Below are positions 1-64,000 of a stretch of 64,000 bases of DNA, one piece after another. Under the pieces are notes generated by a model. That model made no database searches and had not been told where the DNA came from. It was given only the letters and a program-made list of their open reading frames with translations. Source of the stretch: a virus (taxonomy: Duplodnaviria; Caudoviricetes); the IMG/VR virus record IMGVR_UViG_3300021399_000143, positions 1 through 64,000 of that record; one strand, written 5' to 3'. How positions within the stretch are numbered: position 1 is the stretch's first letter; each line of letters opens with the position of its first letter. A program made the translations under genes and the position numbers.

Positions 1-162
1 GTGACGATCCCGGATTCGGTGACGAGCATTGGGCTTCAGGCGTTCAACGAATGCCTTAACTTGACCAGTGTGACATTCATTGGCAAGACACTTGCTCAAG
101 TTCAAGCAATGTCTAAGTATTCTTGGGGCATTTCCAACACAAGCATCATCAATGTTGCTTGA
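1..162 (+). CDS. 3' end of BspA-type leucine-rich-repeat (LRR_5) protein (partial)
   Basis: Frame 1 reads VTIPDSVTSIGLQAFNECLNLTSVTFIGKTLAQVQAMSKYSWGI...* (TGA 160-162); typical BspA/TpLRR repeat. Confidence 0.85.
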   Translation: MTIPDSVTSIGLQAFNECLNLTSVTFIGKTLAQVQAMSKYSWGISNTSIINVA

Positions 163-238
163 TGATTGAGTAGAATGGTGTATCTTCAGATATCACTTGG
201 AACATGCCAAGTTGAAACCAACTTACATCATAAACAGC

Positions 239-268
239 AAAGACTGGTTCTTCATTGAGCCAGTCTTT
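239..268. terminator. Bidirectional intrinsic terminator
   Basis: AAAGACTGGTTC-ttcatt-GAGCCAGTCTTT hairpin between convergent units. Confidence 0.7.
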
Positions 269-278
269 CTTCATTGAA

Positions 279-364
279 TGGAGCGGGAGGACTGAGGACT
301 CTTACCCCACACCCTGTTCTTCGACCACACCTTTCGATGAGTGGAACAAGCTTACTGCTCCCGC
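279..364 (-). ncRNA. tRNA-like RNA (Gly-type acceptor stem plus CCA, non-canonical interior)
   Basis: GCGGGAG/CTCCCGC 7-bp stem, discriminator T, encoded CCA, T-like arm TGGGG-TAAGAGT-CCTCA; no canonical D or anticodon arm. Confidence 0.5.
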
Positions 365-396
365 ATCAGCATGTGCTTTCTCGTTGCAACGTTAAA

Positions 397-828
397 TCAA
401 TTATACGAGATTCCGAGCCTCAATCCAATCCACTTTCGGAACCACTCTGGCTCGTTCTCAATATGCTCGGCAATCTTCCTAATGCGTCTCTTGCCCAATC
501 TGGAATCAAGCATCGCAAGCAACCGAATGAAGTAGTTGTCGCTTGAAATAGATTCGTCAATGGAAAGCACATTGAGGAACTGATGGACGTAATTCATTGC
601 ATCGCCGTATATGTTGGAAACAATTCCCTGATTGCGAATCGTGTCAAGATCTTGTTCCCAGTTCTTCGGATTGCTCCTAAACCACGGTTCTCCATCCACT
701 ATAATAGAGAATACATGATCTTCACATCCATGACTGCCGACTCGCAGTACCTCGTACAAGAACTTGACTCTGCCCTTCAAGTCCTCGGGAAGTCTGCTTT
801 CCAATGTTTGCTTCGTCTTGCTCCACAT
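397..828 (-). CDS. Hypothetical protein (SF0329-like)
   Basis: 143 aa ORF; MWSKTK...GRVKF and LD.RLGKRR motifs recalled from that family. Confidence 0.5.
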   Translation of the reverse strand: MWSKTKQTLESRLPEDLKGRVKFLYEVLRVGSHGCEDHVFSIIVDGEPWFRSNPKNWEQDLDTIRNQGIVSNIYGDAMNYVHQFLNVLSIDESISSDNYFIRLLAMLDSRLGKRRIRKIAEHIENEPEWFRKWIGLRLGISYN

Positions 829-848
829 ATCTGTTTCCTATCGTCAAA

Positions 849-926
849 TGGTAGGGGTAGCCGGATTCGGACCGGCAATCTACGCTTTAGAAGAGCGTTG
901 CAGTAATCCAATTTTGCTATACCCCT
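849..926 (-). tRNA. tRNA-Arg(TCT)
   Basis: AGGGGTA/TACCCCT acceptor, ACGCT-CTTCTAA-AGCGT anticodon arm, GCCGG-TCCGAAT-CCGGC T arm, encoded CCA. Confidence 0.9.
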
Positions 927-1073
927 GTCAATGAAATCATATTTCTGCGCTTTAGACCCACGCTTCTCCGTCCACATGGGATGACTCGCGCTTCTCGGTT
1001 GTCCGACCCCAGGCAACAACCAGTCTTTCGTCCCTGCATGGTTTCCTCTCTCCATCAACCAAGTCAATTATAC

Positions 1074-1295
1074 TCAATCCGTACACTCACCTGGCTCGAA
1101 GGACTCGGGCTTGCCCGGAAATCCCCCCTTGAGGACAAGTGCCTCGCAATCCATAAGGCTGCTCATTTGGATTGCCATTCCAAATGGGGCAACCTTGTCG
1201 TCAGCAACCTCGATGAACACAGGAATGTTCCCGTGAATCTCGTACAACTTCTGAACTCCCCTTGCGAAGTCCTTTAACCCTGTGTATTTTGGCAT
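1074..1295 (-). CDS. Hypothetical protein
   Basis: ORF; likely start MPKYTGL after AAAGGA; TGA stop. Confidence 0.6.
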   Translation of the reverse strand: MPKYTGLKDFARGVQKLYEIHGNIPVFIEVADDKVAPFGMAIQMSSLMDCEALVLKGGFPGKPESFEPGECTD

Positions 1296-1312
1296 TTGTG
1301 TTTCCTTTCCTT

Positions 1313-1627
1313 TTACCTGCAAAGCCCACAATATCCAAACGACAATGCGCTCTCAAGATGGGACGCGATTTCGTTGTATTCCTCAACAGTGATTTCATAT
1401 TTGTCCAAGACATCCTTCGTCGGCTCCTTCGCAGTGAAGGTCATGCAATGACAACCACCAGGCTCAGAATCGCATTCCTCGTCTTCTATGTAGTCCAGGA
1501 TGTCGTCTTGGTCTCCAAAATCGTCCTTGTCAGCAACCTTGCCCTTAATGGTGAATACCTTGGTGGCGCAAAGCCATTCACTCACGGTCAGGTGCAGAAG
1601 GTCGTTCTCTATTTCATATCCTCGCAT
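1313..1627 (-). CDS. Hypothetical acidic protein
   Basis: 104 aa ORF with AAAGGA RBS directly below a sigma70 promoter. Confidence 0.7.
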   Translation of the reverse strand: MRGYEIENDLLHLTVSEWLCATKVFTIKGKVADKDDFGDQDDILDYIEDEECDSEPGGCHCMTFTAKEPTKDVLDKYEITVEEYNEIASHLESALSFGYCGLCR

Positions 1628-1653
1628 AAATGTCCTTTTTCGTTTCCGAGGAC

Positions 1654-1683
1654 ATTATACCACATTTTGGGTGCTTATGTCAA
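1654..1683 (-). promoter_or_regulatory. sigma70-type early promoter
   Basis: TTGACA-18-TATAAT with TGn extension. Confidence 0.85.
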
Positions 1684-1689
1684 TACCCC

Positions 1690-3267
1690 TTACTTTCTGA
1701 GCACAGATGGGACTGGCGAGATTTCCCAAGCCTTTACAAGCTAAATGCGTTCGTGCATATTGGGAACACTATCTTTGGTAGTCCCGTTGATTGAAATAGC
1801 ATGTGTAACCTTAAATGACTGCCAGGGGCCAAAAAATTGGTTGTCCCCGTAGCGGTTGTCTTCAGTCTTCTCCTTCATCTTGTTTCCCACTTCATTGGTC
1901 GTGTCGCTTGGGGTGAGTTTCAATTTGTCAGTATCCAACACTTGCTTCTCCTTCATTTCCTCTGGTCTGCTAAGCAAATAGAAGCACTGATATGGTTGAT
2001 GCGAAACCTTGTTGCCCCTCGTTAAGATGAAGCTGTCTCTGTTTCCAATGCTTTGGATGCAATCGTTGTAGAGGTGGCGTTGGTTGTTCCACTTCGCTTC
2101 ATCCACAAGATACAACGTCTTGTCCTCCATCAAGAACTTCTGAAGGTCAGGTACAGATTCCTCTGATGTGATATCTGGATTCGGATAGAATGTGGAGTCC
2201 TTCTTGGGGCAGGAGTTCGGGGACTTGAATGTATTCTGAATCTTCTCGTTCATTATGATTCTGCGCACGAACTTGTCCTTCGTGATGTTCAAGTCCCAAT
2301 AGTGTCTGGTGTAGTAGTCCTTGATGAACCTGGTGTATGACATCTTGGAGAAGGACGTAAGAGTTGGAGTGACAACCTTCGCTTCGCCAGCACCTGGGGC
2401 GTATGGATTGACCTCCCCATCAGTAATCTCGTAGAACCTGTTGAGTTGGATGAAGTTGTGCTTTGCTCGGAGCATCGTGGATTCGTCGTTGAGCTTCGCC
2501 ATCCTGTACTTTCTTTCCTTCTCGTCCCATAGGATTATGCGTGGGTGGTTGTCCACGTCAAACGAACTCGGCTCCATGTACATCCTGTTGAGAAGATAGT
2601 TTATGGCAGTGAAGTAGTTGTCTTGCTGCGAAGTCGTGTAGTATATGCAGATGTCAGTCTTGCAAGGTGCTTCCTTGAAGGTCTTGGTGGCGACGTTCTC
2701 AAGTCCAACAGCATCAACCAAGAGTTTGGCTATGATTGTGGTGATTGGCTCTGGTTCCTTGAAGTTGTAGTTTGAATATTGGCAAACTGCTGAGAGCTTG
2801 TACCAAGACGCTGAGATAAGTTCAAGTCTATATGTGGTGACGTCAGAGTGCGTGTCGTGAGCTATTATCTCCATCTTGTTCACCAAGAAGACGTGGTTGA
2901 AGTAGTCCTCCTTCTTGATTGGCTTCTCCACCCAATATTCCCCATTTGGCTCACCATCTGGTCTCCTCTTGTACTTCTTCTCTGCAAGGTTCTCTGCCCA
3001 TTCAACCTTCACGAGAAGATGGGGGATTCTGAACAACTTGCCAAGGTTTCTTTCACTGTCCTTATATACCAACTGTCCAGTGAGAATAAGGGCGTTCCAT
3101 TGGTTTGTGTACTCGAACAACGCAACATTCGCTGGATTCAATATGATGTTCTTGTGCTTGATGTTGGTGGTGTCGTATACAGTAGCTTGGAAGCTCCAAC
3201 CTGTGCCGTCGATGACCCAATGACCTTGGGACAGCTCTGGATTCGGTGTTGTCTGCGCTTGTGCCAT
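1690..3267 (-). CDS. Putative baseplate hub protein (T4 gp27-like fold); 525 aa with TAG=Gln
   Basis: One in-frame TAG (1741-1743) then LVKAWEISPVPSVLRK-TAA; hub-like strand pattern; last gene of a late operon. Confidence 0.55.
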
Positions 3268-3282
3268 ATCCTCTTATCCTTA

Positions 3283-3780
3283 TCAAAGTTTCTTTATCAA
3301 GTCCTTTTCAGTGATGACCCTGAATGTCTTGCCCTTCGCTTGACAAATCTTCGCGGCCATCTTCCACTTCGCCATGTTGGTGACATATGTCCGTACGCTC
3401 TCGTTGTATTGGATTGTATTCCTGCCCTTCTTTGGTGGAACAGTCTCGCCAGAGTGCTTTATCTCCACCCAGACCTCATGGAGCAAAGGCCCGTTCCGTA
3501 CCCACATCACGAAATCCACGATGTAGTGGCGTTGCCTTTGCTGAACTGGGTCATAGTAGGGTATCGTGTTCATGGGATTCTCATAGTCCCACTTTATGAC
3601 ATCAGGGTTGTTGTCGAGATACCTTATGAACATGGCCTCCAACTTCGACTTGAACATGATGAACTTGGAGTGCTTCAGGTTCTTCTCAGGATGCGACAAG
3701 TAGTATTTGCCACGAAGGGCAGACTTGTACTTGCCCCTTGTAGCTTGCCCTGGATAGAGCCGTCTGTTCCTCATCGCCAT
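3283..3780 (-). CDS. Head completion nuclease (T4 gp4-like, TnsA-type)
   Basis: GKY...FKSKLE..F...LD.NP.V..W.YE...IPY..P......Y.VDF...VEIK motif series. Confidence 0.85.
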   Translation of the reverse strand: MAMRNRRLYPGQATRGKYKSALRGKYYLSHPEKNLKHSKFIMFKSKLEAMFIRYLDNNPDVIKWDYENPMNTIPYYDPVQQRQRHYIVDFVMWVRNGPLLHEVWVEIKHSGETVPPKKGRNTIQYNESVRTYVTNMAKWKMAAKICQAKGKTFRVITEKDLIKKL

Positions 3781-3783
3781 ATG

Positions 3784-6700
3784 TTATTTAGACCTCCTAC
3801 CATGTTCCAATATTTCGTCCTGAAACTTGTTGTAAATCCCAACCATAAGGTTGTCTATGACCTACTTTGTCAAACCAATGTCAGACTTGAAACTCCTTAC
3901 CTTCTGATCGTATTCGGATTGCTTCTCGTCCACATCCTTGCGCATCTTCTCCAACGTAGAGAAGTCCTCCAAGTGTTGCTACTTTGCTTTCTTGACCAAG
4001 GACTTGAGCTCGAATATCCTTTGCTCGTTGTTCAACTTGTCCATGAGCATTCTGTTTCGGACTTGCCTGTCAACACCCTTGACCTTCTTGCCGGACTTCA
4101 TGCAAATGTCGAAGATTCTCTTGTTCTTCTGCTTAAGCTCCTTTATCTTCTCTTCCATTTTCGCCACGTTGTCTATGATGCTCTGCAAGGACTTTCTTTG
4201 TCCATTCATCAATTCCATTGCAGAATCAAGGCTTTCCCTCTGCTCCTGAATCTCGTTCATCCACCTTTGTGAAACTTCTGGATTCTGCTTCGCAGAACTT
4301 AACGTTGCGAGACGTTCAATGTCAGATTCCGTATCTATCAATCCAAGTGACTTGAGGTAATTCACTGTCCTGCTGACCAATTGCTTGGAGTCCTCCTTGT
4401 ATTGCTTCTCCAACTTGACACACTCCTTGTAGGTTGCATCGGCTTTGACAACTTCCTCCATCAATCTGCGTCTGGCCAATTGGCGTTTGGTTGGAACAAT
4501 AGACCTCTCTTGCTCAGATTCATCTATGATGCCCTATGCCATAGCCAAGAGACGTATTCTTTCCCTGGCCTTGGCATCCACCTTGTCAATAGACCATTCT
4601 TCCTCACCCTCGTCCCTTACAGATTCTTGACCATACTTGTCTTCCCAATGCAAAGTCTTTCTGTCCTTGATGATGTCCTCAAGTTCAGAAATCCTCCTTT
4701 GGGTTCTGTCCAACTTCACAGAGAGCAATTGGGCATATTGGTTCTTTCTGAGGTTGTAGGAAACTTTGTTGCATCTCCTTCTGAACGCCATGAACTGCTC
4801 GTCAGTCATTCCCATGTCCTCTGGAGTGGCATTCCCGGCATTCGCCGCCCACCAATCGTGGAGAAGAATGACATCCCTCAATCCAGAAACAGATATGTCC
4901 TTGAAGTCGAAATCGCTCCTAAGATTGCAGTCCTTATCCCAAACCTGCGCTTGGGTGTCCTTGATTTTCTCCTCGAAATTGTGAAGAAGCCTCTTGACCT
5001 TTATTGTGGCATCCTCACACATCGTGAGCATCTTCTTGAACTGACTCAACTCGTACCCCATGTTGAAGGAATAGTTGCGCCACCTCTCACTTTGCACAAT
5101 CAACTTGTGCAACTTCCTCGTGTCAAGGGTTTCAAGCGCAGGGCGATTGTCGTCTGAATCCGATGTCGAACCATCTTCGGTTGTTTCTTCTCCATCAGAA
5201 CCATCTTCAGAAATCAGTTCTGACTCAGAAGATTCGGGTTGTTCGCCAGAGTCCTCTTGCATTTTCCTTCCATGATCCTCTGCCCACTTTTCAAGTTTCT
5301 TCTTTATTTCTGAAAGGCTGCTGTCAGTGACTTCACTCAATATCCTCGCCCTCGTCTCTTCTGGCATTTTCCATTTATTCGGGTCTCTGCTCTAAATCTC
5401 CTTGATTGTGTCATTGATTGCGTTCATCTCAAGCACGATTTCAGAAAGTCTTTCATCTATGGCGTTCAATGATTCCTCAATGCTCTTGTCAAGTTCAAGC
5501 TTCAACGAACCAATCTTCTGACCCAACGCCAACTTCTTGTCCAATTGGTTGTTTCTCAATCCATTGTACTCGTCCTGCAAATTGCGCAACAGTTCAAGCT
5601 TGCCATCCTTTACATCCCCAATCTGAATCTTCTTCGTGGTCAACTTGTCCCACTCTGCATATAGGTCGTAGAACTTCGTCACATAAGACATAAGTTCCTT
5701 GTTGTTGGCAAACTCATCCATCAACCTCTTCAACACCATAGTGAGCTTGGAGAAGCACTCTGCAGAATGAACTTCCTTGTGATGAACGTCTCGCTTCACT
5801 TGCTCCAAGCAAAGTTCCATCCCTTCAAGTCTGTTCTTGAATTGCAGATAGTGCCTGACAAGTTTGAGGTCGTAGTCTGGGATTCGCTGCCTGAATATGG
5901 AATAGTGCGAAGAAGTCGTGGAATGAACCATTGGAATGTCATCTACTGCAACTGGCGTCCATACTTCATCAGATTTCACCCTCTCCCTATAGAAATCATC
6001 CTCGCAAACGCAAATAATGGAATTGACTGACGACACCATGACTTCTGGTTCAGAAAGAATATGACCATCCTTGTCCATCTTCACCACCAGATACTTCCAA
6101 TTCCCCTCTGAACCACTCTAAATCTTCACCAAATACTCCCCAGTATGGTTCTTGTCCTTCTTTGGATCAACCAAGGCGAAGGTGGCTATTGCTGTTATGT
6201 CATACTTCTTGAGGAGACGCTTGTATTGCGCCCACTTGGTGTCATAATACGCCCTTGATGTTATCTACCTGAAGTCAGGATGCGTATTTGGAATCAACGC
6301 AATCTCAGCAGAGAAGTCATTGGCGTTGGTGAATGGAACATAGATTTCGTCAGAAGCAGAACCATTGTTGTCCATTACCTTCTTGAAGTAATCCAACAAG
6401 GTCTCAGATATCCTTATTCCTTGAAACTCCTTGACAACTGTACGTTTCCTCTTTGGAACATTGGTTTCATCCACTTCTGAATCTGCTTCAGCAATCTCAT
6501 CTTCAGATGGAGATTTCTTGGACTTCCCATACGTGATGTTGCTCCAATCAGGGTCAAGATTCACGAGATTGATTCTGAAGTTCCTGTTGAGCAAATACCT
6601 CTCATACTCCATTGGGGAATAGTTCTGATGTTCCTCGTACCTATATACGTTGTCGTTTGAAACTGAATCGTCATCCAACTTCACAAGGTCGAAGGCAACA

Positions 6701-6993
6701 GCATCCCGAACAGTAGGATGCAGGTAGTCAATATCGTATTTGTCGAAGAACGCCTTAAACTTATTCTTGCGCTCGACCTTTCGATTTCTTTCAAAGATTC
6801 CTCGTTTCTTGTTCTTCCACTCTTCATCCGTATCGTCAGGTTCTTTAGGTACTTCTTCCCAATATTCCTTTCTCGGAACATAACGCAACCTCCAGTTGTT
6901 TGAGAACAGGTTTATAAACTCCTTCACGAGACCACTGTGCCTATCACCAGGGAGAAGCTTGTCAAGATCTTTAACTTTGCATACGTAATTCAT
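3784..6993 (-). CDS. Large coiled-coil late protein, 1069 aa with TAG=Gln
   Basis: Four track ORFs plus a C-terminal piece joined in frame by TAGs at 6265, 6118, 5392, 4534, 3979 and 3862; ends TAA 3 nt before the gp4 ATG. Confidence 0.8.
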
Positions 6994-6994
6994 G

Positions 6995-8749
6995 TCATTC
7001 TTCCAACAAACAATGTTCAATCAAGGAATATGCATCACGCTTTCCATCGCAAACTTCCTTCACCAACTCCATGCGCTCCTCCATGAAGTCCTCATAGAAT
7101 GGATCTGTGGACTCGCCATAGACTTCATCCTCTATGCGCTTCACTCTCGCAGAAAGGTTGCCAGTTGCGGCCTCTGGGTTCTTTTGTGCTTGATCTGCAG
7201 TGATTGGAGCAAGCATTGGCGAATCTGGAGACAACCCAAACGGAGTGGAACTTCCACCACTTCCATTCTTTCCTCCAGATGAACCCCCATTTGCTCCGGA
7301 TTCCTTCCCTGCAGAAGAACCACCCGCCTTTCCAGAAGATGATGTACCAGTATCACCATCAGAATTCTCTAAATCACCAGTTTCCTTGTTGGTGTCTTCC
7401 TTCACTTCCTTCCACCCATCATTTGGATCTGCAAGCATAAACGCAACAGAAATCACATTGTTTGATTGCCCACCGGCAAACAACTTCTGCTTCAATCTTC
7501 CAAGAACTCCTCTGTTTCCCAAAGCCTTGTCAGCCATAGACTTGCCAAACCCATCATCTTTCTTCAACTTGTTGTCCGGTGGGACTTTCATTTCACCTTC
7601 GTATTTTTCCTTCTTCCTCGTCCAACCCAATAGGAAAGAAATGTAGTCCTTTGCAATCTTGTTCGTCATCTTCCATTGCAAGGAGTCCAATTTCTTCTTG
7701 TCTTGAGGAAGCATTTCATCCGCAGTATATTTATGACCACTCATACTTGTCTTCGCAGAATCAGGTGTTCCCATCCTTCCTACCGTCTTTATTCCCATTA
7801 TCATCTTGTTGAGAAACCCACTCTTGAACTTGCGCTTGTACCAATCGTCTGTAAAGCTTGTCTCTATGTCAATCCTATACGTTTGCCATGGATTCCATTC
7901 CTATCCACCAGCCAATTTGCTGTCAGAAATGGTCGCTTTCTTTTTTGCCTTGCTTCCAACATCCCCTATTCCACCCGCACTGTCAGTAACTCCACATTCC
8001 TGCTCCCAATCAACCCACGCATCTGACATACCCTTCAGATTGTCCTTGAACAGATTTTTCCAATCATGTTTCTTGTCCATCGTTTGGGCTATGTTCTTCC
8101 ACGCGGAAATGTTGTTCTTGTCAGATGCGCCTCCTGAAGGATTCAATGACGCAACCTGCTTCAGAACATTGTTCCAATCTGATTGGTTCTTGCTCTTGAA
8201 ATCCTTATCCTTTAATTTTTCCTCCATTCCCTTCTTCAATGCTTCCCAATTGGATTGGAAACTACTCCACGCCTTTCTGCTTGCTTCAACAACAAAGCCC
8301 TCCATATCCTCATCCCCATGTGGAATCTCCATCAATTTATTTACGGAACACTTAATCAAGCCTCCATTTCCTGTCATATCCCCCGACTCATTAACTCCAC
8401 TCTTGAACGAAGAACCAGTGGCAGTTGAGGCGCTTCCTGTACCTGTTCCAGTTCCATCATCCTCACCCGATGATCTATTTGCACTCTATCCTTTCAACTG
8501 AGCAGAAGAACCGCAAATCTCATCACCATACTTCTGCATGACTTGCGCCCATGCCCAATTGTGCTTCTATACAAGTTCATCCTCGTTGATGAAGAAAGTC
8601 TTTCCCAAATTGGTCAATCCAGCCAATTTCTTCTCCACCTTTATGGCTTTGCCATCGGCTTCAACATAAATGTCCTGAATCAGGTCGCCCTTCAAGACCG
8701 ATTCCAGTGTGGTACGCATAGTTATTGTACTGTCATTCTTAGCTTTCAT
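6995..8749 (-). CDS. Late (probably virion) protein with Gly/Ser-rich linkers, 584 aa with TAG=Gln
   Basis: Track ORFs joined by TAGs at 8567, 8486 and 7901; late motif upstream; TGA stop abuts next ATG. Confidence 0.8.
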
Positions 8750-8783
8750 CTTTCTTCATGCCTTTATGATGATTGAACAAGTG

Positions 8784-8791
8784 TATTTACC
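8784..8791 (-). promoter_or_regulatory. Late promoter motif GGTAAATA
   Basis: 35 nt upstream of the 8749 start; variant of T4 TATAAATA. Confidence 0.7.
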
Positions 8792-8866
8792 ATTTTTCAA
8801 CACCAAAAGAAAAGGTCCGAACCGAAGTCCGAACCAAGTCTTTATAACATCTACTATTTGGAATCG

Positions 8867-9142
8867 TCAAACCATCTTCGACTCGTTGATGATGTACTGA
8901 ACGCCCTCTGGATCCTCCCAATACAACTGTTCGGATAGTTCAATTTCAACCCCCATTTCCTCTATGTCCTCTGGGGAATAGCCCTGCTCAGGAAGTTCCT
9001 CGTTGATGACATAATCAATCAAGGAATCGACATTGGTTGAAACTACAGTGGAAATGTCCTCAGCATCCCCGGATTGATTGGCGTTTATCACCAGAACATA
9101 TACATTCCTCATCGGTCTTTTCTTCTGAATAATTCTTTTCAT
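8867..9142 (-). CDS. Hypothetical protein
   Basis: ORF (start may be 9112); TGTAAATA motif at 9180-9187. Confidence 0.6.
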   Translation of the reverse strand: MKRIIQKKRPMRNVYVLVINANQSGDAEDISTVVSTNVDSLIDYVINEELPEQGYSPEDIEEMGVEIELSEQLYWEDPEGVQYIINESKMV

Positions 9143-9420
9143 AATTTTGTTGGTTGTTTACAATTGTCGTTGTTATCTCTATTTACAAGTTTAGACAGCA
9201 ATTCGACTATCGTCTGATTCTGCTTCATCTTGAACTCCTGCACATCCAATATGCACATGATCATCGTCAAAAGAAATCCACCTGATATGCCAAACACCAA
9301 TGTGAATAGCCAACTTGGAGCATGGCATACAACAAGGACAAATCCAATCGCCAGAAGCAAAAGGAAAAACCTCAAGTTCCTCGATGCCGCACTTCCTGGA
9401 ATAGACACATCACTTTTCAT
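9139..9420 (-). CDS. Small membrane protein
   Basis: Two hydrophobic segments; start MKSDV overlaps upstream stop. Confidence 0.55.
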   Translation of the reverse strand: MKSDVSIPGSAASRNLRFFLLLLAIGFVLVVCHAPSWLFTLVFGISGGFLLTMIMCILDVQEFKMKQNQTIVELLSKLVNRDNNDNCKQPTKL

Positions 9421-9979
9421 CTTCACCAACTTCCTTGCCATCAGAAATGTCTTTCCCAGACTTGATGTCGTCATCACATTCCTTGCAGATATATGTGATC
9501 CAACCCTTGGTTTCCACCTTGTTCTCCTTGTCCAAGGGAACGCCACATTCAGCACATGTATTGAATGTCAAGTCCTCCGCCTCGGATATATACTTGTCAG
9601 CAAGCATCTCAAGATAGTCCTTGGCAATGCAAAGTTGATTTTCCTTATCCTGAGGAAGTTCATCAGTCAAATCAGAAACAACGCCATCATTGTTCACATT
9701 CCTTATGGTAAAGTAGAATCTAAGAGTTCCAAACTTCTCCTTCACCTGATCAGCAACAATTGCCACACCATGATTCTTCGTGAACTCCATGTTGTGAAAT
9801 TCAAGCACCGTGCAAAGCTGCTCCAATATATGATACCATCCCCTGGGACATTCTATTCCCCAACACATGCAAGTTTCCCTCATGGACTTCTTACGCTGCT
9901 GAAACAGGATTGGGAATCGGGACATGAATCCCTCTCCATATTTTGCATCCTTTGGTATGCCATAGTATTTGTGGAACAT
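9410..9979 (-). CDS. Phage conserved hypothetical protein with Zn-ribbon
   Basis: QVKEKFGTLRFY motif plus CxxCG...GW....CxxC. Confidence 0.7.
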   Translation of the reverse strand: MFHKYYGIPKDAKYGEGFMSRFPILFQQRKKSMRETCMCWGIECPRGWYHILEQLCTVLEFHNMEFTKNHGVAIVADQVKEKFGTLRFYFTIRNVNNDGVVSDLTDELPQDKENQLCIAKDYLEMLADKYISEAEDLTFNTCAECGVPLDKENKVETKGWITYICKECDDDIKSGKDISDGKEVGEDEK

Positions 9980-9999
9980 ATTTGTATCTCCTTTGTCTA

Positions 10000-10028
10000 A
10001 TTATACCACAAACGCCCCTTTTGGTAAA
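10000..10028 (-). promoter_or_regulatory. sigma70-type promoter
   Basis: TTTACC-17-TATAAT with TGn. Confidence 0.7.
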
Positions 10029-10051
10029 GAGGCGTAAAAAGAAGGGTTCTT

Positions 10052-10142
10052 GTTGCTCATTCACCCAAATGCGAATTGGTAATCACAACACATACACAAC
10101 CATACGTCAACAAGGCTTGACGAGCAACTTTTCATGGGTGAA
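10052..10142. ncRNA. Candidate structured non-coding RNA (pseudoknot)
   Basis: GTTGCTC/GAGCAAC and TTCACCCA/TGGGTGAA interleaved stems plus CGTCAA/TTGACG hairpin in a 260-nt intergenic gap. Confidence 0.35.
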
Positions 10143-10263
10143 CCACTCCCAACCGAGTTTGGTGCATATCCCCTTTTGAGGGACAACTGTCAAGGAGAAC
10201 AACGATGAAACCTCTGAACAGCAACAACACATACTTTACACAACACCTTAATTATACGATTTT

Positions 10264-10626
10264 TCAGATTGATTTGAGGATATCCTGAATCTTCTCCCTC
10301 AATTCTCCGTCTTGAATCTCTTGGCACAACCTTGACACCTCAGCCAACTTCTTGAGGGTATCTGTCCTTCTCTCATACTCGTTCTTGAGGGATTTTCGCA
10401 TATTCTCATCAACCACACTTTGCTCTGTTGAGAGCTTGATTGAAGGATGCAACACGATTTGATTTTGCGTCCAATCGAACCCAATCTCAACTCTGTCAAT
10501 TGGAACTGTCGTATAGCACGTCAGTTGATTCTTGTCGTGCTTCCTCACGGTCAATTCAAGCGCATCTTCCCTCCCCTTTATTTGGGGATGAAGTTCGCAA
10601 AAGTTGAGAAAATCATTCAATGTCAT
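10264..10626 (-). CDS. Hypothetical protein
   Basis: 120 aa ORF with AAGGA RBS right after the tmRNA. Confidence 0.7.
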   Translation of the reverse strand: MTLNDFLNFCELHPQIKGREDALELTVRKHDKNQLTCYTTVPIDRVEIGFDWTQNQIVLHPSIKLSTEQSVVDENMRKSLKNEYERRTDTLKKLAEVSRLCQEIQDGELREKIQDILKSI

Positions 10627-10644
10627 TGTGTGTTATCCTTAAAA

Positions 10645-11015
10645 TGGTGGAGGTGCGGAGCTGCTGCCGCTCCGGTCTTGCTCAGGCTTGAACATTGCTT
10701 GGTCATGTGCTTATGCCCATCTTGGTTTCATCTGGTGCAGATAGGGCAATAACTCCCAGATGATTTTATGGAAATGGCTGCGAATGGACGTTCCCATGCT
10801 CCATTGCAGTTGCGTTGGTGGATTAAGCCAGACAAGGTACTCTCGCACAACCTCCCTTGCCCAACTGCTGTCTTACAGATTGATGTTTCTCAATCAAGCA
10901 GCGATGGCATAGTCAGCCTCAGTTTGCTTTGGTCGGATTTTAAGGAAGCCATCTGACCAACTTCCGCACACATAACAATATCCTTGCATCTGCCAATCGA
11001 TACTATTTCACCCCC
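10645..11015 (-). ncRNA. ssrA: tmRNA (one-piece, 371 nt)
   Basis: 5' GGGGGTGAAATAGTATCGAT; 3' GCACCTCCACCA; G3:U70 pair; PK1 GGAAG/CTTCC plus TTGGTC/GACCAA; tag frame ...EADYAIAA-TGA. Confidence 0.9.
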
Positions 11016-11025
11016 AGTTTGTAAA

Positions 11026-11367
11026 TCAACCTTTGTCATTGCAGCAGTCTTCCATAGCGTCAGTTCCAGGACAAACTCCTGTACCGTCGCAATAGGATAT
11101 GAACTCAATCTTTCCCAAAGACTGCCTTGAATCTTGCATCAACTTCTTCACGAAATCAACACTGTCGAGAGCTTCGCCCAAGAGAATGTCTTTGGATGTC
11201 CTTGACAATCCAATTGAACATCTGATGTCCCGAAGCATATCCCTCAACTTTATGATAATGTTCTCTACGTGATCGTATGTATATGGAGCATAACTTCTCG
11301 CTCCAATTGGCAAACTGCCCTGCGTTTCCTTGTCGTCCATGTTGTATGGTTCTCCTTTGGTTTCCAT
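11026..11367 (-). CDS. Hypothetical protein
   Basis: ORF ending 11 nt before the tmRNA; start METKGEP inferred. Confidence 0.5.
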   Translation of the reverse strand: METKGEPYNMDDKETQGSLPIGARSYAPYTYDHVENIIIKLRDMLRDIRCSIGLSRTSKDILLGEALDSVDFVKKLMQDSRQSLGKIEFISYCDGTGVCPGTDAMEDCCNDKG

Positions 11368-11384
11368 ACAACAATTATACATAA

Positions 11385-11585
11385 TCACGTAAGAAGAATG
11401 GCGTTTGTCTCTGGCGTAACGGATGAAACCTGCGTGACGATATTTCCACAAATCCCATGACCAAACTCGCAAAGTGTGGCGTCACTGACTTCAGAATACT
11501 CCTCATAGTCTCTGGAGGTGTCAAGAACAACCTTCCAATCGTCAGGAAATCGTGAAAGCAATCTCTTAAGCTCGGCTACTGTCAT
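11385..11585 (-). CDS. Hypothetical protein
   Basis: MTVAELKRLLSRFPDD phage-type N-terminus; ATGA overlap. Confidence 0.65.
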   Translation of the reverse strand: MTVAELKRLLSRFPDDWKVVLDTSRDYEEYSEVSDATLCEFGHGICGNIVTQVSSVTPETNAILLT

Positions 11586-11797
11586 TTGGATTCCTCGTCG
11601 TCTCGGCAAAGGACATCATAGACATTCTGCATCTGTGGATTGTCCGGGAATGTGCCACCAAACTGCCCAAAATAGTAGGTCATCCTATTCTTGGCTTCCT
11701 TGATGGTTGCCTTGAGTTTGTTGATTTCATCCATCAACTTCCTATGTTCACAAAGTTCCATTCCACGGAACCAACAATCCTTGCAATCGCACGTCAT
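11582..11797 (-). CDS. Small Cys-rich hypothetical protein
   Basis: 71 aa ORF, CxCxxC. Confidence 0.6.
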   Translation of the reverse strand: MTCDCKDCWFRGMELCEHRKLMDEINKLKATIKEAKNRMTYYFGQFGGTFPDNPQMQNVYDVLCRDDEESK

Positions 11798-11800
11798 ATA

Positions 11801-12088
11801 TCAAATCCTGTTGAACGTCCTTATCGCAATCCTTTGATTGTGCTTGTCCAACAATTCCCTGCCTTTTTCTGGGAGATCGTTGTATATGTTCTCCACAAGC
11901 ACATCTATCAAGGTATCGGGGTCGAAATTGCCCTTGAGGGTCAATATTCTGCTGCCCTCTATGCTATAATCTGGCAAGTCGGCGCCAAAGTTCACGAACC
12001 AATTGCCGGTGAGATTGATGCTGTTCCCCGTTTGATAGTCCAATCCACCTAGGTAGATGCCATTAGTTTCGTTGTTTGTCGTTTCCAT
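11801..12088 (-). CDS. Hypothetical protein
   Basis: AAAGGAG RBS before METTNN. Confidence 0.65.
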   Translation of the reverse strand: METTNNETNGIYLGGLDYQTGNSINLTGNWFVNFGADLPDYSIEGSRILTLKGNFDPDTLIDVLVENIYNDLPEKGRELLDKHNQRIAIRTFNRI

Positions 12089-12105
12089 GTTGTATATCTC
12101 CTTTG

Positions 12106-12348
12106 TTACACGTATTGTTCCAAAAGACACTTGACCTTCGCCATCATTTCCCTACCCTTTCGGTCAGCACGCCATCGTTCCTTGCATTCGCCACGAATGA
12201 CAAACGACATGTCCTTGAATATCAACCCCGAGGTAAAGATGTCAATGGACAGTCCATTGAAGTTGCAGAATGCGCGAAGATTGGATTCAATTGAACCAAT
12301 AATCCAAAAAGGCGCAGAAACTATGTTTGTTATCTTGTATGTGTACAT
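12106..12348 (-). CDS. Hypothetical protein
   Basis: 80 aa ORF below a TATAAT at 12364-12369. Confidence 0.55.
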   Translation of the reverse strand: MYTYKITNIVSAPFWIIGSIESNLRAFCNFNGLSIDIFTSGLIFKDMSFVIRGECKERWRADRKGREMMAKVKCLLEQYV

Positions 12349-12386
12349 TGGCGTGTATCCTATATATTATACAACTTTGTTGAATG

Positions 12387-12680
12387 TCAGTAAACTATCT
12401 CGTATTCCTCCTGCAAATCTGATATGTTGTCAAATACCTTCAAATCCCCATTCTCGTCATTCACCATAGCATATTGTCCAATTCGTATTTCACCAAGCCC
12501 CTCAATATACACTACGCCGGATCTCTCGTCTATGCCCCAATTCTCGCAAGGGATGTTCGCCATCACCATGAACCGCTCTATCTCGTCAAGATTGTCTATG
12601 ACGTGTATTGCTGGGGCAAGGCAACGACCCTTGACCTCCAAGGCATATTGTGTTGGAGTTCTCTTCTTTACTGTCATCAT
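12387..12680 (-). CDS. Hypothetical protein
   Basis: 97 aa ORF, TGA stop. Confidence 0.65.
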   Translation of the reverse strand: MMTVKKRTPTQYALEVKGRCLAPAIHVIDNLDEIERFMVMANIPCENWGIDERSGVVYIEGLGEIRIGQYAMVNDENGDLKVFDNISDLQEEYEIVY

Positions 12681-12695
12681 TGGCTATTATCCTTG

Positions 12696-12986
12696 TCAGT
12701 ATATTCCATCCAATATCATCTCAAATGCGGTCTTGGGGTAGTGGAACCAGAACTTCTCAAACTCGTCATCCTCCAACATAATGGCAACCATGTCGGACTT
12801 TGGACGAATCCTCAACTTTCCTCCATCACACCAACCAATGCAGCGCTTCTTGATCTCCCTCGCCATGATCTTCGCGTCAGTGCTGCTTCGGAAGTCAAGG
12901 TCAAGCCGACCGCCATAGTCCGACTCGTATCTCTCCCAAGAGAACTCATCCGGACTTATCTCATCTATGTGAATCTTCTTCGCCAT
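12696..12986 (-). CDS. Hypothetical protein
   Basis: ORF; start MAKKIHI abuts upstream TGA. Confidence 0.65.
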   Translation of the reverse strand: MAKKIHIDEISPDEFSWERYESDYGGRLDLDFRSSTDAKIMAREIKKRCIGWCDGGKLRIRPKSDMVAIMLEDDEFEKFWFHYPKTAFEMILDGIY

Positions 12987-12987
12987 G

Positions 12988-13248
12988 TCAATCGTCCATA
13001 AGCTTGTCAAACCCAAGGAACCGGGTAATCCACCAATGCTTGCGCTTGTTGGTCATCGTCGGAACATTTTGGTTGATTAAAGGATTGTCCTTGGTCATAT
13101 AGGCATCCTCAAACGCCTGCTCATCCGAGCGAATGGCAGACATCCACACGATGATGATTGGGGATATGCAAATGTGCCACAGGAGCTGAAATGGGAAATA
13201 CCCCAGCATAAGCAGGAATTTCTTGGCTCTTCGCTTCTGATCTGACAT
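12988..13248 (-). CDS. Small membrane protein
   Basis: One hydrophobic segment; packed between neighbours. Confidence 0.6.
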   Translation of the reverse strand: MSDQKRRAKKFLLMLGYFPFQLLWHICISPIIIVWMSAIRSDEQAFEDAYMTKDNPLINQNVPTMTNKRKHWWITRFLGFDKLMDD

Positions 13249-13250
13249 AA

Positions 13251-13718
13251 TCAATTTCCTCCTTGGATTTTCTTTGCTATAATCTTGGCAACCTCCCCAG
13301 TCACCAGCTTCTGAAACTTCTTGCTCTTGAAGTCAATGCCATTGACAATGTTCTCAGCAATCTGCTCCAACCTCTCCTTGAACTTGGTCTTGACGATGGT
13401 TTCAAGCATCTCAAGAACGATGCCCACCTTTCGGTCTCCATATTCCCGCATATCCTTCGTCAGAACATACTTGAGCGAATCCTCGTCCAAGAGGATCTTG
13501 CCAACCTTTTCAGTGAGAACTCGCTCAAGGTCAATGTGGTGCTTTTCCTCCACAATCTTGCCCACGATTGAATAAGCACTGTTGGACAAAATCCTCTCTG
13601 CGTCCGAGGATGTACGCAACTTGTCTATGACGAAATCGCGCCAAACCCTCTCAGCCATGTCCACCATCGTATCGTGGCCGAGATAGGTGTCCAGGTTTAT
13701 GATCGCGTCAGTTGCCAT
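13251..13718 (-). CDS. Hypothetical protein
   Basis: 155 aa ORF, tightly packed. Confidence 0.7.
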   Translation of the reverse strand: MATDAIINLDTYLGHDTMVDMAERVWRDFVIDKLRTSSDAERILSNSAYSIVGKIVEEKHHIDLERVLTEKVGKILLDEDSLKYVLTKDMREYGDRKVGIVLEMLETIVKTKFKERLEQIAENIVNGIDFKSKKFQKLVTGEVAKIIAKKIQGGN

Positions 13719-13719
13719 A

Positions 13720-14169
13720 TCAACCCTCCTTGGAAAGCCTCTTCATTTCGTTCTGGATGAACTCATCCAGCTTCAGAAGATTCTTGAACTTCATCGTCTC
13801 GCCAGAGGATGACACGAACGTATATCCCTTGCCGGCCATCTGGTCAGTCTCAATGTCGCGATCCCAACCCAGGTAGTTCATGGTGCAAGCCATAATCATC
13901 ACTGCCCAGGACATGAAGTTGATGGACCAATTGATGTTGGACTTGGTTCCGTATGCAATCCACACCCTCCGGGTTCCCATTTTGTACCTTCTGCAAACCT
14001 CGAAATGTTCGTGCTTGCCATTGTCTGCCTTGTAAATCTCATTCACCCAGGAAATGATGTCCTTCTGAACATCAGCCTCGTCCTTGACAATGAACTCGCG
14101 TTCATCAGCAAGAATTGACTTTCCATGCCCATTGTCAGTCCAGTCGAAGGTCAGAATCATCTTTTTCAT
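13720..14169 (-). CDS. Hypothetical protein
   Basis: 149 aa ORF, first gene after promoter cassette. Confidence 0.7.
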   Translation of the reverse strand: MKKMILTFDWTDNGHGKSILADEREFIVKDEADVQKDIISWVNEIYKADNGKHEHFEVCRRYKMGTRRVWIAYGTKSNINWSINFMSWAVMIMACTMNYLGWDRDIETDQMAGKGYTFVSSSGETMKFKNLLKLDEFIQNEMKRLSKEG

Positions 14170-14191
14170 GGGTTCTCCTATTTCTTTTCTT

Positions 14192-14270
14192 ACAACACCT
14201 ATATTATCTCATATTTCAGTAAGAATGTCAATACCCCTTTCATGTCAGATTTCTGACCCTTAATACCCCT
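14192..14270 (-). promoter_or_regulatory. Early promoter cassette copy 1 (TTGACA-17-GATAAT; GTCAGAnnTCTGAC palindrome)
   Basis: Shares ACAACACCTATA, ATGTCAATA.CCC and TCTGACCCT.AATACC with 40349-40435. Confidence 0.65.
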
Positions 14271-14337
14271 CCAAAAAAGAAATTGACCCGGGATTATGCC
14301 CCAAGGTCAAGTTCCCTATTTATGGTGATGCAATCTA

Positions 14338-15111
14338 TCAATAGCCAAATCGCTTCAATAACTTGTCCTCATCAACAAGAATCCACTCGTCATCGTAATC
14401 GAACCTCATGCCCCCATGTGCCTTTTCAAGAGCAAGTTCAACTTGATATACAAGTTCCTCAAAGCAATCAACAAGTCCAAGGTCAATTACAACAGTCTCA
14501 ATTTCCCCAGACTCAATCCCAAGTTCCTTGTCGTCAATCATCCATTGGACTTCAACCTCATCTTCGGATTCAGACCAATCGTCAGATTCATCACCCTCAG
14601 AGACTTGGGCTTCAATACCATTCACCCTCAGACCGAAATCATCCACATAATCTTCTTCCTCGTCGTCCTTCTTTCCCTTTCCAATGGACTTCCAACGCTT
14701 TCGGAACCTCTCAAACTCCTCCCTATCCTTCGCCGTTAGGGGACGTGTATTCCTAGCCTTCTCGGCAAAGTTTCCCCTTATTGGATTGCAATGCTGGGTC
14801 TTATACACCTCGTCATCCTCACCCTTCTTCTGAAGGTCGTTCCACTGAACCGCAAACTCCTTGAACTTGTCACCTTGCGCGTCCATCAATACCCTTGCGA
14901 GGCGTTCCTTGTCCTTCACCAAGTCAAAGATGGACTCGTCAGAGTTCTGAAGAAGCTTGTCGTCTCCATACTTGCCCAACTTTGGCTCATAGTAGAGAAT
15001 GTCCCCGGCATTGTCATCCACAATGCACTCAATCCCATTTTGATCGCAACTTGAAATGACGTCAGCGATGTATTCAACGCCAATCTTGGATTCCGTAACG
15101 ATTACTTTCAT
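14338..15111 (-). CDS. Acidic hypothetical protein
   Basis: 257 aa ORF; TGTAAATA motif at 15150-15157. Confidence 0.7.
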   Translation of the reverse strand: MKVIVTESKIGVEYIADVISSCDQNGIECIVDDNAGDILYYEPKLGKYGDDKLLQNSDESIFDLVKDKERLARVLMDAQGDKFKEFAVQWNDLQKKGEDDEVYKTQHCNPIRGNFAEKARNTRPLTAKDREEFERFRKRWKSIGKGKKDDEEEDYVDDFGLRVNGIEAQVSEGDESDDWSESEDEVEVQWMIDDKELGIESGEIETVVIDLGLVDCFEELVYQVELALEKAHGGMRFDYDDEWILVDEDKLLKRFGY

Positions 15112-15166
15112 GTCTATACACCTATATTGAAATTGTTGTCGTACAAGTGTATTTACAATTAAGGCA

Positions 15167-15991
15167 TCAAAAGTTTGGGATATCCACGTTCATCTGTGCA
15201 AGAGCCTCTTGCCTCTTCTTCCAATCAATGAGAATCTTGTCCTTGTAGGGAAGGTACTTGCCATCAATCTCGTAGAACTTGCAACCAGTCTCTGCATGGA
15301 AATGGCAGATGAACTTCCTGAAGGTGGCGTCAGGCTCAACGAAACCACCCTCCTTGAGGATATGCTCGTACATCGTGAGCTGAAGCCCGTAAAGATTCAA
15401 TTCGCAATCTTCAAGGTCGTCGATGGGAGAAAGGAAGGTGTCCCCCCACTCGTTGCCAGTGCGAATCTTCTTGTTGGTCTTCCAATCCACCAAGATGTAC
15501 TCGTTGGGGTTGGTCTTGTGCTTGCCAATGAGGTCAATCGTTCCGGCCACGTTGATAACCGAGTCGAAGATGATTTTCTCGCTCTCGTAGTCGTAGGGAC
15601 GCTCCTTGAGCTTGCCACAAACAGCCTCAATCTGCTTGAACACCACCTGCTGCTCCGGGGAGAATTGGGAATCATCCACGAACTCGCCATTGAAGATTCG
15701 CTCTGCTACACTGTGCATCCTCGTTCCATGCTTGCATGCGGTCTTGTTGATTTTCGCCCACCTGTCCTTTATCTCCTGCTGGGTCACGCCCTCCTTCTTT
15801 GCGCAAAGGGCAGACATACCCTCCAAGTCAAAGGGCTTCTGATACTTGTGGATTAGCGTGGTGACGCTGATGGGCTTGTACTTGAGTTGCTGATCCTTGT
15901 CGAACACCCTATACACATGTCCCTTGTCCTCAAAGCAAATCTCAAGTCCATTGTGCTTGATTGCTGCCTTCTTCTCTGAACTTACTGCCAT
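15167..15991 (-). CDS. PD-(D/E)XK superfamily exonuclease
   Basis: SVTTLI...GT.MH...SEKIIFD...VAGTIDLI...LVDWKT...QL..Y. Confidence 0.8.
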   Translation of the reverse strand: MAVSSEKKAAIKHNGLEICFEDKGHVYRVFDKDQQLKYKPISVTTLIHKYQKPFDLEGMSALCAKKEGVTQQEIKDRWAKINKTACKHGTRMHSVAERIFNGEFVDDSQFSPEQQVVFKQIEAVCGKLKERPYDYESEKIIFDSVINVAGTIDLIGKHKTNPNEYILVDWKTNKKIRTGNEWGDTFLSPIDDLEDCELNLYGLQLTMYEHILKEGGFVEPDATFRKFICHFHAETGCKFYEIDGKYLPYKDKILIDWKKRQEALAQMNVDIPNF

Positions 15992-16011
15992 TGTTGTATT
16001 GTCCTTTCGTA

Positions 16012-16737
16012 TTAACTAAACTCTATGTCCTTCTCGTCAATGCCATATTCAGAAAGAAACTCAACGTATTCCTGAATCCTGCCATAGGTGCTGTTCATTT
16101 CAGACTCCATCTTCGCCAAAGACTCCTTGAGTTTCTTGCACTTCTCCTCAGCTTGCTCACGTCCATACGTTGCCGTACCCCAAGAAGCATCTGACTTCAT
16201 TTCAATCGCAAAGGCATTCACCGAAACAAGCAAGTCATTCACTTCCATTGCATCGGCAGCAGTATTGACCTTTGGGATGCCCAACATCATCGTGGCAAAG
16301 GCATCCCCATACCTGTCGAGAAACTTCGCCGCAATCGTACACATCAACACATAGGAAAGTTTGCTTGTCGATGTGCTTCTTGACGAACCCCTGAAATACC
16401 AGCAGAAATCCTCCACCACAAGGGCTTGCTTGAAACCCCACTCTTCATCGCTCAATGAATCCACAAACTTCTTGATGATTTCTGAATCAATGTCCTCCAT
16501 CAACCAAGGCGCATATTCATCGTTGGATGGAATCAAACGCTTCAATTCCACCCGAATTGGTTCCAAATTATACGGACCCGGCTTGTGGATGACGAAACCA
16601 AACCTGACCTTGGAGTTGAAGTCGCCAACCGACAGACCATATTCATGGTCGCTGTACAAGGCGTGACGACGATATCCCGGAATACCAAAGGATTTCGCGC
16701 ACTTCAAGTCTATGCATTGGATGTCAGATGAATACAT
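16012..16737 (-). CDS. Paralogue array A, member 4
   Basis: C-terminal coiled coil ending LSEYGI; similar to three neighbours. Confidence 0.75.
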   Translation of the reverse strand: MYSSDIQCIDLKCAKSFGIPGYRRHALYSDHEYGLSVGDFNSKVRFGFVIHKPGPYNLEPIRVELKRLIPSNDEYAPWLMEDIDSEIIKKFVDSLSDEEWGFKQALVVEDFCWYFRGSSRSTSTSKLSYVLMCTIAAKFLDRYGDAFATMMLGIPKVNTAADAMEVNDLLVSVNAFAIEMKSDASWGTATYGREQAEEKCKKLKESLAKMESEMNSTYGRIQEYVEFLSEYGIDEKDIEFS

Positions 16738-16782
16738 GGGTGTTCTTTCTTCTCTACATTATACAACTTATGAAGATGGAAG

Positions 16783-17514
16783 TTAAAGATTGACTACAAT
16801 CCCAAACTTCTCAGAAAGGGTGTTCATCGCGTCTGCCGCACCATTGCAAGTCAAGTCAAATTGAGCGTTGTAATCCCCAATCTTCTTGGACTCTTCCTTG
16901 AGCTTGCTCCTGAAACCTTCAATCTCCCTCTCGTAATACTCATTCCTCCTGTAACTTAACACGGACAAAGAATGAATCACGCCCATCACATTGGCAGCAT
17001 CGTCAAGGTTCTTGATGGTATTCGGATAAAGGCAAGCGATGGCCAGTGCTGGGCCAAACTTACGAATCATCATGCCAGCGAAAGTATATGCAATGTTGTC
17101 GAGATTGACTCCCTCAGCCATCTTGCGCCAATCATCCCTCTTGAACTTGAACAGGATTCTGTTTCCCTGCTCAAACTCCACAACCTCCAAGTATTTCCAC
17201 CACTCGTTTCCATGTCCCCAAGCATCCTTGACTTCAAGGAATTGCAAATTGGGGAACAGATTGTGGAATGCCTTTGGTGAAATTGGAACATAGTCCTGCT
17301 CCTTGAACTTCTTGTATAGAACCTCCTGCATGATGTCATTCTTGCCAATATAGACATTCACCAGATAACGAGAGGTGATATATGCGTCACACCGAGCAAA
17401 ATAGGATTGAAGCCTATAGCCAGAAAGTTCAAGGGCATAGGATTTCCTACGGTTGCAATGCCAACCGTAGTTTCTCATGTGCTTGAACACATCAACCCAA
17501 GATTGTCTATTCAT
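16783..17514 (-). CDS. Paralogue array A, member 3
   Basis: ...AADAMNTLSEKFGI. Confidence 0.75.
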   Translation of the reverse strand: MNRQSWVDVFKHMRNYGWHCNRRKSYALELSGYRLQSYFARCDAYITSRYLVNVYIGKNDIMQEVLYKKFKEQDYVPISPKAFHNLFPNLQFLEVKDAWGHGNEWWKYLEVVEFEQGNRILFKFKRDDWRKMAEGVNLDNIAYTFAGMMIRKFGPALAIACLYPNTIKNLDDAANVMGVIHSLSVLSYRRNEYYEREIEGFRSKLKEESKKIGDYNAQFDLTCNGAADAMNTLSEKFGIVVNL

Positions 17515-17543
17515 ATTTCTTTCCTCTGACTTCTAATTCATCA

Positions 17544-18287
17544 TTAAGATAGTTTGTATTCAATGCCAAACCTGCGTAAAATCTCAGAACATTGCTCAAA
17601 GGTATTGTGGTCTTCGCTGTTGTAGATGTCAAGTTCCTCAATCTCCCTCTTCTTCTGCAATATGAGGGTCTTATACTCCCTTATCTGAGACGAAATCCTG
17701 CCAGAGCCATCCATTTCATTCACGAAGTCGTCAATCTTGGATATGTGGTCATGCACTTTCTTTGCGTCCCACATTGACTTGACTTTCCCAGGGAAGGACA
17801 AAGCAATTGCCAGGAAACTCCCATTGTCGAACAATAGTCCCCCGGCAAGGGAATTGGATGTGCGCTCGTCATATCGGTTCAATTCCACAACCCAATCGCC
17901 ACACAAGCCCTTGAAGAAGGAACGCCCAGGAGCAAGCTCAACGATTGCATCCCTATACCTCGGCATGTCTGAAAGGATTGTACGAAGCAACTTTGGGTCT
18001 ATTGGATACGTATCCTTCCACCCATCAAACCTCCTCTGATAGCGAAGCTCTACAACGCTTTCAAGGGGATGTTGCTTGTTCCAATACATCGTCAGGAAGA
18101 AGTAATCCACAAAGCAAGCCATTGAAGGAAACCCAACCAGAAGGAAGTTGTTGGTTCTGAAGGCAACCTTCTGAGTATTTGGGATACTGATTGGATGCGT
18201 CTTGTCAAGGGGAATCTTCGTGAGTTTCAATCCCATTTCATCATGCCTCCACTTCTGGCTTTGTGCGACAATGTTCATCAATGTCAA
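17544..18287 (-). CDS. Paralogue array A, member 2
   Basis: ...LAIALSFPGKVKSMWDA...EILRRFGI (true start may be internal). Confidence 0.75.
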   Translation of the reverse strand: MTLMNIVAQSQKWRHDEMGLKLTKIPLDKTHPISIPNTQKVAFRTNNFLLVGFPSMACFVDYFFLTMYWNKQHPLESVVELRYQRRFDGWKDTYPIDPKLLRTILSDMPRYRDAIVELAPGRSFFKGLCGDWVVELNRYDERTSNSLAGGLLFDNGSFLAIALSFPGKVKSMWDAKKVHDHISKIDDFVNEMDGSGRISSQIREYKTLILQKKREIEELDIYNSEDHNTFEQCSEILRRFGIEYKLS

Positions 18288-19029
18288 TCTCTATGCCATA
18301 TGTGTCAGAGAGAATGTTCATTGCATCAGCAGATTCCTCAAACAACTCAGAAAGTTCATCCTCATTCTCCTTGAGCGAAATCTCCAACCCCTTCAACTTG
18401 TCTATGCACTCGCGCTTCTTGACATTGTGTCTGTCGATCTTTATGCTGTACGCAACGTCATTGATGTCAGTTAGCGCTGCAGCTATGTCGTTCAATTCCC
18501 TTGCAGTGGAGATTCTGTCGCCATATAGAAGGAACAATGGAAACTTGACTTGCCAATTGGTCAAGAACCTGCCAATCAGGCAATCACTGAGACGATTTGC
18601 TATCTTGCCAACATTCATCCCAAGATCACATTTGATTGCTGGTGTCTTTCCATCTGGCAACGTCGTCAGAAGACATTTGATTTGTCTGCATTGCTCCAAA
18701 GACTCGCAATTAAAGGAACTTTCCTCTCCAACGAACATATCCACGAACCTGAGCCACGTTATGTAGTCGATTCGCTTCCATTTGTCTGCGGGAATTCCCC
18801 AATCATCCTTGCCATCAAGAACTCCATACTTGACCTCCACAAATGCCCATTGGGATGGAGGTGGCTCAATATGCACACCGATCAGAAAGCGCATTCTTGT
18901 TCCATCATAGCAATTGTCTATTCGGAAACAAGATGAAGTCACGAACGCCCGATTGACAAATCCCTTTATGTGTTCAATTCCGGAATCCACGTTCTTTACT
19001 GCGGTCAAATATAGTTTCTCAGAGGACAT
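18241..19029 (-). CDS. Paralogue array A, member 1
   Basis: ...SADAMNILSDTYGI. Confidence 0.75.
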   Translation of the reverse strand: MSSEKLYLTAVKNVDSGIEHIKGFVNRAFVTSSCFRIDNCYDGTRMRFLIGVHIEPPPSQWAFVEVKYGVLDGKDDWGIPADKWKRIDYITWLRFVDMFVGEESSFNCESLEQCRQIKCLLTTLPDGKTPAIKCDLGMNVGKIANRLSDCLIGRFLTNWQVKFPLFLLYGDRISTARELNDIAAALTDINDVAYSIKIDRHNVKKRECIDKLKGLEISLKENEDELSELFEESADAMNILSDTYGIEIDIDEHCRTKPEVEA

Positions 19030-19032
19030 GAC

Positions 19033-19569
19033 TCAATACCAAGGATAGTAGAACACAACATGGTCGTCATCCCAACAAGACAAGGCTTCGACAAACCCCT
19101 CCTTGTACCCAGCAGCAACAATCTTCTTCACGTCATCCTTGGTCAAATAGACCTCAACCAGATTGTCATGTTCCTTGTCCTTCCAGAAGTTGTCTATGAT
19201 GAAGTTGTGCAAATCCCAATCCCTGTCGAAATAAGCAAGTTCCATCAAGAGGTCAGTTTCATCCAACCCAAACTGCTTGCCATCAAAGATGGGACGCAAG
19301 TCATTCCCCAGACGCAAGCCATGCTTCTTGGCAACCCTACGTACAGCGCGGCGAAGATTCCTAACTCCAACCTTCTGCTCATTGGTGTATGAATCCCAAT
19401 CATTGTAGCCAAACTCATTCTTTGGCAAGGAATCCATCAACCCCTTCCACTTTGGCTTGGCCGACAAGGCTTCAATGTCCTTGGAATACGCCTTGCGAAT
19501 CTCGCCAAACTTCTTTGACGCTTCAACTCTACGCTTTGAAGTTCTGTACAAATGTCCATCAAGACCCAT
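19033..19569 (-). CDS. Phage hypothetical protein
   Basis: MGLDGHLY N-terminus; promoter TTGACA-18-TATAAT at 19606-19635. Confidence 0.7.
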   Translation of the reverse strand: MGLDGHLYRTSKRRVEASKKFGEIRKAYSKDIEALSAKPKWKGLMDSLPKNEFGYNDWDSYTNEQKVGVRNLRRAVRRVAKKHGLRLGNDLRPIFDGKQFGLDETDLLMELAYFDRDWDLHNFIIDNFWKDKEHDNLVEVYLTKDDVKKIVAAGYKEGFVEALSCWDDDHVVFYYPWY

Positions 19570-19606
19570 TTTCTGCCTTTCCTTTCTTTGGATTCATTTG
19601 GTGATA

Positions 19607-21181
19607 TTATATCACATCAGAAAGGGAGCTGTCAAGGGGGTATCCACCAAGAAAGCCAGAATTATCCTCCATTATGGAATGGGCGTGGATAAGGTCAAAA
19701 TCGTGTCCATCACACTTAACGCCAAGTCCTTGCAGAAGAAGGATATTGTCTATTTTGGTTCTATATTCGTCAGGAAACCTTATGTTCTCCATCATCTTGC
19801 CAGAATTCTTCTTTCTGACTATATGGCTTGATTCTATTGATTGCATCTCTCTTGCTATGGAAACCAATAACCTCTTTGTATCTGAATGCAATCTTTGGAA
19901 GAACACCGGCATTTCGTTCAACATTCCTTGTTGGTAGGTTATCTCGCCATCATACAAACGCCAATGCCAATAGCAGAAGCTTGAATTCAGCCAGCAATAC
20001 GCCAAGTCCCGAATTTCCTCGTCCTTGAACGTAATCATTCTCTTGCCGGAGCGAAAGAGGTCAGAAACATAGGCGACAGTATTGTATCTGCAAGTGGTGA
20101 CGAAGTTCAAGTAGTAGTCTCCATCCTCGCAAACATAGTCGCCAAACTTCTCGCCCATTGACTTTGTTTGCCATGCGAGCAACAAGGGTTCAAGTTGTGG
20201 AAAGCACTTCGCGTATCTGCCACCAGTTGACCTTTGTGGGGTGTTGCCAACGAATCTGGCAAGAAAATCTGAATCCAGAACCTTGTCCCTCTCCCCATTC
20301 CTGAAACGAACCATGCCAGCAACCTTGATGCCAATTCCCCACTTTCTGTTGTCAGTGACCAATATTGCAGGGCGAACTTGATTCTGATGGTTGGTGTTGA
20401 ACACGCCATGTTTCCTGCCATTGAACAACTGACCTGGAATGTTGTCGAATGGAATCACGAAACCAGAATATCCAGAACCAAGTTCCTCACGCAACACCTT
20501 GAACTTCTCGCGTCCCAAATAGTTCTGAGGCGTGAGAAGCACAGTTCCCTTGCAACCAACCTCGCTCAACACCTTCTCCATCACCACTGCATACAGTTCA
20601 TGCGTATCATGCGCTATGTCTGTCTGTTTCCAATTTTCAGGAATCTTATCGACCTTGGCATATGGAGGATTGGAAATCACCCTGCAATCAGGAGGCAAAT
20701 GCACATCATCGTCAAGAAAATCACCTGGTCTTGAATGGATATATCCAACAACATCGTCTCCATAGATGAAGCCAATGGTATTGACGCAAATGTAGAGAGC
20801 CAAAGCATCCTTGTCGTAAAGCCAGAGCCTCCCGGACTTGATTAAATCCCTCGCTCGGGATTTACCAATGTATTTCAGATATGCCAATATCAGGTTTCCC
20901 ACGCCACAACAAACATCGCATACGTTCTTGCCATCCAAGCCATCAAGCCACGTTGCCATCAGAGTTGCAACATCATCTGGCGTGAAATACTTTCCAAGTT
21001 CCTTCTTGCTCTGCTTGTTGACGTGCGCCAATCCAATCTCATAAAGTTCCCCAAAGTTGGATATGGACAAGATTCCATCAGTATAGTATGGATTGTTCTT
21101 CCCAAATCTCTTGAGAATGTCCATCCAGGTTCGGTCAAGTCCAATCTCGTCAAGTGATTGCAAATATTCTTCTGTTGTCAT
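19607..21181 (-). CDS. Solitary N6-adenine DNA methyltransferase
   Basis: Motif I DVCCGVGNL, motif IV NPPY, N-terminal GKYFTP; no adjacent endonuclease. Confidence 0.85.
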   Translation of the reverse strand: MTTEEYLQSLDEIGLDRTWMDILKRFGKNNPYYTDGILSISNFGELYEIGLAHVNKQSKKELGKYFTPDDVATLMATWLDGLDGKNVCDVCCGVGNLILAYLKYIGKSRARDLIKSGRLWLYDKDALALYICVNTIGFIYGDDVVGYIHSRPGDFLDDDVHLPPDCRVISNPPYAKVDKIPENWKQTDIAHDTHELYAVVMEKVLSEVGCKGTVLLTPQNYLGREKFKVLREELGSGYSGFVIPFDNIPGQLFNGRKHGVFNTNHQNQVRPAILVTDNRKWGIGIKVAGMVRFRNGERDKVLDSDFLARFVGNTPQRSTGGRYAKCFPQLEPLLLAWQTKSMGEKFGDYVCEDGDYYLNFVTTCRYNTVAYVSDLFRSGKRMITFKDEEIRDLAYCWLNSSFCYWHWRLYDGEITYQQGMLNEMPVFFQRLHSDTKRLLVSIAREMQSIESSHIVRKKNSGKMMENIRFPDEYRTKIDNILLLQGLGVKCDGHDFDLIHAHSIMEDNSGFLGGYPLDSSLSDVI

Positions 21182-21247
21182 GTTTCAATTATACCTTATA
21201 GTATAATTGTCATCAAGGGCATTGAAAAATGAAAGAACCCCAATCTG

Positions 21248-21487
21248 ATGAACACGCTTACAATCTACAGTAGAAGATATGACTTGAACGAAAATGTAAC
21301 AAACGGTGGAATGTCGGGAAAGGCGTTCTTGGACATAGACAACAAACTTGGAACGCCATTCATCAACATGGACAGTGCGTTAGATTATTTGATGGAGAAC
21401 AACATACCCATTCACAGAATAGAGTTCAACTACATGGATAAATATGGTATCCAGATGTTCAAGAGATTTGATGTTGTCATAAAATAA
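21248..21487 (+). CDS. Hypothetical protein
   Basis: 79 aa ORF after TATAAT at 21202-21207. Confidence 0.6.
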   Translation: MNTLTIYSRRYDLNENVTNGGMSGKAFLDIDNKLGTPFINMDSALDYLMENNIPIHRIEFNYMDKYGIQMFKRFDVVIK

Positions 21488-21488
21488 T

Positions 21489-21496
21489 GGTAAATA
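21489..21496 (+). promoter_or_regulatory. Late promoter motif GGTAAATA
   Basis: 10 nt upstream of the 21506 start. Confidence 0.7.
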
Positions 21497-21505
21497 GGTA
21501 TCGCC

Positions 21506-22573
21506 ATGAAGATAATAAACAAGACATACCGAGACGTCCGAGAAGGAGAGTCCCCAATCCAAAAGACTCCAATATCAGAGCTTCAAACTGCAACTGACTT
21601 GCCTTATGGTTCACTTATTCATATTGTCAAGAGAAATTCTGAGGGCAATTATGAATCCCAGAAGATGACAACTGATACATTCAAGCAGAAGATTTACGAT
21701 GCAGTTCAAAATACGCTCAAGACCAGATATTGGGATACACATGAAAATCCAACAGATACAGAGCATATTCAACCAGAAGCGTCTGGATTTGAACGACCAG
21801 AAGGAACTGCATTTTCCGACCTGGTGAAATATCTACAAGCAAAGGATGCCCTGAGAGAAGAACGTGGAGAAACAAATCCAATATACACCCCAGAAGAAGT
21901 TCCCGAAACTGATCCAAATGGATTCGTCTATCACCTATACTACGACTTCGACCTCATCAAGAGATATATGGTGGTCAAGGATGGAGACATAGAAACCAAC
22001 ATTTCCAAGTTGGAGGAACGTGTAGACGAACTTGATTGCTATTTCGCCCCAACGATGAGATTCGCCACAACGGCGCTCGACAATAATGTTGAAGTGGTTG
22101 TGAGCAGTGACACGTTGAACCACAACCTCACTGAGAACGACACCTATTGCCAAATGAGCATTGAGTCCGGAAACAAGATTTCCAACGAATGGACTTGCCC
22201 AGAAAGTGGCAACTTGGTGATTTATGGTTGGTTGGATTCCTCAGAGTGCTTGAACAACAAGGCCACCCCATCTGCATTTTGCGTGATAGAGGGGAATGTC
22301 AACAAGAATTGGGAGATTCTGTCAGTCTGCCCAGTTATGCCAGCAAAGAGCATAACATACGTTGGATTCAATCTCATGGTCAAGAAAGGTCTGACCATAA
22401 GGGCAAGAACAGGATTCATTTGTGGCGTGAAGTCAAGCCAGTTCCCCAACCAGCAAGATGGATATGACACGTTGGCGAATTCCAAGGCAAATGGCTTCAA
22501 GTGCATGATATACCTCAAGGAAGGGGACAACAAAGACAAGGAAGAAGGGACGGGAACGGATGACAATACTTGA
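21506..22573 (+). CDS. Putative tail/baseplate-associated fibre protein
   Basis: N-terminal PISELQTATDL..YES.K motif common in fibre proteins; late motif upstream. Confidence 0.45.
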   Translation: MKIINKTYRDVREGESPIQKTPISELQTATDLPYGSLIHIVKRNSEGNYESQKMTTDTFKQKIYDAVQNTLKTRYWDTHENPTDTEHIQPEASGFERPEGTAFSDLVKYLQAKDALREERGETNPIYTPEEVPETDPNGFVYHLYYDFDLIKRYMVVKDGDIETNISKLEERVDELDCYFAPTMRFATTALDNNVEVVVSSDTLNHNLTENDTYCQMSIESGNKISNEWTCPESGNLVIYGWLDSSECLNNKATPSAFCVIEGNVNKNWEILSVCPVMPAKSITYVGFNLMVKKGLTIRARTGFICGVKSSQFPNQQDGYDTLANSKANGFKCMIYLKEGDNKDKEEGTGTDDNT

Positions 22574-23009
22574 CAAGGCGAAAAAGGGTGAAGATCCAAT
22601 CAAGGAAAAGACCCCTATAAACGAAAGCAAGGAAACGCCAAAGCAGGATTCAGAGGAAAAGGTAGCAAAGCCAGACGCAGAAGTCGTTTCTGACAGCTCC
22701 CAAATGCTCTCTGCGGTTGAAAGCCAATTCAAGAGCATAATGCAGGAGTTTCAGGCAAGCAAGGGATTCAGTGTTGATACTGGACAACAACCAGTAGACA
22801 CTATGGTGGAACTTCTTTCTTCTGCTGGCGTGAATGTCTCAATAGTGCTTCTTCTGTCATACATTCGATATTGCATCAACCACGGATTGAAGAAGGACAT
22901 AACCATCAAGATTGGCTACAACAAGCCGGCAGCAATTCCCATGAACTTCGCTGTCAACGAAGAATTGCTTGAAGAGATATTCCCTGGTGATGTTGTTGAA
23001 ATCAACTAA
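22560..23009 (+). CDS. Hypothetical protein
   Basis: 149 aa ORF overlapping upstream stop. Confidence 0.7.
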   Translation: MTILDKAKKGEDPIKEKTPINESKETPKQDSEEKVAKPDAEVVSDSSQMLSAVESQFKSIMQEFQASKGFSVDTGQQPVDTMVELLSSAGVNVSIVLLLSYIRYCINHGLKKDITIKIGYNKPAAIPMNFAVNEELLEEIFPGDVVEIN

Positions 23010-23018
23010 AGTTGATAA

Positions 23019-26000
23019 TCAATTGACCTCAACAACCTTTGCGTTCGCTGAATTGTCTTTCTTCTCAATTTCAGAAGTAGCCAACGTGTGCATTTCGTCC
23101 ATCTTCTTCATCACAAGCTGCTCTTTCACGAATACAACTTGATTCACAAGCGAACCCAACAACTTTTGCAATTCTGATTGTTTGTCAGAATTGTTCTCAA
23201 GCTTCAATTCAATTATTTTGTTCTTTAACTGGTCCCTGGTGGAAATAGTATAAGGATACCCATCTCCTTCCCCCTCAATGGTTATCGGTTCTTCCAATTC
23301 AAGATCATATCTATTGACTTCATCGTAAGCATCCTTTGTCAATTCAGCTTCGCTTCCCCAATACCTGACGACCACATCCTCACGAATGGTACGTTGCTTT
23401 GCTGTGTCAAATTCGGACTTCCTGTCCATGACAAGTTCCCTGTCCTCGGTCTTTACCTCATTTGTTCCATCGTCCTTGGAATCCTTGTCGAACTTGACGA
23501 CTTTCACCTTGATTATGGAAGAGAACAACTCATATAGGGTATTCCCTTGGAGCATCTTGTCAATCTTGGTGTAGTCCTTTATGTCATCGTCGGAAACTTG
23601 GAAGAGGTTTGTGTGATTGATGTCAAATTGCTTGTCAGACAAGGCAGAATCTACGTCAAGTTGAAGCATACGCAACTTTCTCGTAATCTTGTACACTGTC
23701 TCAAAGTCGTCCCAAGAACAATCCTTGAACCAAAGTATGAGACGTTTCATCTCGCCAACTATGTAGTCAAGAACGACAACTCTGAAGAACCAATCTGGCT
23801 TTCTCAACACCCCATGCTCGTCAAACTTCTCCAATTCCCTCAACTTGTCCTTGAAGTACCTTTCCTTCTCTTGCGAAGTCAAGTATTGAAGCTTGTCCTT
23901 TTCGTAGGAGTTCATTATCTTCTCGTTCCAAACTTGCTGGAATATTCTGAATCCAACATCCAACTTCACAACAGACACAACTGAATCTTGCTCGTCGAAC
24001 GCCTGTTGGATGATGTCAGTGTCAATCTGTATGATTTCGTCGGATATGTCCTCGCGCTTCTTCGCAAGCGTGTTTATGCTTCTGGTCAAATGCACCTTGT
24101 CCTCAAGCAATTCCTCCCTCTTGTCAAGGTTGAATTGCGTGGAAATCTGAGACTCCACATTGGACAACTTGCGCCTCTCTGACTTCAATTGCGAATCAAC
24201 CTGACGAAGTTCCCTCATCTTGGATTGGTACTTGTTCCTGAGCATCTTTCTATAGTCAGGCTTGAAGGTGGTATATAGTTCATCCTTTGGATCTTCTCTG
24301 TACCATAGGTTGTTCTCTGGGGCGTTGTACAACTTGGCAAGAAACGCGCTAATCTCCTTAACTGTCGATTGAGCCTTGCGTATGGTGGCAACTGCACTCT
24401 CAGAGTTCACTGCTTGGTCTCCAATGTCAGTCCTCAACTTGCCAAGTTTCTTGTTGTAGGTGGCTTCAGCAAACCTGTTTGTGAAATCGTCAAAGTCCTT
24501 GGAGTCCAAGATGTCTCCCATTCTCATGGTCTCAATTCCACGCTTTGACATCGCAGTAGAAGACTATTGAGAAGTTCCCTGACCATTTCCACCGCCAGTT
24601 GTCGATCTTAGTGCATTCGTTCCAGCATCAAAGGTCTTCTTCACCAAAGGAGCCGACATGTCTATCACATTGTTGTTGTCAAGAGCACCTGGATCTCCAG
24701 CACTGGTTGCAGAATCAAATGTACCAGAATCATAACCCGTCATCTTGACATAGTACTGGAATACTGCTGTATTCATGTTGTTGGCGATGCAACTCTTGAA
24801 AGTTATGGTAAGCTTGTATGCGTCAGGAAGCACTTCACCATTTTCTCTATGACCCAACCCTTCTGGATTCTGAATGTTTGCGGCATCGCCTCTATCAACA
24901 CCAATTCTGAGGTTCGCGCCACCATCCTTCACGCCATTTCCCTTGAAGAAGTCGTTTGGTGTCATTCTATTCAAGCCAATCGGATATAGCTTGAAGTCGC
25001 CAGTACACATGAGATGACGCTGACCAGTTGGCAACCACACCTCGTACAACGCGCCAGGAAAGGCCAATATCGCCTTTTGGATGGAACGATTGTTGTGTAT
25101 GATGGTATTGGCGCACATGTAGTTGTTTCGCGCCTTTACCACATTGTCGTTGATGAGAACGAGTTCAAAGGTAAAAGATGCCGGTTGCCCTCCATCTGGT
25201 CCCTTCCAAGATGGTGCTGGAAACAGATTGGCAACTGTTCCCTATGAACCAGAAGCTGCTGTTGCAATGTTCGCAACCATTTCTGCGCCCTGTTTAATCA
25301 TATCCTTTATCTTCCCAACCAAGGAATCACGTTCTCCCCATTCTGACTCATTACTGGCCTCGTTTATCACAGTTGAACCACTCTGCACGATATATGGAAA
25401 TATGTAGGTGTTTCCATATACCTTTTGCCTCAAGCAGAAGTAGAGAATATATGGAATGTCAATCACCATTGGCTTCAATGGGATGTTGGTGAATATATCC
25501 TTCACCTTGTCCATGAAGCTGTTTCCTGTGGACTTCGCGTCTCCAGCACCTTGGCTGGACTTCTCTGTAACAGTGGTATCTGCTTGCGTGTCGTCCTTTG
25601 GACTATCCTTTGCGCCCTGAACCATCCCAGCTATCTTCTTCACGAAGTCAATCATCGTGCTTGCAGTGTTCTTGAAGAAATACTCCTTGACCACCACAAA
25701 TGGCACGTTGTTCAACATCGTGTCCATCGAACGGATTGCCTCGAAAGACGATGGCGTTATTGCAATCTATGGCCAGGTCTTTTCTGCGTCGGATGGTCTG
25801 AACGAATACATCGTCCAACCACCGGTTTCAGGGCCATATGGGTTGAACAACTGCTGATCTCCATCGTGCATCATTGCTGTAAGGCCAGTCACAACCTCTG
25901 CATCTATGGCTTTCCACCCAATCGTCCTGTTCCTGTCCTTCGTTGGTTGAATCCCGTTGTCCTCGCTTGGAGAATCGTTTCCCATAGGCGTGGTGGTTGA

Positions 26001-27728
26001 GGAACTTTGCACCTACTATGACGTGTTGTTCTGCTGTTGTTGCTGCGGAGTTTGTGTTTGGGGCGTTTGGTCATCGTCAGTGGTATCATCTGGTTCTTCA
26101 TCCCACCACCACTCCGGATCATCAAAATCCTCATCCTCCCAATCCTCTTCATCTTCCCAATCTTCCCAATCTTCGTCCCAATATTCATCGTCCCACTCGT
26201 CCTCCATCTCCTCCTCTTCGTCTAACAAGTCCTCCAAATCCTCCTCTTCCTCGTCAAAGAGGTCGTCCATATCCTCTTCAGCATCGTCAATCATGTCCTC
26301 CACTTCTTCGGCTACATCATCAACGGCATCTTCTATCTCTTCATCTGCAAGTCCAAGCATATCGGAAATGGAATCAGCCAAGCCACTTGCCATGTCAGTT
26401 GCGGCGTCCCAAGCATTGGATGCAAAGTCAGCAAGTCCCTTTGCTGCGTCTCCAGCAATAGTGGCAGCATCCTTTGCTGCCTTTCCAAGCCCATCTATGA
26501 GCGAACTTCCAATGCCAGAAACACAATCAATCATACTATTGGCGACATCACCAGCAACACCAAGCGCACTCTATGATTCAGAACCCTTACTTCCAAAGAT
26601 GGAGCTTCCAATGCCCTTTGCTGTATCAAGCATCTTGTTTGCGACATCCCCGGAAGTATTGAGTATGTTGTTCGCCAAGCCATTCTTCCCGGCAAGGCCA
26701 GATTCCCCATCTTTGCCCACCGCTATGTTCTTCACCAATTTGCTGGCTTCACCTATCGCTTCAGAACCAATCTTTCCTGCTCCAGATACAGCACCAGTTA
26801 CAGCATCCTTTGCTGCCCCAAATATGCCACCTATCGACAATTCACGTCTGCTTTGGATTTGCTCAAACCCAAGATTCGTGTCCTTCACCCCAAAGACCTC
26901 TATGGCAACTTCTCTCGCAAGCTCCTCGCCAACCATATCAATAGCCTGTTGGATTGCAGATTCAAGCAAAGACTTTCTTGAAGTATCGTGTTGTTGCTTC
27001 ATGTCATTGACAATATGCTCATTGTATTTCTCGTCTAGAATGTAGTAGGGGTTTGGCTGCTATTCAGTTGGTGGTGGATCATCTATCCTTGAAACCATCT
27101 CACCTACTGTTGAAAGCATATTGTCTATTGGCTCTTTGGTTATGCCATCAAGTGTCTCTTGCGTCAAGAACCCACCATAGGTCTGCTTGGCGAACGTCCT
27201 AATCTTGGTTGCCATTGAGGTTGCTCGTTCAATCAATATGCGTTTCGTCTGAATCTTCAACTTCTGACAACTTGCAATGGAGTTTCTCTGCACACGTTCA
27301 AGTCCCTCTATGGCATGTTTAGCAGCATTGTCCAATGCGTCAAGAACCCCCTTTGAGGTCTCAAGCACTTGCTTCACCATTGGAGTAGCAGCGTCGTCAA
27401 ACACCTCCCCCGCCTTCTTGGGTGTCTCCCTCCCAACAATCTGACCCAACTTTCCAACCAAACGTCCAAACTTGCTTGTCTTCTTGTCGCCAGAATGGAG
27501 CTTCCTTGTCTTTGTCTGCTTGGATATTGCTTCAACCTTCCTCGCCCCATTTCTGGCCTTTTGCATCAAGTTGAAGGCAGAACGTTCAATCCCTTGCAAG
27601 AAATCAATGTCTGATTCAGAAGACATCCTTGAAGCCAAGAGCTTCAACTCTTCTGCCCTCTTCTTCACCTCTTGGAACTTGTTGCTTTGTCCAATGTCTT
27701 TTCTCTTCGTAGGTTTCTCCATAGCCAT
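23019..27728 (-). CDS. 1569-aa late protein with baseplate tube-cap (gp48-like) domain, acidic tract and coiled-coil C-terminus (TAG=Gln)
   Basis: Seven track ORFs joined in frame by TAGs at 27060, 26571, 26016, 26013, 25767, 25242 and 24564; TGA stop. Confidence 0.7.
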
Positions 27729-27729
27729 C

Positions 27730-28218
27730 TCACTTTCCTGAAATTATGCTTTCGTGCGTCAATTTCGCGCCATCTGCTCCCTATCCAACAACATGGTATA
27801 TCACCCTGACGTACAATGCATTGGAGTCTGGATCCTCGTCCTTCTTCACTGCAACGCCATCAACCTCAACCCTCGGCTCGTTGGTTTGGATTGCCCGCTT
27901 TATCTCTTCGCAAATTGCGTCTTGGTTGAACTCGTTCATCTGTTGATACATTGACAAATGGAGCTTGTGTCCAAATTCTGGACGAAGTATGCTTTCCCCA
28001 GCCCTCCACATCAGAATATTGCGAATGGAAAGTTTCACCGCCTCCACGTCATATGACATTGGAACATCATATGCCTCCAATCCACTTGAACCAGGATTGC
28101 TTGGGTCTTCCACCCTTCTTGGCATTCTGAAGCCAAGCATATCCACGTCAGAGTAGTGGTATCTCTTCTTCAACTTTTGCTCTGTAGGAGCATCCAACTT
28201 TACTATCAAACTTCCCAT
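27730..28218 (-). CDS. Baseplate wedge subunit (T4 gp25-like), 162 aa with TAG=Gln
   Basis: DVEAVKLSIRNIL...GE..LRPEFG..L....EIKRAIQTNEPRVEV; TAG 27781 read-through restores last strand; TGA 1 nt before next ATG. Confidence 0.9.
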
Positions 28219-28231
28219 GTCAGAAATCTCC

Positions 28232-30493
28232 TTATGCTACAGTACTTCCCTTTGCGTCTTGCTTCGTCACCATTGTTACGAAACCCTCCAATGGCGTTGG
28301 TTTCGCGCTGTTTGATGTCGTCATTCTGTTGATGAGCGTCCCAAAGTCCTTGGTTGAGTTCTGTTGTGGCGTTCCTCCACCAGCATTGAACACGCTCTTG
28401 ACAACATCGCCAACCAATCCAGTGGCAGATGCGATGCCATTGGCCGAAGCATTCAATGCAGATGACATTATGGACGTGTTGCCAACGTCAGCCTTCGCTT
28501 GCATTATTTGGTTCAACGCCCCTGCAGCCTGACCTGGACTTATTGCTCCATCTGTCATTCTGGACAACGCACCACCCATCACGTTTGCGGCATTGCCTAC
28601 TGTGTTTCCACTTGCAGGAAATACTGTGGAAAGTGCCTTGTCGAAGATTCCTCCAACAGTGGTTGAATTGCCATTGGAAGCAGATGTGGCGTTTGCCACT
28701 GCACCAAATGCTGTTTGGGTCTTTCCAAGAACGTTCCCAAGCGCATTCCCTATTGTTGAAAGCAATCCACCCTCTTGCTTGCCAGATTCGCCAGATGGAG
28801 ATTGTGCGGCTTGTTGCGCCTGAGCCTATGGGGAAGATGGCGTGAATGCGTCAAGTGCAGCAGATGCTATTGAGCCGGCAGCACCAACAGAACTCTTTGC
28901 CACGCTTGTGGCAACGTCCAAAGCACCACTTGCAGCATCAACAGAAAAATCCATTCCAGATTGAGCAAGGTCTATTGCACCACCAATTGCCTTGTCCATC
29001 ATGGATTCGTCAGTTCCACCACCTTCAGCGTCATCTGAAGTCCATCCTTCCTCCCCTGCCGTGGCTTCAGCTTGCTCTGACCCAACATCCATCATGTCAT
29101 CTTGGATTTCTCCCTCGAAATCTGGTTCTCCATAATCCTCGTCAATTCCAGATTCCTCTTCCATAGTGTAGTCGTCAAGGTCTTCATTTGGATCACCAGA
29201 ATCGCTCTCGCCATCGTCCTCCCAATCTTCAGATTCGTCTCCCCAATCTTCGTTGTCGAAGTCGTCCTCAAGCTCATCTTCCTCCATGTCGTCTGCCAAG
29301 TCCTCTTCGTCGAAGTCCATTTCGCAATCTTCTTCCTCGTCATCCCCAAACTCGTCCTCGTACTCGTCCTCGTCATATTCTGGATCTTCATCATCCATCC
29401 ACTCCTCTTCATCCTCTCCTGGCATGTCGCCTTCCTCTTGTTGCTCTATCTCATCTTCAAGGGCTTCCATATCCCCCTCGTCCGTGCGCATCTGCTCCCT
29501 CCAACGCTCCAACTCGTCCTCATATTCTGGCTATTCATCCTCTGGATTCTCCTATGGATCTGGTTGGGAACCGCTACCTGAATTCGGCGAAGATGAGAAT
29601 ATGAACCCTGTCCTATTCCCCAAGTTGGTTGAGCCAGAGCCAGAGCCGGCAACGTCTCCTGTCAAATCCACCAAGCACATGTCGCAAGAAAGGGTCAATG
29701 AACGCAGCAGGTTGCTCACACCTCCACCATTTATCTCGAAAGACGCATAGTTCGTTGGCTTGACTCCAATGTACTTGTAGGAATAGTAGGTGTATTTAGC
29801 GTCCTTTCTACTCTATTGTGCGTTTGGATTCTCCCTATATCTCATCCTTGGACGTTGAACCTCAAGAGTTGCCATTGGATATGGCGTTGCCCATTCAGTG
29901 TAAACCTTGTCGGGTCTATACCACCAAGGTGAGTTTATGTCCTTCATCCAAGGATAGAAAAGTGAATCCAAGATTGAGAACTCAGTATCCACCATCTAAA
30001 GCGTTATCGTCTATTGCCCATCCGAAGCATAGGGGGAGAACGAACCAGCAGTGGTCTTTCCAAACAAGGTATCTATCGTCTCGGCATTCGCTGGCTTTAT
30101 CTCTGGCAAAGATGCCTACCTGACGAATGGGGTCAAGTCAACACAGTTGTCAGGAAGCGAGGTGTCCTACGTTCCACCTTGAATGCCACCCTTCCCCTTG
30201 AATGGTGAATTCAATTTGGCGTATTGTATAGCTGGAGGACTATTCTTTTCCTTGCCTTTATCCAGCTTTGACACATACCCATCCAGAAGATAAGGACACT
30301 ATATGAGATTGCCAACGGCATTGTGAAACCAGAGGAACACGAAATACTCAGGATCCGTGATGATGGTATAGTTTGGCACAGTAGGTTGATGGAACTTGTC
30401 AAGCCAACGTTCCAACCCCTGATGTGCGTCGTTACCCATTGGATCCTGAAATGGGTTCTTGGTCAGTCTATCCTGTAAGAATGCTTTCTCCAT
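28232..30493 (-). CDS. Tail-tube-fold baseplate protein (gp54/gp19-like) with acidic and Gly/Ala-rich extension, 753 aa (TAG=Gln)
   Basis: Nine in-frame TAGs (30299, 30167, 30116, 30011, 29996, 29813, 29552, 29531, 28826); restored ...ASLPEIK...TITLQMVDTE...PWM tube-like pattern. Confidence 0.65.
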
Positions 30494-30502
30494 TGCATAT
30501 CG

Positions 30503-30510
30503 TATTTACC
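30503..30510 (-). promoter_or_regulatory. Late promoter motif GGTAAATA
   Basis: 10 nt upstream of the 30493 start; heads the baseplate operon. Confidence 0.75.
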
Positions 30511-30519
30511 ATTTATCGG

Positions 30520-31011
30520 TCAAAGCGACTTGCTTTCAACCACGACATACTTTGCGTTGAACTTCTTGAGCAAGTCCCTTATGCGCCTTGATTCATCCTG
30601 GGTGTTGGAATAGATGTGGAACACATGGGATTCAGAATTGGAAATGGGCATCTCAGAGAACTGAATCCCACTCTCGTTGAGGAATTTCTTTGCATACTCC
30701 AAGTTCTTCTTGAATATCACCACATCCACCAGCCAAAGGCGTTGCTTTCTGACCTTCATTTCAATGTACTTGACCAAATACGTCCCGACGAAGTTTGCGA
30801 AAGCTGTCACAATGGCTTTGAGCCATAGGGGAAGTTCGCAAACAGTATAGACAATGACCACTACGTAGAAGCCAAATGCGATTGCCGATATGAAGGATGA
30901 CCAGAACATCCCTCCCTTGACAGTGATGATTGTTCTCGCCGTATTCAGAATGACGTTGACCACCGTGAGTACGATGAACAACATCAACAATCCCATGTCC
31001 AATTCATTCAT
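30520..31011 (-). CDS. Membrane protein (DUF2179/DUF5698-like)
   Basis: Three TM segments then soluble beta/alpha domain; own TTGACT-17-TATATT promoter (31039-31067). Confidence 0.6.
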   Translation of the reverse strand: MNELDMGLLMLFIVLTVVNVILNTARTIITVKGGMFWSSFISAIAFGFYVVVIVYTVCELPLWLKAIVTAFANFVGTYLVKYIEMKVRKQRLWLVDVVIFKKNLEYAKKFLNESGIQFSEMPISNSESHVFHIYSNTQDESRRIRDLLKKFNAKYVVVESKSL

Positions 31012-31067
31012 TGCTTTGTTCCTTTCTCAACACAATATAATATAGCACATTTGCGCATAAAAGTCAA

Positions 31068-31087
31068 GGGGTGGAAAAATCCACCCC
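31068..31087 (-). terminator. Intrinsic terminator hairpin
   Basis: GGGGTGGA-AAAA-TCCACCCC downstream of the 31124 stop. Confidence 0.65.
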
Positions 31088-31123
31088 CATTTGCTTGATA
31101 ACCAATGTTGTAGCCCAACAATG

Positions 31124-33514
31124 TCAATCTTCCTTGCGCTTGATTACAAGGTTCTGGCTCCACTCCTTGCCATCCAACCCAAGCGCATCAAGCATGGTTG
31201 GGAAATCATAGGCAAAGGCATCGTTGATGCTTGTCAGATTCTTGATTTCCATATCCTCCAACATCATCATGAGAGTGTCATCATCAATCAATTCGGATTC
31301 CAGAAGATCTCTGAAGTTCTCTTGACCCTGACCCCAAAGGAGTTCAAGCAATTTCCAGGGATCAGTAATCTCCTGCTCGATTGTCATCTCGCAAATTGGC
31401 TTCTTGTTCTCGCCAAAGTCAAGTATCTTGGTCTCACCATCCTGCTTGTACTTCTTCTCGCCATCCTTCACCTCATCAGGTGGAGTCTCGTCCTTCTCCT
31501 GAACCAACTCAACCTCGTCCTTGGCATATTCACCAGGATCCCTGTCGGCGAACGTCACAGTGTATGGAAGTCCCTTCTTTTCCTTGTCCACAGATGAAAT
31601 CTCACCAACCCATCCCTTTGAGGCAAGTCCTTTCCCAACAACCTTCACCTTGTCGCCAACCTTGAGCAAGTCATCGTCAGATTCAAGTGCCACTGGCTTC
31701 TCTGGATCAACGAAAGAACCATCCTTCTTGAACTGCTCGACATCGAGATCAAGGGCAGAAACAATCCACCAGAAATCCCGGATAGCGTCGTTCAACTCCA
31801 CCTTCGTTGGGGATTCCTCTCCAAACCGAGAGTCAATCGCGTCCATTATCTCCTCTTCAGTGCGAACGTGAGAGTTGATGAGGTTTGTGAGGTTCTTGTT
31901 CGCGTCAGGGTCGTCAAGGAGGTCAAGCACGTCCCAAACGTCGTTTGCGTCAACCATGACCGTGGCTTCCTTCATAGTAACCTGCTGACCAATCTCCTTC
32001 AAACCATCGTCAGACTCAAGCGCAAATGGAACAAACTTCAGGTCTTCAGCTCTAACAATGCCAACAACCTCCTGTCCAAACTTCGCAAAGTCATCCTTGG
32101 TCTGAATGTGCTTCCTCTCAAACGCCCAAGAATTGTCGCTCTTGTCGAAGAGGATATACTGATCATACCCATCCCTCTTTGCAGTTTTCTTGGCGTTTGC
32201 AATCACAATCTTCTGGCCGGCCTCTCCAAGAGTATCATCATCTTCGGATTCCATATATTCCTCTGAATCAGACTCACCAACTTCCATTCCAATCATATCA
32301 TCCATGGAAACCCAATCAGAGTCCCTTCTCTCGTTTGTTATGTTATCTTTCATAATGCTATTGTCATTCATGTCGTATTTTCCACAAACAACCTTGAACA
32401 TGGCTCCATCAGAGTCACCAAGCCTCGTTTGATCGTTGTACACATCCACCTTGCCATCGAAGTCATCTCCATTCCACATCTGAACAGTGATGTCTTCATC
32501 CACTGGAACCACATCGAAGTCCCATCCTGACTTTGAAACCACTTCACCAACCACTTCCTTGGCCACATCAACAATGTCGGCGACAGAAGTCGCTGGCTCA
32601 TTCCCCAATTGCCCCGTATTCTTCACGAACACATCGAATTCCACTATGTCCATGTCCTTCACGGCGCGCCAATCGTACACCTCCATTTCATCGGTATTGG
32701 TACTCCCAACCAACTTGACAAGTTCCTCTTTCGTCAACGCTTTCGCTTTCATGCTTGTATCCTCCTCATTTCCACTTTCGCAATATGGATTCACGAAGTT
32801 CACAATGTCCTTCACCTTGTTGGCAATCTCCCCAATATGCTGAACAGCAAACTCAAAGTCCTTGTTCATCTCGTCCTCGTCTGCCTTGTCAGCTTCCTCG
32901 TAGTCTTCGTTGCATTTCCTGACCTTATCCATATAGTATTCATTTACCCACACAGACTTTCCACCTTCCGGGGGAAACAGCTCAAATTCGTCCAAATTGA
33001 CGCTTCCAACACGCCAGTCCCTATGACGCTCACCCGTGTCAGGATCATCCCAATCAACAATGTCCCCCCTTCCAAACCTAATGGAATTGTTTGGATTCCG
33101 GCTTTCAGAAACAACATCTCCCTCTTCAGATGAATCATCCCCACTCTTCATTATCTCAGCCATCAAATCGTCAATCTTTCCATTGTATTCAGATAATCTG
33201 TCCTTTGGCATCTTTCCATCAGTCAACTTGCCAAGCACCTCAAAGAACGCCCTCCACCAATTATAGAGCTTTTTCTTGACATCTTGGTTCTCGTCCTTGG
33301 ATGCGCAAAGAACCTGATTGAATGTTTCATCCGGAGGAACACCAATCGTCTGCCCCAACGAGTTCAGGGCATCCATCAACTTGAACTGAAAGCCCCTCGG
33401 CGTGTCCCGCAATGCGTCAAACATCTATGCAAACTCAAGAGAATTGTCCAATGTCTTGAGTTGAAGTATGCTCTTTATCGAGCCATCTATGGTTTCGGTG
33501 AATTTCGTCTTCAT
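31124..33514 (-). CDS. Acidic multi-module late protein (possible internal head protein), 796 aa with TAG=Gln
   Basis: TAG at 33425 (codon 30) extends the ORF to ATG 33514, 7 nt below TGTAAATA (33521-33528). Confidence 0.7.
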
Positions 33515-33535
33515 GATAACTATTTACAATTTCCT

Positions 33536-33973
33536 TCAAAAAAGCGAGCCTATGTATTCAAGCAAGTTTGGACCGATGTTGGTTCTGCTTTGAATATTGT
33601 CCAGTTCATGAACCTTGATTTGGAGTTCAAAGAAATTGTCCGAACGATCGACAACACTGAACCTTGTGATGTACCATGCAAGACTGTCGTCAAACAATTG
33701 TCCCACAATATCATCCTTGTTGTAGAACTTTGAACTGTCCCACCAAGCTTCGCCATACCGTATCTCCACAACCAAAAGACGACTTTCGCCAATATTGGTC
33801 AATGTGTCCTTCATGCACTCAATAACCGTAGATTCGCATTGGTATGTGGAGAATATTCTGTTGTTCCTGATGGACTTGACAAGACCAGGAAAGGAATAAT
33901 TGTCCTTCTGAAACTCAATTCCGGGGAATCGTTCTCTATTGGCTTGCGTCTTATTCATGCAGAAACTTCCCAT
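33536..33973 (-). CDS. Paralogue array B, member 5
   Basis: LFDDSL...TNIGPNLLEYI shared motif. Confidence 0.65.
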   Translation of the reverse strand: MGSFCMNKTQANRERFPGIEFQKDNYSFPGLVKSIRNNRIFSTYQCESTVIECMKDTLTNIGESRLLVVEIRYGEAWWDSSKFYNKDDIVGQLFDDSLAWYITRFSVVDRSDNFFELQIKVHELDNIQSRTNIGPNLLEYIGSLF

Positions 33974-34304
33974 ATTTTGATATGCAATCCACCAATTCGG
34001 GACTTATGGTCGTATTCCCATCTTTGGACTCTATGATATAGAACCTGTACCCAAGGAGGTATTTGCCAGTTCTTCTGGATTCAGAGATTTCCCTATACGC
34101 ACGATCTATTGTCTTGTGCATTGATATGTCAAACAAATATACGACAAGTCTCTCGGTATCCTTTGGCAAGATAAAGGTCGTAGGCACTGTTTTGCTTGGA
34201 TAAACGAACGAAAATGTCAGAACAGACGAATGTGGTCTATCAAGTTTCATATCACGTTCAAGTTCAATCTCCACATCATCGCACATCAATTTCTCAATTC
34301 CCAT
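33951..34304 (-). CDS. Paralogue array B, member 4
   Basis: YLFDISMHKTI...ESKDGNTTISPELV. Confidence 0.75.
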   Translation of the reverse strand: MGIEKLMCDDVEIELERDMKLDRPHSSVLTFSFVYPSKTVPTTFILPKDTERLVVYLFDISMHKTIDRAYREISESRRTGKYLLGYRFYIIESKDGNTTISPELVDCISKYGKFLHE

Positions 34305-34307
34305 ATG

Positions 34308-34640
34308 TCACCAACCCACTTTCAATGTACAACACTTGGACATGAAATCCACAAACTCTGGTGTGATGTTCGTGCTTCCATCCTTGGAATCCACCAAGTA
34401 GAAGTTGTATCCATACAATTCCCCATTGTTGGACGTTCTGTACTTGAATGCGTGGTCTATCGTCTTGGACATGGATGCATCGAACAAATATGCCACCAAA
34501 TCTTCTGCGTCAGATGGCAAGATGAACTTCTTGTTTGGTATCCTGTATCCACCAACCTCCACGACCAAATCTGTGGGAATTGGCTTGTCCGAGGCGACGA
34601 AAATCTCGCCAATCTTGTCTATGTTCAAAATCCCAATCAT
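34308..34640 (-). CDS. Paralogue array B, member 3
   Basis: YLFDASMSKTI...DSKDGSTNITPEFV. Confidence 0.75.
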   Translation of the reverse strand: MIGILNIDKIGEIFVASDKPIPTDLVVEVGGYRIPNKKFILPSDAEDLVAYLFDASMSKTIDHAFKYRTSNNGELYGYNFYLVDSKDGSTNITPEFVDFMSKCCTLKVGW

Positions 34641-35119
34641 GTCTCTTCTCCATTCATGTAATTCTCCAACGTTTCCCACGGGTCTTCCGGTAGAATGCAT
34701 AACATTGGATTTCCATCAGAGAAACTTCTCAACTCATATTCAATTCTGTTCCTACCATCAGGAAATGCCAATCTATCAAGTCCATAACGGGTGAATGCCA
34801 CCGAAATGAACTTCATCAACCTTGGTGTGATGTTCGTAGTGCCATCTTCAGATTCTCCAACTGAAATGGTATATGTCATTATGGCATAGGGACAACCATT
34901 GTATGCCTTGATTCTGGTGGTACCTCCCTTGCTAATCCCAACAATGTTCTTCGTCATTGAAAAATCGAACAATGCTGTCATCATTTCGTCGAAATGGGAT
35001 TCAGAATAGCATTCCTTCTTGAGCTTGTCTGAATCATAGATGTCCAATGTGAGGAAGTCAGCAGTATTCCCTGCAACAATGTCCTTCTTGATGTAATCTA
35101 TGATTTCTTGGTCAGTCAT
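34637..35119 (-). CDS. Paralogue array B, member 2
   Basis: ALFDFSMTKNI...ESEDGTTNITPRLM. Confidence 0.75.
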   Translation of the reverse strand: MTDQEIIDYIKKDIVAGNTADFLTLDIYDSDKLKKECYSESHFDEMMTALFDFSMTKNIVGISKGGTTRIKAYNGCPYAIMTYTISVGESEDGTTNITPRLMKFISVAFTRYGLDRLAFPDGRNRIEYELRSFSDGNPMLCILPEDPWETLENYMNGEET

Positions 35120-35525
35120 CTTGGCAAATCTTCCTTGAAAATCTCTCAACCATGTCTGCGTCAATGTTGCTTTCCTGTCCTGGTTCAAGTCTCTTCAACC
35201 ACACAACATATTCCAAGGTGAAAGCCTTTTGACAAGCGGTTGCCTTGTACAAACTGAACAAGATTGACATGTCCATAAGTTCGCCCATCAAGCCACCAAC
35301 ATCGTCTGAATTGACATACTTTCCTGGAATGGCGTCCGACAAGATGGAAACCATTGTTGTATGCTTTCGCCCAATTGACACAATCTTGTATGTACCTGGC
35401 TCCCCAACCACCCTAAACTCGACGAGCAGAATGTCTGGATTCTTCTCCCAAGGAAGTTTGTTCCGAAGAAGAAAATCCCCAATGGACAATGTGTATATAG
35501 AATGGTCTGGATAACTCATGCTCAT
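35112..35525 (-). CDS. Paralogue array B, member 1
   Basis: ELMDMSI...ESNIDADMV (weaker match). Confidence 0.6.
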   Translation of the reverse strand: MSMSYPDHSIYTLSIGDFLLRNKLPWEKNPDILLVEFRVVGEPGTYKIVSIGRKHTTMVSILSDAIPGKYVNSDDVGGLMGELMDMSILFSLYKATACQKAFTLEYVVWLKRLEPGQESNIDADMVERFSRKICQDD

Positions 35526-36166
35526 GGCGCGTAAAGAATCGTTGGATTGTCAGGAAGCACCGCAACCTCGCCATCGTCAGTAAGTTCGTCCTGCTTGAAC
35601 TTGTTGAAAGCCTGCAGGTTGAAGGGCTTGGTGATGAGGTGGGTTCCTGATCGGGTTGGTATCACCGCTACTATCTTCTTGTTCTTCTTGTCGTCATAGG
35701 GTTCGCAGTGGTTTCGGATGATGCTCATGACCACCTTGACCTTGTTGCTGTCGGGCACAAAGTCGTCAATATCCACAAGCCAAGTCTTGTCCTCCTTGTG
35801 ACCTTCAGGGAACCGACCTATGACCGAGTTGATCTCGTTGTAGGTGTTCCCAAACTGCTCGCCCTTCCTCGCCTTTTCCAAGGTCTCCTGCGCATATGCC
35901 ATCGCAATCGTCTTGTAATTGCGCTTGTTGAGGCGAAGATATGCACGGGCATTCGTCTCGTTGCAACGTTGGATGACATCTTCCTTGATTTCGTCAAGCA
36001 TCTCAGGGGACGTGATGTGATAATCCCTCACGAGACGACGCTGATTGTCAGAGCCAGCAGGAACCTTGTTGCCATCCTTCTTCCTGAGCAACAGTTGCAG
36101 GAAGTAGAAATCCTGATGGTCGTTGAACTTGAGCAGGGGCTTGATTATGTCGAAATTGTCTACCAT
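35522..36166 (-). CDS. Conserved phage protein, possible AEP/prim-pol-like fold
   Basis: FYFLQ..RKKD, ARAY.RLN, WLVDID and TRSGTH motifs. Confidence 0.5.
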   Translation of the reverse strand: MVDNFDIIKPLLKFNDHQDFYFLQLLLRKKDGNKVPAGSDNQRRLVRDYHITSPEMLDEIKEDVIQRCNETNARAYLRLNKRNYKTIAMAYAQETLEKARKGEQFGNTYNEINSVIGRFPEGHKEDKTWLVDIDDFVPDSNKVKVVMSIIRNHCEPYDDKKNKKIVAVIPTRSGTHLITKPFNLQAFNKFKQDELTDDGEVAVLPDNPTILYAP

Positions 36167-36180
36167 GTTTGGTTGTCTCC

Positions 36181-36390
36181 TTAACGATGATGAACATGAT
36201 TGATGTTTGCGGGATGCCAGTTATGTACGGGGTTTGCCATAAACGGCAAGACTCCGGACTTGACCCTCTGTGTATCGTTTGTTTGATACTTGACGCGGTC
36301 CTTCTCAGCAAATTTCCCACAAAGGGCGCAAATACCAAGGACTATCGCTGAAACGATTATTCCTGCAAGCCATGTTCCAATTGTCTTCAT
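36181..36390 (-). CDS. Small protein with N-terminal hydrophobic/signal segment
   Basis: 69 aa; AGIIVSAIVLGICALC. Confidence 0.55.
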   Translation of the reverse strand: MKTIGTWLAGIIVSAIVLGICALCGKFAEKDRVKYQTNDTQRVKSGVLPFMANPVHNWHPANINHVHHR

Positions 36391-36403
36391 CTTGTTTCTC
36401 CTT

Positions 36404-36652
36404 TTACTGGATTACGGCGCAGCACATGCGGTCAACGGAAACCTTCTTGGGGTTCTTCGCCATTTCTGCTGCCACATCAACTGGCTTGTTGTAGTTGTCA
36501 AGTGTCTTGAGGTAAGACTCCACGAGGACAAGTCCGCTCTTGCCGAAACCATATACCTGCCCCTTTGCTATTTCAAGGGCTGTGCATTTGCTCTTGGATG
36601 CGTAGTACACCCAATCGCCAACATGAATCTCGTTTCCAAACTTGTCAACCAT
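36404..36652 (-). CDS. Hypothetical protein (SH3-like)
   Basis: DKFGNEIHVGDWVYY; promoter TTGACA-18-TATAAT at 36678-36707. Confidence 0.7.
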   Translation of the reverse strand: MVDKFGNEIHVGDWVYYASKSKCTALEIAKGQVYGFGKSGLVLVESYLKTLDNYNKPVDVAAEMAKNPKKVSVDRMCCAVIQ

Positions 36653-36712
36653 TTCTTGTTTCTCCTTTACGCCACATATTATATCACACATGTGGGTCAG
36701 ATGTCAATGACC

Positions 36713-36910
36713 CTATTCGTCAATTCCATCAATTGATTCTTGAAAGGTCTCAATAAACACAAAGTTCTCTTCCACATAGTCCGGTGGATACTTATATGAC
36801 AAGCCAAATCCATCCCAAAAAAGCTCATACCATTCAGAAGTGACTCGCAACACAGAATATGTGCGCGTTTCACCAATCTTCACTATTGTGTCTCCAACAT
36901 TGAATTCCAT
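36713..36910 (-). CDS. Hypothetical protein
   Basis: MEFNVGDTIV; 65 aa. Confidence 0.6.
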   Translation of the reverse strand: MEFNVGDTIVKIGETRTYSVLRVTSEWYELFWDGFGLSYKYPPDYVEENFVFIETFQESIDGIDE

Positions 36911-37141
36911 ATCTCATCCTATGTCGCCATCTTTCCAAACAACAAGATATCGTCAGCAGAACCTGGGGCGTACTCCCCAACCTTCACCATGTTCTTGTCT
37001 GTAGGCTCTATGCGAAGAATTGAATCCCCACCGGCAACCCAAGTGACAAAATACCACTTCTCGTCACATCCCTTGACCACTCCCATGCAACTTCCATTGT
37101 TGGGGGTGATTATGTCATATGGCTTGAACTTCCTTCCAACG

Positions 37142-37846
37142 TCAGAATCCCTCGTCTTTCCTCGTAAGCCTGATGTCGGTTTTCACGTTCTTGATTTGGG
37201 ACAGAAGTTCCTTGTCGCAAGTGTGGATTGTGACGATTGCCTCCTTGAGGCAATCTCGGCAAACCTTGGCGTTCTCCCAATCCTCATCAACTTTCTTCTT
37301 GAGGTTGAAGTATCCCTGCGGCATTGTTGGTAGATTCCCAAAATACAACTCAAATGCTGGGGTCTTGACGTACTTCTCATACCCCTCCTTTGGATATTGA
37401 CCATCCTCCCAAAAGTTGAAGAAGTTGTAATGCCACTTCTCCATATCCGAATTGGTTTCAGTTTGGGCGTATCTTGGGTGACGTTCGTGCGCAATCCAAA
37501 GAACGCGCTGGTCCGACACTCGAAGGAGAAACTTGATGCCACCAGGGATCCAAAGGTGGATGAAGTCAGAGTTCCTGCTATATCCGAGAACAGGATTGTT
37601 GATGTTCATTAGCGCATTATGGCATTTGTTGGATTGAACCCACTTCCACTCTGAATTGTAGAACACATCTATGTTGTCCTCAATGAACTTGGACATTTCA
37701 AGGAAGAGCTTGATTGTCTCCTCGCGTCTTGCAACGCAATAGTCTGCAATGTCAGAGAAGTTGGTACGTTCAACCTCCTTCCTCACCTTCCTGAGATCCT
37801 TGATCCAGGAATCGACATTCTTTTGCTCTTCCTTGTCGAACACCAT
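37142..37846 (-). CDS. Hypothetical protein
   Basis: ORF with GGAGG RBS before MVFDK. Confidence 0.75.
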   Translation of the reverse strand: MVFDKEEQKNVDSWIKDLRKVRKEVERTNFSDIADYCVARREETIKLFLEMSKFIEDNIDVFYNSEWKWVQSNKCHNALMNINNPVLGYSRNSDFIHLWIPGGIKFLLRVSDQRVLWIAHERHPRYAQTETNSDMEKWHYNFFNFWEDGQYPKEGYEKYVKTPAFELYFGNLPTMPQGYFNLKKKVDEDWENAKVCRDCLKEAIVTIHTCDKELLSQIKNVKTDIRLTRKDEGF

Positions 37847-37848
37847 GT

Positions 37849-38124
37849 TCAATCCTCCTCGCCAAAGATGAGGTCTCCCTGATAGACCCCAAGACTGTCG
37901 CAATACTCGTCCACGGTCATACCCTCCTTCTTGGCGCAGAACTCCATGAAGTCCTTGCTTGCGGAAGTGTAGAGGAACCGATATGCATCGTCAAGGTAAT
38001 CTTCCTCAGAAGAAGTGCCATAACGATATTCCCCCGAACGTCCCTTCCAGAACTCCTGCCAATACTTGAAGGCTGCGACCCTCTGACGCACCTCCGGAAA
38101 CACCTCGTCATACTGAATCATCAT
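37849..38124 (-). CDS. Hypothetical protein
   Basis: MMIQYDEV; ATGA overlap with upstream stop. Confidence 0.7.
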   Translation of the reverse strand: MMIQYDEVFPEVRQRVAAFKYWQEFWKGRSGEYRYGTSSEEDYLDDAYRFLYTSASKDFMEFCAKKEGMTVDEYCDSLGVYQGDLIFGEED

Positions 38125-38627
38125 CCCACCTTCTTCCCTGTCTTGAGACTGACGTAGTCGTACTTGCCCTCCTTGGCGTTCCACTTCATCTTGTTGCCAC
38201 ACTCCTTGGCACAAACCTTCCAGTTCTTGAGGTTGCGCTTGCGAATAATCCCAGTGAGGTCGAGACTGTAGTTCCAATTGACAGAATACCAACCAAACCC
38301 TTCAGGACGCTTGGCGAAGATAATCGGATCCTTCTCGCTCTCTTTGTCTCCAAGGATATGGCCGACAATGAACTCCTCGCAATTCCAATCCCAGAACTGA
38401 CGGGTGGTCGTCAAGTCGTAAAGACCCTTCGGGCCGCAGTAATACACGCAACCATCGAACACCTGCTTGAAGTCCTTCCTGAGAGCCTTCCTCCAAAGGT
38501 TCTGAGCCTTCTTGGACAAGTCTCCACGGGGAATGATGTCATCCACAATGACAACTGCAAGACGCGAAGGTCTGACCTTCCCATCGTGGTATGCATCCAA
38601 CCTCTGACCAATCTCAATGTTCAACAT
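38121..38627 (-). CDS. Hypothetical protein
   Basis: AAAGGAG RBS before MLNIEIG. Confidence 0.75.
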   Translation of the reverse strand: MLNIEIGQRLDAYHDGKVRPSRLAVVIVDDIIPRGDLSKKAQNLWRKALRKDFKQVFDGCVYYCGPKGLYDLTTTRQFWDWNCEEFIVGHILGDKESEKDPIIFAKRPEGFGWYSVNWNYSLDLTGIIRKRNLKNWKVCAKECGNKMKWNAKEGKYDYVSLKTGKKVG

Positions 38628-38645
38628 TTTCGTTTCTCCTTTCAA

Positions 38646-38849
38646 TCACATTGAAACCATACCAGTCTCGTAATCCCCCCAAGGCCCGAAAGGGGGACGA
38701 ATGAGCTTGTAGCCCTTGCCACACTGATACACGAAGTCTGACGCGAACTTGTCGCCTTCCCACCCTCCAGTTCCAGACTTGGTGTGCTTGACAATCAGCC
38801 TCTGAGCCGACTTCTTGTCAATGGTCCGAAGCCTCTTTGGTATTGCCAT
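38646..38849 (-). CDS. Hypothetical protein
   Basis: 67 aa ORF in packed operon. Confidence 0.6.
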   Translation of the reverse strand: MAIPKRLRTIDKKSAQRLIVKHTKSGTGGWEGDKFASDFVYQCGKGYKLIRPPFGPWGDYETGMVSM

Positions 38850-38867
38850 GTCGTATGCCCCCTTTGT

Positions 38868-39059
38868 TCAGAACTGACCTTGAACCAGCTCAATGCCAGG
38901 GGACATGAGCGTGTTGTTCTTGTTGGGCATGACAACCTTCATGTCCACAACAGTGTCAAACCAACCCGACTCGTGGTCTACGAGAAGCACCTTGAAGTCC
39001 TGGTTGCCATTCTCGACAATCATCTTCCGAAGCCTCCTAATCAACTCTTTCGCGTTCAT
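38868..39059 (-). CDS. Hypothetical protein
   Basis: 63 aa ORF in packed operon. Confidence 0.6.
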   Translation of the reverse strand: MNAKELIRRLRKMIVENGNQDFKVLLVDHESGWFDTVVDMKVVMPNKNNTLMSPGIELVQGQF

Positions 39060-39098
39060 CTTTCTCTACTCCTTGTTCGTTTCAACACCAACAGTATA

Positions 39099-39722
39099 TC
39101 ACATTGCCGGTTGTATGTCAATGCCCCTTTTGACGCATTTGATTGACATTATGTTGGCGTCCGGAAAGGTCTTGGCAAAGGTTGCAGACACCTCGGATGT
39201 GGTCTTCCCATTGATACCAACCTCGTATAGTCCATTGCCCCTCCTGAATGTGACGCAATAGGCGTTTGGCTTCTTATCGGCATAGTTATGCGCAGTGACA
39301 TAAACTCCAATGTCGGAGTTCTGAATGGCACTGAGGGTGAAGTCGTTGAGATATATCCTATCGTCAGAATTATCCCCAACATAGCCCTTTGTAAGCATCG
39401 TCCCAATCTTCTTGCAAATGCCATCAACAGTGGTGCAATGCTCCAATGCCGCTACAACTGCCTTGGCTTGCAACTTTGGAATGTAGTATTCTGGAGACCA
39501 ATTCTTGCCCGAAAAGTTCCTTGTGGAAACAACAGCAAACGTGCATTTCTCGTTCTCGTGGATGACCACACCCGGCAGACGAACGTTCTGAACGTCCTTC
39601 ATCAAATCATACTTGAGGTCATTGACCATATCTCGGAATTGACGTTCAAGATGAACAAGCTCATCCATCTTCTTGGAAAGTTCCGAGGACTTGGATTCCA
39701 ATTTTGTGAGATTTTCCCTCAT
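39099..39722 (-). CDS. Hypothetical protein
   Basis: 207 aa ORF with AAGGAGG RBS. Confidence 0.75.
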   Translation of the reverse strand: MRENLTKLESKSSELSKKMDELVHLERQFRDMVNDLKYDLMKDVQNVRLPGVVIHENEKCTFAVVSTRNFSGKNWSPEYYIPKLQAKAVVAALEHCTTVDGICKKIGTMLTKGYVGDNSDDRIYLNDFTLSAIQNSDIGVYVTAHNYADKKPNAYCVTFRRGNGLYEVGINGKTTSEVSATFAKTFPDANIMSIKCVKRGIDIQPAM

Positions 39723-39741
39723 AGTTTCCTCCTTGTCATAT

Positions 39742-39960
39742 TCACTTGATGGTTATTTCAAGAGAACCATAGTCCGTGAGTTCCTGAAACTCCATGTGAT
39801 ATGCAGAAGTTTCATAATCTCCACCGTAGTCTCCATGTTCCACATAGTAGATGTCAAGCATGCGATCCTTCGGGAACTTCTTGAGAAACTCAATCATTTC
39901 CCCAACGGTGCCAGGAATTGGCATTTTTTGCTTCTTGTCGTCCATAAATACCTCCTTCAT
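39742..39960 (-). CDS. Hypothetical protein
   Basis: TVGEMIEFLKKFPKD phage-type motif. Confidence 0.65.
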   Translation of the reverse strand: MKEVFMDDKKQKMPIPGTVGEMIEFLKKFPKDRMLDIYYVEHGDYGGDYETSAYHMEFQELTDYGSLEITIK

Positions 39961-40348
39961 TTCTTGGGCTTGTACTCCATCGTGGACGCATGAACGTCAT
40001 CAAATCCACGGTCAATTGCCTCAGCTTTCGCAATCTTCATCACATCCTTCACATCCTCTGATCAATGGGTGCTGCGCCATGAAGATAGTTGAGCAGAAAA
40101 TATCGAATGACCTTCCCCGACCTATCATATGCCGCATGGACATACATTGGATACCGACCGTAAGACGTTATCTTGATGATTTTCTTCATAGGAATTACCT
40201 CCAGTTCTTGGAGTTGTTGAGAAACTTGCGAGACTTCTGCTTGCGCTTCTTGTCCACAATCACACAGGTTGCGGTCGGAAAGTTTGGCACGAAACGATGC
40301 TTTCTGATGTCCATTGATATGCTCCTTGGTGTATGAGTCTTGTTTCTC

Positions 40349-40435
40349 ACAACACCTATAGTATATCATAAACAGACTTCAGATGTCAATAGCCCTTTGG
40401 CTATTCATGCCAGAAATCTGACCCTCAATACCTCT
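40349..40435 (-). promoter_or_regulatory. Early promoter cassette copy 2
   Basis: Imperfect repeat of 14192-14270 containing TTGACA. Confidence 0.65.
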
Positions 40436-40442
40436 TTAGACA

Positions 40443-40474
40443 GAAAGTTCAACCACGAAAATGGTTGAACCTTT
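40443..40474. terminator. Intrinsic terminator hairpin
   Basis: GTTCAACCA-CGAAAA-TGGTTGAAC flanked by AAA/TTT. Confidence 0.6.
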
Positions 40475-40506
40475 CAACATTCAATTGCTTTTTGCAATTA
40501 TGCGTT

Positions 40507-41067
40507 TCACTGGGCATTTGCCCAAGAGATTGTGAAGTTGTAGTTCATGGTTCCAACTTCCTTGCCATAGGCAGGTGAAGTCGTACCCTTGTCAACAACC
40601 TCGAACCCACGCGCACGGTACCAGTCTTGGATATGTGCCACATTGACCCAATCCTGAGGAGTGACCCGGAACTGAACGTTCGTGGAGAAGCCGCCAACGC
40701 AAGTCTCGTCATAGATCTTCTTGTTGATTGCCCTCACGTACTCCAGAATGGATTTGTCCTCGTTCTTTGTCGACTGATAGTGGCACTTCTTCGCGTCGAT
40801 GTTGAAGTTGAAGCAATCCTCTCCAAACTTCTTCTGGTCGGCAGCGATAGGCGTGTTCTTCGTGGGAGCCTTGTCCTTTTCAGGATCTGGCTTTCCAGTG
40901 CAATAGTCAGTAGGCGTAGGAAGTGGCTCGTTTCCCTTCTGCATTGAAGGTACTGGAGAACCATCCATCCTCGTAACTGCTCCCGAGAGAGCGGCATCAA
41001 TCGCCGCCTGGTCGAATTCCTGCACTGGGTTGCTTGGCTTTGGTGCGTTATTTGCTCGTCTTGCCAT
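40507..41067 (-). CDS. Hypothetical protein
   Basis: 186 aa ORF with AAAGGA RBS. Confidence 0.75.
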   Translation of the reverse strand: MARRANNAPKPSNPVQEFDQAAIDAALSGAVTRMDGSPVPSMQKGNEPLPTPTDYCTGKPDPEKDKAPTKNTPIAADQKKFGEDCFNFNIDAKKCHYQSTKNEDKSILEYVRAINKKIYDETCVGGFSTNVQFRVTPQDWVNVAHIQDWYRARGFEVVDKGTTSPAYGKEVGTMNYNFTISWANAQ

Positions 41068-41353
41068 TGTATTCTGTTTCCTTTCTCTTTATGAGATCTT
41101 CGTCAAAGGTAAAGTCCTCTTCCATTAGGTCGTCGTTGTGGGCAGGATGACGATATAGAACGTTCCAAGATTCGATTGCGAACCTTGGCGTATACTCCGT
41201 CGGCCCTCTCGCCCCACAACACTCGCATTCCATTTGCCAAATGTCATAGATTTCAGTTTCACCATCTTCATTGCGAACCTTCACTGTATCATATAGAAGT
41301 TTATGACCGTGATGCCCACAGAAGGGACAGAACTTTACCTTCATTGTTTCCAT
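41048..41353 (-). CDS. Lar-family restriction alleviation-like protein
   Basis: CPFCG...ECECCGARGP...AIESWN. Confidence 0.7.
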   Translation of the reverse strand: METMKVKFCPFCGHHGHKLLYDTVKVRNEDGETEIYDIWQMECECCGARGPTEYTPRFAIESWNVLYRHPAHNDDLMEEDFTFDEDLIKRKETEYNGKTSK

Positions 41354-41427
41354 ACAAACCAATTATACAACAAAACCGAGGAACAGTTAATAGTTCCTCG
41401 GTTTCGCTCCCTTATATGCCGATTTCG

Positions 41428-41871
41428 TCATTTCTCTTCCGCATATGAATCTGTTCCAAGGTGGACATCGAAGTGCTTGTCTTCGCCACCCCATCTGAAC
41501 ATGAAGTCGATATTCACATCGTCACCATACTTGTAGTTCAAGCGAGAGTCCTCACGCATCTTGTACAGAACCTTGGTTGGGTCATGGGTGGCTGCCTGGA
41601 TATACTCGTCGTACAGTGCTTTCGTCTTGCACTTGACGACATAGTCCGCAATACGAATGCCAAAAGAGCGACCGTCAAGTCCAACCCAATAGGTCTGACC
41701 TGGTCCCTCGTCAAATCCGTGGACGTTCATCCACATCATTGCACTGTTTGGCCAGGTCACTGTCTCGTCAAAGATGTGGTTCACCCAATGCGTCTGCTCA
41801 GAAGAAGCAAACTCTGGCTTCTTGAACCAAGACTTTATCTTTTGCCACAATACCTTGAATATCATAGTCAT
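41428..41871 (-). CDS. Hypothetical protein with amphipathic N-terminus
   Basis: 147 aa; AAGGAGG RBS 11 nt after the metacaspase stop. Confidence 0.7.
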   Translation of the reverse strand: MTMIFKVLWQKIKSWFKKPEFASSEQTHWVNHIFDETVTWPNSAMMWMNVHGFDEGPGQTYWVGLDGRSFGIRIADYVVKCKTKALYDEYIQAATHDPTKVLYKMREDSRLNYKYGDDVNIDFMFRWGGEDKHFDVHLGTDSYAEEK

Positions 41872-41882
41872 GTCCTCCTTCG

Positions 41883-42740
41883 TCAGTTGAATATCTTTGC
41901 TTCAAGGTCGAATGCTCCAATCTTCGTGCAAATAGGCACTTGCTTCACCTTCTTGAAGGCAGAATCAGCCTTGAACGCCTTCCACCACTCACGGTAGTTG
42001 AGGCACTTGTTGAACGCCCTCTTCATGGAACTTGTCATCACGCCGCCATTCTTGGAATCACCCCAAGAAACTGTCTCCTCGCCACAACCAGAGAACACAA
42101 GCATCCTTCTCGTCACATCCCTCACGTTCTAGAACTTTGCGAAGAATGGCTGCTCCAAAGGTTCACGATCAAGTGTTTCTTCAGAACTATCGGATTCTCC
42201 ATCCACCGGCAATCTATAGATTGTCCCTGAATGGCAACAGTCTGCTATCATTACCGATCGTCCTTTGCAATTTCCAAATATCTCCCAAAGGTCATCGTCA
42301 ATCAACGCGCCATCGTAGAGGCAAAGGAATTCGTCACGTCCATCTGTCTCGTTCTTGGCAGAAACAGACTTGTTATACTGGCCACCATGCCCAGAATACG
42401 TGAAGATGAACAAGCCATCCTCTCGAACCTTTTTAATCTGCTTGTTCAAGGCATTCTTCACAGCAGAAACCGTAGCCTTACTGTTGTTGAGTCTGATGAT
42501 ATGTTCATCCTTGTCATCCACATATTGATTGATGAGCGAGAACATCGTGTTGGAATCCTTGTCGGCACCCGGACATGCCCCCCACTTGCTAGTCTCCATT
42601 CCAACAATCACTGCAAACTTCTTGTTCTTGTCAGTCGTTTGGCAAATCTCCCTGTCGATGCAATCGTCGCAATCGTCGTTGTTTGTTTGTTTCTTGAACA
42701 GGCTCTTGAAGAAGCCCAATATAATGTCTATCAGTTTCAT
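41883..42740 (-). CDS. Metacaspase / peptidase C14, 285 aa with TAG=Gln
   Basis: TYSGHG (His) and ADCCHSG (Cys) dyad; TAG 42129-42131 joins the p10-like half MLVFSGC...GGVMT...KQVP; late motif at 42776-42783. Confidence 0.9.
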
Positions 42741-42849
42741 TGTCTTATTTCCTTCCAATTTGTTGTGTCATGTTCTATTTACAACATTTACTGAAGACTT
42801 CCACAAGTTGTATAATTGAAATAAGCACCAAATAGAGGTTATTACACCA

Positions 42850-43779
42850 ATGTTGATGAAGAAAGTATTATTGATAGTCGACGGATCATTCTTGTCGTTT
42901 GTCGTGAATTTCAGGGCATTCAAGTCCTGGCAGGAGCAATATCAGGGCATGGACACCTGTACAATCCGCCCACCAGACGAGTCTGACCAGGACAATCTCC
43001 CTGACCTTGTGAATGAGAGCCAGTGGTTCAAGAAGTGCTTGTACAACGCAGCAGTGGACAAGCTCAATGGTCTCGCCAACATCATAGAGAACACAACGGG
43101 AATGCTATATCCCCAAAGCTCGTTCATAGACACTGTCATAGCGAAAGATTCAAAGCTCACAAAGTCCTTCAGATATGCACTCTATCCGGAATACAAGCTG
43201 ACAAGGAAACTCAATAGGGCGAAGAGAGGACAATACAAGATTGGACCAGTGTTCGACGAACTGTACGCAAACGTGTTTCCTTCCATCTTTGGCGAGAGAA
43301 TGGTTCAATTGGCAGTTGATGGGGCAGAGGGAGATGACGTTATCGCATCGTTAGCGAGAAGTCCAAGAGTTGCTCAAGACTACGAGAAGATAATCTTGAT
43401 TTCCTCAGACAGAGACTTCCTCCAGCTTCAGATTGACAGGCCTGTGACCCAATACGATGCCAAGGGGGAAATGGTTCTCCCAAGGTTGAAGCACGGAAAC
43501 GAAATCATTGAACTTACGCCACAGCAAGCGTTGATGATAAAGATTATCTCCGGTGACAGTTCTGACAACATCAAGCCCATCAAGCCAAAGGTGGGGGAGA
43601 TAAGGGCATACAAATACATCACCGAGAAGACTGACGAGTTCAAGAAGATGCTCAAGGAGGAACCTGAGACAGCTCAACATCTGATTCTCAACTCCAAGTT
43701 GATTGACTTCAAGAACATCCCAGAGGAATTGTCCCAAAAGGTTGTGGATGAGTTCTACAACCTTAGAAATTGGGATTAA
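42850..43779 (+). CDS. rnh: 5'-3' exonuclease / T4 RNase H family
   Basis: LIVDGS, YK.TR, EGDDVI, ISSDRDFLQL, GDSSDNI; promoter TTTACT-18-TATAAT at 42787-42816. Confidence 0.9.
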   Translation: MLMKKVLLIVDGSFLSFVVNFRAFKSWQEQYQGMDTCTIRPPDESDQDNLPDLVNESQWFKKCLYNAAVDKLNGLANIIENTTGMLYPQSSFIDTVIAKDSKLTKSFRYALYPEYKLTRKLNRAKRGQYKIGPVFDELYANVFPSIFGERMVQLAVDGAEGDDVIASLARSPRVAQDYEKIILISSDRDFLQLQIDRPVTQYDAKGEMVLPRLKHGNEIIELTPQQALMIKIISGDSSDNIKPIKPKVGEIRAYKYITEKTDEFKKMLKEEPETAQHLILNSKLIDFKNIPEELSQKVVDEFYNLRNWD

Positions 43780-44597
43780 TTTTGACGCGCTATCTTTTGG
43801 ACAACGAAACCATAGAACGCATGGTACTGTGGCATGTTGTCGTGTGACATAGATTTGGGTTTCCCTTCCTCTGAATCATTTCGTCCAAAATTATCAACTG
43901 TGAACTTGTCTATCGTTCCATCAAGCTCATTCTTGGACAAGCCAACCTCCAAAGAGTCGTTGTAGAACATATCATAGACCGTGTTGCCCTTCGTGTAATA
44001 CACGCCACTTGCTTCCTATCCAATTGTGGTTGGAAAATCAGAACCTGTCGTGACAGATGAATGATGCATATGGGGTGGAATGTTCTCCTTGTTGAGTCTT
44101 ACCTCCTCATTGTCAGGTTTCTATGGAATAAGTTTGTTCTCCTCACTGAACTTCCCTGACTTCAAGTCAAGCATACCCCTCAACATGCAATTTGGAATCG
44201 CAAGCAACTGATATTCAGAACCAATGTCCCATTTCTATTGAACATAGTCCTATGGAGAACTACCACTTGGAACTTTATCTGCCTCTATCAAAATCACCTG
44301 ACCATCAACTGGCATAAACTTTGGCTTGTATGAAGATGGTGGCAACGCATCCTTCATTGCCTTTAGCTTTGCATACCTGTCGTTCAACATTCCACCATAT
44401 GCGTTGTATTTGTTGTATGTGAGGTATTTTGACATATCCAGGTACTTCCTTAACAAATTGTCCTCTGCCAACGCAACCAACGTGTCATATTTCAATTGCT
44501 TGGAATCCAACTGGTCTCTCACTTCGTCAGAATCCGAAACCAACATGCACATATTGGTCATATCCAATGAAACGTCTCTTGGGGTATTCTCTTCCAT
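43776..44597 (-). CDS. Tail-collar-domain fibre/baseplate protein, 273 aa with TAG=Gln
   Basis: TAGs 44250, 44235, 44121, 44016; restored P.DGQVIL...W...PNCMLRG...EEVRLNKENIPPH.H...HDNMPQY motifs; late motif at 44604-44611. Confidence 0.75.
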
Positions 44598-44686
44598 ATG
44601 TCGTATTTACCATTGTTGCTCAAATTGAAAAGTAAATAGGATTTGCAGAGAAATGCGATAAGTATCAGAGTTTGGCAGCAGATATT

Positions 44687-44694
44687 TGTAAATA
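44687..44694 (+). promoter_or_regulatory. Late promoter motif TGTAAATA (second copy AGTAAATA at 44631-44638)
   Basis: Upstream of tail tube gene, divergent from 44604-44611. Confidence 0.65.
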
Positions 44695-44745
44695 AGTAAC
44701 GAAAGAACAACCCAGGCTAAAACAGCTTAACGAGGTACAAAAGAC

Positions 44746-45483
44746 ATGGCAAATTACAACTTGAGTCAAGCAATTGGAATGTTCAACGAGGATCAGGTGC
44801 GCACATAGCACATGTACGCAATCGAGTTCTTCAGTGGAATAAAGACGATTGACGACAGATTGATGAGAATGCAGGTATATGGCAACTCCTTCACGCTTCC
44901 AGAAAGGACGGTGAACTTTGAGGATTTGCAGTATAGGGCGTACAAGATTCCAATTCCCACGACGATTGACATGGCGCAGGATCACAGCGTCACAGTATAT
45001 GCTGACGTTCGTGGCGACTTGCGCAAGGCGATGCTTGACTGGCAGGCAGCTTGCATCAACCCAGCCATCACTCAGGGTTCGTTCTTCGAGTCCAACAGGC
45101 GTCCAACGAGGATTGGCAACGGCGACGACAACCAGCCATACATCAAGATTGACTTGCTTGCTCCTGACTTTCAGACGCCAGTTGAGACGACGATGATTTA
45201 CGGCACGAGGGTGACGAAGGTCGGTGGCTTGGAACTCTCCAACACTGCTGGTGGCATTTCCACCTTCTCCGTTGACTTCAAGAGCGTATATTGGGAGCAG
45301 CTTGCTGGCGCATCTGCACCATACAACTCCGACGCGAACAGGTACTTCAACCTCGGCGCACCCGGAAGCGAATGGAGTGGAACAGCAACAGTAGACACAG
45401 TTGCTGGTGGTTCAAGCCCAACTCCTGGTGGTTCTCCAGATTGGACGAATGCTCAGGGTGGTTCTGGTGGCTATGTAAGCTAA
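44746..45483 (+). CDS. Tail tube protein (T4 gp19-like), 245 aa with TAG=Gln
   Basis: TAG at codon 21 (44806); D.VR.Q..Y.IEF, TLP.R, DWQ, TRVTKVGGLELS, STFSVDF.SVYWE match the gp19 pattern. Confidence 0.85.
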
Positions 45484-45514
45484 TTCTGACATTGGTCTTG
45501 CATGAGACGACAAT

Positions 45515-45550
45515 GGGGGGATGGGGACAAGTCATGAACCCCATCTCCCC
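45515..45550 (+). terminator. Strong hairpin after tail tube gene (terminator or stabiliser; no U-tract)
   Basis: GGGGGGATGGGG...CCCCATCTCCCC. Confidence 0.5.
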
Positions 45551-45574
45551 AAAGCATTGATAGGGAGATGATTG

Positions 45575-46831
45575 ATGGGCGTAAGTCTATACACATTGAG
45601 AGACAGGGGAGCCGAGAAGGACTATCCAAGTTGGGTGGATGGTGCGCCAAACCTTCAGACATATCTTACTGCCATAAACAAGTCCCAGCCCATAATCCAA
45701 TGCCAATACGAAATTGTATGGAGTCGTTGGCCGAGGGCGAAGTTCTTCTCCAAGAACATCACGATCCCAGGAGTGTCTGTCAATACGCTTGAACTCAACC
45801 ACGCTGGATTCACAATCAAGATACCAACCCACGTCACCTACGAAACGACAGACATATCCTTCAACATCATAGCCGACAAAGAAGGTTTCCACTACTACGA
45901 TCTTCGGAACATGGTTCTTCAAACTGGCCATCCATTGGTGGCAGGAGACCCAAAATCCACCATAGGCAACCAATATGGAATCAGCACAGACGAGGACACA
46001 ATTGAAGTCAGATTGAGGAACAGACCCAGCGATGGAACACACCACCATTGGATATTCCACAACTTCAAGCCAACTGGCATAGGAGACGTTGAGTTGAGCC
46101 AGGACAGTGGCTCTTTCGTGGAGTTTGAGTTGAAGGGGACTTTCACCCACATCTCCTACGATTGCGGAAAGGTGTTGCCACCAGAAGAACCACCTGCTCC
46201 AGCTCCACAGGATGTTCCACCAGAAGAACAACCACCTCCAGAAGATGAAGAGGAAGAGAATGATGGGGAAATGCCACCAGACGAGCCAGAAGAACTAAAT
46301 GAGCCAGAGGACTTGAGACCACCTCCTGAACCAGAACCACCACCTGAACCAAAAACGACATTTACAGCAATAATGTCTGGTTCGGATAATCTTGAATCCG
46401 ACGATGATTCTGAATCATAGACGAGTTCATGTTCTGAAGTTAAAATGCAAGATCCAGTTTCTGAACAAGATGTCGAAGCAGCAAAGCAATGCAATAGTGA
46501 ACTTACAGAAGCAAGTGATGAACTGCAACAAGAATTGGATAGAATCAAATAGATGCCCGCTGATCCAAACTATGAACCGGAGCATGTATAGGATGAACTT
46601 TACAACAGTGTTCATACGCCAAACGCAAACCAGCAAGATGTTCCTGAAGGAAGCAGTGAAGAATATAAAGGGGATAAAGTAACGGCATCGTTCGATACTG
46701 ATGTCACTATAAAGTCTCCAGAGTAGAAGGCTGCATATGATGCCGCAGTCGCCAAATACAACCAAAAGACACAAGCATCAATGAACAAGTACAAAAATGC
46801 CAGACAATAGAACCAGCAAAGTGGGAAATAA
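45575..46831 (+). CDS. Second tail-tube-fold protein with Pro/acidic C-terminal extension, 418 aa with TAG=Gln
   Basis: KNITIPGVS...TYETTDISF..IAD...F.PTGIGDVELS..SGSFVEF; five TAGs (46418, 46550, 46589, 46724, 46808), then TAA. Confidence 0.75.
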
Positions 46832-46843
46832 CGGAGCATTGCC

Positions 46844-47155
46844 ATGAACAAAGACGAAGAAAGAAAAAGCGACATCAAGAGGATGAAACTTCTTGCCAAG
46901 GCTATACGTTTCAACCATGAAAAGACTGGGAAACTCAATGTCATGGTCGATCCAGACTACGAGATTGAGAACTACCAAACTGGCATGACCCAACTCACCC
47001 TTCCCCATAGATTTGGCATGTACAAGACCCCAACCAAGGATGTTCCAAAGACAACTGAGATTGAACTTGAAGATCCATAGGACAACTTCATTGATTCGAC
47101 ATCCTCAAGGTTGGCAAAGAACCCCAACCACAAGGTCAGGGGCATATTCGGTTGA
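46844..47155 (+). CDS. Hypothetical protein, 103 aa with TAG=Gln
   Basis: TAG 47078 read-through to TGA 47153. Confidence 0.55.
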
Positions 47156-47180
47156 TTCTGATTCCAGATTTTCGTATAAT
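47152..47180 (+). promoter_or_regulatory. sigma70-type promoter for the late sigma factor gene
   Basis: TTGATT-17-TATAAT. Confidence 0.65.
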
Positions 47181-47269
47181 TAAGGCATAGGCGTGTAAAG
47201 GGCGTATTTACCATAACTTCAGCCAAAGGACATGGTGAAACTCCCAATAGCACAAAGGAAACATAAACC

Positions 47270-47920
47270 ATGCCAAGAAGGAAAAGCGAATCACTGGAGG
47301 AATTCCAGAAGAAGAACCTGGAGAAATCCAGATTGAGACAAAAATAGAGAGCAGAGTAGGAGAAGCTCCATCCACGCCCCAAGCGCAAGCCATTCGTAAA
47401 CAACTCTGACTTGTTGAACGAATTGAAGAAGTGGCGGGATTCCAGCAAAGACCCCGATAAGAGACAGCCAAGCGAGTATCTTGGGAAGATGATATTGGAC
47501 ATCGCCACGCATTACATGGGACACCCAGACTACGTGCGATACTCCAAGGAAATCAAGGAGGACATCATAGGGCAGTCTTGCATCAGATGCATCAACGCAT
47601 TGCCAAGATACAACTTCAGCTTCACAAATCCATTTGCGTACTTCACAACAATCTGTTGGTCGTGCGCAATGACATACTTGAAGGACTACTACAAGGACTT
47701 GAACTTCAAGCGACAATTGGTGAAGGAGAACTTGGAACGTGCGATAGATGAACTTCCATCAATAAACATAGACAAGTCCTACATGAACTTCCTGAAGACG
47801 ATGATTGGCTCAGAGCAAATCACGGAGGCGGACGCCAAGTTCCTCAAGAGGCAGAAAGATTCAATCATCTCTGAGATAAGAAGCGAGAAAGCCAACAAGG
47901 ATAGAGACTACGATGTCTGA
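47270..47920 (+). CDS. Late-transcription sigma factor (T4 gp55-like), 216 aa with TAG=Gln
   Basis: FVNNSDLL..L..W, YLGKMIL.IA, Y...IKEDII, NPFAYFTTIC; TAGs at codons 26 and 30 precede the conserved core. Confidence 0.9.
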
Positions 47921-48653
47921 ACAGATAAACAAGGATAGACTCAACCAACTCCTTGGAATCCAAGAGGGTCAGAGTTTCGAGGACTACATGAACGATGGGA
48001 CATCCACAGACGAAACCCAATCGGTCATAGACCAAACTGCGAAACTCATAGAGGAAACCAAGGAGAAGGTGGATGAGATAGAGGGTCAGTTCCAGCACAA
48101 CATCCAAGTCATAGACGACGCAAAGAACCAGATTCAGACGACGATGAAGGATGGAGATGGCTCTGCAAGCGTTCGCATAGACAACATGGTGAACGTGGAA
48201 AGCGCGTTCAAGTCCATTGAGGACTTGGTGGACACCACGAAGCAAATGATTGGAACTGTCTATTCAATCATCTCAAGTTGCGATGTGTTGGATTCTGAAA
48301 CTGTCTCAGCTGCTGCTTCCCTAATAACATCAACCAAGCAACTAATCGCTGAATACCTTGGGTTGTACAAGCAAAGGGTCAAGTTCTTCGACAACGTGAA
48401 GATGGAGACCTTGAAGCAACAACATAGGTTGGAGTTGATGGAGAGGAAATACCAATTGGACGAGGAAAAATGGAACAGGCAGAATACCAAGCCAACAGAG
48501 GCAGAGGACATCACTGGCAAGGGTGGTGAAGTTCCACCTGGGATGGTTGAGGCTGGTTCAATTGACATGCTCAAGCTCATTCAAGAGATGGATGACGAGG
48601 ATGATGATACAGAAGAAGAGAACGATGGAGAATCCAATTGTTCTGACGATTGA
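47913..48653 (+). CDS. Helical acidic hypothetical protein (small-terminase-like helices possible)
   Basis: 246 aa ORF overlapping the gp55 stop. Confidence 0.55.
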   Translation: MSEQINKDRLNQLLGIQEGQSFEDYMNDGTSTDETQSVIDQTAKLIEETKEKVDEIEGQFQHNIQVIDDAKNQIQTTMKDGDGSASVRIDNMVNVESAFKSIEDLVDTTKQMIGTVYSIISSCDVLDSETVSAAASLITSTKQLIAEYLGLYKQRVKFFDNVKMETLKQQHRLELMERKYQLDEEKWNRQNTKPTEAEDITGKGGEVPPGMVEAGSIDMLKLIQEMDDEDDDTEEENDGESNCSDD

Positions 48654-48760
48654 TGACTTTACTGACTTCAACTTCAAACGTATAATATAACAAGAACAAC
48701 AGTGGATATGTGCGTGGCATAGACAACACGCAGCATACACGAAACAAAGGACAAAGACAA

Positions 48761-49366
48761 ATGAAAGACATGCACATAGATGGATTCGCCACGGCGTTGG
48801 CTGCGTTCGACGCTGCAATGGACGAGTTTGCAAGGAACATCAACCGTTCATATGGTTTGGCATCAAGAGGAGAGCCATTGGAGGAAGGAAAGCACTACAC
48901 GATTTCCCGTGTATATCCCACATCCAATGCTTGTGGTTGCGGGGACAGCTGCTCCTGTGGTGGAAATAAGAACAAGCCAAAGGTTCGTTTCGACGACATC
49001 CTTGACGACGTTCAGCAGGTTATCTTCAACGATCCTGCCACAATCGTAACCTTCTCTGATGGGTCAAAGGTTTGCGTCAAGGCTTGCGCAAAGGACACCT
49101 TCAACAAGGAGACTGGACTTATCTACGCTCTCATCAAAAGGCTCTACGCCAACGACGTTGAGGAAAAGACGGGTTATCTGAGGTCTTCTGGGCTTGGTGA
49201 GAAGATTTCTCGCATTCTCAAGAATGCCACCGATCAGAAGGAGGCAGAGCGTGAGAGACGCAGGAAGCATAAGCAGGCGAAAAAGGAATCTGCGAAAAAT
49301 GCTGACGTGGCAAACGAGGCATCTGAGTCAGCCGATGATGAGTCAAAGGCAAATCCAATGGAATGA
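48761..49366 (+). CDS. Phage conserved hypothetical protein
   Basis: VIFNDPATIVTFSDGSK...FNKETG motif; promoter TTTACT-17-TATAAT at 48658-48686. Confidence 0.75.
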   Translation: MKDMHIDGFATALAAFDAAMDEFARNINRSYGLASRGEPLEEGKHYTISRVYPTSNACGCGDSCSCGGNKNKPKVRFDDILDDVQQVIFNDPATIVTFSDGSKVCVKACAKDTFNKETGLIYALIKRLYANDVEEKTGYLRSSGLGEKISRILKNATDQKEAERERRRKHKQAKKESAKNADVANEASESADDESKANPME

Positions 49367-49395
49367 TTACATTGACGATTCACACGTCATTCAAG

Positions 49396-49422
49396 AGACC
49401 GAGGTCAAACCTCGGTCTTTTT
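49396..49422 (+). terminator. Intrinsic terminator
   Basis: AGACCGAGG-TCAAA-CCTCGGTCT then T-run, between convergent genes. Confidence 0.8.
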
Positions 49423-49423
49423 A

Positions 49424-51064
49424 TTATCCTATCAGCTTGAAATGAACTTCCCATTTTGATGATCCATAAAATAAATCATCCGAATTGCTTAACCTATATT
49501 CTCCACCGCAGGCTATTGTCTTTGATGGAATTCCAGGCTACTGACCATAAGTCTACCATTTATATTGATATTCAAGACCAGTATTGGGGTTTCTCTATTT
49601 CAAGTTCATGCTTGATATTTGAGGAAGATATACTGGATGGTCAATAAAGCCACCTCGATTCAAGAATCTAAATGCGCTATATTCGTCATTATTATAAACG
49701 TTTATTCCATCTCGCCAAAAATGTTTGAGAAGTGGACTGTTCCCTGGATTGTTTGGATCGATTCTTTGGAATTGATCTGAATACGACATAACCAACAAAT
49801 CATCTTTGAATGCCATATTGCTATCACCATCAATAAACTCTGTTGGAACTTCCAATGCTATTCTGCACATTGATTCATGTGGAGCACCTACATGGAAATC
49901 AGATGGCACTGTCCAAGCTACTCCACCACCTTCAGAATATGTAATGCTCTCAGAACTTCCGCGAGTGATTGTGTTGACCTTATTCAACCACGGTGCTGTT
50001 CCTTCATTTTTTACAGCTTTTATGTCTGTTGATTTAGTGCTAAGACCCCCATATAATCCCCATGTGAAATTGACACCATAATAATAAGACAATTGCCTCA
50101 ACCAATTTGTTATTGTTGCGCAGAATTTTTTTCTGCCACTATCATCTTTTGTATAACCATAATCCTTATCTGGGAAATCCAATGGAAATGTCTTCCTGTC
50201 ATTGTTCTATGACACACACTTGGCAAACCAAGAACTATACCATATTCCCTTATTCTTTCCAGTTGGCTTATTTGGATCTGACAAATATTCCACAAAGTTG
50301 AGCGTATCTTTGGTAAATATGCTTTCATCAGTAAGGAGAACAAATGTAGCCGCAGTAATGTCGCAATTTTTTCCCGGGGAAGTATGACCCTATCCATAGA
50401 ACATACGTTGTATGATATCGGCAATGGAATAGTATAGATTCGTAATCATAGATTCTGAAGATGTGTTCTTTTTTATCTTATCTATGAATGGAGAAACTGT
50501 ATTCCATATTTCAGTAAGAGATGCCTACCCAAAATGAATAGTGCCAAATACAGAGTCTGCAACGGACATGCTTGAAAGATTTGCCGCCGAGAATACATAC
50601 ATCTTGGAATCAGCAGTCTTTTTGTCAACCATAATGCAATTATAATCGTATATCTCACTGGTGATTGCCTTTTTCGCTTCGGTATAATCACCTTCTTTTT
50701 CTTTCATCGTACCTGACGTGTCCAATACATATATAGTGGCAAAATCAGGAACTATTTTGTCCCTCCAAATTTGCCAATAGAACGTCTAATCCCCCTATAC
50801 CATAAACCAATTCCCTAACTCCCCCTTTGACACATACTTTGGCTCAACACTCCAATTGTCTTCAGTGGTTTCCCTGATGGAAAATGCATAATCTGTACGA
50901 CCATAAACATTGTTTATGTAATTCTTCACGTCCTATGGAAATACTGCCCAACAATAAAGTCTATTCTTGCTTTGGCATGAATAAACAGGAGAATTGTTCT
51001 CCAGAACAACAAATGTCAAGGTCTTGTCTTCAAGTCCGTGTGGGTTCAATCCATGTGGTATCAT
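49424..51064 (-). CDS. AT-rich late protein (candidate receptor-binding/tail protein), 546 aa with TAG=Gln
   Basis: Nine in-frame TAGs (50933, 50795, 50786, 50525, 50390, 50207, 49595, 49553, 49538); open to TAA 49424. Confidence 0.7.
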
Positions 51065-51082
51065 TGTTGTTCTCCATGTAAA

Positions 51083-52183
51083 TCAATATACATAAGCAAG
51101 ACTATATGTCAATGCTCTTATTTTCTATGATCCTAAATCATACATATCGGCACGAAATACATACACATTGGTCTTCCTCGGCTCAACATACATTTGATCA
51201 GTCAATGGTACAATAGATTCAAACCAATCAAAGTCTGAGCCAACACCCACTACAGGGGAATTAACATCAAGAGATGTACTACTAGTATTTTTTAAATGGA
51301 ATTCCCATTCCACAACAGGGGCAGTTGCCTCATTCATCTATACATATTTCTCATCAATGACAAACCTTGGTGTGATTTCTCCCCCACTTTGATGATGTCT
51401 AAATACAAACTATCTCCCATTTATGGGACCACCACTTGGAAGATATGCACTATATCCATTTGTCGGAAGCTTGTTGAAATCCTGGTTTATATCTACTGTA
51501 CCACCAGACTTCATGCAAATATCCTTGAATTCATTGAGTTTGACTCCATTGAAATTAATCGTCAAATTATAATGTGGAAGCTCAACATCCAAACTTTCCT
51601 TATTGCCAGGAAGATTATATCCAAGAAGAGTTGCATCACGCAATGTATGGAATGTGAGTTTGGATTCGACTCCACCACCCTTGACAGTAAGATTGAGCAA
51701 TCTTCCGAAATTGTCGAATACATAGTTATGGGCATTGTTTCCATCCCAAGGATTGATTATTTTGTATGCAACCTGTTTGTCTCCACAATCCTTGAATGTA
51801 ACCTGCCAGGTGGCTTTTGTTGCCACTTGACTTGCTATTTTGTCAATCAACTCCAAAATTGAACGAAAATCTTCTGTTATGTTGTCTGTGTTGCCCTTGA
51901 AATAACCCTGCCAAGTAGTTATTTCATCAGTAGATGGAATAAAAGCTTGTAGGGAGGTAAGATCTGCATTTTCGGGTTGTTTAATGAGGGTAAATCTCGT
52001 CAATCCGGAACCACCTTGCCAAGCTGAGCATACTGTCTTTTGACAATGCCTATGAAAAGGAATCTCAACTTCTGTTGGTTCAGAACCTTCTCCAGACCTC
52101 ATAGAAACGTCCGTTGGCGCAGACAACTTGCGCACGACAGGATTTCCATTGTCCATATATCCATCTGTAATAGTTATAGCCAT
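51083..52183 (-). CDS. AT-rich late protein (candidate tail fibre/adhesin), 366 aa with TAG=Gln
   Basis: TAGs 51410, 51338, 51125; TGA 51083; late motif at 52213-52220. Confidence 0.7.
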
Positions 52184-52212
52184 GACTTTCCTCTATATAG
52201 TTTGTCTATTGC

Positions 52213-52243
52213 TATTTACCATTCCATCATTAAGTTGTATAAT
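52213..52243. promoter_or_regulatory. Overlapping divergent promoters: late GGTAAATA (-) and sigma70 TTTACC-17-TATAAT (+)
   Basis: The same bases form the -35 hexamer and the late motif. Confidence 0.65.
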
Positions 52244-52275
52244 ACGTTAGAACTCACAAACAAGGAGACACAACA

Positions 52276-52776
52276 ATGTCGATAAACGAAAGCAAACTAA
52301 ATGAACTTGAAGCACGAATCAACAGCTTCGGGTGCATTCTCAAGGACATTCGGGATGAACTCAAGTCCCAGAATAAAAAGATTCAGAGCCCCGTTCAGGA
52401 GAAGGAATCAAAGCTTACCTTCACCGAGAGGATGAAGATTAAGGACATTTTGGAGGATTTCAACTTCCAGAAGGTTCATGACGTGATGGAGCATCTTGAT
52501 TGGAAGTGGGTAATGACCAAGTATGGAGTGCCAACCATTGATGAACTGAAAAGCGAAGCAAAGCGTCTTCTCATTGACGCTTGCGTTGAAAAGACTTGCG
52601 TTGCCACTGGTGGATTCCGTGCCGTATATGAGGCTGGAGAAACTCCGGACGATCCAGAGCCTTACATCGGACTTGAGTTCATCATTGAGGAATGCGAGGG
52701 ATTCGTGGATGACGATGACAACGCCGATGAGGATGACGATTCAGCACCATGGGCAAATGGTGGTGCAGCAGAATAA
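52276..52776 (+). CDS. Phage conserved hypothetical protein
   Basis: FNFQKVH.VM..LDWKW...P..DEL...A..LL motif. Confidence 0.75.
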   Translation: MSINESKLNELEARINSFGCILKDIRDELKSQNKKIQSPVQEKESKLTFTERMKIKDILEDFNFQKVHDVMEHLDWKWVMTKYGVPTIDELKSEAKRLLIDACVEKTCVATGGFRAVYEAGETPDDPEPYIGLEFIIEECEGFVDDDDNADEDDDSAPWANGGAAE

Positions 52777-52872
52777 ACCGTCATTCGATTGATTCAATTT
52801 GGACACCTTTATTGGTGTCCTTTTTTGTATAATTGAAACATAGAAACAATCGACAAACGGAGAAACATAGAC

Positions 52873-53403
52873 ATGAAGAAACTCATTATCACACTGTTTG
52901 CTTCCATTGGCATTATGTTCAGTGGTTGCACACCAAGCGAAGAAACGCTCGTGATGGCTGCCCAGACCGCAGGATCAATTGGCTTGCTCACCTGGTTCAG
53001 CATTGACGATCCTGACCCGGACGTAAAGGCAACGCTCAAGGAAGTCATCACCTACGTCGATGGAGCTGCGGTGAAGGTTGAGAAGGGTGAAACATACCTT
53101 GACAGCCTTCTTCCCTACATCCAGAAGTTCGTAGGAGAGCAGGAGAAGCTCACCGACTATCAGAAGCAGCTCATCAATGCTGGTTCCGTGGTTGTGTTGA
53201 ATGGAATCGACACGTTCATGGCCGCAAATCCAAAGGTGAAGGAGAATGCTGACCTTGTCAACAAAGTGGTTGGCGCGTTCTGCAAGGGTGCGCTTTCGGT
53301 TCTCAACATGCCTGAGGATTGCGATGAGTGCAAGAGGGCGAAGGAAGTCTATCAGATGCGCAACATGAAGTGCAGAGGTGGAAAGTTCGTCCCTGCGAAG
53401 TGA
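52873..53403 (+). CDS. Lipoprotein
   Basis: MKK plus hydrophobic core plus lipobox FSG-C. Confidence 0.75.
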   Translation: MKKLIITLFASIGIMFSGCTPSEETLVMAAQTAGSIGLLTWFSIDDPDPDVKATLKEVITYVDGAAVKVEKGETYLDSLLPYIQKFVGEQEKLTDYQKQLINAGSVVVLNGIDTFMAANPKVKENADLVNKVVGAFCKGALSVLNMPEDCDECKRAKEVYQMRNMKCRGGKFVPAK

Positions 53404-53526
53404 AGAGACACATAGCCAAACAAGGCTAATGGAACGATGGGTGGCCGAAAGGTCATCCATCGTTAGCTTTTGCTTCCAACCAAAGAATGGTAAATACTCA
53501 CAACGGACAAGCAATAGGAAATTACC

Positions 53527-56442
53527 TTGGCAAATACAACCATATATGACAGTGGAGACACTTTGATCAACCGTGGATTGTCAATGCGCACAATCAACAA
53601 CGAATTGACAAATCTGTTCCAGAGATATTCCATGACCCTCAACAAGATTATGGGGGACGAGTTGATAGGGAACTCCCAAATACGCCAATTCTATACTGAC
53701 GAAGATGGGGTGTTCAAGGAATATTCCAAGGGTCAGATAGCGTTCAAGAACGACATAGACAATCTCAGATATCTACTCGACCACAAGACAACTGTATCCA
53801 ATCTCATTGGTGTTGATGTCCAAACCATAAACAATGACAAACGAGAACTTGCGAAGGTAAAGGACTATCTGAACAGATTGAAAAGTGTTTGTGAGTTGGG
53901 AAACGTCCATGACCCAATTCAACTGTACATATCCAAGCACGACAACAACATTGGCAGTCTTGACCTGAACGTTGATTGGGTTGATTACATTCTAACATAG
54001 AAATGGATAGACAAGCTCGCAACCAAGGCCAATGGAGGAGAATATTCCCCATCCGACTACAGAATCGAATATTTGTCGGACTTGATTGAAGGAATCCTCA
54101 CTGACCATATAATAGACTACCACAAGAAACTGGAGGCGTTCGACCCATCTGACTTCTTGAGCCAACCGAAGATGCCAATCAAGAATCCTGAAACAGGGAA
54201 AACCGTTGTGATTGACCTTCCATTGGAGGATGCAATGAACCAATTGAACTCATTTGGGAAGCTTGACTATGGGTTCTATGAGATATTCAAGCCAATTGGT
54301 GGTGGCAAGGGGAAGCACATCAAGGTCAAGATGTCCACGGATGGATATGTTGACATATCTGGCGTGGTTGGATTGTCGGATTGCGACCGCTGGGAATGGG
54401 AATATGGCTCGGAGGCATATCTGCGCTCCTTGAACACAGGAAACCAAAGATACTTGCTCCAACTGGACATGCCATTGAACGATGGCAGCAGCGTTCTTTG
54501 GTGGAGGCCAGACAGTCCATAGAAGTTGAATCCCCAACCAGGTGATGAAGACCAAGCAACGATTAGAAACTTCAAGGACTACGAGGTTGAACGTTTCTTG
54601 CGTTGGTATGGAAACGATCACATTCCAAGGATTGACGAGGACACCTTGGAGAAATGCACAGTATGCTCATCCCCAAACCTCACTGACGATACTGAATCAG
54701 ACAACTTCCACACTGACGCCAGAAACATAGGCGAAGCGAGATTGGACTTGACCAGAATCAACATAGACGAGTCAACGTCACAATCGTTGCTCTATCTCTA
54801 TCCAAAGGCGACAATCTCGGTAAGAACCTATTACCATGACGAAGAGAACAAGACATATAGATTCCCAAAGACAGTGGCGAAAGAGGGTGAAGTATTGGAT
54901 GACCCAAGCAAGATACACCAATACCTTGAATTCATCGTCACAGGGAACAGACAAACAAGCAACGTGGCGTTTGACGTGAAGGGATGGATTGGAACAGACA
55001 TACAAGAGAAGAACCACTACTTGCACACGTTGGGTCAAATGACAGAAGAGATGGAAAGACTCTTCAACTACATGTTGTTCTTTGAGGTAAGCGAAGTCAT
55101 CGTTCCTGGAATCACGACCATTTGGGACAACTTGAACTCCCACTTCTGGGAAAAAGCAGTTGATGCAAAGGTAAAAATCAACGAAGATTGGATTCCAAGA
55201 AACTGGATTTACTTGGAGGACAAGCTTCAAGAACTTCTCAAATCCCCAACCATAATAGACATCTTGCGATTCAGACAATTGGACTTTGACACCATAATCC
55301 TCAACAACGTTTCTCAATTGAACATCAGAAGAGATTGCTTCTTGAAGAAACTCGATGCGGACAGCGATGCATTCATTGACGAATATTGCCAAGGGGACAG
55401 AAATGACTTGAACGATATGAAAGCCCTTGTGAACAACAAAATGGTATACATAGAGGATTTGTGGAATTACATAACCAACTATAAGGACAAACCATATGAG
55501 GAGCTTTCAGAATACTATCAAGGAATAACCCAACTTACTGATGTGCAAAAGGCAAATCTCATAACTGCCCCACTCGAAAAGATGTATGGAAAGAAGTTGC
55601 CAACGTCAGAATATCAAGCAACTCGAATGAAGTTCTCTTCTGATGGAGAATGGATTACATACAACATAGACGGAACATTGGACAAGAAGACCCTTGAGAA
55701 TCTTGAATTGGTATACAAACCTAAAGAAGAGGGAGAAACAGAACAAACAAGGGACTATCTGTTGTGGATGCGAAAGCCATATGCCATTGAGATTGGAACT
55801 GATGTCACGGAAATTGGGGATTATGTGTTTGCCAAATGCACATCTTTGGTCAGTGTGACGATACCAAAATCCATTGAAAGCATTGGCAAGGAAATATTCA
55901 GGGAATGTCCCAATCTTTCAAGCATAACTTTCAGTGGCAGGAATTTCGCAAACATAAGGGATATCAAGGATGCAAATGAAGAAAAACAGTATCCTTGGGG
56001 ACTTGATTTCAATAAAGATGATGAAGATGAAGATGAAAATGACGACTATAAATACATCTTCAACAAGGGGGAGTTCTCTGATGTCAGAGTGGAAACCTTG
56101 CGTGAAAGGATAACCACTTTCAACAACCTAATCGTAAGGCTCCCTGTTGGTCCAAGACAACACAACTGCATAGCGTCCAAGCGCATATTCCAGGATTGGA
56201 AAGCGTTTGTGGATGGAGCAAAGAAACACTTGATTGAAAATCAGGAATTGTTTGAGGGAAATGATGTTTCGGAATTGGGTACAGACGGGAAGGAACACAA
56301 ATACAAGGAACTTTACATAGACGAAGCCAAGACGATCCCATTGATTGACTATTCATATATCACAAGAGACGAATAGAGTGGAATTCCAAGTGCCGATAGA
56401 TGGGATTATTGGACAGAAGAGGACTTCAAGTGGCCTCAATGA
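53527..56442 (+). CDS. 971-aa late protein with BspA-type LRR domain (TAG=Gln)
   Basis: Three track ORFs joined by TAGs 53998, 54520, 56374; IGTDVTEIGDYVFAKCTSLVSVTIPKSIESIG repeats; late motif at 53489-53496. Confidence 0.75.
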
Positions 56443-56445
56443 CCA

Positions 56446-57138
56446 TTAGACTAGTTTCTCAATGTCATTGTCCAGATTCATCCTGCATTTGGCGATGTAG
56501 CCACGAACCTTGGCAGAATTGTCGAAATCTCCATTGATAACACAAGACTTCATGATGGCAAGAAGTTGGTTGGATGAACGAACCTGGATGTGTTTCCCTT
56601 CTATTTCTAATTGGATTGACAAGCATTTCTTGGGGAAGAACGACGAAACTGAATCAATGAAGTCGTAAACCCCCAAGGATTGGATTGCATAAGCCTTGAC
56701 ATTTGGCAAATCCATCTTGGACAAGTCAATGAACACATCATCAAGGAAATCGCCAATCTCCCTATCCTGTGAGACATAGATGTTCTCTGAAACTGGAACA
56801 TACCTTCTGTTGGCGTAGTGGAACACCTTATCCTTGCGCTCTTGAGACAAATCCTTCAATCCCTCTATATATCGGAGAAACGGTTGAAGCCTGACATTGT
56901 TCACCGGCTTTGGCTCTTGGACGACCAATCCTATTCCATTGTCAGAAACCCTCGCAAGTTTCTCGACCATGAACTTGATGGTGGCTTTCCTCTCAGATTC
57001 AAGTGGAATGGATTTGAGGTACAGAACGCCAGAATCCTCAACGAACACGGACTTGTCTCCACCAACCTTTTCCGGCAGGAACTCGTTGTACCATAGGGTC
57101 ACGAGATTTCTGAAGTTGATGACATTGTATCTCGTCAT
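56446..57138 (-). CDS. Hypothetical protein
   Basis: 230 aa ORF, TAA stop. Confidence 0.7.
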   Translation of the reverse strand: MTRYNVINFRNLVTLWYNEFLPEKVGGDKSVFVEDSGVLYLKSIPLESERKATIKFMVEKLARVSDNGIGLVVQEPKPVNNVRLQPFLRYIEGLKDLSQERKDKVFHYANRRYVPVSENIYVSQDREIGDFLDDVFIDLSKMDLPNVKAYAIQSLGVYDFIDSVSSFFPKKCLSIQLEIEGKHIQVRSSNQLLAIMKSCVINGDFDNSAKVRGYIAKCRMNLDNDIEKLV

Positions 57139-57140
57139 GA

Positions 57141-57620
57141 TTAGTCCAAGTACGATTCAAGTTCTGAAAGGATCTCGATTCTGTCCTTTGGATTGCCATA
57201 GTCCTTGCTGAACCTGAACATCTTGCAACCCTTAGGGAAGTCAATTCCCTCTGTGCGGGTTCTCCTGTTGAAGTTGTCTGCATCTTCATCGTCACATTCA
57301 TCATAGCTGTCCATCTTCTTGAAGTTGGATGCCTTGTATAGATATCCACCTTCAGAGATGTAGTATTTCGCCTTGATGATTGGAATATTTCCCTTCGTCA
57401 AGTCTATCTGGTGCATATCCAAGTCCATAAGAAGTTCTGGCGTGAGATTGAAGATGTAGTCTCCCTCGGAACCACGGTTTGGCAACACCAAAAGATACGC
57501 CTCATCATCACCAAGCTGAGAGAACGCATCAATGTCAAACTCATAAACATCCATCCTTTCGCCAATGATAACGAAAGATGAAGAACTTGAATTGCTTACG
57601 TAATCTGTCCTAATCTTCAT
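57141..57620 (-). CDS. Phage conserved hypothetical protein
   Basis: MKIRTDYVSNSSSSSF N-terminus. Confidence 0.75.
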   Translation of the reverse strand: MKIRTDYVSNSSSSSFVIIGERMDVYEFDIDAFSQLGDDEAYLLVLPNRGSEGDYIFNLTPELLMDLDMHQIDLTKGNIPIIKAKYYISEGGYLYKASNFKKMDSYDECDDEDADNFNRRTRTEGIDFPKGCKMFRFSKDYGNPKDRIEILSELESYLD

Positions 57621-57679
57621 ATGGTATTGCCTTTCCTTGATATAGTATACCACTTTCAGGGATTAGGGTAAAGTCCAGA

Positions 57680-58945
57680 TCAAGCGATAATCAGAAGTCT
57701 GTCGTTGGAGCGAGTCACCGCAGTATAGAGCCACTTGCTTCTGTAATCCTCGTCCCAATATCCACAACTTTCCTCAAATAGCATCACATTTCCCCATTCA
57801 GAGCCTTGTGCCTTGTGGACAGTGAGACAGTAGCCAAAGTCAAAGGAGTCGAAATAGAGTTTCTTCTTGCCAATCTTGCGCAATACTTTCCTCTCGGCTA
57901 TGGTCAAGTTGGACTTGAGTTTCATCAACTCCCTTACAGTTATGAACTCCTTGCCATCAGACGCATACTTCATTTCCCCAAAGTGATGCTTGTTCACGAA
58001 ACCTGAGTAGCCAAATCCATCATCAACATCCACTGACATGGAATAGACACCCTCAAGCCCCTCGCCCCCATATGCGTTCGCATCGTTGATTGAAGTTATC
58101 TTTCCAAGCATTCCATTGTAGATTGGCTCAGCAAGCGCACGGTTGTTTCGCAAGCACACAACCCTGTCACCCACCCTCGGTATCTTGTCCTCTATGTCAG
58201 AGACCACGCCATAGTTGAGCCTGATGAGCTGATTGACATCCACCCTCGTATTGTTGGTTCCGCAAAGACAAACGCCATTTGAGAAGTCAGAAAGATGGTT
58301 GAGAATGAAGTCATTTACCAATGGGTCGGATTCCTTCACCTTCGCCACCTTGTCGTCAAATTGCTTGAAGGGAATCTCATCGCCATTTCTCGCCATTATG
58401 GACAAGTCAAGCAAAGCGGAGTTCTGGCCAAACCTATGAACCTCTTCAAGTCTAATCACAGGATTGGACATGAGATTGAAGTCGTCTGACGAGATTGGTG
58501 GAAGCTGACCGTGGTCTCCAACGAACAGAATTGGAATCCCATACATACGAAGGTCTTGGAACAACTCTTGATTCACCATTGAAGCCTCGTCCACTATAAT
58601 GAGGTTGTAGTCAAGATATGGAACTCGCTCAAAGACGTTCAGCTTGGTTTCTGGGTCTCTTCTGCATCTATAGCAAAGCCCGTGGATTGTTCCTATGTAG
58701 TCCCCCAATTGCGTGGCGTTTGCAGTCAAGAGCTTGTCCTTCATCACGCCAGAAGCCTTGCCTGTATATGCGCAGAACGCCACACGCCATCTCTTTGGCA
58801 GGTTCTTGCGAACCTCTGCAATGAGGGATGTCTTTCCCGTTCCGGCATATCCACCAAGAGTCAGAAAGGAAGCCCGTGTTGGAGACTTAATCCAATCCAG
58901 AATAGTTTGCTTTGCGTCAAGTTGGTCTTTGCTCAATGTTATCAT
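57680..58945 (-). CDS. dda: SF1B DNA helicase (Dda/RecD-like)
   Basis: GYAGTGKT, DEASM, VGDHGQLPP, YCLTVHKAQGSEW, LYTAVTR. Confidence 0.9.
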   Translation of the reverse strand: MITLSKDQLDAKQTILDWIKSPTRASFLTLGGYAGTGKTSLIAEVRKNLPKRWRVAFCAYTGKASGVMKDKLLTANATQLGDYIGTIHGLCYRCRRDPETKLNVFERVPYLDYNLIIVDEASMVNQELFQDLRMYGIPILFVGDHGQLPPISSDDFNLMSNPVIRLEEVHRFGQNSALLDLSIMARNGDEIPFKQFDDKVAKVKESDPLVNDFILNHLSDFSNGVCLCGTNNTRVDVNQLIRLNYGVVSDIEDKIPRVGDRVVCLRNNRALAEPIYNGMLGKITSINDANAYGGEGLEGVYSMSVDVDDGFGYSGFVNKHHFGEMKYASDGKEFITVRELMKLKSNLTIAERKVLRKIGKKKLYFDSFDFGYCLTVHKAQGSEWGNVMLFEESCGYWDEDYRSKWLYTAVTRSNDRLLIIA

Positions 58946-58953
58946 GGCAATCT

Positions 58954-58984
58954 ATTATACCATTTACGCGCCAAATGGTAAATA
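58954..58984. promoter_or_regulatory. Overlapping divergent promoters: sigma70 TTTACC-17-TATAAT (-) and late GGTAAATA (+); further TGTAAATA at 59031-59038
   Basis: Between the helicase and the 59072 gene. Confidence 0.65.
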
Positions 58985-59071
58985 CCATCAAATAAGGTTG
59001 AAACATGGAAACGGATTTCAACAAGAATTGTGTAAATAATAGTAGTCGAACAAAATTACTGAAGCAAACAC

Positions 59072-61150
59072 ATGAGACTTGAAGAACTATATGCCAAGTT
59101 TGATACGATTGTTGGTGCTGGTGGGTTCAACGTAACCCCAGTTGAGCATTTCGTGTTTGACTTGACCGACGAGAACTCCCAGAACTCGTTGAAAGCAGCA
59201 TTTCCTGGGATTGAGTCTCTGCTCATGCCTGAATCAGGAAAGTACCTCGTGGCATCCACAATCGTTGAGAAGCCAGAGATTCTTGTCCTCATGTTCCCAT
59301 CTCAAGCGGACGGAAGCTTGGGTCTTTGCGCGTTCAACACTGCAACCAAGAAGGGAAAGAGGCTTGACAACACCCTGCAAGAGGACGAAGAGCAGAAGAC
59401 CACGATAGACAATTTTGACAAAGACTTCGCAAACATGGAAGATATTGCCCGGAAGTTCAATGAATTCGCATTCATGTCCGATGGTGAGAACCCCACTGAA
59501 GTCAAAGACATTGGTTCATTTGAAGTTTCAACCGATGAACCTGTGGAAATAACAAACACAAATACAGACGACAACGAGGAAACTAAAATGGCATTCAAAC
59601 CAATTAATGAAGAGGATGAACTCAAGGAGACCAAGTGGGTTGAGATTCCAAATACCAACGCACATGGTGTCACTGTGACAGAGGATGGAGAGGAACAGGC
59701 AGATCCATTTGCCGATGGCTCTCTTGACGCAACCGCGGATCAAACAGCAGACGCTGGAAACGCTGACGCTGGAAACGCTGACGCAACAGGTGGCGAGACG
59801 CAACCAGCAGAAGGAGACGCAACAACTGCTGATGCTTCTGGTGGTGACGCAACTGCTAATGCAGGTGGTGAGCAAGCGGGTGACGCAACCGCAGACGCCA
59901 ATGCTGGTGATGCAACAGCTGAAGCCCCCGCTGAAGGAGATGGTGCGGCAACCATTGACGATCCAAAGGCAAAGATGCGCGAACTTCTCGCATATTACAC
60001 CAACTACATGAATGAATTGGTTCAGGATCCAAACACCTCCACTGAGCTTATTTCTGCAACGCAGGACATGATTGATTCTCTCATCAAGAACATGGAAAGC
60101 GCCGATGGAATTGAGGAAGTCAAGGCTGACCAAGAGGAAGCCGCGAAAGAGGAAGTGAGTGCTGAAGAAGCCCCCTCTGAAGGTGGGAATGAAGGTGGTG
60201 AATCTGCTCCTACAGAGGGAGAAGGTGAATCTGCTCCATCTGAAGGCGAACAAGTTTCTGAGGGATCTGAATGTTCCGCAGAATGTGGCTCAGATGGTGC
60301 TTCTGTTGGCTCTGACGATGGTTCTCTTGTGAAAGAGGAGGAAGACAAGAAGGACGGTGACGATGACGCAGCAAGCGATGCAAAGATTGATGCCGAAATC
60401 GACGACCTCCACAAGGATGATATTACTGACATTGAGCCAATCACAGGAGACGACATTCTCACCCCAGGTGACATTCGCAACTCCGCAGTGAATGACGTTG
60501 ATTTGAGCGACGTTCCCCCAACATCCGACGAGGAGCTTGCAGCAACAACGCCAGACGAGACGGCTCAGCCTACAAGTGACGTTCTTGACGACACCGCACT
60601 TCCTACCCCAGATGAGGAAGTTGATTTGCTCGGCACAGACGACCTTGACGAATATGCAATTGGAGCCGATGGACTTCCAGTTGACAAGTACGAAGGGGAC
60701 ATTGACACATTGACGGCCACGCCAGTATCCAAGAAAATCAATTGGTCAAGCGACTATGCGACAAATGGAATGGCTACGTCCGACGACAACTCAGTGGTTG
60801 TTCCAGAGGTTCTGAAGGAACTTGAGGACTACTACAAGAAGGTTGCCGACGAAGTGAGCAAGGTTCCTGGCAAGGAGGACGTTGCGATGAAGTTGCAGAA
60901 GATTCAGATTCTCTCTCAGACCATCGCAAACGAGTGGAACGGCATCGTTTCTCAGATCTCCGACACTTGCGCCAATTCCTACGATCTCTCCAACATGTGC
61001 GATCTTGAGAAGGACGAACTTGCCTCTCAGGACGCAATGAACATGGTTGGGGCAGACGTGATGGCTGACGATGAAGCTGCTGAAGAGGATGACCTCAAGA
61101 TCAACAACGACATCGCATCCTTCGTGGAATCCTTCAAGCACCTCTACTGA
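59072..61150 (+). CDS. Highly acidic low-complexity late protein (possible scaffold/core)
   Basis: 692 aa; Ala/Gly/Asp/Glu repeats (ADAGN repeat); late motif upstream. Confidence 0.75.
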   Translation: MRLEELYAKFDTIVGAGGFNVTPVEHFVFDLTDENSQNSLKAAFPGIESLLMPESGKYLVASTIVEKPEILVLMFPSQADGSLGLCAFNTATKKGKRLDNTLQEDEEQKTTIDNFDKDFANMEDIARKFNEFAFMSDGENPTEVKDIGSFEVSTDEPVEITNTNTDDNEETKMAFKPINEEDELKETKWVEIPNTNAHGVTVTEDGEEQADPFADGSLDATADQTADAGNADAGNADATGGETQPAEGDATTADASGGDATANAGGEQAGDATADANAGDATAEAPAEGDGAATIDDPKAKMRELLAYYTNYMNELVQDPNTSTELISATQDMIDSLIKNMESADGIEEVKADQEEAAKEEVSAEEAPSEGGNEGGESAPTEGEGESAPSEGEQVSEGSECSAECGSDGASVGSDDGSLVKEEEDKKDGDDDAASDAKIDAEIDDLHKDDITDIEPITGDDILTPGDIRNSAVNDVDLSDVPPTSDEELAATTPDETAQPTSDVLDDTALPTPDEEVDLLGTDDLDEYAIGADGLPVDKYEGDIDTLTATPVSKKINWSSDYATNGMATSDDNSVVVPEVLKELEDYYKKVADEVSKVPGKEDVAMKLQKIQILSQTIANEWNGIVSQISDTCANSYDLSNMCDLEKDELASQDAMNMVGADVMADDEAAEEDDLKINNDIASFVESFKHLY

Positions 61151-61174
61151 AACATATAAGAGGATGCATGAACG

Positions 61175-61200
61175 AAAAGCCACCCAATTGGGTGGCTTTT
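61175..61200. terminator. Bidirectional intrinsic terminator
   Basis: AAAAGCCACCC-AATT-GGGTGGCTTTT. Confidence 0.9.
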
Positions 61201-61233
61201 CTGCTTTCAACAATAATGGAGCTATGTTGAAAA

Positions 61234-61458
61234 TCACTTCTGAGGCGCAACTACCCTATACCAAAGAAGCGAATTGGTCTTGCAGTGGAAATCCACACCA
61301 ACCTTTTGGGCAATTTCCGCAGTCTTTTCGGTAAGCCTTGTGGTGGTTACGCGATCAACTCCAGCTATTACGCACACCAAGGCAAGCGCAACCGTAAGCA
61401 CGATGTTCATGCGCAAGTTGTCCTTCTTCAGTTTCTTGATTTCGTCTTCAATGTTCAT
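61234..61458 (-). CDS. Small membrane protein
   Basis: Single TM segment; GAAGGAG RBS. Confidence 0.6.
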   Translation of the reverse strand: MNIEDEIKKLKKDNLRMNIVLTVALALVCVIAGVDRVTTTRLTEKTAEIAQKVGVDFHCKTNSLLWYRVVAPQK

Positions 61459-63373
61459 TGTTTGTTTCTCCTTCGTCCTAATCCCGCACTATGCGTGAAA
61501 TGTTATCCTGCTTCTGAACCACCATCATCTGGGTCTCTGGCATGTCCTTGAACATGGTCTCGACCTCTCCACGGTGGGAGATGATGGAGATGTTCGTGTT
61601 CTCCTTCTGAGAAAGTTGAAGCAATATGCCCAGCAACTTCTGAATCGACACACTGTCCAACGCCCTGTCAACAACCTCGTCTATAATCATTATGTTCATG
61701 CAGACGTTGAACCTGGAGATGAGGAACTTTCTAAACGCCAATTGGGACGATATGATGAGCTTCATCTGCTCTCCAAGCGAAAGGTTGGGGAAATCCAACT
61801 CTCCACCACTGGACTGAATCTCGTAGTCGTTCATGTCGCTTGTGAGATTGCAGGTGAAATTGACGCAAAGCTCCGAAAGATTGGCGTTTATCATTGCGTT
61901 GATTGAGGATACAACCCGTGATATGATGTTCTTCTTGATTGCGTCAGGTGAGACTATCTCAGAACCAACCTTGAGCAAGCAAAGGTGCATTGCCTCGTCC
62001 TTAAGTTGCTTCTCCACTTCCTCAATGTCCCTCAACGTCTGCTTATACACGTCATATGAAGGTATCTTGTCCTCGTTCTCCATTGAATCCATCAAGTCAG
62101 CAACCTTGCGCTCCAAGTCCTTTATGGACTTCAACAATTGGGACTTCTGGAACTGAAGGTTGCGTTCCTCAACTTGCGTCTCAGAAAGCTCGCCAATCTT
62201 CGCCAATTCCTCTGACTTGAGCTTGTCGTCATAGACCTTCACCTTGGCTAGTTGCTGACTACAATTCGCAATCTTCTCGTTCTCTTGGTCTATTTGGGAG
62301 TTCAACTTCTCTATCTCGTCCCTATACACATCCAACGAATAGAACTTGTTGACAACTTGCTTGCAATCGTCGCAAATCATTCCGAGGACTTCCTTGTGCT
62401 TGTTCAATTCCCTCTGATGGTGCGAGATTGTCGTGTTGTAGTTGTTTATCTCAATCTTCGCATTGGTCATCACGTCATTGCACTTGGAAATGACTTCATC
62501 AAGCTTCATCTTGTTCTCGCGTATCTTCGCCAACGCCTCCTCTATGACCTTCCTCTGCTCCTCGATCCCCTTGAACTTTGGACCGAAGCCTTGCACCTTC
62601 TCTTCAAGAACGGACTTCTCCTTGTTCGTCTCTGCAATCTGGTCGTTGACGCTGGCCTTGTACCTCTCAATGCTTTCCTCGCAAACCTCCTTGGTCTTGG
62701 CATACTTCATCTGATTCACCTTGAGGTTCTGAAGCACCATGTTCTTGGACTTCATGTCGTCGCCCATCATCTTGTACATCTTGGAATAGATGGAAGTGTC
62801 GAACAAAGTCTCCACGAAATCCCTCTTCTGCCCGGCATTCAACTTGAAGAAGTTGTACTTGTCGTCAACAGAAAGCATGACCAGGCGCTGATACATCTCG
62901 AAGTTCATGAACAGAACATTGTCCTCAATGTACTTCTGTGTATTCGCTGACGAAGACTTGGATATGTCCTTCCAATCACCATCTTTCAAGATAAGCAATT
63001 GAAGCACAACTGTAGAAGAACCCTTCTGAATCCCACGAATTATCTTCCAATGCTTCACGTCAGTATTTGATATGATTGAATCAACCTCAACGGACACAAA
63101 CATCTTCCAATTGCCCCTCAATTCGTCCGCATACTTGTTCTTCAAGTTGGAATTGTGTATCTTGCCATACAACTGACCAAAGAGCGAATACATGAGGGCA
63201 TGAGACAAAGCTGACTTTCCTGAGCCATTTGAGGTGTTGCCCAAAGTGGTCTCAGTGTCCTTGTTCTTACCCTTGATTAGCACAAGCCTGTTCGTATTGT
63301 CAAAATCCCATTCCTCATCCTGAAACGACAGGAAGTTGTGTATGTCAATCTTCTTTACCTTTACTCTGACCAT
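61448..63373 (-). CDS. Recombination endonuclease ATPase subunit (T4 gp46/SbcC/Rad50-like)
   Basis: Walker A NGSGKS, CxxC hook, LSLGE signature, IIDE, ISH; terminal TAG 61478 then backup TGA 61448. Confidence 0.9.
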
Positions 63374-63409
63374 TTGTGATGAAATCCTTGCAATGCTCTC
63401 CTTGTTTCA

Positions 63410-63441
63410 ATTATACCATTATTGACATATAATTGTAAATA
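63410..63441. promoter_or_regulatory. Overlapping divergent promoters: sigma70 TTTACA-18-TATAAT (-) and late TGTAAATA (+)
   Basis: Between gp46 and the 63450 gene. Confidence 0.6.
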
Positions 63442-63449
63442 CTACTACG

Positions 63450-63980
63450 ATGTATTGGAAACGACTATACAATGAATCTGATGGTGAAGTCCAGACTTTG
63501 CCAGTAGAGGTGTCGATGAGGGAACTGAAGTTGATTCAGAACTATCTGACGAAAGGCAAGCCCCTTAACGACCCATCAAACAGAGAATGCCAAGAACTCG
63601 TAATTAGGATTCTCAAGGGATTGGTGGAGAACGCTGACATAGAAAAACTTGACATCTATGTTTCCAATGTCCTGCACGAGAACTTTGGCGTTGAGGTTGA
63701 TTTAGATCCCTATGGAGAGAACTCTGCAATTGAACTGGCAGAGAATGGGATGATTCCAATGTCAAATTGCAAATATTCACAACTATGCCAAGATGGGGAA
63801 TACAAGGACTTGATTCAAGGTGGATTCTGGAACCCTGACACTGGCATATTGGAGGAGGGGTTCATAGAGGTGGAGGACATGAACCTCATACTGCAAGAAA
63901 TGACATTTGAGAAGGACATAGACACGATACAATTGAAGAAAGATGGCAAGGTTGCCAAGCTTCTGCTGACATTCAAATGA
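63450..63980 (+). CDS. Hypothetical protein
   Basis: 176 aa ORF 9 nt below a late motif. Confidence 0.7.
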   Translation: MYWKRLYNESDGEVQTLPVEVSMRELKLIQNYLTKGKPLNDPSNRECQELVIRILKGLVENADIEKLDIYVSNVLHENFGVEVDLDPYGENSAIELAENGMIPMSNCKYSQLCQDGEYKDLIQGGFWNPDTGILEEGFIEVEDMNLILQEMTFEKDIDTIQLKKDGKVAKLLLTFK

Positions 63981-64000
63981 GGAGACGAACTACAATGAAA

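Follow-up and report, generated by a model that had tools for sequence, protein, structure and literature searches.

The 64 000-nt window analysed here, taken from a 75.7-kb contig that represents about 18 % of the genome, very probably belongs to a T4-like myovirus of ruminant gut bacteria (∼420 kb) whose genome is written in two codes. TAG is a sense codon in most genes behind a phage-specific late-type promoter box, and the recoded genes are separated from those behind sigma70-type promoters by the motif upstream of each operon. Systems of this kind are already known from gut phages (Borges et al., bioRxiv 10.1101/2021.08.26.457843); the lineage is new. Its members have a GC content of 45 % and are found in ruminant guts; three complete genomes of 414–434 kb (G001, G002 and G003) were used for comparison, of which G001 is the closest.

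Gene calling was carried out with translation tables 11 and 15, as the initial annotation had proposed. With TAG as a stop, 124 genes covered 86.2 % of the contig; with TAG as sense, 93 genes covered 92.9 %. The coding density of G001 rose from 84.6 to 89.0 % with code 15 and was reduced when either TGA or TAA was treated as sense; only TAG as sense increased both coding density and gene length. Table-11 ORFs ending on TAG were followed by a median of 44 open in-frame codons, compared with 6–7 for those ending on TGA or TAA. The earlier claim that interruptions are exclusively TAG was upheld, neither frameshifts nor read-through of TAA or TGA being needed for any gene, and the fused genes were confirmed to be tightly packed, with 1–18 nt to the next start (1–20 nt had been given). 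The sole point in favour of damage or programmed truncation (pseudogenes, assembly errors or deliberately short products) is that TAG is a stop in table 11; this explanation can be discounted almost completely, as genes are interrupted by TAG only and the coding frame continues after each one, domains and orthologue alignments span the TAGs, and the pattern is common to four genomes. An assembly artefact is ruled out because a separate 422 011-bp ENA contig is 100 % identical across 6079 nt and the three complete relatives are likewise recoded.

Judged from homologous sequences, TAG is read as glutamine: TerL homologues, orthologue columns of G001 and direct exchanges are all fitted best by this residue. 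The TerL TAG columns 121, 261 and 262 hold Gln in 80/99, 54/99 and 50/99 distant homologues, respectively. Gln also occupies 25 of 80 TAG columns in G001 orthologues and is the maximum-likelihood residue at these 80 columns, with Glu 43 log units behind; direct TAG/Gln swaps were seen in the tail tube, gene 1690–3267, gp55 and gene 31124–33514. The alignment of TAG columns to residues in homologues had been named in advance as a test that could refute recoding, and the columns align to Gln.

Genes were classified without use of TAG, by the promoter motif preceding their operon. The late-type box, AAT[G/T]GTAAATA, is phage-specific: WKGTAAATA gave 15 matches compared with 1.13±1.06 in shuffled sequence (13-fold over-representation), and 20 of the 23 GTAAATA matches on the contig (21 by overlap count) are intergenic, although intergenic DNA makes up 7 % of the sequence. 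Nearly all of these are aimed at a gene start 7–110 nt away. The division is blurred by some GTAAATA boxes that, read on the other strand, supply the TTTACC −35 element of a divergently oriented sigma70-type promoter. The late-box genes and operons are as follows:

1690–8749 (− strand): late operon, box 8784–8792; genes 6995–8749 (three TAGs), 3784–6993 (six), head-completion-like 3283–3780 (none; two in the G001 orthologue) and 1690–3267 (one, codon 509; Gln in the orthologue, with a conserved C-terminal tail)
14338–15111 (−): late-box gene inside the sigma70-type block 8867–21181, TAG-free
21506–22573 and 22560–23009 (+): genes behind box 21488–21496, which ends 10 nt ahead of the ATG; TAG-free, as are the orthologues
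23019–30511 (−): late operon, box 30503–30511; genes 28232–30439 (nine TAGs), gp25-like baseplate wedge 27730–28218 (one) and 23019–27728 (1569 aa; seven)
31124–33529 (−), box included: late gene for a 796-aa protein; box 33521–33529 ends 7 nt ahead of the ATG at 33514, so that a leaderless mRNA is probable; codon 30 is TAG, in G001 as well, and more distant homologues have Gln there
41883–42784 (−), box included (42776–42784): caspase-like gene (Peptidase_C14), one TAG at codon 204
43776–44612 (−), box included (44604–44612, 7 nt before the ATG): late gene, four TAGs
44686–47155 (+): tail-tube operon, box 44686–44694; gp19-like tail tube 44746–45483 (one TAG, codon 21; Gln in G001), genes 45575–46831 (five) and 46844–47155 (one)
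49424–52221 (−): late operon, box 52213–52221; genes 51083–52183 (three TAGs) and 49424–51064 (nine, half of its Gln codons)
53488–56442 (+): BspA-type LRR protein (971 aa) with late box, three TAGs
58976–61150 (+), boxes included (58976–58984 and 59030–59038): acidic low-complexity protein (692 aa), without TAG here and in G001

Functions could be assigned to TAG-bearing genes for TerL, the tail tube, the baseplate and a caspase-like protein; a lysis gene was not recognized. Of the domains whose halves were said to be regained by fusion, the caspase domain (PF00656, residues 40–272) runs through the TAG at codon 204 and both a gp25 domain and a gp19-like match were found; a tail collar domain gave no match in any Pfam or PHROG search.

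The sigma70 class comprises 59 genes in the window. In gene orientation, 34 consensus sigma70-type promoters were found in block 8867–21181 (20.3±5.1 in shuffled sequence) and 19 in block 33536–41362 (10.9±3.7). The main features are:

8867–21181 (−): sigma70-type block without TAG codons, including a PD-(D/E)XK exonuclease (15167–15991, −) and an N6 DNA methyltransferase (19607–21181, −; no internal TAG)
33536–41362 (−): second sigma70-type block, no sense TAG
36880–37086 (−): small gene with two TAGs near its end, the first (36919–36921) 8 nt before the next ATG
36704–36910 (−): small gene with a TAG two codons ahead of its TGA
42850–43779 (+): T4 RNase H-like 5′–3′ exonuclease (rnh), sigma70-type promoter, no TAG
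47270–47920 (+): gp55-like late sigma factor, sigma70-type −10 element upstream, TAGs at codons 26 and 30
56446–58945 (−): sigma70-class genes including a Dda-like helicase (57680–58945), no TAG
61448–63373 (−): gp46/SbcC-like gene, sigma70-type promoter, TAG at 61478–61480

In all, 61 in-frame TAGs were counted across 19 called genes of the window: 55 in 15 late-box genes, two in the gp55-like gene and four in three sigma70-class genes. The initial annotation had counted about 58; 57 are read as sense, and the four in the sigma70-class genes look like real or back-up stops. Counted per gene class, TAG occurs 55 times in 10 638 late-box codons (13 % of Gln codons) and twice in 9179 sigma70-class codons, both times in the gp55-like gene and leaving out the four TAGs read as stops; 47 would be expected in the sigma70 class at the late-gene rate (TAG vs CAA/CAG by class, odds ratio 21, p=5×10−11, Fisher test). 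The genome-wide comparison of late and early genes, also named beforehand as a refuting test, showed enrichment in the late-box genes of G001: 59/121 of these bear TAG, compared with 24/264 sigma70-type genes (Fisher p=2×10−17), at 3.58 TAGs per 1000 codons compared with 0.41 and 0.90 in two sigma70-type classes. About 18 internal TAGs of G001 nevertheless fall in genes classed as sigma70-type. TAG-bearing status is kept between orthologues (2×2 counts 15, 4/2, 44; p=2×10−9).

The partition by promoter class is thus sound, and the proposal that early genes are readable in the host code and late genes recoded agrees with it, although its timing and the switch itself stay conjectural; “restricted” to the late programme was too strong a word. 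Exceptions are the two TAGs of the gp55-like gene, three sigma70-class genes with TAG stops and eight TAG-free genes among the window's 23 behind a late box, about a third, where 12.7 TAGs would be expected (P=3×10−6); the late box alone is therefore no predictor of TAG. For a subset of late-box genes the TAG-free status is conserved in orthologues. The set reported to lack internal TAG (8867–21181, 33536–41362, rnh, dda and the methyltransferase) held no sense TAG on re-examination. Stops of the 59 sigma70-class genes, which bear indirectly on the code of the host, are TGA (40), TAA (16) and TAG (3), and in genes 61448–63373, 36880–37086 and 36704–36910 TAG is better read as still a stop. From its context, the TAG at 61478–61480 is most likely the true stop of the gp46/SbcC-like gene: it precedes AAGGAG and the next gene's ATG, a back-up TGA lies ten codons on, and the G001 gene has a TAG at the same place.

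The gp55-like protein matched phrog_234 (7.7×10−22) and the T4 gp55 chain 7d7c_F (2×10−6, query residues 37–172), and both of its TAGs precede this conserved core. T4 late transcription depends on the gp55 sigma factor and TATAAATA late promoters (structures 7d7c and 7d7d). The present phage resembles T4 in its gp55 homologue, in an A/T-rich single-element box 30–36 nt ahead of many late starts and in its TerL, gp25, gp19, gp46, rnh and dda of T4-like type. It differs in that the box is AAT(G/T)GTAAATA instead of TATAAATA, a T4-type −10 late promoter that occurs once on the contig, inside a gene, and in that its gp55 gene is extended at the N-terminal end by 30 codons, which bear the TAGs. We infer that the GTAAATA box is a gp55-dependent late promoter.

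A search for tRNA(CUA), GlnRS and RF genes, as had been suggested, gave a divided result: tRNA(CUA), an RF-1-domain protein and GlnRS were not found on the 75.7-kb contig, whose sole tRNA, a tRNA-Arg(TCT) (849–926, −), is not a suppressor, and a tRNA(CUA) candidate was present in all three complete relatives, at one syntenic site. Each of the three cloverleaves lies downstream of a sigma70-type promoter (TTT(T/C)GTATAATTGA-type) and has a CUA anticodon and a 7-bp acceptor stem, with CCA encoded in two of the three. The tRNA bodies are unrelated, with an 8-nt T loop in one of them and a long variable arm in another. That of G001 has U1–A72 and G73, which we take to be tRNA-Gln-like identity features, and is the only one adjoined by a PTH2 peptidyl-tRNA hydrolase gene. 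The tRNA(CUA) of G001 and G002 escaped both ARAGORN at default settings and the Rfam tRNA model. In the present phage, the gene presumably lies in the remaining 82 % of the genome.

Genes behind sigma70-type promoters are written in the standard code, without sense TAG (the gp55-like gene, with two, excepted) and with three stopping on TAG. Most late-box genes, with ∼13 % of their glutamines as TAG, would yield complete proteins only where UAG decoding takes place. A phage tRNA(CUA) is the most likely decoder; standing behind a sigma70-type promoter, it could be made before late transcription begins. Late transcription itself would await the suppressor, as the gp55-like gene is sigma70-driven and bears TAGs. 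A code switch may therefore lie upstream of the transcriptional switch: a non-canonical tRNA(CUA) would first have to allow gp55 to be translated, GTAAATA promoters would then fire, and the code change would time the sigma cascade, the tRNA being an exchangeable cassette. We put this order of events forward tentatively, at slightly less than an even chance.

Decoding could also proceed without a dedicated suppressor, if the phage disables release factor 1 of the host and a near-cognate tRNA-Gln then reads UAG. E. coli deficient in RF1 is known to insert Gln at UAG in this near-cognate manner, the relatives encode tRNA-Gln (UUG and CUG), the contig lacks tRNA(CUA), and the default searches found none in G001 and G002; the cloverleaf tRNA(CUA) at the same locus in 3/3 complete relatives nevertheless makes this route very improbable. 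Less easily dismissed, though in our view unlikely, is passive tolerance, by which TAG drifts in wherever a suppressor is already present and is purged from genes needed earlier, the partition being a by-product with no regulatory role. On alignment, most TAG sites look like neutral turnover of a Gln codon rather than placed switches: of ∼46 aligned sites, four are common to the window and G001, where about two would be expected for an ordinary Gln codon. TAG moreover makes up merely 9–13 % of Gln codons in late-box genes and is absent from many of them. Passive drift accounts less well for the late sigma gene, which carries one to three TAGs in the four genomes, at shifting codons but with at least one within codons 24–30 in 4/4, for the codon-30 TAG of gene 31124–33514, conserved in G000 and G001, and for the equally conserved TAG-free status of the late-box subset.

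Borges et al. describe code-15 gut phages (crAss-like, Lak, Garnet, Agate and others) whose structural, late and lysis genes are enriched in recoded codons. Those phages share with the present one TAG as Gln, standard-code early genes beside recoded late genes, and a model in which an early suppressor tRNA licenses late translation. The present lineage differs in being T4-like (∼420 kb, 45 % GC, ruminant gut) without RF2 or aaRS, in a partition legible from two promoter classes and in a TAG-bearing late sigma factor; “sigma” is not mentioned in that preprint. In the TGA-recoded Jade phages, a suppressor tRNA, TrpRS and RF1 are written in the standard code upstream of lysis genes (Borges et al.); the decoder gene seen in the relatives likewise lies in a standard-code, host-promoter part of the genome, but is a lone tRNA(CUA) without synthetase or release factor. 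In the Mgcod report, which concerns crAss-like phages, standard-code and amber-reassigned blocks alternate within one genome (bioRxiv 10.1101/2022.06.29.495998). Both kinds of block also occur here; as a point of difference, they form short operons that interleave across the two strands, with borders tracking promoter motifs.

Stop-codon recoding as a lifecycle timer has so far been a hypothesis drawn from gene annotations. This lineage maps two codes onto two readable promoter classes and writes its master late regulator in the second code, so that the hypothesis becomes a testable chain of tRNA(CUA), gp55 and late box. Two blind spots are of practical concern: suppressor tRNAs escape default tRNA finders, and the density gain of 4–7 points lies under the 10 % cut-off of a jumbo-phage survey (PMC13037316), which would miss the whole lineage and leave databases with fragments of its late genes.

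The contig (75,742 bp, 45% G+C, linear in IMG/VR; the window is its first 64 kb) has a CheckV completeness estimate of 18%. Its large terminase (TerL) shares ~31% identity with gp17 of T4-like phages, and the following T4-like genes were recognised on it:

gp25 baseplate wedge; gp19-like tail tube
gp46/SbcC-like gene; RNase H-like exonuclease; Dda-like helicase
gp55-like late sigma factor, 47270-47920 (+)

Three close relatives, G001 (414,060 bp), G002 (433,895 bp) and G003 (418,068 bp), have complete genomes that bear direct terminal repeats, and G001:16-106 kb is collinear with the contig at 65-88% nucleotide identity. A 422,011-bp ENA contig showed 100% identity across the 6,079 nt compared and was therefore assigned to the same phage. 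The sequence was present in runs of metagenomes from gut, bovine gut, sheep gut and rumen, according to their labels; no RNA run was among those listed.

Gene calling with TAG as a sense codon gave 93 genes covering 92.9% of the contig, compared with 124 genes and 86.2% under table 11. Coding density of G001 rose from 84.6% to 89.0% with code 15 (TAG read as Gln) and fell when TGA or TAA was treated as sense. Past the ends of table-11 ORFs, the frame stayed open for a median of 44 codons after TAG versus 6-7 after TGA or TAA. The window holds 61 in-frame TAGs, spread over 19 called genes, and the joined genes lie 1-18 nt from their neighbours. By these measures the TAG count and coordinates of the initial annotation were right; its tail collar domain, which was not found, was the only item of observation that could not be reproduced. 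Recoding as described is a well-supported new example of a known phenomenon: both the phenomenon and the model proposed here are the same as those of Borges et al., a study of crAss-like phages describes block-wise dual coding (bioRxiv 10.1101/2022.06.29.495998), and counts of rumen jumbo phages that use alternative codes have been published (PMC13037316). The literature searched contained no paper tying recoding to a late sigma factor. What merits testing is the proposed gate at the sigma factor and the idea of a suppressor that is both non-canonical and exchangeable.

The residue encoded by TAG was assessed against homologues. At the three TAG columns of TerL (121, 261 and 262), Gln was found in 80/99, 54/99 and 50/99 distant homologues, respectively. 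Across 80 TAG columns in orthologue pairs with G001, the opposing residues included Gln (25), Glu (13), Asp (6) and Thr (6), and when these columns were scored against the substitution profile of each residue in the same genes, Gln was ahead by 43 log units. Single exchanges agreed: TAG stands opposite Gln at codon 21 of the tail tube and at codon 509 of gene 1690-3267, where the tail past the TAG is conserved; codon 30 of gene 31124-33514 is TAG, with Gln in more distant homologues predicted as one protein. In a small sample of TAGs from G002 and G003, most were likewise aligned to Gln. Gln was the best fit in all three comparisons (TerL, orthologue columns and single exchanges), and these alignments show TAG to be read as Gln. 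Gene 31124-33514 was not taken to encode the major capsid protein: a set of 1.84 billion representatives contained only 77 relatives of it, and many more would be expected for such a protein. In the TerL relatives L002, L003 and L007, the match covers 2,445-2,634 nt for ~660 residues, versus 1,989 nt in the contig, pointing to an inserted intron or intein.

Genes were assigned to classes by their upstream promoter elements, ignoring TAG content. Two kinds of element occur in intergenic DNA: host-type sigma70 promoters, several of which, oriented with the gene, match the consensus at 12/12 or 11/12 positions, and the box AAT(G/T)GTAAATA. Dividing the former by a full -35/-10 ("early") or an extended -10 alone ("middle") was not robust, as many "middle" promoters have a weak -35, and both were therefore merged into one class. 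WKGTAAATA occurs at 15 sites in the window versus 1.13 ± 1.06 in shuffled sequence, and 20 of 23 GTAAATA sites on the contig (21 by overlap count) fall within the 7% of DNA that is intergenic. Nearly all are aimed at a start codon, often at a distance of 30-36 nt. In three cases (33514-33529, 44597-44612 and 21488-21508) the box ends only 7-10 nt before the ATG, too close for a ribosome-binding site to fit between them; such spacing suggests that the corresponding late mRNAs are leaderless. The T4 late promoter TATAAATA was effectively absent from the contig. Since the box resembles TATAAATA and a gp55 homologue is present, we infer by analogy with T4 late transcription that AAT(G/T)GTAAATA acts as a late promoter.

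TAG is partitioned between these classes. Late-box operons of the window (23 genes, 10,638 codons) contain 55 TAGs, that is 5.2 per 1000 codons or 13% of Gln codons; the sigma70 class (59 genes, 9,179 codons) contains two sense TAGs, where the late rate predicts 47 (Poisson P = 3e-18). The comparison of TAG with CAA/CAG by class gave an odds ratio of 21 (Fisher, p = 5e-11). Enrichment in late-box genes also held genome-wide in G001, with 3.58 TAGs per 1000 codons behind the late box and 0.90 and 0.41 in two sigma70-type classes; 59 of 121 late-box genes carry TAG versus 24 of 264 others (p = 2e-17). Whether a gene bears TAG is conserved between the contig and G001 (p = 2e-9), with only four TAG sites in common. 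In G001, 13 of 38 TAGs in sigma70-class genes lie within codons 1-35, several of them at codons 4-7, compared with 23 of 203 in late-box genes; for those near sigma70-class starts, either the start was mis-called or the TAG serves as an N-terminal amber gate. The initial annotation had described TAG as restricted to the late programme: a strong partition stood, and strict restriction did not, given two TAGs in the gp55-like gene, TAG-free late-box genes and TAG used as a stop.

Stop codons in the window were TGA 40, TAA 16 and TAG 3 for sigma70-class genes and TGA 15, TAA 8 and TAG 0 for late-box genes; TAG still acts as a stop in the sigma70 class. The gp46-like gene ends in "IVRD" followed by TAG in both the contig and G001; on the contig this TAG is followed by AAGGAG and the ATG of the next gene, with a back-up TGA 10 codons on. 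The other TAG-terminated genes are:

36704-37086, two small genes ending on TAG, with back-up stops close by

Eight late-box genes of the window are TAG-free (12.7 TAGs expected, P = 3e-6), as are their G001 orthologues. Several can be reached by read-through from sigma70-type promoters or have an overlapping TATAAT. TAGs per 1000 in G001 were 4.46 behind AATGGTAAATA versus 2.03 behind AATTGTAAATA (p = 0.025).

A sigma70-type -10 element precedes the gp55-like gene, in which codons 26 and 30 are TAG; both codons lie ahead of the part that aligns to residues 6-145 of T4 gp55. TAG occurs at codons 24 and 26 in G001, 24 in G002 and 25 in G003; the N-terminal extension around these positions is conserved, with Gln and TAG interchanging. 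Past the TAGs of the contig gene, the table-11 listing gives a single start, TTG at 47411, within the conserved core. The leader also contains an antisense element, conserved in 4/4 genomes:

47205-47213 (-), late box TGGTAAATA in the 5′ leader, ~25-30 nt past the -10 element

This box might provide negative feedback by driving antisense transcription over the gp55 promoter; alternatively, its target may be a gene on the minus strand.

In the mechanism proposed as most likely, host RNA polymerase would transcribe the standard-code genes, tRNA(CUA) and gp55 mRNA; accumulating suppressor, presumably charged through the host Gln pathway, would allow gp55 to be completed; gp55 would steer polymerase to the GTAAATA boxes, and the TAG-bearing virion and packaging genes would then be translated. 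TAG stops of early genes would be read through, adding short tails ended by the nearby back-up stops.

The decoder was sought on the contig and beyond. The contig carries one tRNA, Arg(TCT), and no credible tRNA(CUA) was found there by ARAGORN (default settings, intron mode, and thresholds of 90/80/70%) or Rfam; the one "Pyl(cta)" prediction, at 41804-41901, lies over coding sequence and was discarded. Neither an RF-1 domain nor a GlnRS/GluRS catalytic domain was found in any of the four genomes. In the relatives, 28-34 tRNAs and a standard tmRNA form a single array, and no tRNA of the array has a CUA anticodon. A weak Infernal match outside the array of G003 (33 bits) is a cloverleaf with a CUA anticodon, and such a gene is present in 3/3 relatives:

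G003:268611-268687, tRNA(CUA), cloverleaf
G001:297902-297980, tRNA(CUA), 7-bp acceptor stem, G73, encoded CCA, 8-nt T loop
G002:410487-410576, tRNA(CUA), class-II long variable arm, encoded CCA

All three are intergenic at one syntenic site, have a cloverleaf as minimum-free-energy structure and are preceded by a GTATAATTGA-type promoter, with an upstream late box in none. Their bodies are mutually unrelated, and in a related contig (run X3) the 120-nt tRNA segment is replaced by 124 other letters; the variation at this locus looks like cassette exchange. The neighbouring gene in G001 encodes a PTH2 peptidyl-tRNA hydrolase, an adjacency absent from G002 and G003. When contigs of four runs were aligned at the G001 locus, a PTH2 homologue was seen and the tRNA of the phage under study was not recovered. 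The relatives' arrays also include intron-containing tRNA genes (Asp, Gly, Ser; L043 14591-14805; L044 11348-11524 and 13253-13456).

The first sigma70 block contains three long non-coding gaps, of 284-399 nt (9092-9409, 9980-10263 and 10627-11025); a tmRNA at 10645-11015 was detected neither by ARAGORN nor by Rfam at E ≤ 1. Most large late proteins matched no Pfam or PHROG family. Gene 59072-61150, the product of which appears in alignment as an acidic, low-complexity protein, and contig gene 70866-72089 gave no tblastn match to phage records, and the ESM Atlas search returned no usable neighbour. In late gene 49424-51064, which has no BLAST orthologue in G001, 9 of 18 Gln codons are TAG; its product is probably a tail fibre or receptor-binding protein that evolves rapidly. 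BspA-type leucine-rich-repeat proteins are present in several copies (window 53527-56442; contig 1-162 and 65018-65755), with TAGs in the large copy and none in the small ones.

Follow-up and report, generated by a model that had tools for sequence, protein, structure and literature searches.

A tmRNA gene with an alternative tRNA corner and a variable T arm in a TAG-recoded phage of the ruminant gut

The tmRNA is the RNA that frees stuck ribosomes. Genes for it are carried by huge phages (PMC7162821) and were reported in ~2.3% of isolate phage genomes, including the T4-like Melnitz; the tmRNAs of Melnitz and of pelagimyophages are two-piece molecules (PMC9004378). A general role in ribosome rescue has been proposed for such phage-borne copies (PMC7162821, PMC9004378). 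Phage tmRNAs and the odd T-loop described here are already known, and our locus adds another member to a known kind.

The phage RNA and the standard one-piece tmRNA (RF00023; E. coli SsrA) are alike in gene order, in length with 371 nt, in G3:U70, A73 and CCA, in P2 and PK1, in a spacer of ~11 nt, in a tag that ends with Ala-Ala, in a stop codon inside H5 and in putative further pseudoknots. They differ at the corner of the tRNA-like domain, where the phage RNA has a D-loop with UAG and not UGG, and a 9-nt loop with GGCAGCA and not UUCGANN. With the alphaproteobacterial two-piece tmRNA (RF01849; RF04321; Caulobacter, SAR11) the phage RNA shares this corner (T-loop consensus GGCgGUA), a similar acceptor and the 5' motif GGGGGUGNAAUAGNNUCGA, but its gene is not circularly permuted and the RNA is in one piece. 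Like other phage tmRNAs, several of which occur in T4-like or jumbo phages, it is a complete gene with its own tag. In contrast to them it comes from the ruminant gut and from a TAG-recoded genome, combines a near-invariant body with a variable T arm, and shows no sequence similarity to them beyond the tRNA-like ends. The gene is genuine, under selection and apparently expressed. With a probability of roughly 0.78 we consider it to be the functional one-piece ssrA of a ~420-kb T4-like TAG-recoded ruminant-gut phage, most likely with the general role of phage tmRNAs.

Anatomy of the gene and its alleles

The window is the whole stretch of DNA that was analysed, 64,000 nucleotides long. It belongs to a record of 75.7 kb (~18% of a ~422-kb genome) from a phage that we take to be T4-like, and the tmRNA stretch is present in gut metagenomes labelled mostly as bovine or sheep. 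Two minus-strand open reading frames (11026-11472 and 10264-10626) leave a gap of 399 nt, which is occupied by the tmRNA. Reading of the minus strand from 11015 to 10645 gave a one-piece tmRNA of 371 nt with its elements in proper order and spacing. RNA positions are 11016 minus the window coordinate. The features are listed here with the evidence for them (L131 and L263 are alleles introduced below).

11026..11472, minus strand: upstream open reading frame, separated by 10 nt from the 5' end of the tmRNA
10645..11015, minus strand: whole tmRNA gene (sequence, identity to L131, seven-allele covariation, L263 Rfam score, RNA contigs)
11009..11015, minus strand: acceptor stem 5' strand GGGGGUG with G3 (RNA 1-7), pairing with RNA 361-367
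10996..11008, minus strand: D-loop analogue AAAUAGUAUCGAU (RNA 8-20), UAG in place of the ordinary UGG
10966..10992, minus strand: P2 helix 5' strand (RNA 24-50), 21 pairs with RNA 306-333
10929..10965, minus strand: PK1 (stem 1 RNA 51-55/68-72; stem 2 RNA 56-64/79-87) (covariation, L263 Rfam alignment)
10894..10920, minus strand: tag frame GAG-GCU-GAC-UAU-GCC-AUC-GCU-GCU-UGA (RNA 96-122) (sequence, allele conservation)
10878..10895, minus strand: hairpin H5 with the UGA stop (RNA 121-138), all lettered cells paired
10711..10875, minus strand: body with the PK2-PK4 region (RNA 141-305), assigned via the L263 Rfam alignment
10683..10710, minus strand: P2 helix 3' strand (RNA 306-333) (pairing in the allele alignment)
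10656..10674, minus strand: T arm CGGAG-C-GGCAGCA-G-CUCCG (RNA 342-360), T-loop at 10662-10668 (sequence, covariation)
10645..10655, minus strand: acceptor 3' strand CACCUCC (U70), A73 and the encoded CCA (sequence, covariation)
10264..10626, minus strand: downstream 120-aa gene of unknown function, starting 18 nt past the CCA

The acceptor stem has 7 bp, formed by GGGGGUG and CACCUCC, among them G3:U70; A73 and CCA come next. GGCAGCA can be drawn within a 9-nt loop or as a 7-nt loop on a 6-bp stem. The spacer between PK1 and the tag frame measures 8 to 11 nt, and the resume codon is either GAG (RNA 96-98) or GCU (RNA 99-101) in the identical frame, giving the tag (A)EADYAIAA for GAG96 or (A)ADYAIAA for GCU99. 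The E. coli-like spacing from the hand-placed PK1 favours GCU99, and the Rfam alignment of L263 favours GAG96 at low posterior probability. The UGA stop is located in the hairpin GAUUGA/UCAAUC. Between the tag region and the P2 3' strand lie ~165 nt of further, probably structured RNA. In this part PK2-PK4 were aligned by Rfam in L263 at low posterior probability, and the body varies too little for covariation. Hand-drawn versions of PK2 and PK3 were dropped, as they had mixed support from an incomplete substitution list of diverged RNA contigs.

The original prediction, made from the sequence, had described a tRNA-Ala-like domain with G3:U70 and CCA, PK1 and a tag frame, and all of these were recovered on the minus strand at the coordinates listed. 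Its description of a one-piece gene holds as well: on one strand, the elements run in the standard order from the acceptor 5' strand at 11015 to the T arm and CCA at 10674-10645. The sequence and the list of open reading frames bear out the non-canonical T-loop GGCAGCA and the absence from standard gene tracks. For the proposed tag EADYAIAA-TGA, frame and stop stand, and the first residue depends on the choice between GAG96 and GCU99.

A chance reading frame at 10890-11108 (72 aa) covers the 5' half of the tmRNA and was rejected because the conservation pattern is that of the RNA. Directly upstream of the tmRNA no promoter-like site was found in the window, and the upstream flank showed no conservation among the relatives. 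In L255, L256 and L263 a candidate late motif, AATTGTAAATA, is found 19 nt upstream of the tmRNA; it is strongly over-represented in the window (17 matches vs 2.2 expected).

Alleles were collected in two ways. Metagenome contigs scanned for the 5' 23-mer yielded L131 and L128, the latter truncated. Through homologues of the 120-aa protein encoded downstream we reached the contigs L255, L256, L262, L263 and L259, which have the RNA in the same place. Together with the window, the seven alleles (window, L131, L255, L256, L259 (partial), L262 and L263), all from ruminant-gut assemblies, were analysed in an 8-row alignment (A2). The tmRNA is 98.1% identical between the window and L131, against ~60% for the adjoining spacers and 71-90% for the flanking genes, with identity falling off sharply right at both predicted mature ends. 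Among the alleles the body is 92-99% identical, with the downstream gene at 64-91% nucleotide identity.

When the canonical structure was mapped onto A2, 97.9% of the cells paired, compared with 33-42% when the partners were slid by 1-3 columns. Seven pairs were altered on both sides, namely acceptor pairs 4:69 and 5:68, four of the five T-stem pairs and PK1 pair 64:79, and the covariation score was reached by 0 of 500 shuffles. The match to the canonical tmRNA structure is far beyond chance. Acceptor pairs 4:69 and 5:68 change from G-C to C-G or U-A in L255, L256 and L263, with G3:U70 and A73 invariant across the alleles; L256 lacks the encoded CCA. The 21 pairs of P2 are 99-100% paired, with two one-sided compatible changes (G-U to G-C or A-U). 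Stem 1 of PK1 is invariant, and in stem 2 the pair 64:79 changes from A-U to G-C in L255 and L256, the same two alleles in which the H5 stem is shortened through loop deletions. The tag segment is the most conserved of all. Only one of its 35 columns varies among the six full-length alleles, by an Ile to Met change in L263 that is likewise seen in the partial L259. RNAalifold on the seven alleles returned a non-canonical body fold, since the body hardly varies, and was set aside.

Transcription was examined with RNA contigs. Contigs, not reads, of four runs were compared with 10264-11472. Three metatranscriptome studies (two bovine, one sheep) contained RNA contigs that lie wholly inside the gene, at 10646-11001, 10674-10983 and 10687-10967, and none on the flanking genes; contigs of a DNA run extended over the flanks. 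In run X15 the RNA contig reaches 10646, so that a single base of the CCA end is missing, and has the GGCAGCA T arm unchanged. Deeper RNA contigs matched only the tag and H5 segment and had loose ends, which points to diverged relatives with ..DYAIAA tags. Support for a discrete, abundant RNA is moderate, because the evidence consists of contigs and not of reads, and contigs do not establish ends, strand or transcription and could stem from DNA carry-over in the RNA libraries.

Detection and the alternative tRNA corner

ARAGORN, even at relaxed settings, called a tRNA-Arg only and no tmRNA on the 75.7-kb record, and it missed every one-piece relative on which it was run. At curated thresholds Rfam gave no match at the locus; the score for RF00023 (tmRNA) was below its gathering threshold of 47 bits. 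When 381 nt were compared alone, the best matches were two halves of permuted-tmRNA models. Positions 82-213 of RF04321 matched the 5' portion up to and including the tag (20.1 bits, E 0.033) and RF01849 (alpha_tmRNA) matched the T arm together with the acceptor (13.8 bits, E 0.027), with the two half-matches standing in the standard and not in the permuted order. Allele L263 aligned end to end with RF00023 at 58.7 bits (E 4e-21), which is above the threshold. Its body (RNA 8-341) is 99.1% identical to that of the window and its T arm, CCGGG-UGCGAUU-CCCGG, is more ordinary. Since this near-identical body passes, the sub-threshold score of the window copy comes only from the T arm and acceptor. 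The alternative tRNA corner and the 9-nt T-loop are the reason why gene finders miss the tmRNA. Both programs had been named as checks in the original prediction: ARAGORN made no tmRNA call for the window copy, and the Rfam tmRNA model recognised the sister allele and not the window copy.

Further searches were run around the locus. A weak RF00023 match at 9046-9070 is a terminator-like hairpin and not a second tmRNA. An nhmmer profile of 13 related phage tmRNAs hit the locus at E 6e-9; this was discounted, as the signal came from the 5' 19 nt used for selection, and profiles without the ends gave no match. BLASTN of the RNA and of the L008 tmRNA found no match among GenBank phages, and the exact 3' end and the 120-aa protein had none in IMG/VR. 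The tag/H5 pattern was not matched in 185,579 species genomes, so that no host or cellular donor was identified.

In the Rfam consensus of ordinary tmRNA the D-loop reads ..uGGaUUCGAC (UGG) and the T-loop UUC. In the phage lineage UAG with G55-C56 replaces GG/UUC, and positions 54:58 are G:G or U:A, as in alpha tmRNA. A GGCRG-type T-loop in one-piece tmRNAs was always accompanied by the D-loop motif AAUAG. We collected 63 distinct 3' halves with the D-loop motif, 52 of them with a recognisable T-loop; G55 and C56 were present in 52/52, and 54:58 was G:G (34) or U:A (18). Judged from these sequences, GGCAGCA appears as an instance of a matched alternative corner (A18/G55, G54/G58) and not as an isolated oddity.

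The 5' motif GGGGGUGNAAUAGNNUCGA was found mainly in permuted genes, which account for 98 of its 119 matches in IMG/VR and for 76 of 120 in species genomes, the latter mostly Alphaproteobacteria such as Pelagibacter. One-piece tmRNAs with the motif are present in at least 12 other phage contigs (L003, L008, L009, L019, L053, L063, L076, L082, L104, L107, L121 and L129). The nine of these twelve that are not near-identical were tested with the Rfam tmRNA model; six scored 54-130 bits, and L104, L107 and L121 stayed below the threshold. The one-piece IMG/VR copies L008, L063, L019, L053, L076, L082 and L003 have the alternative corner in common with the phage RNA, and L003, L008, L082 and L104 the 9-nt loop. 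Cellular one-piece genes with GGGGGUGNAAUAGNNUCGA were seen in gut Elusimicrobia (T-loop UGCGAAU), in Gemmatimonadota and in three Chloroflexi MAGs. The Chloroflexi/Anaerolineae tmRNAs (L165, L200 and L211) share the one-piece order and the D-loop AAUAG, have 8-nt T-loops (G-GGCAGAC, G-GGCAGAA and U-GGCAGAG) and score 109-149 bits with the Rfam tmRNA model. Unlike the phage RNA they come from cellular genomes; neither their bodies nor their tags (e.g. ..PAYALAA) are related to those of the phage RNA, and they are no close kin of it. One-piece tmRNAs with GGCRG loops thus exist elsewhere, and the combination of one piece and GGCAG is not unique to this phage. GGCRGUA T-loops, which the original prediction had noted as known from alphaproteobacterial two-piece tmRNAs, are indeed present there, but loops of the GGCRG type are not confined to them, as the Chloroflexi and phage one-piece forms demonstrate.

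Variation of the tRNA-like end

Mean pairwise identity among the alleles was 99% in the tag region, 97-98% in P2 and 95.6% in PK2-PK4, compared with 81% in the acceptor stem and 62% in the T arm. Variation affects 15 of the 19 T-arm columns, and the T-loop is 7, 8 or 9 nt long, with GGCAGCA, GGCAGAA, GGCAGUA, UGCAAAU, UGCAACU and UGCGAUU found within the lineage. Between the window and L263 there are 3 differences in 334 body positions and 15 in the 33 positions of T arm and acceptor; the downstream genes are 84% identical (nucleotide). Several of the end changes are swaps from G-C to C-G without a wobble intermediate, and the variation is always compensated. The lineage thereby shows the reverse of how tmRNAs usually evolve. 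Assemblies break at the border of the T arm, at 10674.

Several explanations of the variable ends are possible. The ends may evade a nuclease recognising T-loops or acceptor ends, or else the Seg-like homing endonuclease whose gene fills this slot in sister phages. A recombination sweep of the body, with both ends forced to stay matched, is possible too, as is compensated drift at an approximately neutral rate, given that the adjacent spacers are likewise ~40% diverged. Tentatively, and with the odds rather against it, the tRNA-like end could be under diversifying selection with the rest frozen, the tmRNA being contested in a conflict between phage and host or between phages and evading a defence nuclease or the Seg-like endonuclease. 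Such a conflict may act together with an extra need for ribosome rescue once amber suppression is on.

A more specific version holds that the phage keeps a nuclease-proof spare, a tmRNA without the U54-U55 site and with changing ends that survives tRNA-cutting defences or a homing endonuclease acting on the DNA. Cash, a nuclease associated with type III CRISPR, cleaves T-loops at UUC and no longer does so once either U54 or U55 is changed (PMC13462974). In line with this, all alleles have G55, position 54 being G or U, and a body of 92-99% identity is combined with changes in the T arm and at acceptor pairs 4:69 and 5:68, among them G-C to C-G swaps. The Seg-like GIY-YIG gene that fills the same slot in sister phages fits as well, and so do the assembly breaks at 10674. 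Nevertheless, we regard this version as unlikely. This corner belongs to the normal make-up of alphaproteobacterial and Chloroflexi tmRNAs and therefore need not be an anti-defence trait. The comparison rests on seven alleles, and the ends have diverged roughly as far as the spacers beside them (~40%), so that compensated neutral drift or recombination could explain it. Moreover, no nuclease is known for the host.

Function and the link to amber recoding

For a working ssrA, our preferred reading, we infer the following course. The 5' end would be cut by RNase P from a longer transcript and the 3' end trimmed to the encoded CCA. Host alanyl-tRNA synthetase would charge the RNA with alanine via G3:U70 and A73. 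In the folded corner, A18 with G55 and G54 with G58 would be used in place of the GG/T-psi-C contacts. Together with EF-Tu and, most likely, host SmpB, the tmRNA would enter ribosomes stalled on broken or stop-less mRNAs. The original prediction had suggested looking for smpB elsewhere in the genome; no SmpB gene was found in the 75.7-kb record (~18% of the genome), and we presume that the host supplies the protein. The tag (A)[E]ADYAIAA would then be added up to the UGA, the ribosome recycled and the peptide marked for host proteases. The role is most likely that suggested for phage tmRNAs in general, namely to maintain ample rescue capacity during the destruction of host mRNA and the takeover of translation by the phage. 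The non-canonical, variable T-loop could mean a weakened or altered function. Because relatives lack it at this place, the tmRNA is dispensable at the locus. In L257 and L258 the slot is empty, and in L260 and L261 a Seg-like GIY-YIG gene of 269 aa, which contains three in-frame TAG, takes the place of the tmRNA.

The original prediction had proposed that the tmRNA clears ribosomes stalled, or products truncated, at TAG during the code transition. The genome indeed reads TAG as sense. In-frame TAG codons, 95 in total, were counted in 26 of 54 long genes, and when TAG is read through, fragments merge to give ORFs with lengths of 753-1569 aa. Among the stops TGA is used most often (33/54 long genes). 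Amber suppression might raise the load of stalled ribosomes, by readthrough of host and early genes with a terminal TAG as far as the mRNA end or by pauses at TAG if RF1 is disabled, and the phage tmRNA would clear them. Precedents exist for both routes. Suppressor tRNAs are reported to generate trans-translation substrates when ribosomes read on until the mRNA ends (Ueda 2002, as cited in PMC3985003), and in RF1-less E. coli tmRNA acts at UAG (PMC6207430).

Several observations nonetheless argue against such a helper role. Where RF1 terminates at TAG the peptide is released normally, so that there is no stalled ribosome and no substrate for tmRNA. The same 5' motif of the tRNA-like domain and the alternative T-loop occur in aquatic phages, and several of the related phage tmRNA contigs are well covered by ORFs under code 11, in a crude test that compares ORF cover with each stop removed and discriminates poorly. 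Two of the related tags, those of L008 and L107, end with UAG. The recoded sister L260 has the Seg-like gene in the tmRNA slot instead. Genes for suppressor tRNAs or release factors were, like SmpB, not found in the 75.7 kb (~18% of the genome), and the term 'tmRNA' does not appear in five papers on recoded or jumbo phages. The UGA at the end of the tag had been singled out as immune to recoding. The immunity is real but carries no special meaning, since UAA would be equally immune and TGA is simply the commonest stop; other phage tags stop at UAA in seven of nine cases. A coupling of tmRNA and recoding is possible but unsupported, and both the coupling and the helper role appear doubtful to us. 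As far as we can tell, no new mechanism of genetic-code switching is revealed.

It is very improbable that the RNA is a decoy or a relic, one that no longer tags and either blocks host trans-translation or represents a decaying captured gene or attachment-site fragment: the T-loop is non-canonical and variable (7-9 nt), the gene is optional at the locus, tag-less mini forms occur in other phage contigs (L067, L095) and mycobacteriophage DS6A has, according to work cited in PMC11915505, a tag-less tmRNA-like RNA that blocks host trans-translation, but here the tag frame is the most conserved part with its single conservative Ile to Met change, G3:U70, A73, PK1, P2 and H5 are all kept by compensation, and the gene is full length with both ends present.

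The functional ssrA that we favour bears on how phage tmRNAs are counted. Published counts rest on ARAGORN or Rfam (PMC7162821, PMC9004378). Real, apparently expressed phage tmRNAs with the alternative corner escape both tools, and the counts are therefore underestimates. The carriers of tmRNA now include a ruminant-gut, TAG-recoded, T4-like jumbo phage. The alleles form a natural series, with one body and differing T arms and acceptor pairs, that could probe which features the tRNA-like domain has to retain in order to be alanylated, to bind SmpB and to resist tRNA-directed nucleases. Most worth pursuing is the combination of a frozen body with a variable tRNA-like end.

Allele variation and flanking sequence of the tmRNA

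The tmRNA of the window (10645-11015) was aligned with its alleles from the contigs L131, L255, L256, L259, L262 and L263 (alignment A2). Identity of the tmRNA body among these alleles was 92-99%. The T arm was variable in 15 of its 19 columns and the acceptor pairs 4:69 and 5:68 varied as well, in each case with full compensation. Depending on the allele, the T-loop comprised 7, 8 or 9 nt, and the L256 allele does not encode CCA.

When up to one mismatch was allowed, the motif AATKGTAAATA occurred 17 times in the window (2.2 expected). Examples of these sites are:

8784-8794, AATKGTAAATA site
15150-15160, AATKGTAAATA site
21486-21496, AATKGTAAATA site
30503-30513, AATKGTAAATA site

This abundance fits the candidate late promoter proposed earlier. 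The motif precedes the 5' end of the tmRNA by 19 nt in L255, L256 and L263; unlike these contigs, the window has no copy at that distance.

A search of the whole record with Rfam returned a sole RF00023 match:

9046-9070, minus strand, local match of 8.7 bits

This candidate was rejected, as it is a terminator-like hairpin and not a tmRNA.

The tmRNA slot in sister phages

The tmRNA is followed by a gene for a 120-aa protein (10264-10626, minus strand). An identical protein is encoded by L264 (ENA ERZ12302813 NODE_3, 422,011 bp), which is probably a near-complete genome of the same phage. Completeness of the 75.7-kb record was estimated at 18% (CheckV). Directly upstream of the 120-aa gene in the sister phage L260, a GIY-YIG (Seg-like) homing-endonuclease gene of 269 aa replaces the tmRNA (1681-2490). 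Such a gene also occupies the slot in L261, and the Seg-like gene contains three in-frame TAG codons. In L257 and L258, the slot contained neither a tmRNA nor a Seg-like gene.

Related tmRNAs in other genomes and in rumen RNA

The alternative corner (D-loop AAUAG matched with G55 in the T-loop) was also observed elsewhere. Two other phage contigs carry a one-piece tmRNA of this kind enclosed in a large tRNA gene array, namely L008:3074-10297 (19 tRNAs, ARAGORN) and L082:1066-7660 (11 tRNA matches, Rfam). Gut and rumen Elusimicrobia MAGs (L142, L150, L158, L163, L174 and others) contain one-piece tmRNAs of ~345 nt in which the D-loop is AAUAG, the T-loop is UGCGAAU, CCA is not encoded and the tag ends in ..VAWANA. 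Tag-less mini genes of 63-80 nt were seen in four IMG/VR contigs (L067:6866-6928, minus strand; L095:5656-5735, minus strand; L101; L116). They consist of a tmRNA-like acceptor, an AAUAG D-loop and a UGCAAUU T arm and nothing else, and recall the tag-less tmRNA-like RNA reported from mycobacteriophage DS6A.

In sheep and bovine rumen metatranscriptomes, deeper RNA contigs (word depth up to ~41) matched the tag end and the stop-holding hairpin H5 alone (10881-10921). The loose ends of these contigs indicate tags such as ..GNDYAIAA and ..DADYAIAA. This suggests that related tmRNAs form a broader and abundant family.

Follow-up and report, generated by a model that had tools for sequence, protein, structure and literature searches.

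The stretch of viral DNA analyzed here (the window) comprises 64,000 nucleotides and is part of a linear record of 75.7 kb from a jumbo phage, with a completeness rated at 18%. It contains, between a tail-tube operon and a gene for a 246-aa protein, a gene that is predicted to encode a late sigma factor resembling gp55 of phage T4 and is denoted gp55 below. The gene extends from ATG 47270 to the TGA at 47918-47920, and its full-length product begins MPRRK. The features of the locus are as follows:

44632..44694, plus strand: two late boxes (GTAAATA) ahead of a TAG-bearing tail-tube operon
44746-47155, plus strand: TAG-bearing tail-tube operon, ending 114 nt before gp55 on the same strand
47152..47157, plus strand: -35-like hexamer TTGATT, overlapping the TGA stop of the upstream gene
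47174..47182, plus strand: -10 box GTATAATTA, of the early-type promoter class GTATAATTG
47205..47215, minus strand: inverted late box TATGGTAAATA in the gp55 leader, facing the gp55 promoter
47254..47258, plus strand: Shine-Dalgarno-like AAGGA, 11 nt ahead of the gp55 ATG
47270..47920, plus strand: predicted gp55-type late sigma factor gene, 216 codons with TAG as Gln
47270..47392, plus strand: N-terminal extension of gp55 (codons 1-41), about 31 residues of which lack a counterpart in T4 gp55; helix predicted at 9-33
47345..47347, plus strand: in-frame TAG, gp55 codon 26; TAG in 7 of the 12 relatives and CAG or CAA in the remaining 5
47357..47359, plus strand: in-frame TAG, gp55 codon 30; TAG in 2 of 12 relatives, CAG in 9, TTG in 1
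47411..47416, plus strand: TTG TTG, gp55 codons 48-49, the first possible starts past the TAGs; within predicted helix H1
47913..48653, plus strand: downstream gene for a 246-aa protein with an acidic C-terminus, overlapping the gp55 stop (ATGTCTGA); TAG-free in every relative

An earlier note, made from the sequence alone, had described ATG 47270 followed by TAG at codons 26 and 30, and both TAGs are present exactly as claimed. It had also stated that no ATG, GTG or TTG occurs between the second TAG and the FVNN motif (codons 42-45; 47393-47404). Reading codons 31-41 (GAG AAG CTC CAT CCA CGC CCC AAG CGC AAG CCA) confirmed this, and revealed no near-cognate CTG or ATH within these codons. The position that the note gave for the following TTG codons, 47408/47411, was wrong: the in-frame TTGs start at 47411 and 47414, and 47408 is GAC. 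In the Shine-Dalgarno region of gp55, GGAAAC is kept in most relatives and degraded in L005 and L006; AAGGA is found at the same spacing ahead of ATG 47913, the start of the downstream gene.

Identification of the gene product

The gp55 product matched the PHROGs family phrog_234, 'late sigma transcription factor', with an E-value of 7.7e-22, and a profile of six relatives matched the T4 gp55 chain 7d7c_F with an E-value of 7.6e-10 (query residues 36-171 against gp55 residues 5-144). Sequence identity to T4 gp55 amounts to ~17-30%. A total of 492 phage records match the protein and, among the matches listed, most are annotated as late sigma factor. Pfam yielded a weak, sub-threshold match to Sigma70_r2 and none to r4.

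The AF2 model of gp55 (pLDDT 84.8) displays helices at residues 45-56, 69-82, 93-109, 121-161 and 167-179. Its predicted fold comprises sigma region 2-like helices H1-H4 together with a long H4-H5 helix-loop-helix, and the Foldseek search returned 7d7c_F as the best match (probability 1.00, TM 0.67), with sigma region-2 structures ranking next. At the C-terminus, the block ITExDAKFLKRQKDSII is conserved. As in T4 gp55 (PDB 7d7c; PMC7892883, PMC2988020), the predicted protein combines a sigma region-2-like fold and a long helix-loop-helix with the lack of region 4. The late sigma identity proposed in the earlier note is thus borne out by the PHROG, profile and fold matches, and on this evidence 47270-47920 encodes a late sigma factor of the T4 gp55 type. 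The family of gp45, which together with gp33 is a partner of gp55 in T4, was sought with PF02916; there was no match in G000-G003, an uninformative result because the control genomes likewise gave none.

The phage protein differs from T4 gp55 by its conserved 31-residue helical N-terminal extension and by its natural sense TAGs. In the model, both TAGs lie inside the confidently predicted N-terminal helix (residues 9-33) that is missing from T4 gp55.

Genetic code of the phage

Treating TAG as a sense codon increased the coding density from 0.887 to 0.934 and the mean ORF length from 208 to 285 aa. The codon-usage-guided gene set contains 84 genes, all of which end with TGA or TAA, and 77 in-frame TAGs distributed over 24 of them, corresponding to 9.5% of the Gln-type codons. 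Within the TAG-bearing genes, TAG accounts for 15.5% of the Gln codons; in gp55 it accounts for two of nine. Reassignment of TGA to Trp was considered and rejected: it lengthened greedy ORFs too, but all gene interruptions examined were TAG, and the codon-usage model resolved the conflicts.

The residue most often found opposite TAG in alignments of 37 gene families was Gln (79 of 347, 23%). In the gp55 alignment, TAG interchanges with CAA or CAG at columns 24, 26 and 30, demonstrating that TAG means Gln at these positions. Judged by these substitutions, the phage reads TAG as Gln (genetic code 15). In PHROGs, most of the large TAG-bearing proteins had no match, nor did 10 small neighbours, and the release-factor family PF00472 was not found in five related records, the complete relatives included.

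The TAG codons in related late sigma factors

We compared 12 related gp55 sequences, 11 of them distinct, that are 73-94% identical. The complete relatives G001-G003 are genomes of 414-434 kb with direct terminal repeats; the other gp55 relatives are located on fragments from what look like rumen metagenomes. All 12 sequences start with the same MPRRKSESLEEFQKKNLEKS extension. Serine codons in the extension switch between TCA and AGT, which indicates that the frame is translated and under selection at the protein level.

Every one of the 12 sequences carries at least one TAG within codons 24-30, and the total number of TAGs ranges from 1 to 3 among close relatives. TAG occupies column 24 in 7 of 12 sequences, column 26 in 7 of 12 and column 30 in 2 of 12; L005, L081 and L082, which lost the TAGs at 24 and 26, have one at column 25. 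More TAGs occur at columns 33, 46, 102, 128 and 150. The GC-rich relative P0002 (L078/L079), which uses the standard code, shares both the extension and the three-gene synteny and has no TAG. This makes the extension ancestral and places the origin of the TAGs within the recoded clade. On the conservation of 5' TAGs in code-11 and code-15 relatives, which the earlier note had raised, the alignment shows that all 12 recoded sequences have TAG in codons 24-30 and that the standard-code sequence has none.

The standard-code locus (L078 1019-1666 and neighbours) shows the gene order gp55, 244-aa gene, 210-aa gene, with TAG used as a stop in a neighbouring gene, and offers an outgroup for dating the recoding. 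Two other, more distant TAG-recoded lineages are represented by L084 (1352-1942; GC 47%), whose gp55 has 3 TAGs, and by L085 (1766-2407; GC 27%), whose gp55 has 7 and whose neighbouring genes are recoded too. In both, the TAGs are found mostly in the first third of the gene.

Because the TAGs lie 5' of all homology to T4 gp55 and no later start is conserved, a ribosome that reads TAG as stop would yield only a 25-residue peptide. Synthesis of gp55 thus very probably needs amber suppression, a dependency for which both the reading frame and the relatives offer good support. An independent role of the 25-residue N-terminal peptide as an early product was considered as well and found unlikely, the extension being fused to the core in the standard-code relative.

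Initiation at TTG 47411/47414 or at the ATG of codon 74, or re-initiation after termination, could bypass the TAGs and produce an active truncated sigma factor without suppression. Gene callers set to code 11 yield such products (P0001, 165 aa; P0006), and T4 gp55 does without the extension, its own N-terminal segment being disordered (PMC7892883). The clade of L005 and L081 moreover has a start codon three bases past the TAG: TTG in L005 (3001-3639), which contains a single TAG at codon 25 and no core TAG, and ATG in L081 (1423-2064). In L005 the lock may accordingly leak, since termination followed by re-initiation could yield a truncated sigma factor; L081, on the other hand, retains a second TAG in the core, at column 102. 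The TTGs of the window are not conserved (CTT CTG in L004, CTG CTT in L005) and have no Shine-Dalgarno-like box ahead of them, and initiation at TTG 47411 would remove part of helix H1, which spans residues 45-56. The extension that such a product would lack is, in addition, strongly conserved at the protein level, also in the standard-code relative. We therefore regard a bypass as very improbable, and initiation at the TTGs, which the earlier note had named as a possible refutation, is not favoured.

Promoter and leader of gp55

The hexamer TTGATT and the sequence TATAAT (47175-47180), separated by a 17-nt spacer, together match 10 of 12 consensus positions. The -10 core GTATAATT is invariant across all relatives, but the -35 region is variable: TTGATT occurs in the window and its closest relatives only, with no conservation in L001, L002, L003 or L005. 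A promoter scan of the region found 2 sites against 2.5 expected, and the gp55 site alone is not significant; it carries weight because of its conservation and its membership of a recurring promoter class. Of the host-type promoter TTGATT-17-TATAAT described in the earlier note, the -10 element thus stands firm and the -35 element does not extend beyond the closest relatives. A sigma70-type promoter of its own is a further property that the gene shares with T4 gene 55. No forward late box was found ahead of gp55, which has its own early-type -10 instead.

The inverted late box of the leader (ttATGGTAAATAcgcc) is well formed and located 24 nt downstream of the gp55 -10, and its core TATTTAC is kept in every relative. 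Judging from its position and orientation, it could let newly made sigma factor interfere with its own early promoter, or it could shield gp55 from late read-through. An antisense RNA starting from this box would be ~80 nt long, given a terminator-like hairpin at 47141-47122 of the minus strand.

We found no plus-strand terminator between the tail-tube operon and gp55. In consequence, late transcripts of the operon could read through into gp55, and part of gp55 expression may be late.

Early-type and late-type promoters on the fragment

The early class of promoters is characterized by the sigma70-like -10 box GTATAATTG and a variable -35. Boxes of this class precede the TAG-free exonuclease (42850) and helicase (57680) genes, and also a gp46-like gene (61448) and gp55. 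The late class is defined by AATKGTAAATA, of which 10 exact copies are present against 0.05 expected (18 against 2.95 for the GTAAATA core). According to the in silico analysis, nearly all late boxes are intergenic and directed into TAG-bearing structural operons. They resemble the T4 late promoter in consisting of a single extended -10-like box without a -35, AATKGTAAATA here compared with TATAAATA in T4. The earlier note had proposed downstream TAGs as a second lock; the structural operons behind the late boxes are TAG-rich and would again need the suppressor tRNA.

The distribution of TAG follows the two classes. TAG is absent from the Dda-like helicase, the exonuclease, a methyltransferase and the gene at 59072; three of these have orthologues, likewise without TAG in all relatives. 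Genes of the early class have 0 TAGs across all relatives, the SbcC/gp46-like gene carrying only a terminal one, and the tail-tube and other large late or structural genes contain 1-9 TAGs per gene. Only gp55, on the 75.7 kb record, has internal TAGs behind an early-type box alone, if one disregards the terminal TAG of the gp46-like gene and a few probable artefacts of start sites or small ORFs; a gene at 72355-74349 has six TAGs but both box types upstream.

The exception in the gp46/SbcC-like early gene (61448-63373, minus strand) is a TAG at codon 632 of 641, which is conserved in the four genomes compared. It is located nine codons before the TAA, and the short acidic tail that follows has neither the same sequence nor the same length in G000 and G002. 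A conserved terminal TAG followed by a divergent tail suggests that early translation probably treats TAG as a stop. By the same token, TAG may be the working stop of this gene and be read through once suppression begins.

Early and late elements also meet in composite sites. At 63427-63441, and again in L050 at ~545-575 (minus strand), a composite motif (G/A)TATAATTGTAAATA is found in which the early -10 and the late box AATTGTAAATA share five bases; judged by this overlap, one site could serve both promoter classes. At the divergent junctions 58952/58978, 63408/63435 and 74362/74399, the reverse complement of a late box supplies a TTTACC or TTTACA -35 hexamer.

Suppressor tRNA genes in complete relatives

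No suppressor tRNA was found on the 75.7 kb fragment, on which tRNA-Arg was the only tRNA detected, and no tmRNA was detected in the window at 10645-11015 (ARAGORN in tmRNA mode; Rfam with gathering thresholds). The complete relatives contain 20-33 tRNAs and a tmRNA in an array. The tmRNAs of G002 and G003 lie within these tRNA arrays and encode the tags GNDYRMAA and GNDYSMAA. Each of the three complete relatives also contains a candidate for the suppressor:

G003, L050 612-688, minus strand: tRNA with CUA anticodon (ARAGORN)
G001, L052 1369-1458, minus strand: tRNA with CUA anticodon (ARAGORN) and a long variable arm
G002, L053 ~1395-1500, minus strand: cloverleaf-like gene with a CUCUAAC loop, an encoded CCA and an odd 8-nt T-loop, missed by ARAGORN and Rfam

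A BLAST search with the suppressor tRNA of G003 hit only its promoter region in G001 and G002, and the tRNAs there were located by position. In G001-G003 the CUA tRNA genes stand away from the main tRNA array. Each of them is found just 3' of a GTATAATTGAA box, which belongs to the promoter class of gp55, and in G001 and G003 directly after a terminator hairpin.

Since tRNA(CUA) and gp55 belong to the same promoter class, any delay between them may be short or absent. To judge from the shared promoter class, a delay would depend on tRNA accumulation, on tRNA processing and on competition with RF1. The earlier note had suggested that the mRNA can be made early and that sigma activity appears only after TAG is decoded. 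The early-type -10 and the need for suppression agree with this sequence of events; the time window between the two steps does not follow from them, as the tRNA shares the promoter class.

TAG codons in gp55 and its downstream neighbour

The downstream gene overlaps gp55 and encodes a conserved 246-aa protein for which no family was found in Pfam, PHROGs or the ESM Atlas; among the sequences compared, its ATG overlaps or directly adjoins the gp55 stop. From the gene overlap, translational coupling to gp55 would be expected, and the protein is a candidate for a partner in late transcription. The two genes differ markedly in their use of TAG: 20 of 98 Gln-type codons are TAG in gp55 (nine sequences), compared with 0 of 142 in the downstream gene (8 sequences). 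Parsimony places roughly 10-14 independent TAG gains in gp55 and none in its neighbour. If the neighbour purges TAG because it is translated while TAG still means stop, gp55 would be untranslatable from the same mRNA at that time. Such gene specificity inside one transcription unit is a stronger argument than the persistence of TAG.

To assess persistence, we simulated a neutral two-state model along the gp55 tree, with scaling to the divergence at four-fold sites. If the ancestor carried TAG at 24 and 26, one TAG or more survived in every tip with P = 0.25-0.8; with an equilibrium root, the figure was P = 0.03-0.29. Synonymous divergence is 0.40 in the 5' part of gp55 and 0.57 in the rest of the gene. 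The neutral simulation can thus account for TAG persistence, which alone is no proof of selection. Of 115 TAG columns in 37 families (up to six genomes), only four have TAG in at least three genomes, and gp55 columns 24 and 26 are among them. This comparison of column occupancy is confounded because most late proteins evolve fast and gp55 is 80% conserved; together with the neutral simulation, the confound led us to drop the high occupancy at 24 and 26 as evidence for selection.

The TAGs could accordingly be passengers, i.e. Gln codons that drifted into a gene expressed at middle or late times, when suppression is already efficient, and that have no role in timing. The neutral simulation reproduces a TAG in every relative (P = 0.25-0.8), and two of nine is unremarkable against the 15.5% TAG among Gln codons of TAG-bearing genes. 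All neighbours of gp55 in L085 also carry TAG, and read-through from the late tail-tube operon is possible. These observations have to be set against the invariant early-type -10 that gp55 has of its own, without a forward late box, and against the overlapping, co-transcribed gene with 0 TAG in 142 Gln codons. Logically, moreover, the sigma factor must come before late transcription, and the TAG density per codon of gp55 is the highest of the 37 families compared. On balance, we consider passenger TAGs unlikely, if deserving of serious attention.

The contrast with the TAG-free overlapping gene would also fit a differential yield of two proteins from one mRNA. Each TAG multiplies the yield by the suppression efficiency, and the TAGs might thereby keep the sigma factor low relative to the co-transcribed downstream protein without any effect on timing. 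The mechanics of such a dosage attenuator are the same as those of a gate, and the T4 literature stresses the dosage of late-transcription factors (PMC2988020). A TAG number that varies from 1 to 3 among close relatives would, however, shift the dose several-fold, and we judge an attenuator to be rather improbable.

Proposed mechanism and relation to known systems

We propose that the TAGs of gp55 act as a gate on the late programme. Host RNA polymerase would transcribe both tRNA(CUA) and the gp55 mRNA from sigma70-type -10 promoters of one class, and full-length sigma factor would be made only when the phage tRNA(CUA) outcompetes host RF1. The sigma factor would then bring host RNA polymerase to the late boxes (AATKGTAAATA) in front of the TAG-rich structural operons, and the late mRNAs, decoded with the help of the same tRNA(CUA), would yield the late proteins. 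Wired in this manner, the system would constitute a coherent feed-forward AND gate.

This gate, taken as a whole, is in our view the best explanation, with a likelihood slightly better than even. From the arrangement of promoters and codons we infer that the tRNA would be limiting early and that the TAGs would delay or throttle the sigma factor, to adaptive effect. An evolved master switch is plausible, its likelihood ranging from doubtful to about even depending on how strictly the term is defined. We are more hesitant, and lean against it, about the most specific version of the gate, in which selection maintains the 5' TAGs as a timer of translation, the code change sets off the late programme and, as feedback, the inverted late box lets the sigma factor shut off or insulate its own early promoter. 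The code-gated master switch envisaged in the earlier note therefore holds as far as the amber dependency of the late sigma factor, which follows from sequence logic; selection for this role does not follow, given a neutral P = 0.25-0.8.

In T4, an amber mutation in gene 55 abolishes late transcription in non-suppressing hosts, and this mutant may be viewed as the laboratory version of the natural arrangement described here. The late genes of T4 stay untranscribed when gene 55 is not functional (PMC2988020).

A model in which recoding gates late and lysis genes post-transcriptionally has been published (Borges et al., 10.1101/2021.08.26.457843; also PMC7886860, PMC6784885). Like our phage, the published recoded phages use TAG as Gln mostly in structural operons, keep early DNA-metabolism genes TAG-free and encode a suppressor tRNA, and the logic proposed for them is the same, namely that late proteins are blocked until the code changes. 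There, the block acts on the late structural and lysis proteins; here, the code switch would lie upstream of the transcriptional switch, at the sigma factor. The word 'sigma' is absent from the text of Borges et al. (10.1101/2021.08.26.457843), and our literature search, which did not extend to subscription journals, found no paper that joins gp55 or a sigma factor with recoding in this arrangement. The earlier note, which knew of no description of the arrangement, agrees with this outcome, even though the general idea of a recoding gate is published.

A parallel from cellular development is provided by bldA, the tRNA-Leu(UAA) of Streptomyces, and adpA (PMC2000904, PMC10732093). In both systems a codon of a master regulator is read by one dedicated tRNA, and in Streptomyces development depends on that tRNA. 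The bldA-adpA pair involves a rare sense codon in a cellular programme, whereas the phage would use a reassigned stop codon in a virus; the timing of the bldA tRNA has been studied experimentally.

Recoding as a timer is a widely cited idea that has gone without a direct test, since dozens of structural genes are subject to the block. Should the late sigma factor need the suppressor, the hypothesis could be narrowed to a single small gene together with one tRNA and one promoter motif. If the gate is true, a change of the genetic code would be wired upstream of a transcriptional cascade, as a viral counterpart of bldA-adpA and a natural form of the T4 gene-55 amber.
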